Origin: Azolla caroliniana
Lineage: Eukaryota; Plantae; Polypodiophyta
Length of the DNA stretch: 64,000 nucleotides
Assembly: GCA_043228905.1 (NCBI GenBank)
Contig: JBHGNT010000010.1
Coordinates: forward strand, 6,696,001 to 6,760,000
Direction: 5' to 3'
The position numbers and the translations under genes are program-made. Below the pieces are notes generated by a model that saw only the letters and a list, made by a program, of their open reading frames with translations, was not told the DNA's origin and searched no databases. Positions 1 to 64,000 of this stretch are shown in pieces. The first letter of the stretch is position 1; every line of letters starts with the position of its first letter.

Positions 1-1928
1 ATTCTCGAAGAACCTCAAACTCAGTTGGTGATAGATTGTAGATCGAACCCCACGATGGATCTTTTCTTGGTTGGAGGTCAATGGGAAAGTTGTACGGCCG
101 ATGCTTTGGATGTACACTAGCTTTGACTTTGTCGAAAACATCAACATATCCTTGATATTTTTCAGGAATTTGGATGTCTGAATTCCCTTGAGTGGCACTA
201 GAGGGTGTCATTGATATTGCAAATAAGAAAAGTTCCTCCTTTCCTTGCACGTGGGACAATTGTTGCAATGTGATTGTTGAGATTTGATGAAAAGGAGATG
301 GTGCACTGGTAGAACTATATTCTTTAAGAGAATAGTCATGGGTTCGATCCTTGGCAATGATGTTTTTTGCTGAAGGGCACCAAATTTCTCGCCTCCTCCA
401 ATCGATTCATGGATTATGTAGCTCGAACCATGGCAAACCAAAGACAATTGGATGCTCAGGGCTACGGGTTATGTTAAAGGAAACTACACATCCTAAATCA
501 CCTAAGAGTATGTGTATTGGCTCAGACTCTTCAAATATCTTCCTGGAAGCTATGGGACATCCATCAATCACTACTATGGAAACAATGCAAGGAAGGGTAT
601 GCAAGGATATTTGATGTTTTTGGGCAAAATCTCTATCCATGAAACAAGAATTCGCTCCAGTATCTAAGAGGGCTTGGACCTGAAGTTGACAACTCGGTGT
701 CCTAACTTGTACTTGGGCAGAGAAGACTCTACTAACATGCTTGGATGAAATGGAACCTACACTAGGTTGTACAGATCTAGGGTTGTTCGACCAAATGGCT
801 CCTATTTTGGTCGGACTTATTCGTTTGAATCCTCTTGTAATTGGATTAGGACTTCAAACTTATTGGACATGGCTAGATTATTCATAATGTTAGAATAATG
901 AAGTGCTTCTAAATTGTTAGACTCACTTTTATTGTCATAGTGAATTCGATTTACCTGACGTCTTGGTCTACGGGGGCAATGAATGGCTATATGTCCTGGA
1001 CCTCCACAATATAAGCATAGACGATTTTCTCGACATCATTGCTTCTCGTCTGACAATGGTCCTCGTTGTTGGGTCATATCGATCTCCATGGGTGTAGGCC
1101 TATCCATTGGGGTTGGACTACTTGTTTGCCTTGGAGTTGGAGCAGGGCTATATGTTTGCCTTGGAGATGATTGCGTCGGTACTGATGCATAAGTTGGTGT
1201 GAATCTTGATCTTGGTATTTGTTTTTGTCACTCACATCAATGCTCAAAAAGATAATTATCACACCATATTGCTCGACTAATAGCTTCTGTAAGTGATTTT
1301 GGATCCTCGGGGAAGGTAAGAAGTAAGTTCTTCACATCACCACGAAGACTAGAACGAAATTGCTCCATTAGGGCTTGCTCATCCCAAGGAATATCGCTTG
1401 TGATGTGACGAAAATTGGTTGCATCTGTTGATGCTGGTTGATCACCTTGACATAGTGTACGAATCTTGTTGATTGTTGTTCTTGCCCTATTTGTATCTCC
1501 AACGCAAGCATTAAATTCTTTGTTAAACTCCTCGAAATTATGCGGTATAGGAGAGTTTGTCTCTACTAATGGAGCAAACCATGACAATGCTATGCTAGTC
1601 AATAAGATACCCACTAACCCGACTCGTGATGCATCTGTCGGATAACGTGTGGGATGCATTTGAATTACCAACCGCACTTGATTCAAGAAATCTCAGAAAT
1701 GCGCCCTCGAACCATCAAATTTAGCTGGGAGGCTGATTTTGGGCTCCTTGATAATTCCTTGACCTTAGAACCTTTGTTGTTGTAAAACTATGATTGTCGA
1801 TTTTAATTGTTGCACCCCTCGCGTGAACTCCTCTTGTTGTTGTTGCTTCTCCACAATAACCTTTTGTAGATCTCCAAGAAGACGTTGATTCTCTAATTCA
1901 AGAGATGCGAACTTGGATTTAAGATTCT
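1..1928 (-). mobile_element. Chromovirus (Tcn1-like) Ty3/gypsy copy G1, internal part: decayed gag, protease and start of RT; runs off the left edge
   Basis: ORF 1237-1686 is gag-like and paralogous to 7394-8365. A CCHC knuckle lies near 970-1015 and the protease motif [13 protein letters not shown] near 630-675. Multiple stops. Confidence 0.9.
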
Positions 1929-3503
1929 TGTTGAACGGCAACCTCAACCGGATCCGAATCGGCTGAATAAGCCTGAGCCGGATCGGCATCCGGAAGGATG
2001 AGCCGGATCGGTGAGCTGGGGAACCGGTTAGCCGGATCAAGCAGTAACTGGAAACCTAGTAGCAGCCTAGACTACTAGGTAGTTAATGTCTCGTAGTTAG
2101 TGTTAGACGCTCGTGTGAGCATTGAAGTACACTGTATTTCTGTCAGTCCTCTTAGGACTTGTATAAATAGTGCTGTTGAGCACGTTGTAGATATAGAGAA
2201 CTATTATTGTTTTGTAATAGATTTTTAACGTTCTGCTCATTCTCTGTCTCTCCCGCGTACACTCTGTGTGTTAATCTCTCTCTCTCTCTCTTTGTTGTTA
2301 TCCGTCTAAGCCGGTTGTCTAACGCTTCCGTAGCTTCATTTTTACATGGTATTAGAGCGTGAGGGTTGAGAACCTCTATAGCCGACATCAACATTTGAAG
2401 ACAAACCCTAAGACCCGATAAGAACAGAAAGAGAAGTGATGGACAGAGGAATGGCTAGCTCGCTCCCGGTGGAGAAGCTCGACAGATCCAACTACGCATC
2501 TTGGTCATACAAGATGCACTAGTACCTGCTTGGGCATGGTTACTGGACCTATGTCGATGGAGCTAACGACACGACACCTGATGTGGCACACAACGACTTC
2601 CCAATGTGGGAACAGGTGGCAAGCAGAATGATGTACTGCTTTGCGTCCAGTGTCGGAGACCAACTGCTGAGGCATGTCTGAGATGCCAAGATGCCAAAAG
2701 AATCTTGGGGAAACCCGAAGAAGGTTTTCACGACAAGCACTACGGTCCAGAAGCTGCAACTCCGACAGGAGTTGAGCAATGTTCGATAGAAGGACATGTC
2801 GGTAGCCGATTACACGGCCCAAATCAAAGAGATATGTGACAGACTTGCCTCTATCAATGTCACTGTAGAGGAAGATGAGATGGTGCAGATCTGTCTTGGG
2901 GGCGTAGTGTCTAAGTTCAGAGCGTTCCGAACGGTGGTATGTACAAGGGAGAAAAGGCCGTCATTTTTCGACTTACAGTCGATGCTCCTTGTAGAGGAGA
3001 ACCACGCCGGTGCATCAACAAGTGCACCCACCTATTGATCGGCAAGCTCAACCGGAGCCGGATCGACTTAATAAGCCTGAGCCGGTAAGCGAGATGAATC
3101 GGTATGCCGGTGAGCAACCGAGCCGATAAGCAGTAAGGACCGGTGAGTGTCAGGAATAGTACTAAAGCAGAGATGGAATTAGTACTAAGAAGAGTAGTAC
3201 TATTAGTACTAAGAGGACGGGACTGCGTAAGATTCCCGAGAGAGAGGAAGTGAGAAGAGGAGAGAGAGAGAAATAGGATGATGACAGCAACTCTTATATT
3301 ATATGAAAGATAAGTACAAATCGGCTAAGAGGCTTAAGACTGGTGTTGAACCAATTTGGTTCAAAACAATGCCTTGTGCCTCCTTTTATAGTGTTTTTAG
3401 GAATAATCCTGAAGCTTCTAGAATGTTCCAGAGAGATCTGGAATATACATCAATTTTCTATGATAAAGCATAAATGAAAATAATATCCTACAAAATACAA
3501 TTC

Positions 3504-3557
3504 TAGTCTAATGGTAAGAGCTCGACCCATGTAGCATAAGGTCATGGGTTCGAGTCT
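3504..3557 (+). promoter_or_regulatory. tRNA-like Pol III A/B-box cassette in G2 LTR (second copy 8725-8778)
   Basis: A box TAGTCTAATGG, 32 nt, B box GGTTCGAGTCT. Antisense to the element. Confidence 0.7.
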
Positions 3558-3583
3558 TGCAATATCATGACACTATCTCCCCC

Positions 3584-6500
3584 TTAAAGACGACGAGTGG
3601 AACGAGTCGGCGCTAATTGCGGACTGGGTTTGTTCGGATACTTTTGGTGGAAATCAGCAAGAAGATCTTGTGCATTGGCAACATGCTTGACGGGTTCCCA
3701 AGTACGTTCGCTCGGACTATAACCGAGCCAATCGACCAAGTAATAAAGTTTGTTGCGAACAAGTTTGGAATCGAGGATGGCAACAACTTCATACTCCAGG
3801 CCGGCATCCAACTCCAGCGGGGGCGGCGGTGGTGTCACACGATCGGGAATGGTGTTTGCTTTATAAGGCTCAAGAAGAGAACAATGGAAAACCGGATGTA
3901 TCTGAAGCTGCGGAGGGAGATCAAGGCGGAAGGTGACATCATTAATCTTCCCCGTAATACAAAAAGGACCGAGTCGTCGATAATCCAACTTGTCGCACGG
4001 TCGAGTAATCTTGATGTGACGACGTAAGAGCCATACTCAATCTCCGATGGCAAAAGAGGAGGGAATCCGATGACGATCCGCATAAGTCTTCTGTGTGTGT
4101 TGAGCATGACAAAGGTGAGTAGAGAGATCCATCTGGATCTTGTGTAGCCTCTCCAAATGATCCTCGGCACGAGGGTTGGTAGGTAGCTCCGGAGTGTCGA
4201 TCACCGGTATAAGCGAAAAATGGGGAGACCCGAGTCGAGGAGTGAATAGCATTATTATACGCAAACTCCGCAAAGTGGAGAATCTCGGCCCAATCGTCCT
4301 GTTGATAACTCAGGAAACACCGGAGATATTGCTCCAGCGTTTGGTTTGTTCGTTCTGCCTGTCCGTCGGTCTGAGGATGTTAGCCGGAGGAGAGGTTGCA
4401 GGAGACCTTGAGCATCTTGAAGAGATGCTGCCAAAATTTGGAGACAAATTGCGGGCCTCGGTCACTGATAATACTGTTTGGGAGGCCATGATGCCGAAAT
4501 ACCTCACGCATAACAAGAGCGGCGGTTTCCTCGCTAGTGATGGCTTTAGTACATGGCACAAAATGTGCCATCTTCGTATATCGATCGACGACGGTTAGGA
4601 TAGCATCAAACCCCTTCGAGACCGGCAGATCTGTGATAAAATCAAGACAAATAGACTGCCATGGCTTACTTGGAATCGGTAAAGGTTCCAACAAGCCATA
4701 TGGATGGTGTCGTGGCATCTTTGCTCGGCAGCAAGCATCACAGGTCCGAACGTAGTCGTCGACAAAACGACGCATGTGGGGCCACCAAAAAGATCGTTGC
4801 ACTAAATCCAATGTCTTAGTACTACCGAAATGTCCCGCCGTATGGGTGTCGTGACAATGTTGGACGATGTGAAGGCGACAGGAGCAATCGGGGACATATA
4901 CACGCTTTTTAAAGAATAACAAACCATCATGATATTCGAATTGTCGGTAGTCAATACCTGGTTGTTGAGACTGAGAACAGGATGCCCGAGAAGTATCAAT
5001 GTGCGCTAGGATGTCTTGAGCAAAACTATCCATCTTCAAAGTTGCACGTATGTCATCGGTAATCCGTGAATCCATCCGGGTGTGAAAAATCCGCGTCGTG
5101 TGCAATCGTGTTGGTCCCAAGATTACTTGCTTTTGATTATCAAATGTTGCGTCACCAGGACGAGGTGCAAGATATGAACGCCGTGATAGTGCATCTGCTT
5201 TTCCTTGCTGCTTCCCCGATCGATATGTGATTTTGAAGTCGAAACGCGTGAGGAATTGCGCCCACCGAGCTTGCCGTTGATTTAGTACGCGAGCGTTCTG
5301 AAAATAAGCAAGATTTTTATGATCGCTAAAGACAATGACCTGATGTGGAGAGCCCTCTAAGAAATGCCGCCATTGTACAAAAGAATCCACGATGGCTAAT
5401 AACTCCTTGTCATGTATTTCGTAGTTGATTTCTGCGACATGGAATTTGCGCGAATGGAAAGCCACCGGATGCAACTCTTCTTTATTGCCTTGTTGAGAAA
5501 GGATGCTACTGAGGGCGAAATCTGATGCGTCGGCCTCCATGATGAATGGTTTGCTTGTATCCACATGAGCTAGAATCGGTGCTGATGTAAAGGCTTTCTT
5601 AAGATGCCGAAAAACCATATCTGCTTCTATGGACCAAAGAAATGCTTGGCCCTTCTTCGTAAGTTGTGTGAGAGGTAAAATAATCTTTGAGTAATCCTGT
5701 ATAAACTTACGGTAGAAGTTAGCAAAACCTAGAAAACATTGTACATCTCGTACTGACCGTGGAATTTGCCACTCTAGTACAGTTTGGATTTTAGTTGGAT
5801 CCATGGCGATGCCCTTTGAGGAGATGACGTAGCCTAGAAATTCCACTTGCTTGCAGTCAAAGCTACATTTTTCTAGCTTGGCATAAAGACCATTCTCGCG
5901 GAGTCGCTTTAGTACTAATAGTACATGAGAATCGTGCTCTTCCTGGGTCTTCGAATAAATCAACAAATCATCCAGATAAATGATCAAACAGATATCCAAG
6001 AGGTCTCTGAATATATCATTTGCCATGTGTTGGAAGACTGCGGGTGCATTGGTTAGGCCAAACGGCATAATAGTATACTCGAAATGCCCATACCGCGTGC
6101 GAAAGGCGGTCTTCCACTCATTTCCCGGTCGGATCCGCACGAGATTATACGCTCCTCGTAGGTCGATTTTAGTAAAAAACTTGGCACCATTGACTCGCTC
6201 TAAAAGACTTGATATAAGAGGAAGTGCATACCTATTCCGGATGGTGACTTTATTCAATCCGCGGTAATCAACGACAAGACGAAGTGAGCCATCTTTCTTC
6301 TTGACAAAGAAGATGGGTGCACCGGCCGGAGATTTCGAATGGCGGATGAACCCGCTTGCCAAGTTCTCCTCTATGTAGGCTCGAAGGACTTCTAACTCGG
6401 TGGGTGACAAGTTGTAAATTGGTCCCCATGGTGGCTCGGTTCCTGGTTGTGAATCGATGGGACAGTCATAGGGACGGTGATGAGGAAGGGTACCGGCTTT

Positions 6501-7145
6501 TACCTTGTCAAATACATCGGCATAAGGATGATATTTTGCTGGAAGTTGTACTGAAGAGTCCTTCTTAATAGTGCTGGAAGGATGTACTGATACTGCAAAT
6601 AGGAACATTGCCTCCTTGGGTCCTTCTTTGCGTAGTTGATGGAGTGAAATGGTCGAAACTTGGTGAGTTGATTCTTGGGGTGGTCGATATCGGACTTCTC
6701 TTGTTCTCCAATCTATGGCTGGATTATGTAATTCAAACCAAGGTAATCCTAGGACAATGGGATGCTCTGGACTACTAATTATATTAAATGATATTACACA
6801 CACAAAACTACCTAGGACAACTTGAATGGGTTCTGATTCTTCTATAATATTCCCGGAAGCAATGGGACGACCATCAATGACTACTACAGATGCGGGACAA
6901 GGAAATTTTCTTAAGGATATCTGAAAAGCTTGGGCAAAATTTCGATCCATGAAACAGGAATTAGCTCCGGAATCTAAAAGTGCTAGGACGGGTACTGGGG
7001 GAGTACTTTTAGTACTAACAATGACTTGGGCTAGGAACACATTGCTAACTTGCTTGGAAGGAATGGAACCACTAATGGGCTGTACAGATCTAGGGCTGCT
7101 GTCCAACCAAACGGCTCCTATTTTGGCTGGACTCAATCGTTTAAC
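3584..7145 (-). CDS. G2 pol: protease-RT-RNaseH-integrase-chromodomain, lesions only in the distal integrase
   Basis: 918-aa ORF 4380-7136 with LLDSGA, YLDDLL and EADASDF. Terminal ORF has GPF and chromodomain ([24 protein letters not shown]) motifs. Confidence 0.92.
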
Positions 7146-8290
7146 TCTTCATCTAATTGACTAAGGATTTCAAATTTATTTGAGATACTTGGGCTATTAG
7201 TACTATGAATACTATCAAACACTCTATTAGTACTATTAATACTATCAGACACTCCTAAGGGAAGAATTGACTCGGGTTTAGTACAGGCTACAATTTGATT
7301 TACCTGTCTTCTTGGCCTATGGGGACAATTGATTGCGATATGCCCTGGTCCACCGCAATAAAGACATAATCGATTTGCACATCGTCGTTGCTTTTATTCT
7401 TCTGATAACGGGCCGCGTCGACGCATGGTATCGATCTCCATCGATGTCGAAGTATTTGCTTGAGGGATGTCTCGTGCAAATGGTCTAGCCGCGACTGCGG
7501 CGTAAGTGGGCTCCGGCCTAGCGCGTGGTATCTGTAATTGACGTTCCGAACGCCGTTCGAAGAGGCGGTTGTCACATCGGACCGCTCGACTGATTGCCTC
7601 CGTAAGAGACTTTGGTTCTTCGGGGAAGGTTAGAAGTAGATCTTTGACATCATTTCGCAGGCCATAGCGAAACTGCTCCATTAGTGGTTGATCATCCCAG
7701 GGTATGTCGGAAGCGAGTAGGCGGAAATCCGCCGCATAGGTAGAGGCTGGACGATCGCCTTGACGCAATCGCCGGATCTTGTTGATTGCCGTCCTGATGC
7801 TGTCGGTGTCTCCAAAGTAGGCTTTGAACTCACTAATAAAATCTTCAAAGTTATTAAGCAAGGGCGATTGTTTTTCTAGAAGCGGAGCGAACCATGCTAA
7901 GGTTGAGCCGCTAAGCAACGTGCCTATTAAGCCGACTCGGGATGCATCAGTGGGGTATCGGGAAGGATGCATTTGGAGGACTAATCGTACCTGATTAAGG
8001 AATCCCCTGAATTGCGATCGCGTTCCATCAAATTCCACAGGAAGTCCAATCTTCGGCTCTTTATGAAATCCTTGGGCACTTGATCCTTGTTGTTGCAATG
8101 CCGCTTCAAGTTGTTGCACCCGTAACGCTAACTCCCCATGTTGTTGCTGCGTTTGTTGCTTTTCTAGAGCGATTTGTTGGAGATCCCCTATCAGCCGTTG
8201 GTTTTCTTGTTCCAGGGCAACAAACTTTTCTTTTAGGCACTGTAACTCGGAGAACACGGATTGATATTCTTGGGCGCTAACAGTAGCCAT
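7133..8290 (-). pseudogene. G2 gag (coiled coil, capsid, CCHC knuckle), one premature TAA at 7394-7396
   Basis: MATVSAQEYQ..FDGTRSQFRGFLNQ..CLYCGGPGHIAINC. The frame reads through to TTA AAC GAT TGA at 7133. Confidence 0.88.
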
Positions 8291-9178
8291 AGTAGGGGGG
8301 AAAAGGATAGGAGGATGAGGGAGAACGACAAGTAGGCTGGAGGAAAGAGGAAGAAATTGGTTCAAACTGTCAGGAATAGTACTAAAGCAGAGATGGAATT
8401 AGTACTAAGAAGAGTAGTACTATTAGTACTAAGAGGACGGGACTGCGTAAGATTCCCGAGAGAGAGGAAGTGAGAAGAGGAGAGAGAGAGAAATAGGATG
8501 ATGACAACAGCTCTTATATTATATGAAAGATAAGTACAAATCGGCTAAGAGGCTTAAGACTGGTGTTGAACCAATTTGGTTCAAAACAATGCCTTGTGCC
8601 TCCTTTTATAGTGTTTTTAGGAATAATCCTGAAGCTTCTAGAATGTTCCAGAGAGATCTGGAATATACATCAATTTTCTATGATAAAGCATAAATGAAAA
8701 TAATATCCTACAAAATACAATTCATAGTCTAATGGTAAGAGCTCGACCCATGTAGCATAAGGTCATGGGTTCGAGTCTTACCATATCATGACAGTGAGCT
8801 GGGGAGTCGGTATGCCGCATCCTATCCGCAACCGGAAGTCTAGTATAGGTTAGACTACTAGCCAGTTATAGTCTCGTAGTTAGTGTCAGACGCTCATGTG
8901 AGCATTGAAGTACTCCGTACTTCTAACAGTCTCGTGTGGACTTGTATAAATAGCGGTGATGAGCGCGTTCTAGATACAAAGCACAGAGTATTAATATAAT
9001 CTTGAAAAATAGTGTGTTTTGCTCTCTCACTCTCTGTCTCTCCCGCGTACTCTCTCTCTCTGTATTGTTCTTTCTAACGCTTCCACAAGCAATCTTTTAC
9101 ATGGTATCAGAGCACATGGGTTGAGAACCTCTGCTGCAGACATCTACACTTGTGAAGAAAACAGACACAAAAGGAGAA

Positions 9179-10193
9179 ATGGACAGAGGTATGGCTACGT
9201 CACTCCCGGTGGAGAAGCTCGACAGAACCAACTACGCATCTTGGTCATACAAGATGCACCAGTACCTGCTTGGGCATGGCTACTAGAGTTATGTCGACGG
9301 AGTGAACGACTCAGCACCGGAGACGACACACAAGGACTTCCTAGTGTGGGAACAGGCGACAAGCAGGGTGATGTACTGCTTCGCGTCCAGTGTCGGTGAC
9401 CAGCTGCTCAGCCATATCCGTAACGCCAAGACACCGAAGGATGCTTGGGGAAACTTGAAAAAGGTCTTCGCCTCAAGCACCATTGCCCGGAAGCTGCAAC
9501 TTAGACAGGAGTTGAGCACTGTTCGACTGAAGAACATGTCGGTAGCAGATTACACAAACCGGATCAAAGGGATCTGTGACTCGCTTGCTTCTATTAACGT
9601 CACCGTAGAGGAAGACGAGATGGTGCAGGTTTGTCTTGGAGGCCTGGCGTCCAAGTTCGGAGCTTTCCGGACTGCGGTTTGTACAAGGGAGAATACGCCC
9701 TCATTTTTCGACTTACAGTCGATGCTCCTTGTAGAGGAGAACCACGCCGGTGCATCTTTCAGTGCACCTCTAGACAACCGGATGCTGTACACGGGAGCGG
9801 ATCGGTCCCGCGGGCGTGGTGGATGAGGCAGGTCGGCACGCAATGGAGGCGGCCGGCAAGAGCAGGAATGAAGGTACAGTGAGCGTGCCGACAGCAATTC
9901 CGGGACTTCGACAACTAGGGGGAGTCAAGGTGGTGCCGGAAGCCGGCAAGACAAACCCGCTACGGAATGTTGGTACTGTGGCAAAAAGGGCCATAGGGAA
10001 AGCGAGTGCTAGAGAAAGCGTGCCGATTCGAACAAATCTGGATCCGGCAAGACCGGTAAGGAAGGCCGGCAAAGCTCGCAGTACGCAAACGGATCGGGAG
10101 GATCCAAGAACGATAAGGGGCCAACATTGGTGATGAAGCACAAGGAAAACTCAATGAAGAAGACCACTTCCAAATCGGAGGAAGTGTGGTACG
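9179..10193 (+). pseudogene. Copia B gag up to the protease active-site motif
   Basis: MDRGMATSLPVEKL.. start, CWYCGKKGH knuckle, in-frame stops. Cut at WY|VDSG by gypsy G3. Confidence 0.88.
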
Positions 10194-10255
10194 TGTCATG
10201 ATAACACTCACATCATGCATGGAAAGGATCATGACACTCATATTATGACTCGAAA

Positions 10256-10310
10256 GGATTTGAACCCACGACCTTGTTGTACACACGTCAAATCCTTAAC
10301 CATTGTATTA
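10256..10310 (-). promoter_or_regulatory. tRNA-like A/B-box cassette in G3 LTR (second copy 15507-15561)
   Basis: TAATACAATGG, 33 nt, GGTTCAAATCC. Antisense to the element. Confidence 0.65.
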
Positions 10311-10750
10311 ATATTCTTATATGTATAGTCTCTAGAATATGAAATCTAATATCATAGGAATATTCTATATTACTCTACATTCTAGAATGACCTAGAATAT
10401 TCTAGAGTGTTCTATACCACTAGAACCTTCTAGAATACTCTAGAGATCTTCTAGATTACTCTACATTCTAGGATAACCTAGAATATTCTAGAATGTTCTC
10501 TATTACTTATAAATAGGGATCTACCACCCATCCCAAACCTAAATTGGTTCAACGCCATTTTGTAGCCTACTCTTTGTAATCCATTTTACGCTTCAATATA
10601 ATAATTCTCTTTCAATTATCTCTCTATCTCTTTTTCTCTCTTTCTCTCTCTCAGTCTTGACAGTTTGAACCAATTTTTTTCCTTTCATCTCTTCGTCTTC
10701 CACAAATCCTAACAAGTTCTCTGCTTCCTTCTCCTCTCCTCTCGTAAGCT

Positions 10751-11785
10751 ATGGAGTCCGTGAGCAAACAAGAATACATGCGTGTTCTTTCTAAGCTCGA
10801 CATGCTCACGAATAAATTTGTGGCATTAGAGCATGAGAATCAAAGGCTACTTGGAGATCTACAACACGTGAGCGCCGAAAAAGCTCAACAATATGAAGAG
10901 TTATCACAGCGGGTTCATCAACTCGAGGCGACTATATTGTCATTACGTGAGCAAGCGTCGAGGGCTCATAACTCCCCTAGAGAGCCAAAGATCAGCCTCC
11001 TTGCCAAGTTTGATGGTACGAGGTCTTTATTTCGAGGCTTTTTGAATCAAGTTCGTCTAGTTATTAAGCTATATCCCAATCAATATCCAACTGATGCTGC
11101 TCGTGTGGGATTAGTGGGAACTTTGCTATGCAGTACGGCGTTAGCATGGTTCGCACCACTTCTCGAGAAGAAATCACCATTACTGGAGGATTTCGAGGCA
11201 TTTGTTAAAGAGTTTCAAGCTAGTTTCGGAGACACTGACAACACTAGGACAGCGATAAACAAGATTCGAAGGCTCCGACAAGGAGATCGTCCCGCGTCGT
11301 CTTATGCAGCCGATTTCCGTCTCTTGGCATGCGATATCCCTTGGGATGAGGCAGCTTTAATGGATCAATTCCGCCAAGGTTTGAGAAATGATGTCAAAGA
11401 TCTTCTTCTTACTTTCCCTGAAGATCTGCAGTCACTTATAGAAGCCATTAGTCGAGCTGTGCGATGTGATAATCGCCTATTTGAGCGACGTTTTGAGCAC
11501 CAACAAATGTTACGCCGCCAACCTGAGCAGACTTACGCTGCCGTAGTCGCAACACCTCCACAAGTTTCTAGACCCATTACAAAGGATGGCCCAACTCCGA
11601 TGGAAATAGAGTCAACACAACATCGTGGGCCGTTATCAGATGCTGAGAAGCAACGACGTCGAGCGCATCGCCTTTGCCTGTATTGTGGCGGTCCAGGACA
11701 TATAGCTGTAAATTGTCCACATAAACCTAGGCGTCAAGTATACCAAGTAAGTGCCCATGCCATGAGAATAGATTCGATGTCTTGA
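10751..11785 (+). CDS. G3 gag
   Basis: 344-aa ORF with retrotransposon gag features and a CLYCGGPGHIAVNC knuckle. Confidence 0.9.
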   Translation: MESVSKQEYMRVLSKLDMLTNKFVALEHENQRLLGDLQHVSAEKAQQYEELSQRVHQLEATILSLREQASRAHNSPREPKISLLAKFDGTRSLFRGFLNQVRLVIKLYPNQYPTDAARVGLVGTLLCSTALAWFAPLLEKKSPLLEDFEAFVKEFQASFGDTDNTRTAINKIRRLRQGDRPASSYAADFRLLACDIPWDEAALMDQFRQGLRNDVKDLLLTFPEDLQSLIEAISRAVRCDNRLFERRFEHQQMLRRQPEQTYAAVVATPPQVSRPITKDGPTPMEIESTQHRGPLSDAEKQRRRAHRLCLYCGGPGHIAVNCPHKPRRQVYQVSAHAMRIDSMS

Positions 11786-11801
11786 GTCAATTAGAGGATG
11801 T

Positions 11802-14800
11802 GTTAAACGAGTAAGTCCAGCCAAAATAGGAGCCATTTGGCTGGACCATCCTAGCTATGTAGAGTTAGTTCCTAGTTGTGGTTCCATTTCATCAAATCAA
11901 GTGAGTCGAGTTTTTTCAGCACAAGTCGAGCTTACCACATCTACATGTCATCGAGTCCTAGCCTCTGCCCTTCTAGATTCTGGAGCCAACTCTTGTTTCA
12001 TGGATCGTGAATTTGCCTTGTCACAAAACATCCTCTTGAATAAGCTTCCTAGCCCAGTAGCCGTAGGAGTCATTGATGGACGTCCCATAGCATCAGGAGA
12101 TATAGTCGAGGAGTCCGAGCCAATTAGGATAGTTCTTGGCAATTTGGCAAGCATAATCTCTTTCAACATTATTCGTAGTCCGGAACACCCAATAGTTCTA
12201 GGTCTCCCCTGGTTTGAACTCCATAACCCGAAGATTGATTGGATGAAAAGAACAATTGCGGAGACCCGGGAAAAAAGCACAAACCCTGCATCCCTCTCTC
12301 CTACATGTGATAATAGATCCCGGGAGTTATCGCCCATCTCTTTACGACAGTTGCGGGAGGAAGGGGGGAACGAGGCCATGTTTGTCTTCGCAATAATAGA
12401 AACTCCATCATCCACTTCATGTGAGGCGGATATTAAACTACCAGAGAAATACAAGGAGTTTTCAAATGTCTTTGATAAGGTGAAGGCCAATACATTTCCG
12501 GAGCATCGGCCATACGACTGCCCTATTGACTTACAACCAGGGAAAGAACCTCCATGGGGCCCAATTTATAATCTCTCCCCTATAGAGCTAGAAACTTTGC
12601 GGGAATATATTGATGAGAATCTGGCAAATGGATTCATTCGGCATTCTAGATCCCCTGCTGGTGCACCTATCTTCTTCGTTAAGAAGAAGAATGGGACTCT
12701 TCGGTTGGTTGTGGATTATCGAGGGCTAAACAAAGTGACTATCCGGAGTAGATATGCTCTACCATTAATCCCGAATATTTTGGAACGTCTCAGTGGAGCA
12801 AAATATTTCACGAAGTTGGACCTTCGCAGAGCATATAATCTAGTTCAGATTCGCCCGGGGGATGAATGGAAGACAACTTTCCGCACCCGCTATGGACACT
12901 TTTAGTATACAGTGATGCCATTCGGTCTCATGAATGCACCTGCTGTTTTCCAACATATGGCGAACGATATTTTTCGAGATTTTCTTGATATCTTCACTAT
13001 AGTTTACCTAGATGATATTTTAATCTACTCAAAGACCCAAGAGGAGCATGATGAACATGTTCATCAGGTACTGCGTCGACTCCGAGAATATGGTCTCTAC
13101 GCAAAATTAGAAAAGTGTAGTTTCGGCCAGAATCAAGTGGAATTTTTGGGGTATGTTGTATCGTCAAATGGTATTGCTATGGACCCCATGACGGTACAAG
13201 CAATTTTAGAGTGGCAAACGCCCCTTTTAGTGCGTGATGTGCAATGTTTTCTCGGGTTTGCAAATTTTTATCGAAAATTTATTAAAGATTATTCCAAGGT
13301 TGTGCTTCCGCTTACTCAGCTCACACATAAAGATCGACCATTTATATGGAGTTCAGATGCAGCCCAGGCATTCGAAAGCTTAAAATGAGCATTTACAACT
13401 GCACCTATCTTAGCACATGTCGACCCAACAAAACGCTTCATCCTCGAAGCCGATGCATCCGATTTTGCATTAGGGAGTGTCCTCTCGCAAACTGGAGATG
13501 ATGGACAACTACACCCTATCGCCTTTCATTCACAAAAGTTTGAAGCTGTAGAGATCAACTACGAGATCCATGACAAAGAGCTTCTTGTAATCGTGGATTC
13601 GTTTCAACAATGGCGACATTTCCTAGAAGGTTCTTCTCAGCAAATCATTGTCTACAATGATCATAAGAACTTGACTTATTTCCAAAATGCTCGAGTCTTG
13701 AGTCGGCGACAATCCCGGTGGGCGCAATTTTTGACTCACTTTGATTTTATCATCATATATCGCCATGGGATGCAGCAAGGCAAAGCAGATGCTCTTTCTT
13801 GGCGCTCTTATATGGAACTTCGTCTAGGGGAACCTGCATTTGAGCATCAAAAACAAATCCTTTTGGGTCCTAATTGATTACGATTAATGGTAGTTAACGC
13901 CATAACAACTCTTGAAAATTCCACTCTTCTTGATTCCATTCGAGATCATATGGCCACTGATGATTTCGCCAAGGATGTTTTGGATCATATCGTCCCGGAT
14001 CGTGCTTCTTGCTCACGGTCGAAAAATCCTCGTAATGACTATTGTCAGTTCTATTGGCATGGTGGTTTTCTATTTCGACAATATTTATTGTATGTTCCTG
14101 ATGGTCCCCCACGGCTACAAGTTTTGCAACATTGCCATGACTCACCAATGGCTGGTCATTTTGGAGTTCACAAGACTCTAGAATTAATTTCTCAACGCTA
14201 TTGGTGGCCTCGCCTTCGTCATTTTGTTGAGGAGTATGTTCGGAGTTGTGATATATGTTGTCAATCAAAGAATCCTCGTCACCGACCCTATGGCTTACTA
14301 CAACCACTTCCCATTCCGGAAACTCCTTGGAAGTGTATATCCTTGGACTTCATTACTGATCTCCCAGTTTCAAAAGGTTTTGATGCAATTCTCATAGTGG
14401 TTGATTGATTTACCAAAATGGCACATTTCATGCCATGTACAAAGTCGATTACTAGTCAAGAGGCGGCTGATCTCGTTATGCGGGAGGTATTTAAGCATCA
14501 TGGTTTGCCGGATGATATTATTAGTGATCGTGGTCCACAATTCATCTCAAAGTTTTGGAAGCACTTGTTCAAACTTCTCCACATTTCAGTTAAGCTTTCT
14601 TCGGGCTATCATCCTGAAACAAATGGCCAAACAGAGCATACCAACCAGACATTGGAACAATATCTTCGTTGTTTCATCAACTATCAACAAGATGCTTGGG
14701 TTGCTTTTTTGCACTTGGCGGAATTTGCTTACAACAACTCAACCCATTCTTCTACAGGATATTCCCCATTTTTCGCAAATACGGGCTGTCATCCTCGGTG

Positions 14801-15452
14801 GACAATGAATGCGCATCCAAAAGTTCCTACCAACCCTGCTGCCAAGGATCTTCTTAGTCGTCTCCAAGAAATTCAAGCTAACATTCTCCACAATTTGCAC
14901 AATGCTCAATTTACACACAAGAGGCTTGCCGATCGTCATCATCTAGACTCCTCAAAAAAGTTCCGCATTGGGGATCATGTATGGCTTCTCCAACACAACA
15001 TCAAGACCACTCGACCTTGCAGTAAATTGGATTACCAACGTTTTGGCCCTTACATGATCACTGGTAATATAAGTGATGTTGCATTTCATCTTGCCCTCCC
15101 TCCGCACATTCATCTTCATCCGGTGTTTCATGTATCCCTTTTGGAACCTTATACTACAAGTTCAATTTTGGGCCGACTTACGACACCCCCACCACCTGTC
15201 GAGTTCTTGGATGAGCTTGAATTTGAAGTTGCTGCCGTTCTCGATTCTAAAATCGTGCGCAACAAGTTGTATTACTTAGTCGATTGGCTAGGTTATACCC
15301 CCAATGATCGAACTTGGGAACCTGCCGCAAATCTTTCCAATGCTGCAGAACTCGTCAATGCATTTCATCGCCAATATCCTTGTAAACCAGGTCCTAATAC
15401 AAACCCTACGACCCGTGAGACGTGTCGTCGAAGAAGGGGGATAGTGTCATGA
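11802..15452 (+). pseudogene. G3 pol (PR-RT-RH-INT-chromodomain) with several in-frame stops
   Basis: LLDSGA, YLDDIL, integrase core and chromodomain YYLVDWLGY. Stops at about 12903, 13386, 13875 and 14406. Confidence 0.92.
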
Positions 15453-15913
15453 TGACACTCACATCATGCATCGAAAGGATCATGCAACTCACATTATGAC
15501 TCGAAAGGATTTGAACCCACGACCTTGTTGTACACATGTCAAATCCTTAACCATTGTATTAATATTCTTATATGTATAGTCTCTAGAATATGAAATCTAA
15601 TATCATAGGAATATTCTATATTACTCTACATTCTAGAATGACCTAGAATATTCTAGAGTGTTCTATACCACTAGAACCTTCTAGAATACTCTAGAGATCT
15701 TCTAGATTACTCTACATTCTAGGATAACCTAGAATATTCTAGAATGTTCTCTATTACTTATAAATAGGGATCTACCACCCATCCCAAACCTAAATTGGTT
15801 CAACGCCATTTTGTAGCCTACTCTTTGTAATCCATTTTACGCTTCAATATAATAATTCTCTTTCAATTATCTCTCTATCCCTTTTTCTCTCTTTCTCTCT
15901 CTCAGTCTTGACA

Positions 15914-18900
15914 GTACGTTGACTCCGGCACATCGAACCACATGACGAGCCACGGGGAGTGGTTCTCCTTTTTGGAGAAGCCAGATCAACCGGGAGTTGT
16001 CGAAACCGGAGACGACACTCCCCACTCAATCGTGCACGTCGGAGAAGTCCCTTTGAGCCACATTGCACAGAGGAGGAAGCTGATGAATGTATTACATGTT
16101 CCTACGATCAAGAAGAACCTGGTGTCGGTCGGACAAATCATCAACCAGGGGATGCAGGTGCGGTTTACGCACCTCGGGTGCTTCATTGAGGATGAGGGCG
16201 AAGTTATTGCGCAAGGGCGCAGAGATGGGAGGATGTTTATCCTCAATACCAATGATGTCGGCACCGCATTGTTCGCCAAAGGACAGAAGGTCAAGTCGGA
16301 TATCGACCTGTGGCACAAGCGCATTGGCCACGTCAACTACCGGAGGCCTCAAGACCTGCAAACGGAACAAGTCGTTTTCGGTTTGCCAAAGTTTAGCGGC
16401 CGGAGAGCCTAGATTTGTGAAGCTTGCCAACTCGGGAAGCAACACCGGCTTCCATTCCCCACTGAAAGAAATCGAAACCGTAACAAGCTCGATCTTGTCC
16501 ATTCGGATGTGTGGGGACCGGCACAAAATGTTAGCATTGGCGGGAGTCGATATTTCGTCTCCTTCATCGACGACTACACGCGGCATACGTGGATCTACCT
16601 CATTGAGCAGAAGAGCGAAGTCTTTGAGTGTTTCCGGAGCCTCCAGAAGATGGTGGAACGGGAATCCGAGAGGAAGATCAAATGCCTACGGTCGGATGGC
16701 GGAAAAGAGTACTTTTCCGGCCAATTCAACAGCTATCTGCAACAAAAAGGAATTCGGCGAGAATTCAGCTGCAGATACACACCGCAACAGAACGGTGTGG
16801 CCGAAAGGAAGAATCGGTCGCTGATTGAAGCGGCTAGGGCAATGCTAGAGGAAAAGAGCATGCCCAAGTTCTACTGGGTGGAGGCGGTCCAAACGGCCGT
16901 TTACATTCAGAACCGGATCGGGGACAAGGTGTCAGATCACGAGCTGTATTTCGGGCACAAGCCGAATTTGAGACACCTTCGGAAATTCGGCAGCATAGCC
17001 TATGTACATGTGCCGGATGAGAAGCGGAGAAAGCTGGATACAAAATCGGAAAACTGCATCCTAGTCGGCTATGCTCAAGAGCAAAAGGGGTATAAGTGTT
17101 ATAACCCCCGGATAAAGCAGGTTCAAGTTAGCCGAGATGGCGAGTTTGATGAATCGGCATCGTGGTATTCCTTTCCGACTCCGACTTCCGATCCCGACCC
17201 GATGTCGGAGGATGGGGCTAGTGAGCCCAAACCGGCCCAAGTAGAGAAAGATGAAGTCGGGACTCAAGATGAGAGTCCGGAATCGTTCCGGTTAAGCGGA
17301 CCGAATGAGAGACTGGATCAGTCCAACTAGTTGGATGATGAGACGGCGAGTAGTGGAGACTCTGTCGTGCTCTCCCCGCGCAAGGAACCGAGGAGACGGT
17401 TCAGACGCAAAGAGAAAGGGAAGCAGAAGATGCCGGAATTCGAGACCGACAATGATGAGTCGGATCGGTGCGTATCTGATTTCGACAAGGACATAGGCAG
17501 ATCTTCGGGAACGAAGACCGAACCGGCCAAGAAGGGTCTCATACAGGGTAACAGTGAGTTACACCGGTCCACCCGCCAGAAGGATCCCGTTAAACGGTAC
17601 GGGTATAATGAGTACATGGCGCATCATTATGCGTACATGACCAAGGTCGCGGAAGTGCGTGAGCCGGAGAGCTACGCAGAAGTGGCAAAGGACGCAAATT
17701 GGCATGCCGTTATGGAGGATGAAATGCGGGCACTGGATGCCAACGGAACTTGGGACCTGGTTGACCCTCCCCATCACTGTAAACCAATCGGATGCAAGTG
17801 GGTGTACAAGGTAAAGTACAATGCCGACGATACAGTTAACCGGTACAAGGCCTGGTTAGAGGCGAAGGGATATGCGTAGACCCACAGAATCGACTACGAC
17901 GAGACCTTCACCCCTGTAGCGAAGATGACGACGGTTCGTGTGGTACTGGCGGTTGCTGCGGCAAGGGGGTGGCATCTTCATCAGATGGATGTGAAGAATG
18001 CCTTCATTCAAGGAGATCTTGAAGAAGAAGTCTTTATGACTCAGCCCGCCGGATTTCAGTCGGAGATGAACAAGTCGACGGTATGCCGGCTGAGGAAGTC
18101 ATTGTATGGCTTGAAGCAAGCCCCCCGTGCTTGGAATGCTAAGATCACGCACCAGTTGCGAAAGATGGGGTTTGTTGCCTCTAAGTCAGACTCTTCCCTG
18201 TTCATCCGTCAAGGCTCAAACGGTCCGATGTGTATCTTACTCTATGTTGATGATTTAGTCATCACCGGCAACGGTCTTCTGGAAATCAACCGTGTCAAGT
18301 CCCAATTGTCGGACGCATTCGATATGAAGGACTTGGGGGACCTTCATTATTTTTTGGGGATCGAGGTGATCCGCACCCCCGACGGCATATTGCTTTCTCA
18401 ACGCCATTATGTGTTGAATATGCTGTACAAGTTCGGCATGACGGAATGCCGACCTGTCTCCACACCCTTGGACCGGAATCAGAAGATCCGCCCCAACTCC
18501 GGACCTGCCTGCGATGAGAAACGGTTCCGACAAATAGTCGGAAGCCTGATCTACTTGACCATCACCCGACCCGACATTAGCAATCCGGTCGGAGTGGTAA
18601 GCCAATTCATGCAGAAGCCGACCGTGGAGCACCTGCAATGCGCGCAACGAATACTGAGGTATGTAAGCGGCACTAAGGATCGGGGGCTCTTATACCGGCA
18701 AGGTATAACCGAAGAGCTTGTCGGCTACACGGATGCCGACTGGGCTGGCGATGCAATGGATCGTCACTCAACTTCCACCTTTATGTTTTCTCTTGGGAGC
18801 ATGACTGTTGCGTGGAGCAGCAAAAAGCAGCCAACAGTGGCTCTATCCAGCACTGAGGCTGAATACCGGGGCGCGACCATTGCCACCTGCGAAGCCATTT

Positions 18901-19925
18901 GGCTTCGGCGACTACTGCAAGACCTGCGGATCGAGGTACCGACCCTGATCCTGATCTACTGCGATAACCTCAGCAACATGTAGCTGGCCAAGAACCCTAT
19001 GTTCCATGCTCACACAAACCACATAGAAGTGCATTATCACTTCGTGCGTGAGCGGGTCCTGAGCGGTGAAGTTGAACTACGGTATGTTCACACGGATCGG
19101 AAAGTTGCCGACATCTTCACCAAGCCGCTCGGGTCGAACAAGTTGCAACACTTTACCGAAATGTTTGGTGTTCAGCATCTCGACGTGCCACACTTGAAGG
19201 GGAGACGCAAGGGCAAAGACACTACCGAAATGGGCAAAGGCAAAAAAACTGTTGAACCCATAGGCAAGAGAAGAACCGGTAGAGGTGGAGACAAGAAGAA
19301 AAATGAAGCCGAGTCGACGAAGGAAGTTGGCACATCCGAACAGGTCAGAGTTAGCGGCTGTGAAGAAGGAGTGTACACTCAGGAAGAGAAGTGCATGCTA
19401 TGCGGAGGTCATCACGATCGTAATGGCCATGATGCGGAGTTGAATGAAGAATTCGACTTCGGTGAACCGGCTGAAGAAGCCAAGGGAAGCACAGAGAAGG
19501 CCAAGACCCGGACGTGGTCTGATGTGGTGACAGGCCTGCAGCCGAAAATCAAATCAGAGGATACCGATTCGGACAAGAGCTGGAACGAGTCGGAGACAAC
19601 CGATTCGGATCAACAGATGGATCCGGATGAGTCGGATCAACGAGAGGCCAAGGAGACACGGACGCAGCGGAAGTCGATGCCATCGCGGAGGAACCGACGG
19701 ATCGGCAAGCGTCGGAGTCATAGCAGCGAAGCAGCTGAGATGGGCCTATTGAGGAGACATGCCGAAGGTCGAGGCGCACAGAACCAAAGGGGTCGTGGCA
19801 AACAGGACCGGACCGGACAAGGAGCGCGAGCAAGGTGAAGCGACGCCAGGAGAAGTCGGTTGGGAGAACCGGCCGCCACAGAGGTTCACACTACGACCCT
19901 ACCTCAGGTTGAGCTTGAGGGGGAG
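15914..19925 (+). pseudogene. Copia B pol (protease remainder, GAG-pre-integrase, integrase, RT, RNase H, charged C-terminal extension)
   Basis: Motifs WHKRIGH, SDVWGP, PQQNGVAERKNR, QMDVKNAF, LYVDDLV and GYTDADWAG occur in copia order with several premature stops. Confidence 0.93.
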
Positions 19926-22900
19926 TGTTGAGCGGCAAGCTCAACCGGAGCCGGATCGGCTGAATAGGCATGAGCCGGTAAGCGAGATGAATGGGTATGC
20001 CGGTGAGCAACCGAGCTGGTAAGCAGTAAGGACCGGTGAGCTGGGGAGCTGGTATGCCGCATCCAATCCGCAACCGGAAGCCTAGTATAGGTTAGACTAC
20101 TAGGCAGTGATAGTCTCGTAGTTAGTGTCAGACGCTCGTGTGAGCATTCAAGTACACCGTACTTCTTACAGTCCCGTGTGGACTTGTATAAATAGCGGTG
20201 ATGAGCGCGTTGTAGATACAGAGCACAGAGTATTAATATAATCTTGAAAAATAGTGTGTTTTGCTCTCTCACTCTCTGTCTCTCCCGCGTACTCTCTCTC
20301 TCTCTCTTTGTATTGTTCTTTCTAACGCTTCTGCAAGCAATCTTTTACACCACCGATAGCTGGATGTTGTACATGGAGGTGGATCGGCCCCGTGGGCGTG
20401 GTGGATGAGGCCAGAAGGAGCAGGACCAAAGGCACAGAGAACGTGCCGACAATAGTTCCGAACCCTCCACAAGCAGGGGGAGTCAAGGCGGCGCTAGAGG
20501 CCGGCAAGCAAAGGGCGACACAGAATGCTCGTATTGTGGTAAAAAGGGACACAAAGAAAGTGAGTGTTGGAAGAACCACGCCGATTCGGACAGATCCGGA
20601 TCCGGCAAGGCCGGCAGAGAGAACCGGCAATACTCGCACTATGCAGAAGGATCGGGAGGATCCAAAACCGGAAAAGCTGGTGCCAGTAAAGGGCCAACCT
20701 TGGTGATGAAACATGAGGCTAACTCGATGAAGAAGACCACTTCCAAATCAGAGGAAGTGTGGTACGTTGATTCCGGTGCGTCGAATCACATGACGAGCCA
20801 CAAAGAGTGGTTCTCTTTCTTGGAGAAACCGGAACAATCGGGAGTCGTCGAAACCAAAGACGACACTACTCACCCAATCGTGCATGTCAGAGAAGTCCCT
20901 TTGAGCCACGTCGGACAGAGGGGGAAGCTGATGAACGTATTACATGTTCCGACTATCACGAAGAACCTGGTGTCAGTCGGCCAGATCGTTGACCAGGGGA
21001 TGCAGGTGCGGTTTACGCACCTTGGGTGCTTCATCAAGGAAGAGGGTCAAATTATTGCGCAAGGGCGCAGAGACGGGAGGATGTTCATCCTCGACACCAA
21101 TGATGTCGGCACCACTTTTTTCGCCAAAGGAAAGAAGATTGAATCGGACATCGATCTTTGGCACAAGCGGATCGGCCACGTCAATTATCGGAGGCTTCAA
21201 GACTTGCAAACGAAACAAGTTGTTTTCGACTTGCCGAAATTTAGTGGCCGGAAGGCCGAAATTTGTGAAGCCTGCCAACTTGGGAAGCAACACTGGCTTC
21301 CATTCCCCATCGGTTGAAACCGAAGCCATAACAAGCTCGACTTAATCCATTCGGATGTATGGGAACCGACACAAAACATTAGTCTTGGTAGGTGTCGATA
21401 CTTCGTCTCCTTCATTGACGACTACAACCAGCACACATGGATCTACCTCATTGAGCGAAGGAGCGAAGTCTTCGAGTGTTTCCGGAACCTGCAAAGCGTG
21501 GTTGAATGCGAAGTCTTCGAGTGCCTGCGGTCGTATGGTGGAAAAGTATATTTTTCCAGCCAATTCAACAATTATTTGCAGCAAAAAGGAATTCGGAGAG
21601 AGTTAAGCTGCAGATACATACCGGAGCAAAACGGTGTGGCCAAAAGGAAGAAACGGTCTATTGTTGACGCGGCAAGGGCAATGCTGGAGGAGAAAAGCAT
21701 GCCCCATTTCTATTGGGTCGAGGCGGTCCGGACGACCATCTACATCCAAAACCCGATCGGTGACAAGGTGTCAGCACACGAGCTATATTTCGAGCGCAAG
21801 CCGAATTTGCGACACCTTCAGATATTCGGTAGCATAGCATATGTGCATGTACCGGATGAAAAGTGAAGGAAGTTGGATGCAAAGTCGGAGAAGTGCATCC
21901 TAGTCGGTTACTCGCATGCGCAAAAGGGGTGTAAGTGCTATAACCCCTGGACTAAGGAGGTCTGAGTAAGCCGGGATGTTGAGTTTGATGAGACGGCATC
22001 ATGGTATACCTTACCGGCTCCGACTTTCAACCCTGACCCGATACCGGAGGATGAGGCTAGTGAGCCTGAACTGGTCCTATTAGAAGACGAAGGGTTCGAG
22101 AATCGAGATCAAAGTACGGAATCGTTTCGGTTGAGCGGGCCAAACGAGCAACTGGGTCTCACAGATTAGCCGGATGATGAACCAGCGAGTAGTGGAGACT
22201 CTGTCGTGCTCTCCCCGTACAAGGAACCGAGGAGACGGTTCACACGCAAGGAGAAGGGGAAGAGGAAGATGTCGGAGCATGAGACTGGCAATGGTGAGTG
22301 GGATCGGAGCAGATCCGACGCCGAAAAAGAAGAAGGCGGATCTTCGGCAACGAAGACCGAACCGGCCAAGAAGGGCAACAAACTGGGCAACGATCAGTTA
22401 CGCCAGTCTTCCTGCCAGAAGAACCCCGTGAAGTGGTACAGGTACAATGAGTACATGGCGCATCACTATGCGTACATGACCAAGGTGGCAGAAGTGCGTG
22501 AGCCGGAGAGCTACGGAGAAGCGGCAAAGGATGCAAATTGGCGTGCCGCTATGGAGGAAGAAATGCGGGCACTTGATGCCAACGACACATGGGACCTAGT
22601 TGACCCTCCCGACACTGTACACCGATCAGATGTAAGTGGATGTACAATGTAAAGTACAATGTTGACGGTTCGGTTAACAGGTACAACGCCCGGTGCCAGA
22701 GCACAAGACCGGCAATGGTGAGTGGGATCGGAGCGGATCCGATGCCGAAAAAGAAGAAGGCAAATCTTCGGCAATGAAGACCAAACTGGCCAAGGTGGGC
22801 AAGTGAGCTGGTGAACTGGGGAGCCGGTTAGCCGGATCAAGCAGTAACCGGAAACCTGGTAGCAGCCTAGACTACTAGGTAGTTAATGTCTCGTAGTTAG

Positions 22901-23071
22901 TGTCAGACGCTCGTGTGAGCATTGAAGTACACTGTATTTTTGTCAATCCTCTTAGGACTTGTATAAATAGTGATGTTGAGCACGTTGTAGATATAGAGAA
23001 CAATTATTGTTTTGTAATAGATTTTTAACGTTCTGCTCATTCTCTGTCTCTCCCGCGTACACTCTGTGTGT

Positions 23072-23108
<37 letters not shown>

Positions 23109-23160
23109 TTGTTATCCATCTAAACCGGTTGTCTAACGCTTCCGCAGCTTCGTTTTTACA

Positions 23161-23536
23161 ATTCTCCATTTCTGCAACAAGGGTGAGATATTCTTCTAAG
23201 TTGATGGCGGCCATGGTTTCGTGATGTTTATAGAGGAGGATAAAGGAGAGAGAGATAAATTCGGATCAAACTATCAGAACCAAGAGAAAAGATAGAGTGA
23301 CAGAAGAAAGGTATAAAGCGATCACAAGAAGAGAGGAATGAAATAATAAGAGAAGAATGAATGTATTAGATAGAATGAGAATGGATACAAGATAGGTGAT
23401 GAAAGCTTAAGACTGCTATTGATTTGAATTGGTTTGAGAAGAATTGTATGTCCATATTTATAGGTTCCTATAGAATAGCCTAGAGATTTCTATAATGTTC
23501 TAGGATGTTCTAGACCTAGAATATTGTAAGATGTTC
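23161..23536 (-). mobile_element. G1 continued: gag N-terminus (ATG at 23214), PBS-like site 23257-23271 and truncated 5' LTR (23272-~23536)
   Basis: MAAINLEEYLTLVAEMEN joins in frame to LKSKFASLELENQRLLGDLQ below 1928 once the TSD ATTCT is collapsed. Confidence 0.85.
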
Positions 23537-23689
23537 TGTTAAGAAACAGGTCCCTCCGGATGGGAAGTGAGAAGAACAGTGTTGATGAGCAAACTTGGCC
23601 AAGGCCGATAGGCCGAGGTGTTGCCTTCCTCCTCCCATTCCGTCGTGGTGAGTTCTTCGAGATGTTGCTTCTGCTGACGTGGAACTGTG

Positions 23690-26600
23690 ATTAAGGAGAT
23701 CTGTGATGCACTCGGATCCATCAACGTAACGATGGAAGAAAATGAGATGGTCCAGATCTGTCTTGGTGATCTAGCACAACGGTATGGGCCAATACGGAGG
23801 GCAATTTGCACCCGGGAGAAAACACCGTCTTCTTCGACTTACAATCCATGTTGATGGTTGAAAAAAACCATGCGAGTGGGTCGAGCACCACTCAATCGGA
23901 TAGCCGGATGCTGTACACGGAGGCGGATCGACCCCGCGTGGAGGACGAGGTGGGTCGGCATGCAATGGAGGCGGCCGGCAAGAGCAGAACCGAAGGCACA
24001 AAGACGGTGCCGACAACAGTTCTAGACCCTCCACAAGTAGGGGGAGTCAAGCTGGAGTCGAAAACCGACATGGAATGTTGGTATTGTGGCAAGAAAGGCC
24101 ACATAGAGACTAAGTGCTACAAGTAGCGTGCCGATTCGGATAAATTCGGATCTGGCAAGGCCGGACAAGGGAACCAACAAAGCTTGCACTACGCAGAAGG
24201 ATTGAAAGGATCCGGAACTGGGAAGACCGGAAAAGGGACAGGCTTCATGTTGAAGCACAAGGCGACCTCGATGAAGAAGACCCCAGATCAGAGGAAGTAT
24301 GGTATGTTGATTCCGGAGCGTGAAATGACATGACGAGCCATGAAGAGTGGTTCTCATTTTTGGAGAAACCGGAACAACCAGGAAGCGTCGAAACCGGAGA
24401 CGACACCCCTCACTCGATTGTGCATGTCGGAGAAGTGCCTTTAAGCCATGTTGGACAAAAGGGAAAGTTTATGAACATACTACACATTCTGACAATCACA
24501 AAGAACCTGGTGTCGGTTGGACAAATCGTCGACCAGGGAATGCAGATTCGGTTTACGCACCTCGGGTGCTTCATCGAGGAAGAAGGCCAGATAATCGCGT
24601 AAGGGCGCAAAGAAGCAAGGATCTTCATCCTCAACACAAATGATGTATGCACCGCCATGTTTGCCAAAGGATAGAAGATTGAATCCATTCAGATGTATGG
24701 GGACCGGCACAGAACGTTAGTCTTGGCGGGAGTTGGTATTTCGTCTCCTTCATCGATGACTACAGCCGACACATGTGGATCTACCTCATCGAGAAGAAAA
24801 GCGAAGTCTTCGACTGTTTCCAGAACCTTCAAAGCTTAGTCGAAAGGGAAATGGAGATGAAGATAAAGAGGATGCAGTCGGATGGCGGAAAAGAATACTT
24901 TTCCGGCCAATTCAACAATTATCTGCAACAAAAAGGAATTCGGAGAGAATAAAACAGCTGATATACACTGGAACAAAACGGTGTGGCCGAAAGAAAGAAC
25001 CGTCGATTGTTGACACGGTAAGGGCAATGTTGGAGGAGAAGAGCATGCCCAAATTCTACTGGGCTGAGGCGGTCCGGACGACCATCTACATCCAAAACCG
25101 GATCGAGGACAAGGTGTCAGCACATGAGTTGTACTTCGGGCGGAAACCGAATTTGAGACACCTTCGGTTATTCGGTAGCATAGCATATGTGCTTGTACCG
25201 GATGAGAAGCGGAGGAAGCTGGATCCGAAATCGGAGAAATGCATCCGAAATCGGAAAGGTCAATGCAGCCTCCCTCGGCCAACCAATAAGAAGCACAAGG
25301 GGAACCAGGACAACATGGTGGTCCACGGGCAGAAACGGAATTGCAACTCGGCGCAATCAGGCGGTACCACCCACCCACAAGCGAGCCCATCCGTCAAACC
25401 TCCGTGCGAACGCAACAATAATGCACCGGTAGCCTGTGGCTCCGGTGGATAGGCGAACAGATTGCCGGAGCAGTGGGGTATATTGAGGCGGAAGAAAGAG
25501 CGCAAAGCGAACGGTTGCTCGTCACAACCGAACAACTAGAGACGGCCCGGTCCAGAATCCGGTGCCTTGAAAAAGACTTCGATCAGGTCACGGCAGAAAT
25601 GGCCAAAACGGCCTTAACGGCAACACAGATCCAAGCACCGGTGACTCCGGTAAGTGTACAGAATAAAGAAACAGACCAACCTGTACATACTAATAAGACC
25701 CCGGCAACGAAAACCGTTCCAGAGAGAGATGCGGCGCAAGCCCAGGAGCTTGCGGAATTGAGAGATGAACTTGCCGCACAAGAAGCACTAAGGAGCCGTG
25801 AACGGGAATTGAAGACAGCGGCCGAAGCAGAATTAAAGAAGATTGCTGAGAACCTCCGTCGAGCAGAGGAGAGCCTCCGGAAAGGCCATCAAGCGTACGA
25901 CCAGCTAAGTGCTGCAGGAAAAGGACAAGCTGCGGAAGATGGCGGAAACGGAAATTGAACAGCTAAAGGAGGAGGTCCGCCAGCAGAAGGACCGTGAGGA
26001 CCGGGCCCGTCGTCAGATCAACGTACGGCTCAAGCAAAAGACAGATGATTTTGAGCACCTGCACCGGGACTACAAACGGCTTGAAATGGAGCATAAGGAA
26101 CGGATGGCCGAGCTCCAGCAGGAAGTTGATCGGGCCGCGACGGTGCTCGCCGACGAACGAGCGGAAAATACAAGACGGATGGACGAGGCGGAGAAGGTCC
26201 GGATGGAGCTCTAGAGGCAGCAGCAGGAAGAAAGGGAGAGAGCGTCAACGGTATTGCAAAAATTACAAAGCACATATCAAGGGCAATTGATGCATTACAA
26301 GGAGCAAGCAGACGACGATGTCATAATCATCAAGCAATTGAAGGAGGAACGGCAAGTTGTGGAGATCAAATCGCAGATGGGAACGGGCCGGATTCAGTGC
26401 ATCCTCCGGGCATGGCTGAATCAGACAAAACGCTTGATTGACGAAAGCTTCGTAAGATGGTGGACAAAGTGGGCACAAAATACAACGGAACTCCAATTGC
26501 TACGGGCAGACGTGGAAAACCGGCGGAAGGAAGGAGATGATTGTTACACGTTGATGTCCGAGGATTTCATCGCCATATGGGACGAGCTGGCCGAAGACTT

Positions 26601-29600
26601 CCAAGTCCTGGCGGATGAACAGCTGGTGCAGGTCCGGCAACTCGTAGCTCAGCTAGACGATGATAGGTTGGACGCTCAAATCCAATTTGAGAGCTACGAG
26701 TGGTCTCGGGTTCGGGAAGAAAAAACACGAGAAGCGGCAACGGTTAACCTTAGTGATGAGGAACCATCGCCGGCCGAGGGCCAGGCCGGAACCAGTCAAC
26801 CAGAGACCACTACGACGGAGGGAGCAACGACGGAAACGCCGGTGTCAGAGCAACAAACGAAGAAGCAGCTGCAGCAGCCACCAACGAACCAGTCGCAACA
26901 GCCATCAACGGAGCAGCAACAACCACAACAACAACAACAACAACCAATTCTAGATGAACCATTGGAGACTCTCGAACAAAGCATTCTGGATATTTTGGAC
27001 GAAGAATAGCAAGGGTCGGATGGGGGATTCGACGTACAAGGTACTGTCCCACGGGCGTGCCATGTGTTACCGGCTGGCAAAGTAGTCCAGAGTGTGAAAC
27101 GGAGGAGTTATTTAATTATTAAGGAATGGTTGTAAGTAAGCTATTAGTGTGGACGAACAGACCGGAATCGGTATGTCGTTCCGGATCCGGACCGATCCCG
27201 AACAGGTGCGGATGGCACCATTTTGTACTACAAACCGGAAACCTATTTAAAGGCCCGGATACAATGTAATGAGCAGCGGATAATTAATGAAGCTTAGTGT
27301 TTTTATCTCTCTGTGTTAATTGCCATTCTGCATTCATTGTTATATCTTACGCGTGTGATTATTAAGGACGATCTTGCTAAGTAACCTAATTAAGTCGGAT
27401 TAATCGTTGAGCCTAATCCTCTTGCCGTAACACCCCTTTGGTGAAGTGTCTTCCGTAGACACCCTGTGATAGGCCATTGTCCGGCCCTAAGAGTTAACAT
27501 GAGAGTCCGATCTCATTCTAGCGTAGTGGGCCGTATGACCGGTTGAGTTGGGATGACCAGTCGGATGAAGAACCGCTGAGTAGTGGAGACTCTGTCGTGC
27601 TCTCCCTGCGCAAGGAATCGAGGAGAAGGTTCACGCGCAAAGAGAAGGGGAAGAAGAAGATGACGGAATACAATACTGGCAATGACGGGTCGGATCAGAG
27701 CAAATCTGACGCCGGAAAGGAAAAAGGTGGATCTTTAGAAAGGAAGTCCGAACCGGCCAAGAAGGACCTCAAACTGGCTAACGAAAAGTTACGCCGCTCA
27801 ATCCACCAAAAGAACCCCGTCCAGAGTTACATGGCGCATCACTATGTGTACTTGACCAAGGTAGCAGAAGTGCGTGAGCCGGAGAGCTACGTAGAACCAG
27901 CAAAAGAAGCAAATTGGCGTGCTGCTATGGAGGAAGACATGCGGGCACTTGATGCCAACGACACATGGGACTTGGTTGACCCTCCCCGACAGTGTAAACC
28001 GATCGGTTGCAAATGGGTATATAAGGTGAAGTACAATGCCAACGGTTCGGTCAACTGGTACAAGGCCCGGTTAGTGGCAAAGGGATATGCACAGACCCAC
28101 AGAATCAACTACGATGAGACCTTCGCTCCGGTAGCGAAGATGACAACGGTTCGTTTGGTACTGGTTGTTGTTGTGGCAAGGGGATGACATCTTCACCAAA
28201 TGAATGTGAAGAATGTGTTTCTTCAAGGTGACCTTGAAGAACGGATCTATATGATCCAACCCCCCGGTTTTCAATCGGAGATGAACAAGTCAGAAGTATA
28301 AAATGCACGCCCCCCGAGCTTGGAATGCGAAGATCACGCACCGGTTCCGTAAGATGGTGTTTGCAGCCTCAAAGTCTGACTCGTCACTATTCATCCGGAA
28401 AGTTCAAGACGGTCCATTTTGTATCCTGTTATATGTTGATGATTTAGTCATCACCGGACCCGGACTGGATGAAATTAGCAGAGTGAAGTCCTAGTTGTCA
28501 GACGCATTTGAAATGAAGGACCTAAGGGACATTCATTATTTTCTTGGAATCCAGGTGATCCGGAACCCCGATGGCATATTGCTCTCACAAAGACACTATG
28601 TGTTGAATATGGTGTACAAGTTCAGCATGATGGAATGCCGACCAATCTCCACACCCCTAGACCGGAATCTGAAGCTACATCTTGACTCCGGCCCGACCTG
28701 CGATGAGAAACGGTTCTGACAAATTGTCGAAAACCTTATATACTTGACGATCACCCGTCCCGACATCAGTTATCTAGTCGGGGTTATCAGCCAGTTTATG
28801 CAAAAGCCGACCGTGGAGCACCTTCAGGGTGTGACAACGTAAGCAGCATACAACTTGCCAAGAAGCCTGTATTCCATGCTCGGACGAAGCACATAGAAGT
28901 GCATTATCACTTTTTTCATGAGCGGGTCTTGAGCGGTAAAGTTGAACTTCATTATGTTCACACGGATCGACAGGTTTCCGACATCTTCACCAAGGCGCTC
29001 TGATCGGACAAGTTTCAACATTTTTCGAAGATGCCGCACTTGAGGGGGAGAACAAGAACAGGAACGAATGGCACCGGATAAGGAGCCGGAGAGGAAGAAA
29101 GAACCAAGGGGGGAGATGAGCAGATAAAGGAAGCCGATCCGACCGAAGGAGTCGGCACATCCTAACAAGTTGGAGGAAGCGGCAACGGCGGCAGAGTCAA
29201 GAAGGACAAAGCTAACCGGAAGAAGGCCAACACCCGGACATGGTCCGATGTGGTGAAGGGCCTAAAAATGCAAGACAAGTTGGAGACTACCAACACAGAC
29301 AAGAGTGGGAACGAATCGGAGGAAGCCAATTCGGTTCAACAGTTCGATTCGGAAGAGCCAGATCAACTAAAGGCCAAGCGGACAAGAAGGCAGTGGAAGT
29401 CGACACCGACACGAAGGAACCGATGGGTCAACAAGCACCAGAGTCATAGCAGAGAAGGAGTTGAGATGGGCTTGCTGAGCAGACAAGCTGACCAAGGAGG
29501 TCGACATGCATAGAATTGGACAGGTCATGGGAAGCAAAACCGAACCGGACGAGGAGTGCGAGCAAGATGGGAGGATGTTAGAAGGAGCCAGAGGAAAGGA

Positions 29601-30104
29601 CCGGCTATTGCAGACACTAACACCACGATCCGACCTCAAGTGGAGCTTGAGGGGGAGTGTTGAGCGAGCAAACTCAACCATATCCGGATCAGCTGAACAA
29701 GCGAGAGCCGAATTGGTATCCAGAACCAGGAGCCGGATCGGTATCTGGAACTAGGAGCCGGATCGGAGAGCCGGATTCAAATGTGAACCGGAAGGCTAGT
29801 AGTAGCCTACACTCCTAGACTACTAGGTAGTCAGAGTCCTCGTAGTTAGTGGTAATCGCTCATATGAGCATTGAAGTACATAGTACTTCTGTCAACCCTT
29901 TTGTTGTTTAGCACATTGTATGAGTTGTGAGTTTCATAGAGTGATACAGGGTGTTTTTTTTTTTTAATAAAGTTAATGTTCTGCTCTCTCTGTCTCTCTT
30001 GTGTATGCTAAATATTCTCAAGCTTCCATTGAACCTGTGTTTTTATTCTATGTTGTTGCCTGGCTAAACCAGTTTTGTCAAGCTTCCGCATGCTAACATT
30101 TACA
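23690..30104 (+). mobile_element. Ty1/copia copy F, 5'-truncated with internal deletions
   Basis: Gag, protease and integrase remnants 23690-25245, RT/RH remnants 27500-29050, PPT, 3' LTR 29658-30104. Confidence 0.85.
25246..27499 (+). mobile_element. 3' part of an unrelated LTR element inserted in copia F: decayed coiled-coil extra ORF plus putative LTR 27131-27499
   Basis: ORFs 25473-27009 join through one frameshift and one stop. A TG..CA segment with a TATA-like motif follows, and copia integrase sequence resumes at 27500. Confidence 0.6.
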
Positions 30105-30679
30105 CTGTTATATGATTACAAAGTGGGGTTCTCATTCATGAGGGATGGGGCCACCGCCCGAAATTGATTTGATAGGGAGTGGGCGGGCATTTTCACCCAC
30201 TAAATTCATGGCATTCCTGAATGGATTTGGCGGTGTGGGTCCCTAGTATGGCTTGAGTCGAAAGCCGTTGAACTTTTGTCATAAAATTTTCCCGATGATG
30301 GTGTCAGGTTCGAAAGTAACATTTTCGATGTTGATTATCCAATACGGCCCTACCCACCAAAATCAGAGTTTTCCCGGTATTTTTCCCAAGCGTGTTTGGA
30401 ACATGCACAATAGTGTAGTGAATAAATAACTTCATAGAAGTAGCTACACCTAAAGAGAAGAAGTAGTATCTAAAGAGAAGCTGCTATTTAGTTGACATGT
30501 TGTTGTAGAATCTCATGGATTAAGGAGGTTGCATGAGGTTTCGGGTGCCGATGACGCCGCTACCGATGAGGAGATAGTTGGCAACGTGGCTCAAAGTAAG
30601 TCATACAATCACATCTCCTTCAGATCAGCTTTGGGCAAGTAGATCAAGCATGTTGCACAAGTAGATCAAGCATGTTGCT

Positions 30680-31093
30680 TAGCTAATTAACTACTATACT
30701 TAAGTATGATAATAGCTAATTAGCTACCACTCTTGATACTACTTAGCTAATTAGCTACTACACTATAGATTGACAGTAGCTAATTAGCTACAACTCTTGA
30801 TACTACTTAGCTAATTAGCTAATATACCATAGATAGTCCGTAGCTAATTAGCTACCACTCTTGATACTGCTTAGCTAATTAGCTACGTTGTAGTTAATTA
30901 TCTACTACACTATAGTTTGGCAGTAGCTAATTAGCTACTATACTTAAGTATGGCAGTAACTAATTCACTACACTCCCGATATTGCTTAACTATTTAGCTA
31001 ATATACTATAGATTGGTAGTACCTAATTAGCTACCACACTTTATACTGCTTAGCTAATTAGCTACTACACTATAGAACCACAATAGCTAATTA
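30680..31093. repeat. Tandem array of the 14-bp palindrome TAGCTAATTAGCTA (~14 copies, ~32-bp period)
   Basis: Directly visible. It continues at 44575-44615 after copia C, and related motifs occur near 48890-48945. Confidence 0.9.
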
Positions 31094-34000
31094 TGTTCAG
31101 AGACAAGCTCAACATTTGTGCGTAATACGATGCGTAACCAGTGCGTAGACTGGGTGCATAAAACCGGTACGCAGACCGGTGCGTAGAAAGGCCGTATCGG
31201 TGCGTAGACTGAAAGGCCGTTAATATAAAGATATTCCTCGTAAGGAATAGTTTTGGGAGTAAGTGTCGAGGCTCATTTATGAGCAGTCAAGTACTGTCAG
31301 TACTTGTGTCAGCCATTGTCAGGGCTTGTATAAAAGTGCTCACTGAGCACATCCTATGTACAAATCGAGTATTATTTTTTGAATTAAGTTCTTGTGTTTA
31401 TTCTCTCTCTGTCTCTCCCGTACGTACTGTGCAAACCTAAGCTTTCCATTAAACCTACGTTTTCTGTTGTTCGGTTTCCTATATTGCTTCCGCACGCCAT
31501 TCTTTTCATGGTATCAGAGCGCGAGGGTTGAGAACCTCTGCAATCGACTTTGCTTGAAGGAAAAACCAACGACGAAGAACAAGAAAACCGATGGACAGAG
31601 GAATGGCTAGCTCGCTTCCGACGGAGAAGCTCGACAGAACCAACTATGCATCTTGGTCCTGCAAGATGCACTAGTACCTGCTTGGGCATGGTTACTGGAG
31701 CTATGTCGAAGGAGTGAATGACGCGGCACCCGAATCGACACACAAAGACTTCCCGGCGTGGGAACAATCGGCGAGCAGAGTGATGTACTGTTTCGCGTCT
31801 TGTGTGGGTGAACAACTATTAAGCTACGTTCGGGATGCAAAAACGCCGAAGGGTGCGTGGGAAAATCTGAAGAAGATCTTCGCCGCGAGCACCACAGCCA
31901 GGAAGCTTTAGCTCCGACAGGAGTTAAGCAACCTACGACAACGCGATTTGTCAGTGGCTGAAGTGAAGAACGCACCGAAGTGATACCGACAGCAATTCCG
32001 GACCCTCCGGAAACAGGGGGAGTCGAGGCGACGAGAACCAGAAAGGGAAATCTGCCACGGAATGCGAGTATTGTGGCAAGAAAGGCCACAGGGAGAGCGA
32101 GTGCTAGAAGAAGCGCGCCGAGTCAGAGAGGTCTGGTTCCGGACATACCAACAAAAGAAATCGGCAGTGATCGCACTACGCCGAAGGCTCCGGAAAAGCC
32201 AGAAAAGGGTCAGTCTCCGTGACGAGACACGAAGCAAACCCAATGAAACAGTCCGCCCCAAAATCAGACGAGGTGTGGTATGTCGACTCCGGCGCGTCAA
32301 ACCACATGACGTGACACAAGGAGTGGTTCTCATACCTTGAGAAACCAACGCAACCAGGAGTAGTCGCAACTGGAGACGACACTCCGCATCCAACCGCGAA
32401 TGTCGGTGAAGTTCCCTTGAGCCATGTCGGGCAGAAAGGGAAACTTATGAATGTGTTACACGTCCCGACCATCACAAAGAATCTGGTGTCGGTCGGGCAG
32501 ATCGTCGACCAGGGGATGCAGGTTCGGTTTACGCATCTTGGGTGCTTCATTGAGGAAGAAGGTCGTATTATTGCGCAAGGGCGCAGAGATGGGAGGATGT
32601 TTATCCTCGACTCTACTGACGGTGGCACCGCAATGTTCGCGAAGGGACAAAAAGTCGAGTCGGATATCGACTTATGGCACAAACGGATAGGCCACGTCAA
32701 CTACCAGCGGCTTCAAGACCTGCAATTGAAACAAGTGGTGTTTGGATTGCCCAAATTTAGTGGCCGGAAGGCACAAATTTGTGAAGCCTGCCAGCTTGGG
32801 AAGCAACACCGACTTCCTTTCCCAAACGAGCGTAACCGGAGCCGGAACAAGCTAGACTTGATACACTCTGATGTGTGGGGGCCGGCACAAAACGTTAGTC
32901 TTGGCGGGAGCCAATATTTTGTCTCCTTCATCGACCACTACACGCGGCACACGTGGATCTACCTCATTGAGAGGAAAAGCGAAGTCTTCGACTGTTTCCG
33001 AGACCTCAAAGGGTTCGTGGAAACGGAAACAGGAAGAAAGATCAAGTGCTTGCGGTCAGATGGCGGAAAAGAATACTTTTCCGGTCAATTCAATAGTTAT
33101 CTACAACAGATGGGAATTCGGCGCGAATTCAGTTGTAGAACCACGCCGGAGCAAAACGGCGTGGCCGAGAGAAAAAATTGGTCGGTTGTGGAAGCTGCAC
33201 GCGCAATGCTGGAGGAGAAGAGCTTGCCCAAGTTCTATTGGGCCGAGGCGATAAGAACCACGGTATACATCCAGAACCAGATCAGAGAAAAAGTGTCGGC
33301 GCACGAGCTATACTTTGGAACAAAGCCAAACTTGCGACACTTACGAGTTTTCGGTAGCATTGCGTATGTACATGTGCCAAAGGAGAAAAGGAGGAATTTG
33401 GACGCAAAAGCCGAGAAGTGTATCTTGGTCTGCTATTCAGACGAGCAGAAGGGTTATAAGTGCTATAACCCGCGTACCAAACAACCGCGCGTGAGCCGCG
33501 ACGTTGTGTTTGATGAGTCCGCGTCCTGGTACTTGCCTCCGACTCCGAACCTCACCTCCAATCCGAGTTCTGACGATGAGGACAGCGAGGCCGAGGGGCC
33601 TCCGGCTGAGCTTGAAATCGGGACCCCCAAAGAGAGTCCGATTTCGTTTCGGTTAAGTGGACCGAATGGACGACTGAGTCGATACGACCAGTTCGATGAA
33701 GAGTCGGCGAGTAGTGGAGACTCGGCCGTGCATTCCCCGCGTAGGAAGCTGAGGAGACGGCGTACGCTGTCGTGAAGATTTTCGGCAATAGTGTGAAAAT
33801 CCCATAAAACGTACGAAATCAAGTATGAATCACATAGTACAATAATTGTGAAGATAACATTTTAAATAGATTTAATATCTAAGTACAAAATGATGGAGGT
33901 TTCGAATGCAGTTTATTACACGAGAAACGGACAACTAACTGTCAAGATATGAGGGTATAAAGTTTGTAAAAGGAAAGGAGAAAATTGTGAGATATCCCAC

Positions 34001-34309
34001 ATAGGCACGACAAATACAACTCTCATCATATATAAGGTGGAGCAAAAGATATTATCTTTGTGTCTATGTGTGGAGCATAGAGAGTTCAAGGTAACTTGAA
34101 CTAAGAGTGGAGGTGGGCTAGCTACTCATAAAGGGTTTTGGCCAACCAAAACCGGACCAGCGATGGAGCCGGTGATCCGGCGGGCGGCAATCCGGCGACG
34201 GTGATCCGACGGCATCCGATGGCGGCACCGGCATCCGGCGACGCACCGGTAACCGACGGCATTCGGCGACTAGATAAATAAATATATAAATATATATACA
34301 TATAAGTAA

Positions 34310-34363
34310 GGATTCGAACCTTGCACCTCCAAGTTAGGAGTCAATTGGCTTACCATTAAGCCA
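34310..34363 (-). promoter_or_regulatory. tRNA-like A/B-box cassette in P1 LTR (second copy 41320-41373)
   Basis: TGGCTTAATGG, 32 nt, GGTTCGAATCC. D-arm-like (TGGCTT/AAGCCA) and T-arm-like (AAGG/CCTT) stems. Confidence 0.75.
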
Positions 34364-34897
34364 TGCTATTTAGTTGAAATTATATTTCTATCATTGTACT
34401 TTTACATGTAAATTCTCATACATGAGAACTAAAATGAGTGACATGGTTATCATGCACCACATGTAATACATAAGCGCCAAATGGCAAACATGCAATTTAT
34501 GCATGTCTTGTACCCTCACATGCATCATATGCATGAGAGCTTCTATAAAAGAGGGAAGGGGGAGGAGAAAAAACACAGTTTTTTTTATGAAAATTAAGAG
34601 GAAGAAATTCGTTATCAAATTGATCGTGTAACTTGTTTCTTAAATCTAAAGTTAAAAGTTCAATCAATCTCTCTCAATCGTGTAATCTCAACTTCTCTCT
34701 TTCCCAATCTATCTTAAGTACTTTCTCGCTAAAGCTTGCGCCAAAGCTTTTACCGACTTTGAATCCTTCCGGTCCAGAACCCCGGCGGTTCCGCCTCACG
34801 ATCCGCGCGTAGTGACGGATCTTCACGACATAATTAAGTGGTGAACCCGACGTGAAAGAGGCGGTAGGAAGGATTAAGTCGAGATTAATACTTGGAG

Positions 34898-37096
34898 ATG
34901 GCGTCCTCAAGCAACCAAGTGGGAGAGCTCAAAAGGATGATGCTAATTGTCGATCAAATGATGAAATCTCGGGACAACGACGCGAGCGTGGGGAAGGCGG
35001 TCGATCGTGTTGTAGAGCTCGAGGGCCAATTCGATGGAAGGAACGTTACGAAGTTCCTTGATGCATATAGAAGGGAGATGAATCAGAGGGACGTGTCCGA
35101 GGCATGTCAAATCGCAAGCTTCAAGAGAGTTGTCGCCAACAACATCCAAAGACGCGTCATCGAGCTTCAAGAAGGTAAGACAACATGGTCCGAGTTCGAG
35201 AAAACGATACTAGTGGAGTTCGTGACTGAAGACTCAACGAGGATGACTCGACATGCCCTGATGAAGTGGATAGAGAAGAAGAATAAGAAGATGAGTGTCT
35301 CGAGGGTGTACGACGAATTCGACCAGATGTTTAGTCGTCTCCCCAATACGGACCAAGTGTTGCTTGAAGAGGACAAGACATTGTACTTCTTGAAGGCCGT
35401 GGACATAAAGGATAGACGGGAGTTGGGGACTCTTCTCGAAGATGATACCCAAGCAAATGGGCTCGTAGCGGACTGGATCGCGGTGAAGCGGGCATGCAAT
35501 AGGCTCGACAAGCGTCGCCAATGGATTGATGACACCGACTTGACGGGACCGACTACCACGGAGAAAACAAGACCGCCGAAAGTAGTTGAGCCGCTGAGAC
35601 AAAGTAACGTGGAAGAAAAGAAGATTGATGACGACATCATTGAAGAGCTAGCGAAGAAGTTCGAGAAGGTCACGCTAGCCAACATGAATCGTCGGGGCCC
35701 TAAAGGAAAAGAACCCTTTAGATGCGTGTGGTGCGATAGCATGGACCACATGAGAAGGGATTGTGCGAGCCTTCGAGAGGCGATTCGACAAAATATCGTA
35801 TACATAGAGGACAACATGATCTACTCAAGCGAGACTAGAAGACCCCTACGGGTGAATTTCGGAAGAGGAGGAATGAAGAAATCTATGGAGGATGCCGATG
35901 CGACTCATGTGGATGCGATGCACTATGCTACGTCGGCCGGAATAAGAGTCAGGAAAGACAAGACTAAAGCTGCTAGAGCGGGAGCAAAGTTTTGGACTTC
36001 CGTTCTCGAATATGAGAAGAAGGGAAAAATCACATCGAACGAGGTAGAGCTTGCGGACCGAAGCGTGCAAAGCATAACCGGGTGGTCGGATCCGGTGGAC
36101 GACAACACCATACTCGCAGAGGTGATGTGCGACAACCACGAGGTGTTCGTCGAAGAAAAGAGAAAGAGAATAGAAGAGCAAGGCCCATCTAAAAGACATG
36201 AAACAAGGAACGTGAAAAAGAAGGACGATGCGGAGACAAGTCGACCTTTACAATCGGAGGAACGAGAATCAAGCTAAAAAGGGGAGCCGAGCATACGAGT
36301 TGAAGAAACAGTGCGGCCCGTGAAGGTTGGTGTCGAAGACCCCGCTCGAAGGACAAGGACTATACCTACCTATAAGCTAAGGTCAGACATAGAGCAGACG
36401 ACGAACCTAAAGAAGATTCTCGAAGAACGAGTTCTTGATAGCCACATAACTTTGTCCTTGAGGGAATTGCTTGGCATTACGAAGAAGGAGTTCCATGACA
36501 CAATCGTGGACCTTGTAAAGAGAAAGAGACAACAATCGGACGAGGAAGAAGAGAAGCCGCAAAAAGAAAAAACGAATGCCATAACGATGGCAAGAGACGA
36601 AATCGATGAAGATATGGTGGACAGCCACTACACTCGACCTCATTGGGCACGAGCGACAACGGAGACGCCGGTGAAGATCGGGGAGAAGAAAGAGACCGTG
36701 GTAGCCTTGATCGACCACGGCTCGGAGATCAACCTCATGTCAACCGACTTCTACAAAAAAGGAAGATGGCCAATCAATACAAACCACGGATGGAAGATTC
36801 GCGCGGCAACAAAGTCTACGGAGGATTTGTACGGAGCTTGTCCCAATGTCAAAGTCACGATCGGGGATGTGGAGATGGATCAACACTTCTTCGTACAAGA
36901 ATCGGCGTCGCATCCTGTCATCCTAGGGCAACCTTATATCACATCATCTCGGATGGAGACCAAAGTGTTCGATAATGGAGCAGCCTTCGCACGAATAAAG
37001 AGTCTTGACAACCAAAGATCGGTCCAATTCCTAACAGTGCGAGCCAATCATGAAAGGAATCGAGATAGTCTCGGAGGCGAATCCTCGGATTTTTAG
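34898..37096 (+). pseudogene. P1 gag-protease, one premature TAA at 36275
   Basis: ORFs 34892-36277 and 36311-37096 share a frame. CVWCDSMDHMRRDC knuckle and LIDHGSEIN protease motif. Confidence 0.85.
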
Positions 37097-40000
37097 AGCG
37101 GACTATTGAAGCATGGGGCACAAATAGTCCGAGCAATCACAAGACCCCACAAGAAGGAAGAGTGCGTGGATTGCAAGGAGAAGCAACATGTGTCACACCT
37201 AGTGGCGCATGTAAACTAGTACTACCCGATAGGAAGCACAAGCGCCGGATACAAGAATTCGAGAAGATGCTGAAAGAAGAGAACATAATAGAAGAAGGAG
37301 AGTTCGTGACTCATATTATGGAAGAAGCCTCATTTAACGACACCATCGGCGAAATCGAGGACGTCGTGGACTTGAGCTATCTTCACAACCAACGCGTGAT
37401 TTCGGTTAACTCCGTCAACATGTACGCTATCATCGATGAATACCGTCATGGCATCTCGATGAAGGAAGCTGATATCAACACGAAATATAAAACGGTGGAT
37501 AAGAAGATCAAGCCAGTTGCGGTTCCGCTACCGGAAGATAGCTGGCAAAAGATGAAGGAAGTCGCTAACGATCCAAGCTTAAGAGATCCGAAGAAGATAG
37601 ATCATGACTTCACCAAAGAGACGAAGGGGAAGCTACGAGTTGGAAAGGAGGATTTCCTTCTCCTTGAAGAGGAGTGAATGTTTCGCGATATGCTTGAGAG
37701 ACATGGGAAGGTTTTCGCATTCTTCGCACGAGAAATCGGATGCGCCAACCCAAAGGTTATAGAGCCGATGGTGATCTTCACGGTGCCTCATGTGCCTTGG
37801 AATTTGAAACCGATACCGGTTCCGAGAGCACACCTTCCGAAGCTGATCGAGCTCTTAAAGGAGAAGGTGAGTATGGGAATTCTAGAACCGTCGAATGCTC
37901 CTTATTCCAATAGGTGGTTCACGGTGCCGAAGAAGAATGGATCATTGCGATTCATCCAAGATCTTCAACCCGTCAACAAGGTGACAATTCGAAATGCCGG
38001 AATCGGTCCGAGCGTGGACGAATTTGCCGAAGCGTTTGCGGGCCGGTCCATCTACTCCATTGGCGATCTCTACTCCGGATATGACCAATTCCAATTGGCG
38101 ATCGACAGTCGGGACATTACAACCATGAGGACTCCGATCGGGCTTCTGCGGATGTGTACCTTACCCCAAGGCGCAACGAACTCGGTGGCTCATATGGTGA
38201 ATGCCATGAATAAAGTCTTGAAGGATTGCATTCTGGACATCACGATGCCATTCTTGGATGATATTCCGATAAAAGGATGTTCGGATGAGGAGAAAGATGA
38301 ATCGAAAGATAAGGAAGGTTGTAGAAAGTTCGTTGCGGATCATATGAAAGATTGCGAGAAGGTGCTTCAAAGGCTCGAAGATGCGAATTTGACATTTTCG
38401 GGAGAAAAATCCGCATTCGGGCAACCGGAGATCTTGGTGGTAGGTCACTTGTGTGGAGCATACGGCCGGAAGCCCTCGCCATCCAAAGTGAACACAATCC
38501 AAGACATGAAAGAAGAATGCGAAAACCAAACGGAGGTTCGAAGGTTCCTTGGAGCGTGCGCATTTTATCATATATGGATTCCTCACTACGCTCATGTCGC
38601 TGAACCGTTATATGGATTACTAAAGAAAAGAATAAAGTTCGAATGGCGAGACGAGCACACAGAGGCGATGCGAAGATTAAAGAAACTGCTTCTTGAAGCT
38701 CCGGCACTAAGGAAGGCCGACTATGCCGAAGGGAAACCAATTTACGTGACCGTAGATACGAGCCCAACCGGAATCGGGTGGGTCATCAATCAAGAAGGTG
38801 AAGATAATGCGCCATATGCCGTCCGGTTCGGAGCAAAGGTTCTCAGCGAACGGCAACAAAGATATGCCCAAGTCAAGAGGGAACTTTGGGGTATTGTGTC
38901 GGCAGTGAAGACGGACAAAGATTACTTGATCGGGTCAAAAGTGATAATAGAGACAGATTGTCTCCCAATTCTCGGAATGGTCTCGGGATGTGCGACCCCA
39001 GATCTTGCTATGCTAAGGTGGATCGCCTACATCAAGTCTTTAAACCCAGAGATCCGTCACATCGCAGGGAAGAAGAACGCCATGGCTGACATGCTGTCGA
39101 GGGCAAGATTTTCAAATGGAAGTAACATGGTTTCGGAAGATGAAGATGTCACCCTCGACTTCTTCAAGATGGCTCGATTTCGGCGGAAGACCAGGACACG
39201 CAAACCCTCCACGCCTTCAACGAGAACGAGTACGAAGGAGAATGGTTACTCATCGGTAGATTCCTAAGAACATTGACGACAGATGCTTCGTTGACAAAGG
39301 AGGAGGCCCTACGAATCCGAAAGAAAGCTTACCGATACTTCTTGAAGGGAGGATTCCTTTGGCGACATCCAAAAAGAAGGACAGGAATACCACGTCGAGT
39401 GGTGGTAAAGAAAGAAGAGCAAGAGACGTTGATGACCGAATTCCACGAGAGTGCTTGGGCAGGTCATAGAGGAACATGGGCGACGTTCGAAAAATTGAAG
39501 GAGAAGTACTGGTGACCAAGCATGTACAAAGATGTACTCCATTTCGTGTCCACATGTGAAACTTGCCAAATATATTCAAATATACGTCATCATAATGAGT
39601 TAAAGCCGACATACCCACTCACCATTCACTTCAAATGGATGGTGGATCTGGTCTCGATGCCAATGGGAGTGGGACAAATGAAGTACTTAGCGCTGGCAAG
39701 GGAAGACTTGACAAATCAAGTGGAAGGACGAGCCTTGACAAATAAGACGACTTCAGCCGTTTGTAAATTTTTACTTGAAGATGTTGTTTGCCGATATGGA
39801 TGTGTAGGGAAGATAGTGGCCGACCGAGGGGAGTTGGACGCGCACGAAGCGACGGAGCTCTTCGAAAGACTAGGCGTGAAGCTCTCCCTCACGATTGCCT
39901 ACAATCCGGAAGCAAATGGGAAGATCGAGCGAGGGCATGGACCTATCGTTAAAGCCATCGTACGGGCATGCAACGGTCGAGTCGGGAATTGGCCACGACT

Positions 40001-40523
40001 ATTACCCTATGCCTTGTGGGCCGATAGAACGACACATAGCTCGGTGAAAGGGTATATGCCGACGGAGCTTATGTATGGACAAAAGCAGATTATGCCCATC
40101 GAAAGGACGATCGCCTCATGGGTAGCGATACCGTGGGAGAACGAGATGAACCGAGAAGAGTTATTAGCGGCGCGAATAAGGCAAATTGAAAGAAGACCTG
40201 AAGATTTAGAAAAAGCGCGAAAGATGATGAAGGCAGCCCAAGTAAAGAACAAAGTTCGGTTCGACAACACGCATCGACTTCGTCCCAAGAAGATTGAAGA
40301 AGGGGATTGGGTTTTGGTTTACGACAGCACCCTTGACAATCAACACAGTACAACAAGGAAGTTCGCAAGAAAATGGTTCGGGCCGTATGTGGTGACAAGT
40401 GCCAACGATAATGCCACATACCACCTTGCGGAACTAGATGGATCAAGGTTGGTCGTACCCATTGCGGGAAAAAGAGTAAAGATTTTCAAGAAAAGACAAT
40501 ACAAGGATCCTGACCTCGATTAA
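37087..40523 (+). pseudogene. P1 pol (RT-RNaseH-integrase, no chromodomain)
   Basis: LPQGATNS, FLDDI, VDTS, H-H-C-C zinc domain, YNPEANGKIER and GPY motifs. Two stops and one frameshift. Confidence 0.9.
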
Positions 40524-43500
40524 CTCGACAATGAACATAATAGGCCGGATGAAAATGAAGACATGGAGGAATCTAATTGATCATCGTAGCCGAAATCTCC
40601 CTTCTTCTCTTCTTGGCACGTACCGGAGGACGTGCGGTTTGGTGGGGGTGGATGTCGTGAAGATTTTCGGCAATAGTGTGAAAATCCCATAAAACATACG
40701 AAATCGAGTATGAATCACATAGTACAATAATTGTGAAGATAACATTTTAAATAGATTTAATATCTAAGTACAAAATGATGGAGGTTTCGAATGCACTTTA
40801 TTACACGAGAAACAGACAACTAAATGTCAAGATATGAGGGTACAAAGTTTGTAAAAGGAAAGGAGAAAATTGTGAGATATCCCACATAGGCACGACAAAT
40901 ATAGCTCTCATCATATATAAGGTGGAGCAAAAGATATTATCTTTGTGTCTATGTGTGGAGCATAGAGAGTTTAAGGTAACTTGAACTAAGAGTGGAGGTG
41001 GGCTAGCTACTCGTAAAAGGTTTTGGCCAACCAAAACCGGACCGGCGATGGAGCCGGTGATCCGGCGGCATCCGACGGCAATCCGGCGATGGAACCGGTG
41101 ATACAACCGCAATCCGGCGATGGAACCGGTGATCCTACCGCAATCCGGCGATGGAGCCGGTGATCCGACGGCATCCGGCGGCGGCATCCGACGAGGCACC
41201 AGTAACCGACGGCATCCGGCGACGGCAACGGTAACCGACAGCATCCTGCGACAGTATCCGGTGAATCGGCGTCCGGCGACTAGATAAATAAATATATAAA
41301 TATATATACATATAAGTAAGGATTCGAACCTTGCACCTCCAAGTTAGGAGTCAATTGGCTTACCATTAAGCCATGCTATTTAGTTGAAATTATATTTCTA
41401 TCATTGTACTTTTACATGTAAATTCTCATACATGAGAACTAAAATGAGTGACATGGTTATCATGCACCACATGTAATACATAAGCGCCAAATGGCAAACA
41501 TGCAATTTATGCATGTCTTGTACCCTCACATGCATCATATGCATGAGAGCTTCTATAAAAGAGGGAAGGGGGAGGAGAAAAAACACAGTTTTTTTTATGA
41601 AAATTAAGAGGAAGAAATTCGTTATCAAATTGATCGTGTAACTTGTTTCTTAAATCTAAAGTTAAAAGTTCAATCAATCTCTCTCAATCGTGTAATCTCA
41701 ACTTCTCTCTTTCCCAATCTATCTTAAGTACTTTCTCGCTAAAGCTTGCGCCAAAGCTTTTACCGACTTTGAATCCTTCCGGTCCAGAACCCCGGCGGTT
41801 CCGCCTCACGATCCGCGCGTAGTGACGGATCTTCACGACAACGCGCGAAGAGAAAGGGAAGAAGAAGGTATCGGATTCCGGCACAGATAGGAATGAGTCA
41901 GACCGACACGAGTCCGACTTCGAGGAAAGCGGTGACGGGCCTTCAGGAATGAAGTCTGCGTCGGCTGAGAAGACCTCGACATCGGCTAATGACTGATTAC
42001 ACCGATCTACCCGCCAAAAGAACTTGATTGTTTGGTTCGGATACAACGAGTACATGGCGCATCACTATGCATACATGACCCGTGTAGCGGAAGTGCGTGA
42101 GCCAGAGAGCTACGCAGAAGCGGCGAAGGACATGAATTGGCGCGCCGCGATGGAGGAAGAGATGCACGCATTGGCGGAAAATGAGACCTGGGACCTGGTT
42201 GACGCACCAAAGGGTGTGAAGCCGATCAGATATAGGTGGTTGTACAAGGTCAAGTACAACATCGACGGCTCGGTCAACCGATACAAGGCCCAGTTAGTGG
42301 CAAAAGGCTACGTGCAAAAACACGGCATCGACTACGATGAGACGTTCGCGCCGGTTGCAAAGATGACGACCGTCCGTGTTTTGCTCGCAGTAGCTGCGGC
42401 CAAGGGGTGGCACCTACATCAGATGGATGTAAAGAATGCATTCTTGCAAGGTGAGCTTGAGGACCAAGTGTACATGGTACAGCCCCCCGGATTTCACTCC
42501 GAACCGAACATGTCGGCAGTATGCCGATTGAAGAAGTCCCTTTATGGACTGAAGCAAGCCCCGCGTGCCTGGAATGCGAAAATCACGCATCGGCTGTATC
42601 AGATGGGCTTTGCGACGTCAAAATCAGACTCCTCGTTGTTCATTCGGAAAGGTCGACTCGGGCCGGTCAGTATTTTACTCTATGTTGATGACTTGGTCAT
42701 CACGGCGCCGACCTAGGTGAGATCAACCGCGTGAAGCTCCAGCTTGCGGCATCATTCGACATGAAGGATCTGGGGGACCTTCATTACTTCCTCGGGATCG
42801 AAGTGATCCGTACCCCCGAAGGCATACTCATCAGCCCACGTCATTACGTGCTGAATATGCTCTCCAAATTCGGGATGGCAGAGTGTAAGTCCATCTCAAC
42901 TCCTCTGGATAGAACTGTCAAGCTTCGCCCTAATTCCGGCAAGGTTTGCGATCCAACATGGTTCGGACAAGTTGTTGGAAGCCTGATCTACTTGACAATC
43001 ACCCAACCCGATCTCAGTTATCCGGTCGGGGTGATCAATCAGTTCATGGCACGACCTACCGAGGAGCATCTTCAGTGTGCACAACGCGTACTGCGGTACG
43101 TAAGCGGCACTAAGGACCGCGGACTGCTATATCGGACCAATACAGCCCCGCAGTTGGTCGGCTACACCGATGCCGACTGGGCCGGCAATGTCACCGATCG
43201 CCGATCCACGTCCGGGTATGCGTTCTCTCTTGGGAGTGCCGCGATAGCGTGGAGTAGCAAGAAGCAGCCGACAGTTGCACTGTTGAGCACCGAAGCCGAG
43301 TATAGAGGGGCAGTTGTCGCAACATGCGAAGCCATATGGTTGAAGCGGCTACGCATGTTGCCATATGGTTGAAGCGGCTACTTAAGAATCTGCAGGTGGA
43401 GGTGTCTAATCCAACGACGATGTACTGCGAAAACCTCCGCAGCATCCAACTCACGAAGAACCCCGTCTTCCACGCACGGACCAAGCACGTTGAGGTGCAC

Positions 43501-44603
43501 TACCATTTTGTCCATGAGTGTGTCCTTTCTGGTGAAGTCGAACTTCAATATGTTCCGACAGATCGGCAGATCGCCGACATCTTCACCAAGCCTCTAGGTC
43601 TGGACAAGTTGCGACAATTTTCGGGTGCGCTTGGGTTGCGTCACTTCGACGTGCCGAACTTGAGGGGGAGAAACGTCCCAGATGACCACGAAAGGGAGCA
43701 TGAAAGGAGCGGAAAAGACCTCGGATCGGCTGAAGAAGCCGAGAGTGGATCCGCGGAAGAGTCCGAAAGCGGACACAAGGGGAGTAGCCGAAAGAAACAG
43801 TCAAAGCCAACCAGGCATGGGGGAGATGATGCCGTCAAGGGCAAGAAGACCGGAGACGAGTTGGAGAAGTCAACTCGGACGAGAGAGAAAACCGATCGGA
43901 GGTAGCCGAGTCGGTTCGGATGTTTGATTCAGATACACTGAATCAACTGAGGGCCAAGCGGAAAAGAAGACAGCAGGAGAAGCGCCAACACCGCGACAGC
44001 AAGGGACTTGTGAAGGGTCGTGGGAGCAGACAAGCCGACCAGAAGGGTCGAAGCGCGCGGAGTCGAACAGGCCGAGGAGCGCGAGTGAGGCGTGGAGCTA
44101 GGAGAAGCCGGAGCGTAGGTCCGGCAGAGCAGGCGAAACCTCAAGTTGAGCTTAAGGGGGAGTGTTGAGAGACAAGCTCAACATTTGTGCGTAATATGAT
44201 GCGTAACCAGTGCGTAGACTGGGTGCATAAAACCGGTACGCAGACCGGTGCGTAGAAAGGCTGTATCGGTGCGTAGACTGAAAGGCCATTAGAAAGATAT
44301 TCCTTGTAAGGAATAGTTTTGGGAGTAAGTGTCGAGGCTCATTTATGAGCAGTCAAGTACTGTCAGTACTTGTGTCAGCCATTGTCAGGGCTTGTATAAA
44401 AGTGCTCACTGAGCACATCCTATGTACAGATTGAGTATTATTTTCGAATTTAAGTCCTTGTGTTACTCTCTCTCTGTCTCTCCTGTGCGTACTGTGAAAA
44501 CCTAAGCTTTCCATTAAACCTGCGTTTTATGTTGTTCGGTTTTCCTATATTGCTTCCGCACGCCATTCTTTTCAAATTAGCTACCACACTTTATATTGCT
44601 TAG

Positions 44604-44899
44604 CTAATTAGCTACAAATTTACCTATCTGTTTTCTCCACTCATCAGGGAGAGTTGTATTGAAATTCCCCAAACATACTATAGTAGGGCAATAGGCATAT
44701 GCAAAACAAGCGATATGGTATGTATGTTGGCATGCTCGTAGGTGTACCAGCAGGTAGCAGTTCTGTCCTCTAGGGCTAAGCCGCAAGCGATGCAACGTGC
44801 TTGAACAGTCAATATATTGTTGTCTGGTTCTCCTACTTTTGGTAAGGGAGCAAGAATGTTGAAGTCCAATTCTTGTCTACACCTTACCATCCTCTCCAC
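44604..44899 (-). pseudogene. Frameshifted RING-finger-like exon remnant
   Basis: CIAC..CQHTYHIAC..C pattern across two frames, followed by AG|GTAAAT donor-like sequence leading into the palindrome array. Confidence 0.35.
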
Positions 44900-45360
44900 A
44901 AATTCTAGCTACTTCTTAAGGCAACCAACTACCTGTTCTTGATTTGTGTATTGTTCCTAAAACTTAGCCAAAAATTTAACCGATTTATCATTCCTTAATG
45001 AGGAACAATGAACAACAAGAAACAATAATAATTAACCTACTTTGAGATTCTCCTAATCTCCATCTATAGCTGTATTTTCCATTGGGGATCCAGCGGTCCC
45101 TCAATTTCGAGTTCATGCTGAACAACTTGTTCTAGGTAATGCCTAGCTGAGCACATTTTCATGTACAAGTTATTTATAGCATACTGGAAAAAAAATAGCT
45201 ACCTGAATCTTGTTTCTAATTATTGTCACTGCCAAAGTGACCTTGCCTTCCATCGCATCAACCAAAGTTGTTTTCACCACGTTAGAAACCAAAGTTCAAA
45301 TTTTTGAATATTCCCATAGATGACCTATTCACCATAATAAATGACATGTATTTAAGTAAT

Positions 45361-48300
45361 TGTTAAAGCTAATATGCTCAAGCATATGACAAACCAGCTC
45401 AACCGGATACCAACATAACATAGAGCAGAAGGTTTAATGGAGACCTTACACAGAGAATACATGGGAGAGACAGAGAGAACAGAACATAAACTCAATTCAA
45501 AATAATAATCGTATGTACATAGAATGTGCTCAAAGAGTACTTTTATACAAGTCCATAAAGGACTACTAGAAGTACTAATAGGTGCTTCAATGCTCAAACG
45601 AGCGACTAACACTGACTCCCAAAAATATGCCTACATACTAGGATGGATCCGTAGGCCTCTAACGGCCTACCGGTTTCAATCCGATCCGGATCCTGGTTCC
45701 GGATATCATCCAGACACCAATCTGGTTCACCGTTCCGAATACCAATCCGGCTCTGGCTTATTCAGCCGATCCAAATCCGCTTGAGCTTGCTCGCTCAACA
45801 CTCCTCCTCAAGCTCAACTTGAGGTTGGATTGTGGTGTCAGTTTCTGTGGTAGCCAGTTCTTCCGTCCGACTCCTTCTGGCGTCCTCTCGCCTCACTTGC
45901 GCTCCTCGTCCGGTCCAGTTCCGCTTCCCGTGACCCGTCCGGTTCTACGCTCCTCGACCTCCTTGGTCGGCTTGTCTGCTCAGCAGGCCCATCTCAATTC
46001 CTTCACTGCTATGACTCTGATGCTTGTCAACCCATCGGTTCCTCCGTATCGGTGTCGACTTCTGTTGCCTTCTCGTCTGCTTGGCCTTTAGTTGATCCAG
46101 CACCTCCGAATCAAATTGTTGAACCGAATCGGCTTCCTCCGATTCGTTCCACCTCTTGTCTAAATCGGTTTCCTCCGATTCGTTCCGGCTCTTGTTTGAG
46201 TTGGTAATCTCCAACTCGTCTTCCGTTTTCAAGCTCTTCAGCACATCGAACCACGTCTGGGACTTGGCCTTCTTCTGGTCGGCTCTGTCCTTCTTGAGTC
46301 TGCCGTCGTTGCCACTTGCTCTGACTTGTTCAGATGTGTCGACTTTTCCAGTCGACTCAGCTTCCTTTTTCTTCTTATCTCCCCCTATCTTGGTTCGTTC
46401 CTCTTTCTCTCCGGCTCCTTGTCCGGTGCCATTACCCGTTTCATTTCCCGTTCTCCCCTTCAAGTGCAGCACGTCAAGATGTTGAATGCCGAGCATCTCC
46501 GAAAAGTGTTGCAACTTGTCCAATCCGAGCGGCTTGGTGAAGATGTTGCCAACCTACCGATCTGTGTGAACATACCGAAGTTCAACTTCATCGCTTAGGA
46601 CCCACTCATGGACAAAGTGATAATGCACTTCTATGTGCTTTGTTCGAGCATGGAATATAGGGTTCTTGGTGAGTTGTATGCTGCTTATGTTGTCATAGTA
46701 GATCAGGATCGGGGTCGTCATCTTGATCCGGAGGTCTCACAGTAGTTGTTGAAGCCAAATGGCTTCATAGGTGGCAATGGTAGTGCCCCGGTATTCCGGC
46801 TTAGTGCTCGACAGAGCCACTGTTGGCTGCTTTTTGGTGCTCCATGCAACACCGCGCTACCAAGAGAGAACATATAACCGGAGGTGGATCGGCAATCTGA
46901 TGCATCACCGGCCCAGTCGGCATCCGTATAGCCGACTAGCTTCCCAGCTATACTGTGTCGGTGTAACGGTCCCTGGTCTTTCGTGCCGCTCACATATCGC
47001 AATAGTCGATGCGCGCACTGAAGGTGTTCCACGATCGGATTCTCTTCGATCTGACCCTTCACTGTCGGTGTCGTATCCTGATATCTTCTTCTTCCTGTTG
47101 TCTTTGCGCGTGAACCGTTTCCTTGGTTTCTTGCGTCAGGAGAGCACAATAGAGTCTCCACTACTCGATGGTTCTTCATCTGACTGATCATTCCGACTCA
47201 GTCCATTGTTTGACCCGCTCAGCCGAAAGGAGATCAGACTCTCTTCTAGAGTACAGAATTCTTCATCTTCTACCTGAAGCTCTCAGGGTTCACTAGCCTC
47301 ATCCTCCGGAATCGGGTCTTCATCGAGAGTTGGAGTCAATAGAGAGTACCATGATGCCGACTCATCAAACTCGACATCTCGACTTACTCGAACCTATTTA
47401 GTCCGAGGGTTATAACACTTATACTCCTTATGTTTATGTGTGTAGCCGACGAGTATGCACTTCTCCGACTTCGGATCCAACTTCCTCCGCTTCTCATCTG
47501 GTATATGCACATATGTTATGCTACCAAATATCCGAAGGTGTCTCAAATTCGGCTTCCGCCTGAAATACAGCTCATGTGCTGACACCTTATCTCCGATCCA
47601 GTTTTGGATGTAGATGGCCATCCGGACCGTCTCAGCCCCGTAAAATCCGGGCATGCTTTTCTCCTCCAGCAATGCCCTTGTCGCATCGATAATCGACCAG
47701 TTCTTTCTCTCAGCCACACCGTTTTGTTCCGGTGTGTATCGGCAACTGAATTCTCACCGAATTCCTTTTTAATGTAGATAACTATTGAATTGGCCAAAAA
47801 AGTATTATTTTCCTCCATCCAACCGCAGGCACTTGATCTTTCTTTTTGTTTCCCTCTGAAGTAGGCTTTGTAGATTCCGGAAACAATCGAAGGCTTCACT
47901 TTTCCTCTCAATGAGATAGATCCATGTGTGCCGGCTGTAGTCGTCGATAAAGGAGACAAAATACCGACTCCCACCAAGACTAACGTTTTGTGTCGGTCCC
48001 CATACATCTAAATGGATTGAGTCGAGCTTGTTACGACTCCGGTTTTGTTCACTGGGGAATGGAAGCCGGTGTTGCTTGCCGAGTTGGCAGGCTTCACATA
48101 TTTGGGCCTTCCGGCCACTTAATTTCGGCAATCCGAGAACACAACCTATTTCGATTGCATGTCTTCAAGCCTCCGGTAGTTGACGTGGTCGATCCGCTTG
48201 TGCTAGAGATCAATGTCTGATTCAGTCTTCTGTCCTTTGGCGAACAAGGCGATGCCTACATCATTGGTGTTGAGGACGAACACCCTCCCATCTCTGTGCC

Positions 48301-48556
48301 CTTGCGCGATTATCCGACCCTCTTCCTTGATGAAGCACCTGAGTTGCGTAAACCACACCTGCATTCCCTGGTCGAAGATTTGTCCGACCAACACCAAGTT
48401 CTTTGTGATTGTCGGAACATGAAGTACGTTCATCAGATTTCCCTTTTGTCTGACATGGGTTAAAGGGACTTCTCCGATATGCACAATCCGGTGAAGGGTG
48501 TCGTCTCCGGTTTCAACAATTCCTGATCTTTTTGGTTTCTCTAAAAACAAGAACCA
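45361..48556 (-). mobile_element. Ty1/copia D/E 3' half (protease end, integrase, RH, 3' LTR 45361-45800); most of RT deleted near 47030
   Basis: Copia motifs on the minus strand, PPT 45801-45812, flank ATTAC on the minus strand. Confidence 0.88.
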
Positions 48557-48685
48557 TTATATGACCATATTCAAACCCCCCCCATAATGGGCGTATTACA
48601 CAATAATTTGTAACAAGAAACAAAAAATACAAAAATACAACAAAGGTGATCATGTACTAGGACTTCCGTCATAGTTGAGCTGAAA

Positions 48686-48871
48686 TCATCTCCACGCCCA
48701 TTTGTTGCTAAATTGACCAAAACCGTTCAAGACGTTATTGGCCATGGAGACCTTCTCCAACCCAAGCTTTCCCATGGTCACGCAATCCTGAACGAAGTGG
48801 TACAGAACTTGGATGTGCTTTGAGGCATTATGATGCACCGTGTTCTTTGCTATAGCTAAGGATAAAAGCAT
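48686..48871 (-). pseudogene. Small RNase H fragment of a different copia family
   Basis: IAKNTVHHNASKHIQVLYHFVQDCV resembles the copia RH motif KHIxxxYHFVR. Confidence 0.65.
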
Positions 48872-48996
48872 GGGAATGGAAACACTATTATAACTAATTA
48901 GCTGCTAAAATGGCCATAGCTATTTAGCTATTTGTTTAGCTAATTTTTCGTAGGCAAATCATAAGGATCATTTACGAACATTTTTTGCTTTATTAC

Positions 48997-50446
48997 TATA
49001 GAGGGAGCAAGCTCAATCGGATCCGGATCCAGATCAGATTGAAACTGGTAGGCCGTTAGAGGCCTATAGATCCAGCCTAGTACGTAGGCATATTTTTGGG
49101 AGTCAGTGTCAGTTGCTCATATGAGCATTGAAGTACCTGTCAGTCCTTTATGGACTTGTATAAAAGTGCTCTCTAAGCACATTCTATGTAGTACAGAGGA
49201 TTATTATTTTGAATTGAGTTTATGTTTTGTTCTCTCTGTCTCTCCCGTGTATTCTCTGTGTAAGGTCTCCATTAAACCTTCTTCTCTACGTTCTGTTGGT
49301 ATCCGGTTGAGCCGGTTTGTCATACGCTTCCGCATATTAACTTTAACATGGTATCAGAGCCTGAGGGTTCAAACTCCTTTGCAGCCGACGGACGTTTTCG
49401 AAGACAAACCCTATCACCCGGTCAAGAATAGAAGAGAACCAAGATGGATAGAGGTATGGCAAGTTTGCTTCCCATAGAAAAGCTCGACTGGAGAAACTAT
49501 GCATCGTAGTCATATAAAATGTAACAATACCTACTAGGGCATGGTTACTGGAGCTATGTGGAAGGAACGAACAATGTAGCGCCGGAGCCGGCTCACAAGG
49601 ATTTCTCGGCATGGGAACAAGGGAGAGTAGAGTGTTTTATTGCATCGCATCCTATGTGCACGATCAAATGTTCGGCTACATCTAGGATGCAAAAATGCCG
49701 AAGGAGGCTTGGGAAAATCTTCCGAAGATTTTCGCCGCAAGTACCACAGCCTGTAAGTTGCAGCTCCAACAAGAACTGAACAACATCCGACAGAGAGATC
49801 TGTCGGTTATGGAGTACACCACTAATATAAAGGAGATTTGTGACGCGCTCGGGTCCATCAATGTGACAGTGGACGAAGACGAAATGGTACAAATCTCCCT
49901 TGGTGGTCTTGCGGACGACAATCTTCTTCGACCTGTAATCGATGTTGATGGTCGAAGAAAACCACGCGTGTGGGTCAAGGAACACTCAATTGGACAATCG
50001 GATGTTGTACACGGAGGCAGACCGGCCCTGTGGGCGTGGAGGACGAGGTGGGTTGGTACACAATCAGGCGGCCGACAAGAGCAAAATCGAAGGCACCGAG
50101 ATAGTGCCAACAACAGTTCCGGACCATCCACGAGCAAGGGAAGTCAAAACGGCGTAGGAAACCGGCAAGGGAAGGCTAACACGGAACGCTGGTATTGTGG
50201 CAAGAAAGGCCACAGAGAAAGTGAGTGTTGGAAGAAGCGCGCCAATTCGGACAAATCCGGATCTGGCAAGGCCGAACAGGGAAACCGGCAAAGCTTGCAC
50301 TACGCCGAAGGATCAGAAGGATCCGGAACCGAGAAGACCGTTAAAGGGCCATCCTTCGTGATGAAGCACAAGGCGAACTCGATGAAGAAGACCACTTCCG
50401 GATTAGAGGAAGTGTGGTACGTTCATTCGGGAGCATCTAATCACAT
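48997..50446 (+). mobile_element. Ty1/copia D/E 5' half (5' LTR 48997-49348, PBS, gag, protease start)
   Basis: LTR matches 45361-45800, PBS TGGTATCAGAGC, gag ATG 49444, ends at ..SGASNH. Preceded by ATTAC. Confidence 0.88.
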
Positions 50447-50975
50447 TCAGAAAATAAAAAGGTTATATTTTGTGTCTCTTTGTCTCTCACTCTCCCTCTC
50501 TTCTTGCTTCAAGTTGTCGAGCAGACCTTTTTGTTTCTTTGATTTCATCTACACAATTTTATGGTCTATTAGCACACATAAGTAGTCATCTATTCATGTC
50601 GACCATTTCCAACACGCACACCCAACACACAATTCCTCTCACCACCCCCACACACCCACACCACACCAAATTATATGCCCACTTTTGTAGTTGGTTGTTG
50701 CATTCCTCATTAAGATTCTAATTTGTATACAAACCAAACCATTCCCAATCTAGAAACAATATTTTTTATTTCAAAGCTAAGGGAGAAGTTGTTATGTTTG
50801 AGGGCATGAATGCTTGTACAAGAAGTTTGCAACTTATGCACAACAATTTAAATCCATGCCACACATCTTCAGGATTCAAGAGGATATATAAATTTATAGT
50901 TAATTCTATTGATGAATTTGGTTTGTTCCTCCAAATGTGAAATACTACCAGAATTCTTATTGCAAATGGTATATC

Positions 50976-51611
50976 TGTTAGGAATATGTCCCTCTGGGAG
51001 GAGTTGACTGGTCGGGCGGAGAGCTAACAATCGATGTTATGGAGAGTCGATAGTAGACAATCCAAGTCGAAGACAAGACCGACTAGTCGAGCCGACCGGA
51101 GGGTCAACAACAAGGCCGATTAATCGGACCGACTGGAGAGTTGGCTAGTCGATTTGACGAGTCGACTAGTCGGTTGATTGACTGTTACTATAATAATAGG
51201 AATAATAGTAGCAGAGGCTACATTTGTAAATAGCCCATATAGTGTATATGTATAAATGCACTTAGGGCAAACATAGTAGTGTAGAACAAAAAGTATAGAA
51301 TTGTGTAGAGTTCCTGTAGTTGAGAGTTACAGAGAGGAGTGCGTGAGAGGGAGTGGTGACAGAGTTTGAGCACACTTGTCAAGAACCCTAAGTGGTTATC
51401 CTTTGAGTATCAAAGAAGTGTTGTAACCATTCTTTGTACTCTCCATGTATAGTGGAAGATCTATTCTCCCGTGGTTTTCCCCATTTAGGGTTTTCACGTA
51501 AAATTATGTGCATTGTATATCTCTGTCTATTGTTTGCTATTTTCTGTTTCCGCATTATTGTGTATTTCATAGTCGGCATTCCTCACGAATCTAAGGGATT
51601 GGATCCCATCA
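50976..51611 (+). mobile_element. Solo LTR
   Basis: TG..CA termini with TSD ATATC at 50971-50975 and 51612-51616, internal TATAAAT, and short GACTAGTC-type repeats. Confidence 0.75.
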
Positions 51612-52441
51612 ATATCCTTGTCCCAACATTAATTCTTTTTTATGTTCAAAACACAATAAAAATAGTGTGATTGTCTATGCACTACTTTCGGAATGTATCT
51701 TGGATCGCATACATAAATTCTCACTTAGTGAATGGACTCTAGAATCCAACCATCAAACTTCATGTATGAACTTCAAATGTATGAAAATATTGGAATGTGA
51801 GAAGGCAATTGAAGGCACTACAACTATATTTCAGCATAAACCTTAAATGAACACCCATGTATTCAAAGATAGTTGAGGATATGTTTTTAATGACAAATAT
51901 ACAATTGGGTGCCGCACTAGAATGTAAATGGGAAGCTTTCAAGAAAATCATTTTCTCATCTACAAATTAATGTTTTACAACCAAGCATACACATTGCAAA
52001 GGGATAAAAAAATGTAGCACAAAGAAAAAATGGTTTGGTAAGGAATGTTATGAAGCTTGAAAGTATCTTATGAGTTTCGATGTAGTCAAGGATAGGGAAA
52101 ATTACCAAACCATTTGCATTAATACAAAAGAGTACAAAATACTTATTTAGAGGAAGAGAAGAATGTGGGAAGTTACTCAACAATTTCTCCAAACATAAGA
52201 GAATGCACATCCATATGCTAAATTTTGGGGAAATTTAAGGGGGAAAGATGTTAATAGGCATGACAACTTAATTGTTATATACTTGTCAATTTATTGTAAG
52301 AATCTATATGAGCTATCAATTTCCAAAAACAATGTGTTATGATTCTCTTTCACATGTCTCTCTTCTTTACAATTGAAAATGTATGCATTGATATTAAGAA
52401 ATTGGCATCTCGAAAGGCAATTGATCTTCAATGTATAAAGG

Positions 52442-52666
52442 TTGAAATGCTCAAATGGATGGGATAGGAAGAACATATATGGAGAAGTGATATGTTTAAT
52501 GATACATTACAAGTTACAACGTGGCATGCCCTACAATTGGACTATGAATTGGATTAAACATTTACACAAAGGCGGAAATGTAAATTATGTAAGCAATTAT
52601 CGAACAATCATGGTCGGCTCAATAATGACAAAATTTATTTGGATGTGTAAATTGAATCAAAGATAA
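52442..52666 (+). pseudogene. Degenerate non-LTR retrotransposon RT fragment
   Basis: W..IKHLHKGG....SNYRTIMV resembles the LINE RT N-terminal motif. Confidence 0.55.
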
Positions 52667-53652
52667 TTCCTAACAATATGTCTGACACGAGGACGTGGGA
52701 TATACCTATTCGTTACACTTGGGTATGTTGTAAAGAGATTGCAACTTGAAGAGTTATTTCCCTTGTTTTTACTTCTTCTTTTTCCTTCAAAGATTTTCTT
52801 CCGTAGTATTAACAAAAAAACACCCGAAGGCTACAACTTGAGCTTGTCTGCCCAAAGCTTACAATTTTATTTATTTATTTATTTCCAAAACAAAATATAC
52901 TTCTTATACCAAGCATCATATGCATGTGAATCATCACCATTACTCCCAATATGTAAGGAATAATTAAAATCCAACTCCCAAAGTGAGAGTTTCCCTTCCA
53001 TATCTCTCAAGAAAAAGCAGTAGGGTCAAAGCAAGCTACGATGTACCAAAAAGGTATTGTTTTTTGCCAAAAAAAACACGAGTACTATTAGTACTAAGTA
53101 ATTGTAGAATTTTATTTAAAAAATCGGAAAAAAATAAAATCTTTTTAGGGAGTGGGGTGGGGGTAGTACACATTGCATTAAAGTCAAGGAATGGGGGGGA
53201 AACGGTTGTTGCGTATTCAGGACTATTTTGGGGGTTATTTCCCCCTCACGTTTAATTTAGGACGCCACATTAAATGATTTTAGCACTTCTTCCTCACGTC
53301 TCCTCTTCCTCCTTCCAACCGAGCTCGTCTCAGATTCGAAATGTTTGCATCTTAGGTTTTCCTATCCCTATCATTTTGTTGTTTTCTGCGTCAATCGTCT
53401 TCCCCATCTTCTCCTTCCCTCGGTATGTCTCTTAGATTTCTGTTCAGTGGCTTTAGTGTTGATCAGAGCATGGTTTATGGTGTAGGTTATTTCAGAACAA
53501 TTTTTAGGTTTTAATATTTATAGTTTATCCTTTCGAATACAAAATTTAAGATTAATTTATGCTGAACAGATTAGTGTATCTTCTTCATCATCATCATGAT
53601 TATTATTGTCATTATCATCTCCATCTACTTCTTCATCATTACTATATTACGT

Positions 53653-54380
53653 TGTCGTGCCTTTCGGCGCCAGATCGTTGCGTGAGTCGGGTGGGAACCG
53701 CTGGGGTTTTGGACTAGGAAGAGGAGAGTTTTAAGGCTAATAAGAATATAAATATGTTGTAAGAAAGAGTTATAGCAAACTCGTGAATCCCACGAGTGTA
53801 TTGTATTAGATTAATCAATATGAATATAAGAATATAAACTTCGGTTGAAAGAGAATGATATAGAATTCTCGTGAATCCCACGAGTATAGTTTATTAATTG
53901 GTGTTTTTTAGAAACATATCCAGTTTCCAAATATTTTTCACACACAATTACATTGTGCTCCCCATCCTTATGTAGTGATGAGGAAGTCTTAGTAATCCAT
54001 GCTTTTTCTCTAACTATAGACCCCATGCTTTTCCTATAGATAGACTATATGCTTTATCTAAAGTGATCATGCTTTTTTCTAACTTGTGCGTTTTTTATCA
54101 TGCACGCTAGATGTGTATGTGTAGCTTTTTCTTTTGTTATGCGTTTTTCTAATGTTTATCCTAACGTGAATTTACCTTTCTATATGGGACATCTATGCTT
54201 TAACACTAATGAAATGCTAGTGTAATGGTAAGACATTACATTATTAACATGGAGGTGCAAGGTTCGAATCTTGCCCTATGCATGTTCCATTTATTTTGCT
54301 ATTTTCTTCTATTTCTTCATTTTTTATTGAATCTAATACTATATACGTTTTTCACGTAGTGTACAAAATACACTACGACA
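53653..54380 (-). mobile_element. Solo LTR related to P1 LTRs
   Basis: Ends TGTCGT..ACGACA with 4-bp TSD ACGT (53649-53652, 54381-54384). Its U5-like GTCCAAAACCCCAGCGGTTCC matches P1 GTCCAGAACCCCGGCGGTTCC. Confidence 0.85.
54218..54271 (+). promoter_or_regulatory. tRNA-like A/B-box cassette in the P1-related solo LTR
   Basis: TAGTGTAATGG, 32 nt, GGTTCGAATCT, followed by T4 runs. Confidence 0.7.
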
Positions 54381-56499
54381 ACGTTGATCATATTGTGTTT
54401 TGTATTTGATAGGGTGTATAAGGCAAATGATAGTTGTACACAATATGAGGGCTTGATCAAACCGATTAGATGGAGTTGTGAATTATAATAGTTTTTATAG
54501 ATCAAGGTAACTACAAATTAGAGAGGGAGACTCAAGAAATTAAGAAAAAAGGTAGAGAAGATGAGAAAGAGATAAGAATGTTATAATATTCCACTATCAA
54601 GTCAATACAAAGGGGATAAAGTCCAAATTGAACTAAAAAACCAAAGAACTTCTTACTTCCAATCACTCAAACCTACAAATGTCTTTCACTATTCTACCTT
54701 AATCTCTTTCTTCCTTCAACTATGCTTCCTTCTTCCCACTCCTAAGACTCTTCCTCTTATTACAAAGGTATCATTTCCCCCTTCCTTAGCCTCCTTCATC
54801 TCCATTGTTATCATCTTCTTTCCCCCCGCTTCCTCTCTTTTTCACGCTCTTTATTGAAGTTTTCATCTCCTATTTTTAGCTTCGACATAGTGATCTTCGC
54901 ATCGTCATATCTCCCTCATCGGAGCTCCACATTTAGAGATTTAAAAAGTTACTAATAGCCCTCTTTATGAGCTTTCTAACACATATTTATACAAGATATT
55001 TGGGTGATAAACGAAAGAGTTATGACCACTCCTTGTAGACTGTTTTTGGGTGGTCTACTTTTTCTCTTTTTACTTTTCTCTGTGTCTCTTACTTTTACTT
55101 TTGATTTCTTCTTAAGGTCTTGATTCGTGTTCTTAGCTTCCAAATGTGAATGCTCCATAACTTATATTCTTCTAATGTTCAATGGTTTGAAATCTAAAAA
55201 TACTTTCACAATATTATTTCCCGGTCTTAATGGAATCATAGTCTTCTACCAATTCTGTCATGCACATGTGGATATCCTCGACACTAATTTTCCAAAGTCA
55301 TGGTAACTTACTAAAAATGCTTTTGCATAGCTCTCATTCTCTTCCGGGCTCCCATAAAGTCTATGTTCGATTGTTCATTGTTCCTAGCCACAACACCTAA
55401 AACCTAAGTTTTATATTAGCCTAATGTTATGGTCAAACAAGTAATTTAAAGGGGTCTAGAAGAGATAACAACATAGAAATATGAAATTCAAAGTATCTGA
55501 TGAAAATGAAAAGTGATATGTTTTTTGTGATATTACTTCAGTTTTATGGTTTAGATTGTCTAAAGCCGTGGTTTTATGTTTTAGATTTGGTTCATTTTCT
55601 GTCATCCATTTCAAAATAGTCTAACTTAAATGTTGGTTTTCTTTCTTAAAAATTAATTGTTTTAAAAGAACAATTAATTGCTCCATCAATGCTTGATCAT
55701 CCCAGGGGATATCGGAGGCGAGTAGACAGAAACATGCAACGTAAGCGGAGGCTAGACGATCACCTTGACGTAATCGTGGGATTTTGTTGATTGCCGTCCT
55801 TATGCTATCAATATCTCCAAAACAGGCATTAAACTCGCTTATAAACTCCTCAAAATTATTTAGTAATGGAGATCTTTTCTCTTACAACGGAACGAGCCAT
55901 GTCAAAGCTGAGCCGCTCGGCAACGTGCCTACTAGACCCACTCATGATGCATCAGTGGGATATCGGGAAGGATGCATTTGAATGACTAATCGTACCTGAT
56001 TAAGGAATCCTCTAAACTGTGATCGCATTCCATCGAATTTCATAGGAAGGCCGATCTTGAGCTCTTTATGAATCCCTTGAGTACTTGGTCCTTGTTGTTG
56101 CAATGCTACAATGGTTTCTTCAAGTTGTTGCACGCGTAACGCTAGCTCCCCATGTTGTTGTTGCAAATCCACATGTTTTTGTTGCCTTTGCTGCTTTTCT
56201 AAAGAGAATTGTTGAAGATCCCCCAACAACCATTGATTTTCTTGTTCCAATGCGACAAACCTTTCTTTCAAGCATTGCAGCTCCGAGAAAACGGATTGAT
56301 ATTCTTGAGTGCTAACCGTTGCCATAGTATTGGAGGAAAGAGGGATTAGAGGATTAGTACGAAGGGAGGGAGGAGTAAGAATATAGAGAAATTCAGTTCA
56401 AACTGTCAGGAATAGTACTAAAGACAAAGAGGGAATTAGTACTAGAGGTAGAGGAGGATGAGTACGATGAGTAGTTAAGAGGAAAAGATGGTGTGGAAT

Positions 56500-56505
<6 letters not shown>

Positions 56506-56547
<42 letters not shown>

Positions 56548-56554
56548 GAGAGAG
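56506..56554. repeat. (GA)n microsatellite in G4 LTR
   Basis: Directly visible. Confidence 0.95.
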
Positions 56555-56783
56555 ATGATGGCAATAGAAGATATATATTATAAGGAGAAAGATACAAGAA
56601 CAACTAGGAAACTTAAGACTGGTGTTGAACCGAATTGGTTCTCAATAATGCCATGTGCCTCTTTTTATAGTGTGCTTAGGAATATTCTTGACGTTTCTAC
56701 AATGTTCCAGAGAAATCTAGAATATACATGGATTTTCAAAGTGAAATAATAAATGAAAACAATATTTTTTATATTATAATGTA

Positions 56784-56837
56784 CAGCGTAATGGTAGGGC
56801 CTCAACTCGTATGACACAAGGTCATGGGTTCAAATCC
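56784..56837 (+). promoter_or_regulatory. tRNA-like A/B-box cassette in G4 LTR
   Basis: CAGCGTAATGG, 32 nt, GGTTCAAATCC. Confidence 0.65.
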
Positions 56838-56849
56838 TTTTTGAGAGAG

Positions 56850-58774
56850 CAGTAATGATCTTCCAAGTTTTACTGAGTATTGAAAGAATGGAACTTTTAT
56901 GATCTGTTCCCCCAAGGAATGTGACCAAACCCAATCCCCCGAATCCCATGTTAATCTTGCAACATGGTCTTTTGTGTACAACCACAACATATCACACATA
57001 TGAGCAATTGAAGGATAAGGATCAAGCATTCATTCCTTTCTAGTTTTAGCAACCACTCTCACTGGTGCACTTCGCAAGTGTTGTAGATAACTGCAATCAA
57101 AGGTATAAGGTTGTAATCTATGGTTGTCTAGGACCTAAAAATAAGAAGTTCACCCGTTAGGTGAAACACCCTTGACAGCCATCATCGTGTCATTTATGAA
57201 GCATCCAAACCATAGATGTTCCTACCTGGTTTGGAAGGTTGTAGAAAACGAAGAATATGTTGGTGATATGCTAGCAGTCATTATCTTGGCACCGTGAACA
57301 AATTTGTAAACGTGCAAGACAATCTTCTTGTGACATTTGCTGAAATTGAATCCAAGTTCTTACGGATGCAGCAGGCCCATTATCCAATTTACCCCAAGCA
57401 AGGCGAGTTCTCAGGCCCAACACTTTTCTTGCATTATCCCGAAATAGAGAATTGGCAAGAAGAGGCTGATTAAGTAGTGCATCCCACGTAAAAGGGTTGT
57501 CCTTAGGCAAGAATGATTTAATCACATCCCATGCCCTTATGATTCCTAGCAAAAATCTATTGGATGCAAGATCCCACCTTGGTGTTTGCACATCATTCAC
57601 GAACAACCAGTTTAAAGAGGTTGACCAAACGCCTCCCATCTTAGGACTTAACTGCATCAACTGATTTAGAAATATTTCTTTCCAAGCTTCTAATCCTCGC
57701 AGCAATCCTCTGATCAAAAACCTAGTTAAGAGGGCTCTTGACTGCATCAAAGGATCTATCAGACCCAACCCTCCATTGCTTTTAGGTTGAATTAACACAT
57801 TCCAAGCAACTTTGGCTATTGTTGGAGATCCATGCCCCTCCCCCCCAAAGGAAATTACGGATCAATCTTTGCACTTTCGTTATTGCAAATCTAGAACAGA
57901 TGTTATAAACCACATTGAAGCTAGCAATACTGAGTTTGTTACTCCCAATATAGTAGTTTACGCTCTCAAATCTATACCAACCATACATCCCAAATATCGA
58001 ATTGGTTCACCATGGTGAAGCCATCAAAAAGAAGGACTTGGATACCACACAAGGTGAGTTTCTTCACCCACCCAAAGTCCGACTAACTTATTCCAATTTA
58101 GTGATGCACTTGTCGCATTTGAGAAAACTTGCAAAGAAAATTGTACCCGACTTATTACCAATCTCCCCTTCAACATAGAGGGTCGTGTCATTTGCAAACT
58201 CAGCATCCAATACAATAGGTTGTGTAATAGGTAATGTTATGCCTTTTATACCAACCGAAGAAGATCTTAGGTAGGAGGACAAAGCTTCCCCAAACAAGAT
58301 AAAAAGAAAAGGGGCAAGAGGGCATCCTTGCCTAATAGGCTTGGAGATAGGAAATAGTGGCCCATATCCTCCAGCAAACAAAACAGAACTAGAAGCATGT
58401 TTGTATAGGGTGGAAACACCTTTTATCCATGCATCAGGAAAACCTAATCTTGACAGCACTACCTCAAGAAAGTCCCAATCTACTTTATCATAAGTCTTCT
58501 CGAAGTCAAGCAATAATAATACAAGTTGTTGTTTATTTTGTTGAGTTAATGCAACCATTTCCCAAAACAAAAAGATGTTATCAAAAATACTTCTATCTTG
58601 TAGAAAACTAGATTGTGTGTCATGAATAATACACGGCAACACCGATCGTAATCTAAGAGCAATGGTTTTTGCCACAATCTCATACACGTCGTTAAGCAAT
58701 GTTATTGGCCACCACTTGGCAACTTCACCACACTCGGCATCCGACTTAGGAATCATATGTGTATCTGACTTCAC
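56850..58774 (-). mobile_element. L1-like LINE ORF2 fragment (RT and downstream region), decayed
   Basis: WPITLLN, LDFEKTYDKVDW, IRQGCPLAP, FANDT (FADDT) and PKSNGGLGL motifs. Confidence 0.88.
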
Positions 58775-60131
58775 CTTTTTTTACTTATGTGTATCCTCCC
58801 TCTTGTAAGTTTCCATTTATAAGAAACACCCAAGTAGTTTCTCTACCAATATTCCCTTGAAATTTGTTACTTAAGAAAATGGAGACTTTTGGTCATGCTC
58901 ATTATGAGAAGAAAATCGTCATATTGCTTCATCGCATGAAGTGTGGTATGAGCATCCAAATAGGGCTTTCTATTACCATACCACGTTTGGTAGGGGATTA
59001 GCACTAGAGATTTTGAGAAACTTGAACATTAACTTGTGTTCTAGGGCACTTGGCATATGTTCACTAACTATTACCCTTGAAAATGACTTTTCTATGTCCT
59101 TAGATCATCTAGAGGGGTAAGACCAATCTATTGATAACTCCCATCCTCATCAAAAAAACAATTTGTTTTCACAATGAAGACTTGCATCTTAACTCTTCCA
59201 TGTGATGGTATTGGGTTGCCTTGATATTTTGTTGGTGGCAAATTGCTTACTCCTATAGCAAAAGATAAGTTTTCATAGGTTCGTGAAGTTTGGGTGTTTT
59301 GAAGGCTTCATATGTTCGAGAATCTTATTGCTCGGGATATGACCAAGTGAAATCAAGAGTTGACAAGTACAACTTGATCTCATGTTGTATCATTGTAGAA
59401 GTTAATTCTCAGTTGTTCTGCAACATGATGTATTCCCCTTATTCTTTATTCTTCATTCTTCACTCTTCACTCTTCAAGACATCCGGCGTCTTCATCCAAC
59501 ATTTAGATTTTGATTGCCAATCATTTGTACAATGGTTGCTTGAATGACCTTGTGGCATATTCTCTAACATTGAAAGTAAATATTTGTGAAAATGTAGAAG
59601 AAACTAGCTAATGACATTGTCATGTTAATAAAGCATCATCTCTATTTGATGCATTGAATTAGACTTAAACCTCCGAGGAATGACCAAGAATTGCTTAATG
59701 ACAAGAACAGGTCAATCATTGGACATTACACTTTCTGTCACTTGACAAATTCACCTATCGACATTAGCAAGTGAAGAAGCTCTTCATTACTAGAGCTTGG
59801 GATTTATATGCATCTTTATACTTTCCTAAGAATTGCAAATTGGGTTTTGGATGAGCCATCCTAATATTAGGAAAAATAAGAACAATCTAAATTTAGCCCC
59901 ATCATTCATGTAACAAAAGAAAAGAATTGCCCAATTTACCAATACATAATGAATTCCGAGTACATATCAATAAGTGAATGGCAATCTTTCTGATCATATT
60001 ATTTCACTTGCTTGTGCAAAAGAATACAAACACTACAAAAGTTTAGGTAGGCACTTACATAAGGTGCGATTGAATAACACCCACATTAAGATTAATAATA
60101 AAAACCATGAGAATCCACAACTACAAAATCC

Positions 60132-60392
60132 TCAATGCTTCTCATATTTCAAGGGCTTAACAATCTCCCATGTGAAATCAGGGTCCTCTCTTCCGAAATG
60201 ACCATATGCTGCCGTCTTTTGATAGCGTTTGTTGCCTCCACGGCGCAAATCCAAACTAATGGCAATCATGCCAGGTCTGAAATCGAAGTTTTTCTTGATG
60301 ATTTCCAAGATCTCCGCATCCGGGATCGTCCCTGTCTTATAGGTATCCACAAACACTGAGAGGGGTTCAGGGACACCAATGGCATAGGATAC
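60132..60392 (-). CDS. SAMS: S-adenosylmethionine synthetase, coding exon 2 (full protein 391 aa)
   Basis: TAG|GTA acceptor gives [27 protein letters not shown]..stop. Phase-0 intron 60393-60682. Confidence 0.96.
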
Positions 60393-60682
60393 CTAGAAGC
60401 ATCCAAAAAACATCTTAGAACATCAAGCTATGCACCACTATTATGAAATAGAGCTGAATTGCTTGTGGAGATTAAAGAAACCCAAGTCTTACACCATAAA
60501 CCCTAAGTTATGCTTGACACTTCTAAAGAGGCATAACTAAACCTAAACCTATAGACCTAACCCTAAGTTATGGCTAGATGAAAAGCAGCCAACCTAAAGC
60601 TTAATGCCAAATGAGGGGTAGCTAGTACTTAAAAATTCATATCGAGCTACAGTTTTGTAAAAGAAAAAATTCGGTTCTATAC

Positions 60683-61597
60683 CTGAACAATGCAACGGCG
60701 CGCAAGACCTGCGGCAACCACACTCTTGGCAGCTTGCCGAACAATATAAGCACCACTCCTATCTACTTTTGTTGGGTCTTTACCAGAAAAAGCACCTCCA
60801 CCATGAGCACCCCATCCACCATAGGTATCAATAATTATCTTTCTTCCAGTGAGACCAGCATCACCATGGGGGCCACCAATAACAAACCTACCTGATGGGT
60901 TCAAATGGAAGATGGTCTTCTCATCAAGATATTTCTCAGGGATTACTGGTTTGATTACATGCTCCTTTAGATCAGATGCAATCTCATCGTTGGTCACCGT
61001 CTCGTCATGTTGGGTGGAGATGAGCACAGTATGAACTCTAAGAGGAACCATAGCTCCATTGTCATTCTTATACTCAACAGTGACTTGAGTTTTTCCATCA
61101 GGCCGGAGCCATGGGCAAGTCCCATTCTTTCGAACTTCAGTGAGCTTCGCTCCCACTTTAGTTGCTAAGACATGGCTAAGAGGCATGAGCTCTTCAGTCT
61201 CATCAGTAGCATAGCCAAACATGTGGCCTTGGTCGCCTGCCCCGATCTCCTCGGGCTTCTTGGTGAAATGCCCATGGACACCTTGGGCAATGTCCGGGCT
61301 TTGTTGCTCAATGTTCACCATGACCTTGCAATGGTCGGCATCAAGCCCAACATCATCCGATACAAACCCTATCTCTCGGCACGTGTCTCGCACTATCTTC
61401 TCATAGTCTACCTTTGCTTTGGTTGTGATCTCACCAAAGATCATTACCATGTTAGTCTTGGTGCATGTCTCACATGCAACTTTGCTTTCTGGATCTTGCT
61501 CTAGGCATGCATCTAGCACGGCATCGGAGACTTGATCACATAATTTGTCGGGATGGCCTTCATTCACAGACTCGGAGGTGAAGAGGAATGTGTCCAT
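60683..61597 (-). CDS. SAMS: S-adenosylmethionine synthetase, coding exon 1 (305 codons)
   Basis: [19 protein letters not shown] and GGGAFSGKD signatures. Ends CAG|GT at 60683. Confidence 0.97.
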
Positions 61598-61636
61598 GAT
61601 TTGAGCCGAGCTTAGCCGAGAAATTTAATCTGTATC

Positions 61637-61725
61637 CTGCCAATGATAAACAGTAATCCAACATTACCACAACAGAAAATTATGACAACCAAATTGATAT
61701 GCTATAATCTACTGCATGACAGCTG

Positions 61726-61758
<33 letters not shown>

Positions 61759-62345
61759 TATAGATGTGTATATATTCCAAAACTGGTTTTCACAGTGCAT
61801 TCAAAGTTTTCTTAAGCATCAAGTATATTCCAAAACTGGTTAATACCAGCAATAGCTTCCTCATATACAAGCCTCTATATCAGAGCATGACCAGAACTGA
61901 GATTCCTGAGGAGATATAGATCTAAAACCACATAGAAATTAAGCATGTGTGGCTCAAAATCATACAGCAACAAGTATATATGACTTAAAACAGATCAGAT
62001 CTTATGATTCATCTCAGCTATGTATTTAAGCATGCATGAAGCGAAGCAACGGCATGACAGATGATGGACATTGCTATAGACACATCAAATCGGAGACCCC
62101 GTCAAGGAATTAGGGTATAGAACTGCAATCTAAGCATCTACGAGCCCAACAAACATGAAAATTATATGATGGGCACTTCAGTAAACAGATCAGGTGTGAC
62201 GATTAGGAGATTTCTGGGCCTTAACAGGAAAATTAATGCCTTAACAACTAGCGGGTGATGCTATTGAATAAACGCAATAGAAGTGAAAATCAGGTCAAAT
62301 TAAGGCATTTTGAGGCCAGATCAAAGACAGTAGCAAAACACTCAC
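61637..62345 (-). other. Predicted 5'-UTR intron of SAMS
   Basis: AG|GTGAG donor at 62345, CAG acceptor at 61637 (alternative at 61630), and a TATA box about 65 bp upstream of the donor. Confidence 0.6.
61729..61758. repeat. (TATG)n microsatellite
   Basis: Directly visible. Confidence 0.9.
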
Positions 62346-62404
62346 CTAAAGGCTCTGACAAATTTCTGCACAGCAAGGAATGAGGCAAAAACTAGGGTAA
62401 AGCA

Positions 62405-62423
62405 TGCCCTTTATAAAAGGGCA
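62405..62423 (-). promoter_or_regulatory. Putative SAMS TATA box within an inverted repeat
   Basis: TGCCCTTT-ATA-AAAGGGCA, at a position consistent with a short first non-coding exon. Confidence 0.55.
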
Positions 62424-63781
62424 AAGGCTATGTTTAGATCTACACAGCTCCTTGTGTGCTGTCGGACCATCAAACAGTCGAATCCTACAGAGGAGATTCC
62501 TCGGAAGCACGACCACAGATCTTGACTTTGGTGCCATGGCGTTCACACCTGTCGGTGATGGGCATTATACTCAATTCAGATCTAGAAGACACAACAGCCC
62601 CACCACCATGACCACCACAAGCTTTCCATTAATCCTTTGTGTCGGTCGTGATTCATAACTACCTCCCCTCCATCAATCGGTCTCTCGCCCACATCCAATC
62701 CAACACCAACTTGGCAGGTAAAGTGATTGATCGTAGGGCCCACTTCCTGTTCGTTCAATTCGCATCTGCTAAGATCATTAGCTTTTTGTCTTTTAACGAA
62801 TGTGGACCTCCGGAGACTTCAACTTCGCCAAATCTCGTCGCACAACACTTTCGAATCGTAGGGTAATGGCTTGTTCTGCTGTAAGGATCGAATCTGCTGA
62901 GATTATTAGCTTTGTTGTCTCCCCGACAGTAACGATTTCTTCAAAAAGGATTAATGTGGATCGCCAAGTTCTTTACCTTAACCAAACCTATTGGACAACG
63001 CTTTTTAAAATAGCTGGATAATGTCATGTTTGTTGTATGGGTCAAATGCTTTTAAGTACATGAGACTAGAATTGACTCCGTTGTTCCCATACTGATAAAA
63101 GCAACCATCTCTAAAAGAAATGAACTATGGGACATATCCAAACTAGTAAACATCATATTGTGCTCATTGTTAGGATCAAACTCTCCTAAGTACATGTGAC
63201 AATACTTGGCCTCGATATGAAAATAATTTGTTATGAATACAATAGACTAGGGATAATACATATAACCAATGTAATGTGACACCAAATTAGTATGAACTTG
63301 TTCAATGTTGAGCATGATTCAATGGAAACACTACAATCGTCTGCTTCATTCAACCATATGCTTCTTTGGCTCTAACCCATCAGCTTGCTAGAGGAGTGGA
63401 CCTATATAACAACATTGATCAACAATTACCTCGTACACTAGGATCATATGTTGTCAATAAGATCATTGTTTCGTAGTCTATGGGAGATTCGCAAGCTATG
63501 GACCAAATGCTACTTAGGGGCACTACAAACCTCTCAACACAAAATATACCATAACTTATATCAATCTCCGGTTACTTAGAAATCTGAAAATAGATATTGT
63601 TGCTTTAAAACAAAGTTCATTACTAATTTAGATTCATATATGTGTTGGGTATTTTTCACATTTCCAAAAGAGATACAACTACAAGAAAACAATATTTAAT
63701 CTATGACTCTAAAGACCTATTAGGTTCTTACTAAAATAGTTATCTTAGTTTTAGCCAATTCACATTGTTCCTCCTCTAGTT

Positions 63782-63783
<2 letters not shown>

Positions 63784-63817
<34 letters not shown>
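63784..63817. repeat. (CT)n microsatellite
   Basis: Directly visible. Confidence 0.95.
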
Positions 63818-63818
<1 letters not shown>

Positions 63819-64000
63819 GGGAAACTAGTTGGAGTACATGTAATCAATCAAGTGTGGTTGTGGATCAATGCATATAGTATGGTAGTTATTGTTAGGTGTG
63901 AAAAAGTGATGACCACCGTCACAAATGCAATCAATGGAAACTCAAGTGCATTGATATGTTGTTGGTTAGGTTGATTGTAAGTGTAACAATTGTAAAGAGT

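Follow-up and report, generated by a model that had tools for sequence, protein, structure and literature searches.

Antisense A- and B-box cassettes in the LTRs of two gypsy lineages from Azolla caroliniana: candidate TFIIIC-type DNA elements

Host elements and cassettes in the window

The window analyzed here, 64,000 nt of Azolla caroliniana DNA (assembly GCA_043228905.1, contig JBHGNT010000010.1, forward-strand positions 6,696,001 to 6,760,000), contains the following gypsy elements and fragments:

1..1923, minus strand: G1, a Tcn1-type gag-protease-RT fragment whose own LTR lies outside the window
3148..8793, minus strand: G2, a Tcn1-type chromovirus with LTRs at 8368-8793 and 3148-3572 (421/425 identical), 5-bp TSD GTGAG, a chromodomain and a broken pol
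8355..8365, minus strand: G2 self-priming PBS, 11/11 complementary to LTR positions 8566-8576
10194..15913, plus strand: G3, a Tcn1-type chromovirus with LTRs at 10194-10662 and 15445-15913 (462/469 identical), 5-bp TSD GTACG, a chromodomain and a self-priming PBS (11/11)
about 23272..23537, minus strand: G5, a 5'-truncated Tcn1-type LTR with PBS and gag start, its cassette-bearing portion lost
33768..41840, plus strand: P1, a Phygy-type gypsy element of 8073 bp with LTRs at 33768-34830 and 40653-41840, 4-bp TSD ACGC, a tRNA-type PBS at 34839-34856 and no chromodomain
53653..54380, minus strand: solo LTR, from another Phygy-type family than P1, with 4-bp TSD ACGT
55615..56850, minus strand: G4, a truncated Tcn1-type LTR (56404 to about 56850, cut off just beyond its cassette) with PBS and gag start

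Assignment of G1-G4 to the Tcn1 chromoviruses, and of P1 and the solo LTR to Phygy, is by features. G2 and G3 have the chromodomain, 5-bp TSD, self-priming PBS and size (5.5-9.4 kb) of Tcn1 elements, and P1 and the solo LTR match Phygy in lacking a chromodomain, in their 4-bp NCGN TSDs (ACGC, ACGT) and in the 7.7-10 kb size class. The PBS of P1 is TGG-type, possibly a tRNA-Trp site, and the relatives that bear a name come from Riccia and Ceratopteris (51-67%). Both classes, as described in the REXdb paper (PMC6317226) and in PMC2864245, agree with the window elements in size, TSD, PBS type and presence or absence of a chromodomain. Self-priming in G2-G4 involves 10-11 of 11 complementary positions. 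This self-priming site resembles a B box on the sense strand where Tcn1 transcription starts; the resemblance was discounted, and the site differs in G5 and in Selaginella SM-Tcn1.

An earlier note had described eight tRNA-like promoter cassettes in these LTRs, and a window-wide check located every one of them (3504-3557 to 56784-56837). The B box as that note defined it occurs 8 times in the window against 1.33 expected, a count that none of 100 shuffles reached. A scan for an A box, 28-40 nt and a B box, allowing at most one mismatch in 22 letters and using motifs from the tRNA promoter consensus, with the last B-box letter loosened post hoc after the data had been seen, returned nine sites in the window and none in 12 local shuffles of it. 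The ninth lies inside G1 pol. The sites found by the A/B scan are:

299..351 (A 299-309, B 341-351, gap 31), plus strand: internal cassette, in frame within the G1 protease-RT linker and antisense to pol
3504..3557 (A 3504-3514, B 3547-3557), plus strand: G2 3' LTR
8725..8778 (A 8725-8735, B 8768-8778), plus strand: G2 5' LTR, 15 nt inside the LTR edge; TATA at 8610
10256..10310 (A 10300-10310, B 10256-10266), minus strand: G3 5' LTR; TATA at 10508
15507..15561, minus strand: G3 3' LTR
34310..34363 (A 34353-34363, B 34310-34320), minus strand: P1 5' LTR, mid-U3; TATA at 34544
41320..41373, minus strand: P1 3' LTR
54218..54271, plus strand: solo LTR
56784..56837, plus strand: G4 LTR, with a T run directly after the cassette; TATA at 56669

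Paired LTRs of an element count once, so these sites amount to six independent cassettes. Each of the nine opposes its element, the gap between the boxes is 32-33 nt in the LTR cassettes and 31 nt in the internal copy, and the cassette lies upstream of the Pol II TATA in G2, G3, G4 and P1; a TATA was looked for in the solo LTR (53653..54380) and not found. None of ten copia LTR pieces in the window carries the cassette (best 5-7 mismatches). The module is thus present in two distant gypsy lineages, in Tcn1-type G2-G4 and in Phygy-type P1 and the solo LTR, with the orientation and layout that the earlier note reported.

Distribution and conservation among relatives

Relatives were gathered by a protein-only search, not by motif, which yielded 77 loci, all but four of them in 16 assemblies belonging to a single series; the start of the LTR could be read in 60. 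The metagenome scan covers Tcn1 only; evidence for Phygy comes from the two window families and from P1-family contigs. The cassette, with at most two mismatches in 22, is present in 47/60 LTR starts, always antisense and with an A-B gap of 31-33 nt, and these positives span 21 of 31 clusters at 80% identity. Controls were empty throughout (sense strand 0/60, upstream 0/60, downstream 0/54, shuffles 0/1200), and when the B box was used alone as an anchor the A box was recovered at a fixed offset in 45 rows. In Tcn1 the cassettes sit in U3 beside the PPT, with 10-62 nt between them and the LTR edge, and every major subclade is represented at this position, which argues against recent SINE insertions; most family members carry the module, as the earlier note's interpretation implied. 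A SINE-type TSD of its own or a 3' tail was seen by eye in none of 43 rows, although old insertions would have lost both.

Ten of the 60 LTRs depart further, at 4-8 mismatches; two contigs among them (L028, L040) form a group that has B-like boxes but lacks the A box. No cassette was found in the first 400 nt of the assembly of P. patens RLG1, an active chromodomain element of heterochromatic islands (PMC7466625), in Selaginella SM-Tcn1 (read by eye), or in four distant relatives; RLG1 and SM-Tcn1 indicate that Tcn1 elements can do without it. Scans of viral contigs gave no close relatives (one returned three loci at 35%, without the cassette), and a scan of prokaryote genomes gave no Phygy relatives. 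As a separate observation, the cassette pattern itself occurs at three loci in viral contigs, one of which overlaps an ARAGORN tRNA-like call. Spacer and protein distances were not significantly correlated (Mantel rho 0.11, p 0.09, n 32), so that vertical descent is suggested by shared position and by clustering in the element tree, a quick version of 56/81 rows.

The boxes are more conserved than the DNA around them. In 17 disjoint pairs, drawn from rows filtered on the boxes, substitutions numbered 3/187 at key sites, 65/486 in the spacer and 268/1878 in U3, and the spacer had a single indel event as against 30 for U3. Forcing in seven decayed copies gave 14/224, 90/608 and 336/2405, respectively, and an unfiltered pair test that included these copies and counted gaps reached p values of only 0.04-0.21. 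Invariant promoter residues are 88-100% conserved in 43 rows while the free positions 10-13, 59 and 62 vary; between families, box residues are ~94% identical and the anticodon arm 43%. Among elements whose proteins differ by more than 30%, spacer identity falls to 43% while key residues remain at ~94%. The Phygy side is similar: P1 and the solo LTR share only the cassette (B 10/11, positions 44-51 8/8, A 8/11) and the U5 end, with flanks matching at 27/100, 30/100, 20/50 and 11/88, and outside the cassette almost nothing in Phygy LTRs can be aligned. Among the matches listed for P1-family contigs, A-box changes all preserve the consensus; the B-box side is confounded by the edge of the query stretch.

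Alternatively, the cassette could be a neutral relic of an old SINE or tRNA pseudogene that entered ancestral LTRs, and pol once, its conservation reflecting descent plus motif-biased scoring. Decayed or deleted copies (the ten above), the weak unfiltered pair test, absence from outgroups and the proposal of a SINE insertion as the origin of Helenus elements (Kojima, PMC10886601) are all consistent with such a relic. However, the loci were recruited through protein, the spacer has diverged while key residues and the 31-33 nt gap have been held, and little else in Phygy LTRs can still be aligned, and we therefore regard a neutral relic as very improbable. A SINE origin and later selection are mutually compatible.

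tRNA structure, terminators and hairpins

The cassette is not a tRNA gene. Its would-be tRNA stems show Watson-Crick pairing of 0.25-0.40, the same as shuffles (43 rows), 17 different triplets occupy the anticodon position in those rows, and the cassettes gave no ARAGORN call and no Rfam tRNA match. A T4 run lies inside the LTR downstream of the cassette in only 12/41, so that a terminator is not conserved and the end of any transcript would depend on the insertion site. The region upstream of the A box is 83% AT, yet U3 itself is AT-rich, and CAA has no fixed position; both the AT-rich region and the CAA motif are weak in non-flowering plants (PMC13578239).

These results bear on the possibility that the cassette functions as a Pol III unit and that selection acts on its antisense RNA, either as a hairpin small-RNA precursor or as read-through that tunes the element's own silencing (from the 3' LTR into integrase, or from the internal copy into protease-gag). 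All three placements of the cassette are antisense, T runs lie just 3' of the G1 and G4 copies (T6, 11 nt past the B box, in G1), and foamy-virus LTR miRNA genes require A and B boxes (PMC3993851). G2-type cassettes form long hairpins with z of -2 to -7 (-6.9 for the G2 5' LTR). In the G3 clade (9 rows) 91% of cells show pairing between positions 22-30 and 55-63, and among the 11 rows of the G2 side 61% do, compared with at most 33% in registers slid by more than one. But only 12/43 rows have z<-2, there is no consensus fold, pairing in the remaining 23 rows drops to 38%, the 28:57 pair shows no significant covariation (p 0.34), and T4 runs are scarce. An RNA product as the selected trait, the strongest of the competing explanations, is, on balance, unlikely.

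The module could instead act in genomic RNA, where its complementarity to D- and T-loop sequences of host tRNAs might serve packaging, dimerization or strand transfer. This would account for the universal antisense orientation, and the Tcn1 cassette lies in U3 next to the PPT. A similar tRNA-U3 case is reportedly known in HIV-1. A parallel is Ty3, in which U3 is complementary to the T and D arms of the tRNA in a bipartite PBS (PMC5371799). Ty3 U3 fits the element's own primer, whereas G2-G4 are self-priming, and in P1 only 4/18 positions of the cassette agree with the 3' end of the element's primer as deduced from its PBS. Moreover, positions that are fixed within any one tRNA (10-13, 59, 62 and the anticodon) vary freely, and G-to-A changes, which RNA wobble would tolerate, are almost absent at G18, G19, G46 and G53. 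We consider a role in genomic RNA improbable.

A third possibility, raised in the earlier note, is an integration landmark: TFIIIB bound at the LTR would draw integrases as tRNA genes draw Ty3 (PMC6673722), or would tether elements at Pol III sites. Immediately upstream of the A box, no insertion is present at any of the nine cassettes in the window, the 40 nt that precede this box appear by eye, across 43 rows, to be ordinary AT-rich U3, and G2, G3 and P1 are themselves inserted in copia sequence. The landmark idea found no support in these data and is highly improbable.

A candidate TFIIIC site and its relation to known systems

The consensus and spacing of a type-2 Pol III promoter are present at 9/9 window sites and 47/60 related LTRs, and both the residues of the boxes and the gap between them have been maintained throughout a large Tcn1 clade and from one Phygy family to the other. 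Since tRNA structure, anticodon and terminator are not conserved and boxes and spacing are, the cassette appears to be a selected DNA promoter element and not a tRNA or a scattered SINE, and since the boxes persist while the surrounding DNA changes, the elements likely recruit host tRNA-gene factors. We put the probability that the cassette is a selected TFIIIC-type DNA element at roughly 0.85. The earlier proposal of a tRNA-derived module under selection thus stands for the boxes and their spacing; the lack of a conserved terminator makes one of its options, a discrete antisense Pol III transcript, less likely.

By established Pol III biology (geometry in PMC13578239), TFIIIC on the boxes would load TFIIIB upstream of the A box, that is, on the inner side, which lies 103-251 nt from the Pol II TATA. 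The layout would be divergent, with the B box towards the flanking DNA. tRNA genes are nucleosome-poor, and both they and ETC sites are associated with TFIIIC and insulator activity (PMC11346459); a nucleosome-poor, barrier-like site of this kind could allow copies in repeat-dense chromatin to stay transcribable. That the candidate TFIIIC site protects the Pol II promoter of its element or keeps it accessible is a reading to which we give slightly less than even odds. It touches the open question of how autonomous retrotransposons remain transcribable in silenced, repeat-dense chromatin.

Pol III boxes in LTRs are already known from Cassandra, Helenus and foamy viruses. Helenus TRIMs (TRIMp3) are the nearest precedent: Kojima (2024, PMC10886601), analyzing TRIMs only, noted that "not a few" Repbase LTRs contain partial tRNA, and Helenus LTRs likewise have tRNA-derived sequence in which the A and B boxes are conserved, a functional tRNA being absent in most cases. 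Helenus elements, however, are non-autonomous (311-1263 bp), their boxes are thought to drive their own RNA, and the boxes are in sense in those LTRs examined, including Helenus-1_SMo, compared with 0/60 here. The elements described here encode gag-pol, have a TATA, measure 5.6-8.1 kb and have one copy in pol, and because its boxes are antisense the cassette cannot make genomic RNA. The Cassandra and Ajax TRIMs also have a captured, conserved Pol III promoter in the LTR but differ in their 5S-type (type 1) promoter, non-autonomy, and sense transcription with a terminator (same source). Foamy virus (PMC3993851) and the BLV miRNA cluster (PMC12498455) resemble our case in being autonomous with A/B-box Pol III units, which in foamy virus lie in U3 as here; these have defined hairpins, terminators and proven small RNAs, whereas the present hairpin is clade-limited, the terminator is not conserved and any small RNA is hypothetical. 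For action on chromatin at the DNA level, the parallels are tDNA and ETC TFIIIC sites with A/B or B boxes (PMC11346459) and B2 SINE boundaries (PMC8136502), the latter a mobile element linked to CTCF. Those are host loci or SINEs of yeast and animals, while our cassette, whose activity of this kind is putative, belongs to LTRs of autonomous plant gypsy elements, for which the literature search returned no comparable description.

The earlier note knew of no description of such a module. In the literature searched this holds for an antisense cassette in autonomous gypsy elements, but tRNA-like LTR sequence had been published for non-autonomous Helenus. The REXdb main text (PMC6317226) makes no mention of polymerase III or tRNA-like sequence, nor the available part of PMC2864245 of polymerase III. 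Our literature search, with most subscription papers and Repbase entries beyond its reach, returned no description of autonomous gypsy clades with antisense boxes at three positions, and no test of TFIIIC barrier activity in plants. To the known capture of Pol III promoters by non-autonomous TRIMs the finding adds protein-coding elements, whose own RNA the promoter cannot drive in this orientation.

The earlier suggestion of two separate acquisitions is consistent with, although not proven by, Phygy and Tcn1 spacers that are only background-like in similarity (26-36%). A more far-reaching version is tentative and rather doubtful: three separate captures of a tRNA promoter (at the Tcn1 LTR edge, in Phygy mid-U3 and in frame in Tcn1 pol), always backward, may have been stripped to a bare TFIIIC site and used as a self-carried chromatin barrier or opener against silencing. 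If true, this would be an anti-silencing strategy that plant transposons built from Pol III factors, and evidence for TFIIIC barriers in plants. If the families are as abundant as contig coverage hints (contig depth was not taken as copy number), many TFIIIC sites would have been added to the genome. The 54-nt module has known critical bases and occurs in one Tcn1 clade and not in the first 400 nt of P. patens RLG1, which offers a gain- and loss-of-function contrast.

The in-frame copy in pol could be a second such candidate site, for which a promoter shield is a poor explanation. The same cassette is present in 7 of 24 protease-RT linkers retrieved, all in one Tcn1 subgroup. Protein constraint may also act on this copy; its B-box key sites are invariant (6/6, versus 16/42 other sites) while amino acids change, its A box is invariant at 2/5, and third-codon positions in the cassette are invariant at 4/4 against a background of 38/80, a difference that is suggestive only.

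Antisense A- and B-box cassettes in the window

The window is made up of a copia nest with inserted gypsy elements, and a plant S-adenosylmethionine synthetase gene lies at its end. Related copia elements are deeply nested between 1929 and 50600, and two Tcn1-type gypsy elements (G2 and G3) and a Phygy-type gypsy element (P1) sit within them.

Elements and other features of the window
3148-8793: G2, with a chromodomain, a 5-bp TSD and a self-priming PBS (11/11)
10194-15913: G3, with a chromodomain, a 5-bp TSD and a self-priming PBS (11/11)
33768-41840: P1, without a chromodomain, with the 4-bp TSD ACGC and a tRNA-type PBS
53653-54380: solo LTR of a second Phygy-type family, with ends resembling P1 and the TSD ACGT
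58088-58780: RT fragment, probably of a LINE
60677-61624: S-adenosylmethionine synthetase exon

Compared by listed features, the REXdb rows for Tcn1 agree with G2 and G3, and those for Phygy with P1 and the solo LTR. According to an excerpt of PMC6317226, Tcn1 has been reported solely in mosses and club-mosses, and Physcomitrella is the source of Phygy; the host is a land plant, and this distribution would make a moss likely.

The eight LTR cassettes described in the earlier note, each consisting of an A box and a B box as in a tRNA-type (type-2 Pol III) promoter, are all present where it placed them, and a ninth lies at 299-351, inside the protease-RT linker of a Tcn1-type fragment (G1). Taken by itself, the B box turns up 8 times in the window (1.33 expected), and A and B boxes occur together, with at most one mismatch, at 9 sites, compared with 0 in 12 local shuffles. 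The cassette is real. As the note had also claimed for its eight, the cassettes are antisense to their elements (now 9/9), and the copia LTRs are free of them (0/10 pieces). Neither ARAGORN nor Rfam called a tRNA on the cassettes.

CG occurs in the TSD of each of three elements: G3, P1 and the solo LTR. Another LTR-like solo piece, at 50976-51627, has no cassette. Palindromic tandem repeats adjoin copia LTRs at 30672-31093, 44575-44615 and near 48880, and their miRNA-family scores are weak, far under threshold.

Cassettes among Tcn1 relatives

The query used on metagenome contigs was an alignment built from the chromodomain end of Tcn1, so that loci were recruited without regard to the cassette. 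The best 80 of 180 confirmed stretches were taken, giving 77 loci, 73 of which derive from 16 assemblies of one series; 17 loci were excluded from the count, 12 lacking a callable LTR start and 5 being too short. Among the 60 LTR starts from these best 80 of 180 stretches, the first 150 nt contain an antisense cassette at ≤2 mismatches in 47 cases and at ≤3 mismatches in 50. The controls at ≤2 mismatches yielded 0/60 for the sense strand, 0/60 for upstream sequence, 0/54 for downstream sequence and 0/1200 for shuffles. When these LTR starts were clustered, 21 of 31 clusters were positive with an identity cutoff of 80%, and 15 of 22 with one of 70%. A-B spacing is 31-33 nt in every positive LTR, the distance from cassette to LTR edge varies (10-62 nt), and a TATA, present in 31/41 rows, lies 103-251 nt away. 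The ten failing LTRs comprise deletions, breakpoints and copies that have decayed, and also a group of two contigs whose only boxes are B-like. Five of the excluded loci (L036, L037, L038, L074 and L077) still have a cassette at ≤2 mismatches and a sixth, L016, has a damaged one; none was found in L015, L065, L073, L075 or L079. Contigs from runs under four organism labels cover these LTRs.

A quick version of the tree, comprising 56 of 81 rows, places the cassette-bearing elements on a single branch (SH-aLRT 99, 50 rows); four loci at a greater distance and two rows from viral contigs fall outside it. No cassette was visible by eye in the Selaginella SM-Tcn1 sequence (PMC2864245 supplement). 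The P. patens RLG1 assembly likewise shows none within its first 400 nt, a stretch that seems to run from the LTR start to the TATA. The module is therefore a mark of one clade and not of all Tcn1.

Two Tcn1 LTRs (L028, 4445-4595; L040, 395-545) have a tandem pair of B-like boxes and no A box. In L023, ARAGORN called two tRNA genes (Asn, 552-627, and Thr, 831-906) just 5' of a Tcn1 integrase fragment. PMC2864245 reports no evidence for self-priming in SM-Tcn1; despite this, a 12-nt stretch directly past its LTR complements a site 3' of the TATA, arranged as in G2 and G3, and its R region is also G2-like.

Conserved positions, folding and candidate roles

Dereplication at 95% reduced 62 LTRs to 51, of which 45 have a B box with at most 1 mismatch; tRNA geometry allowed 43 to be aligned. 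Conservation (of 43) is high on the A-box side (T8 38, A14 43, T16 42, G18 42, G19 41) and on the B-box side (G46 42, T47 43, G53 43, T54 42, T55 43, C56 42, A58 43, C61 40), with position 57 being G or A and positions 59 and 62 free. Pairwise identity averages 0.94 at key sites versus 0.43 in the anticodon arm, figures inflated by filtering rows on the boxes; anchoring by the B box alone recovers the A box too. Watson-Crick pairing is at shuffle level in the acceptor (0.25), D (0.40), anticodon (0.27) and T (0.38) stems, the anticodon stem counting G-U gives 0.39 versus 0.34, and in 12/41 the interval from the B box to the LTR edge contains a T4 run. This pattern would fit a DNA motif read by protein, not a structured tRNA or a defined transcript. 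At tRNA positions 44-47 of the LTR cassettes, 5' of the B box, stands an AGGT block whose conservation in Tcn1 is 88-100%; the two Phygy cassettes share it, which suggests that the footprint of the B box is extended.

The expectation that the boxes are better conserved than neighboring LTR held in 17 disjoint close pairs from the filtered set (changes at 3/187 key sites, 65/486 spacer and 268/1878 U3 positions). It was weaker once 7 decayed copies were forced in (14/224, 90/608 and 336/2405), with p only 0.04-0.21 when gaps were also counted. The cassette is probably under selection, any function being putative, and that it is a neutral relic seems very unlikely.

The cassette also occurs, always in frame, in 7 of 24 protease-RT linkers retrieved; the G1 linker is 22 codons longer than that of G2 and keeps the reading frame. 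The internal copies, G1 included, comprise five variants with 78-91% nucleotide identity and belong to one subclade, whose LTRs bear the cassette as well. Their B-box key sites are invariant at 6/6 versus 16/42 other sites (p 0.006) and neighboring amino acids vary, the A-box key sites are invariant at 2/5, and protein constraint is a possible alternative cause.

TFIIIC binds A and B boxes and places TFIIIB on AT-rich upstream DNA (PMC13578239, in part), and tRNA genes are poor in nucleosomes, with organizing and insulator roles proposed for TFIIIC sites (PMC11346459, in part). With the cassette antisense, TFIIIB would land between it and the Pol II TATA, and the B box would face flanking DNA. 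The cassette may be a means by which the element itself opens its LTR promoter or sets up a barrier for it, a tentative reading to which we assign a probability of about 0.45. Against this role, TFIIIC binding is impaired by methylation, and the pol-internal copy is a poor fit; RLG1, moreover, thrives in heterochromatin without a cassette (PMC7466625, in part). A function as an integration landmark appears the least probable.

An antisense Pol III RNA is rather unlikely. G2-type cassettes fold as a long hairpin (z down to -6.9), and the register of 22-30 with 55-63 reaches 91% pairing in the G3 clade, 61% on the G2 side and 38% in the other 23 rows, which keeps an RNA product alive for some families. 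Across cassettes there is no consensus fold, and 28:57 covariation is not significant overall. Two Tcn1 groups have the fold-back hairpin (window 8725-8790 and 10256-10300), in which the B-box core pairs with positions 22-30 of the spacer; position 28:57 alternates between C-G and T-A in the G3 clade. Ty3-like pairing of a tRNA within the genomic RNA seems quite unlikely, given that Tcn1 elements self-prime and that the P1 cassette matches its own primer at 4/18 positions.

Known systems and the Phygy cassettes

Helenus, Ajax and Cassandra also have Pol III promoters in their LTRs but are non-autonomous, and in the LTRs compared, Helenus boxes are sense, whereas those here are antisense. In foamy viruses, U3 contains Pol III miRNA genes (PMC3993851, in part). 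Our literature search returned no description of A/B cassettes that are antisense and structure-free and are either conserved across clades of autonomous gypsy elements or located within pol. Kojima (PMC10886601) mentions tRNA-like parts in other Repbase LTRs, left unanalyzed, so there may be annotation that is unpublished.

Between P1 and the solo LTR, similarity is confined to the U5 end and the cassette (74% over 82 nt); anchored identity is 10/11 in the B box, 8/8 at positions 44-51, 16/24 in the spacer, 8/11 in the A box and 13-40% in the flanks. Phygy and Tcn1 spacers match at 26-36%, making separate capture by the two plausible. In contigs over the P1 cassette, the A box has at least two variants, each exchanging one purine for the other at a degenerate position, and the spacer has at least nine variable positions; the B box has no variants among the rows listed, a comparison confounded by the edge of the compared stretch. 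Immediately outside the P1 cassette, U3 contains a GC-rich tandem repeat (34150-34270 and 41040-41280), the copy in the 3' LTR being ~125 nt longer.
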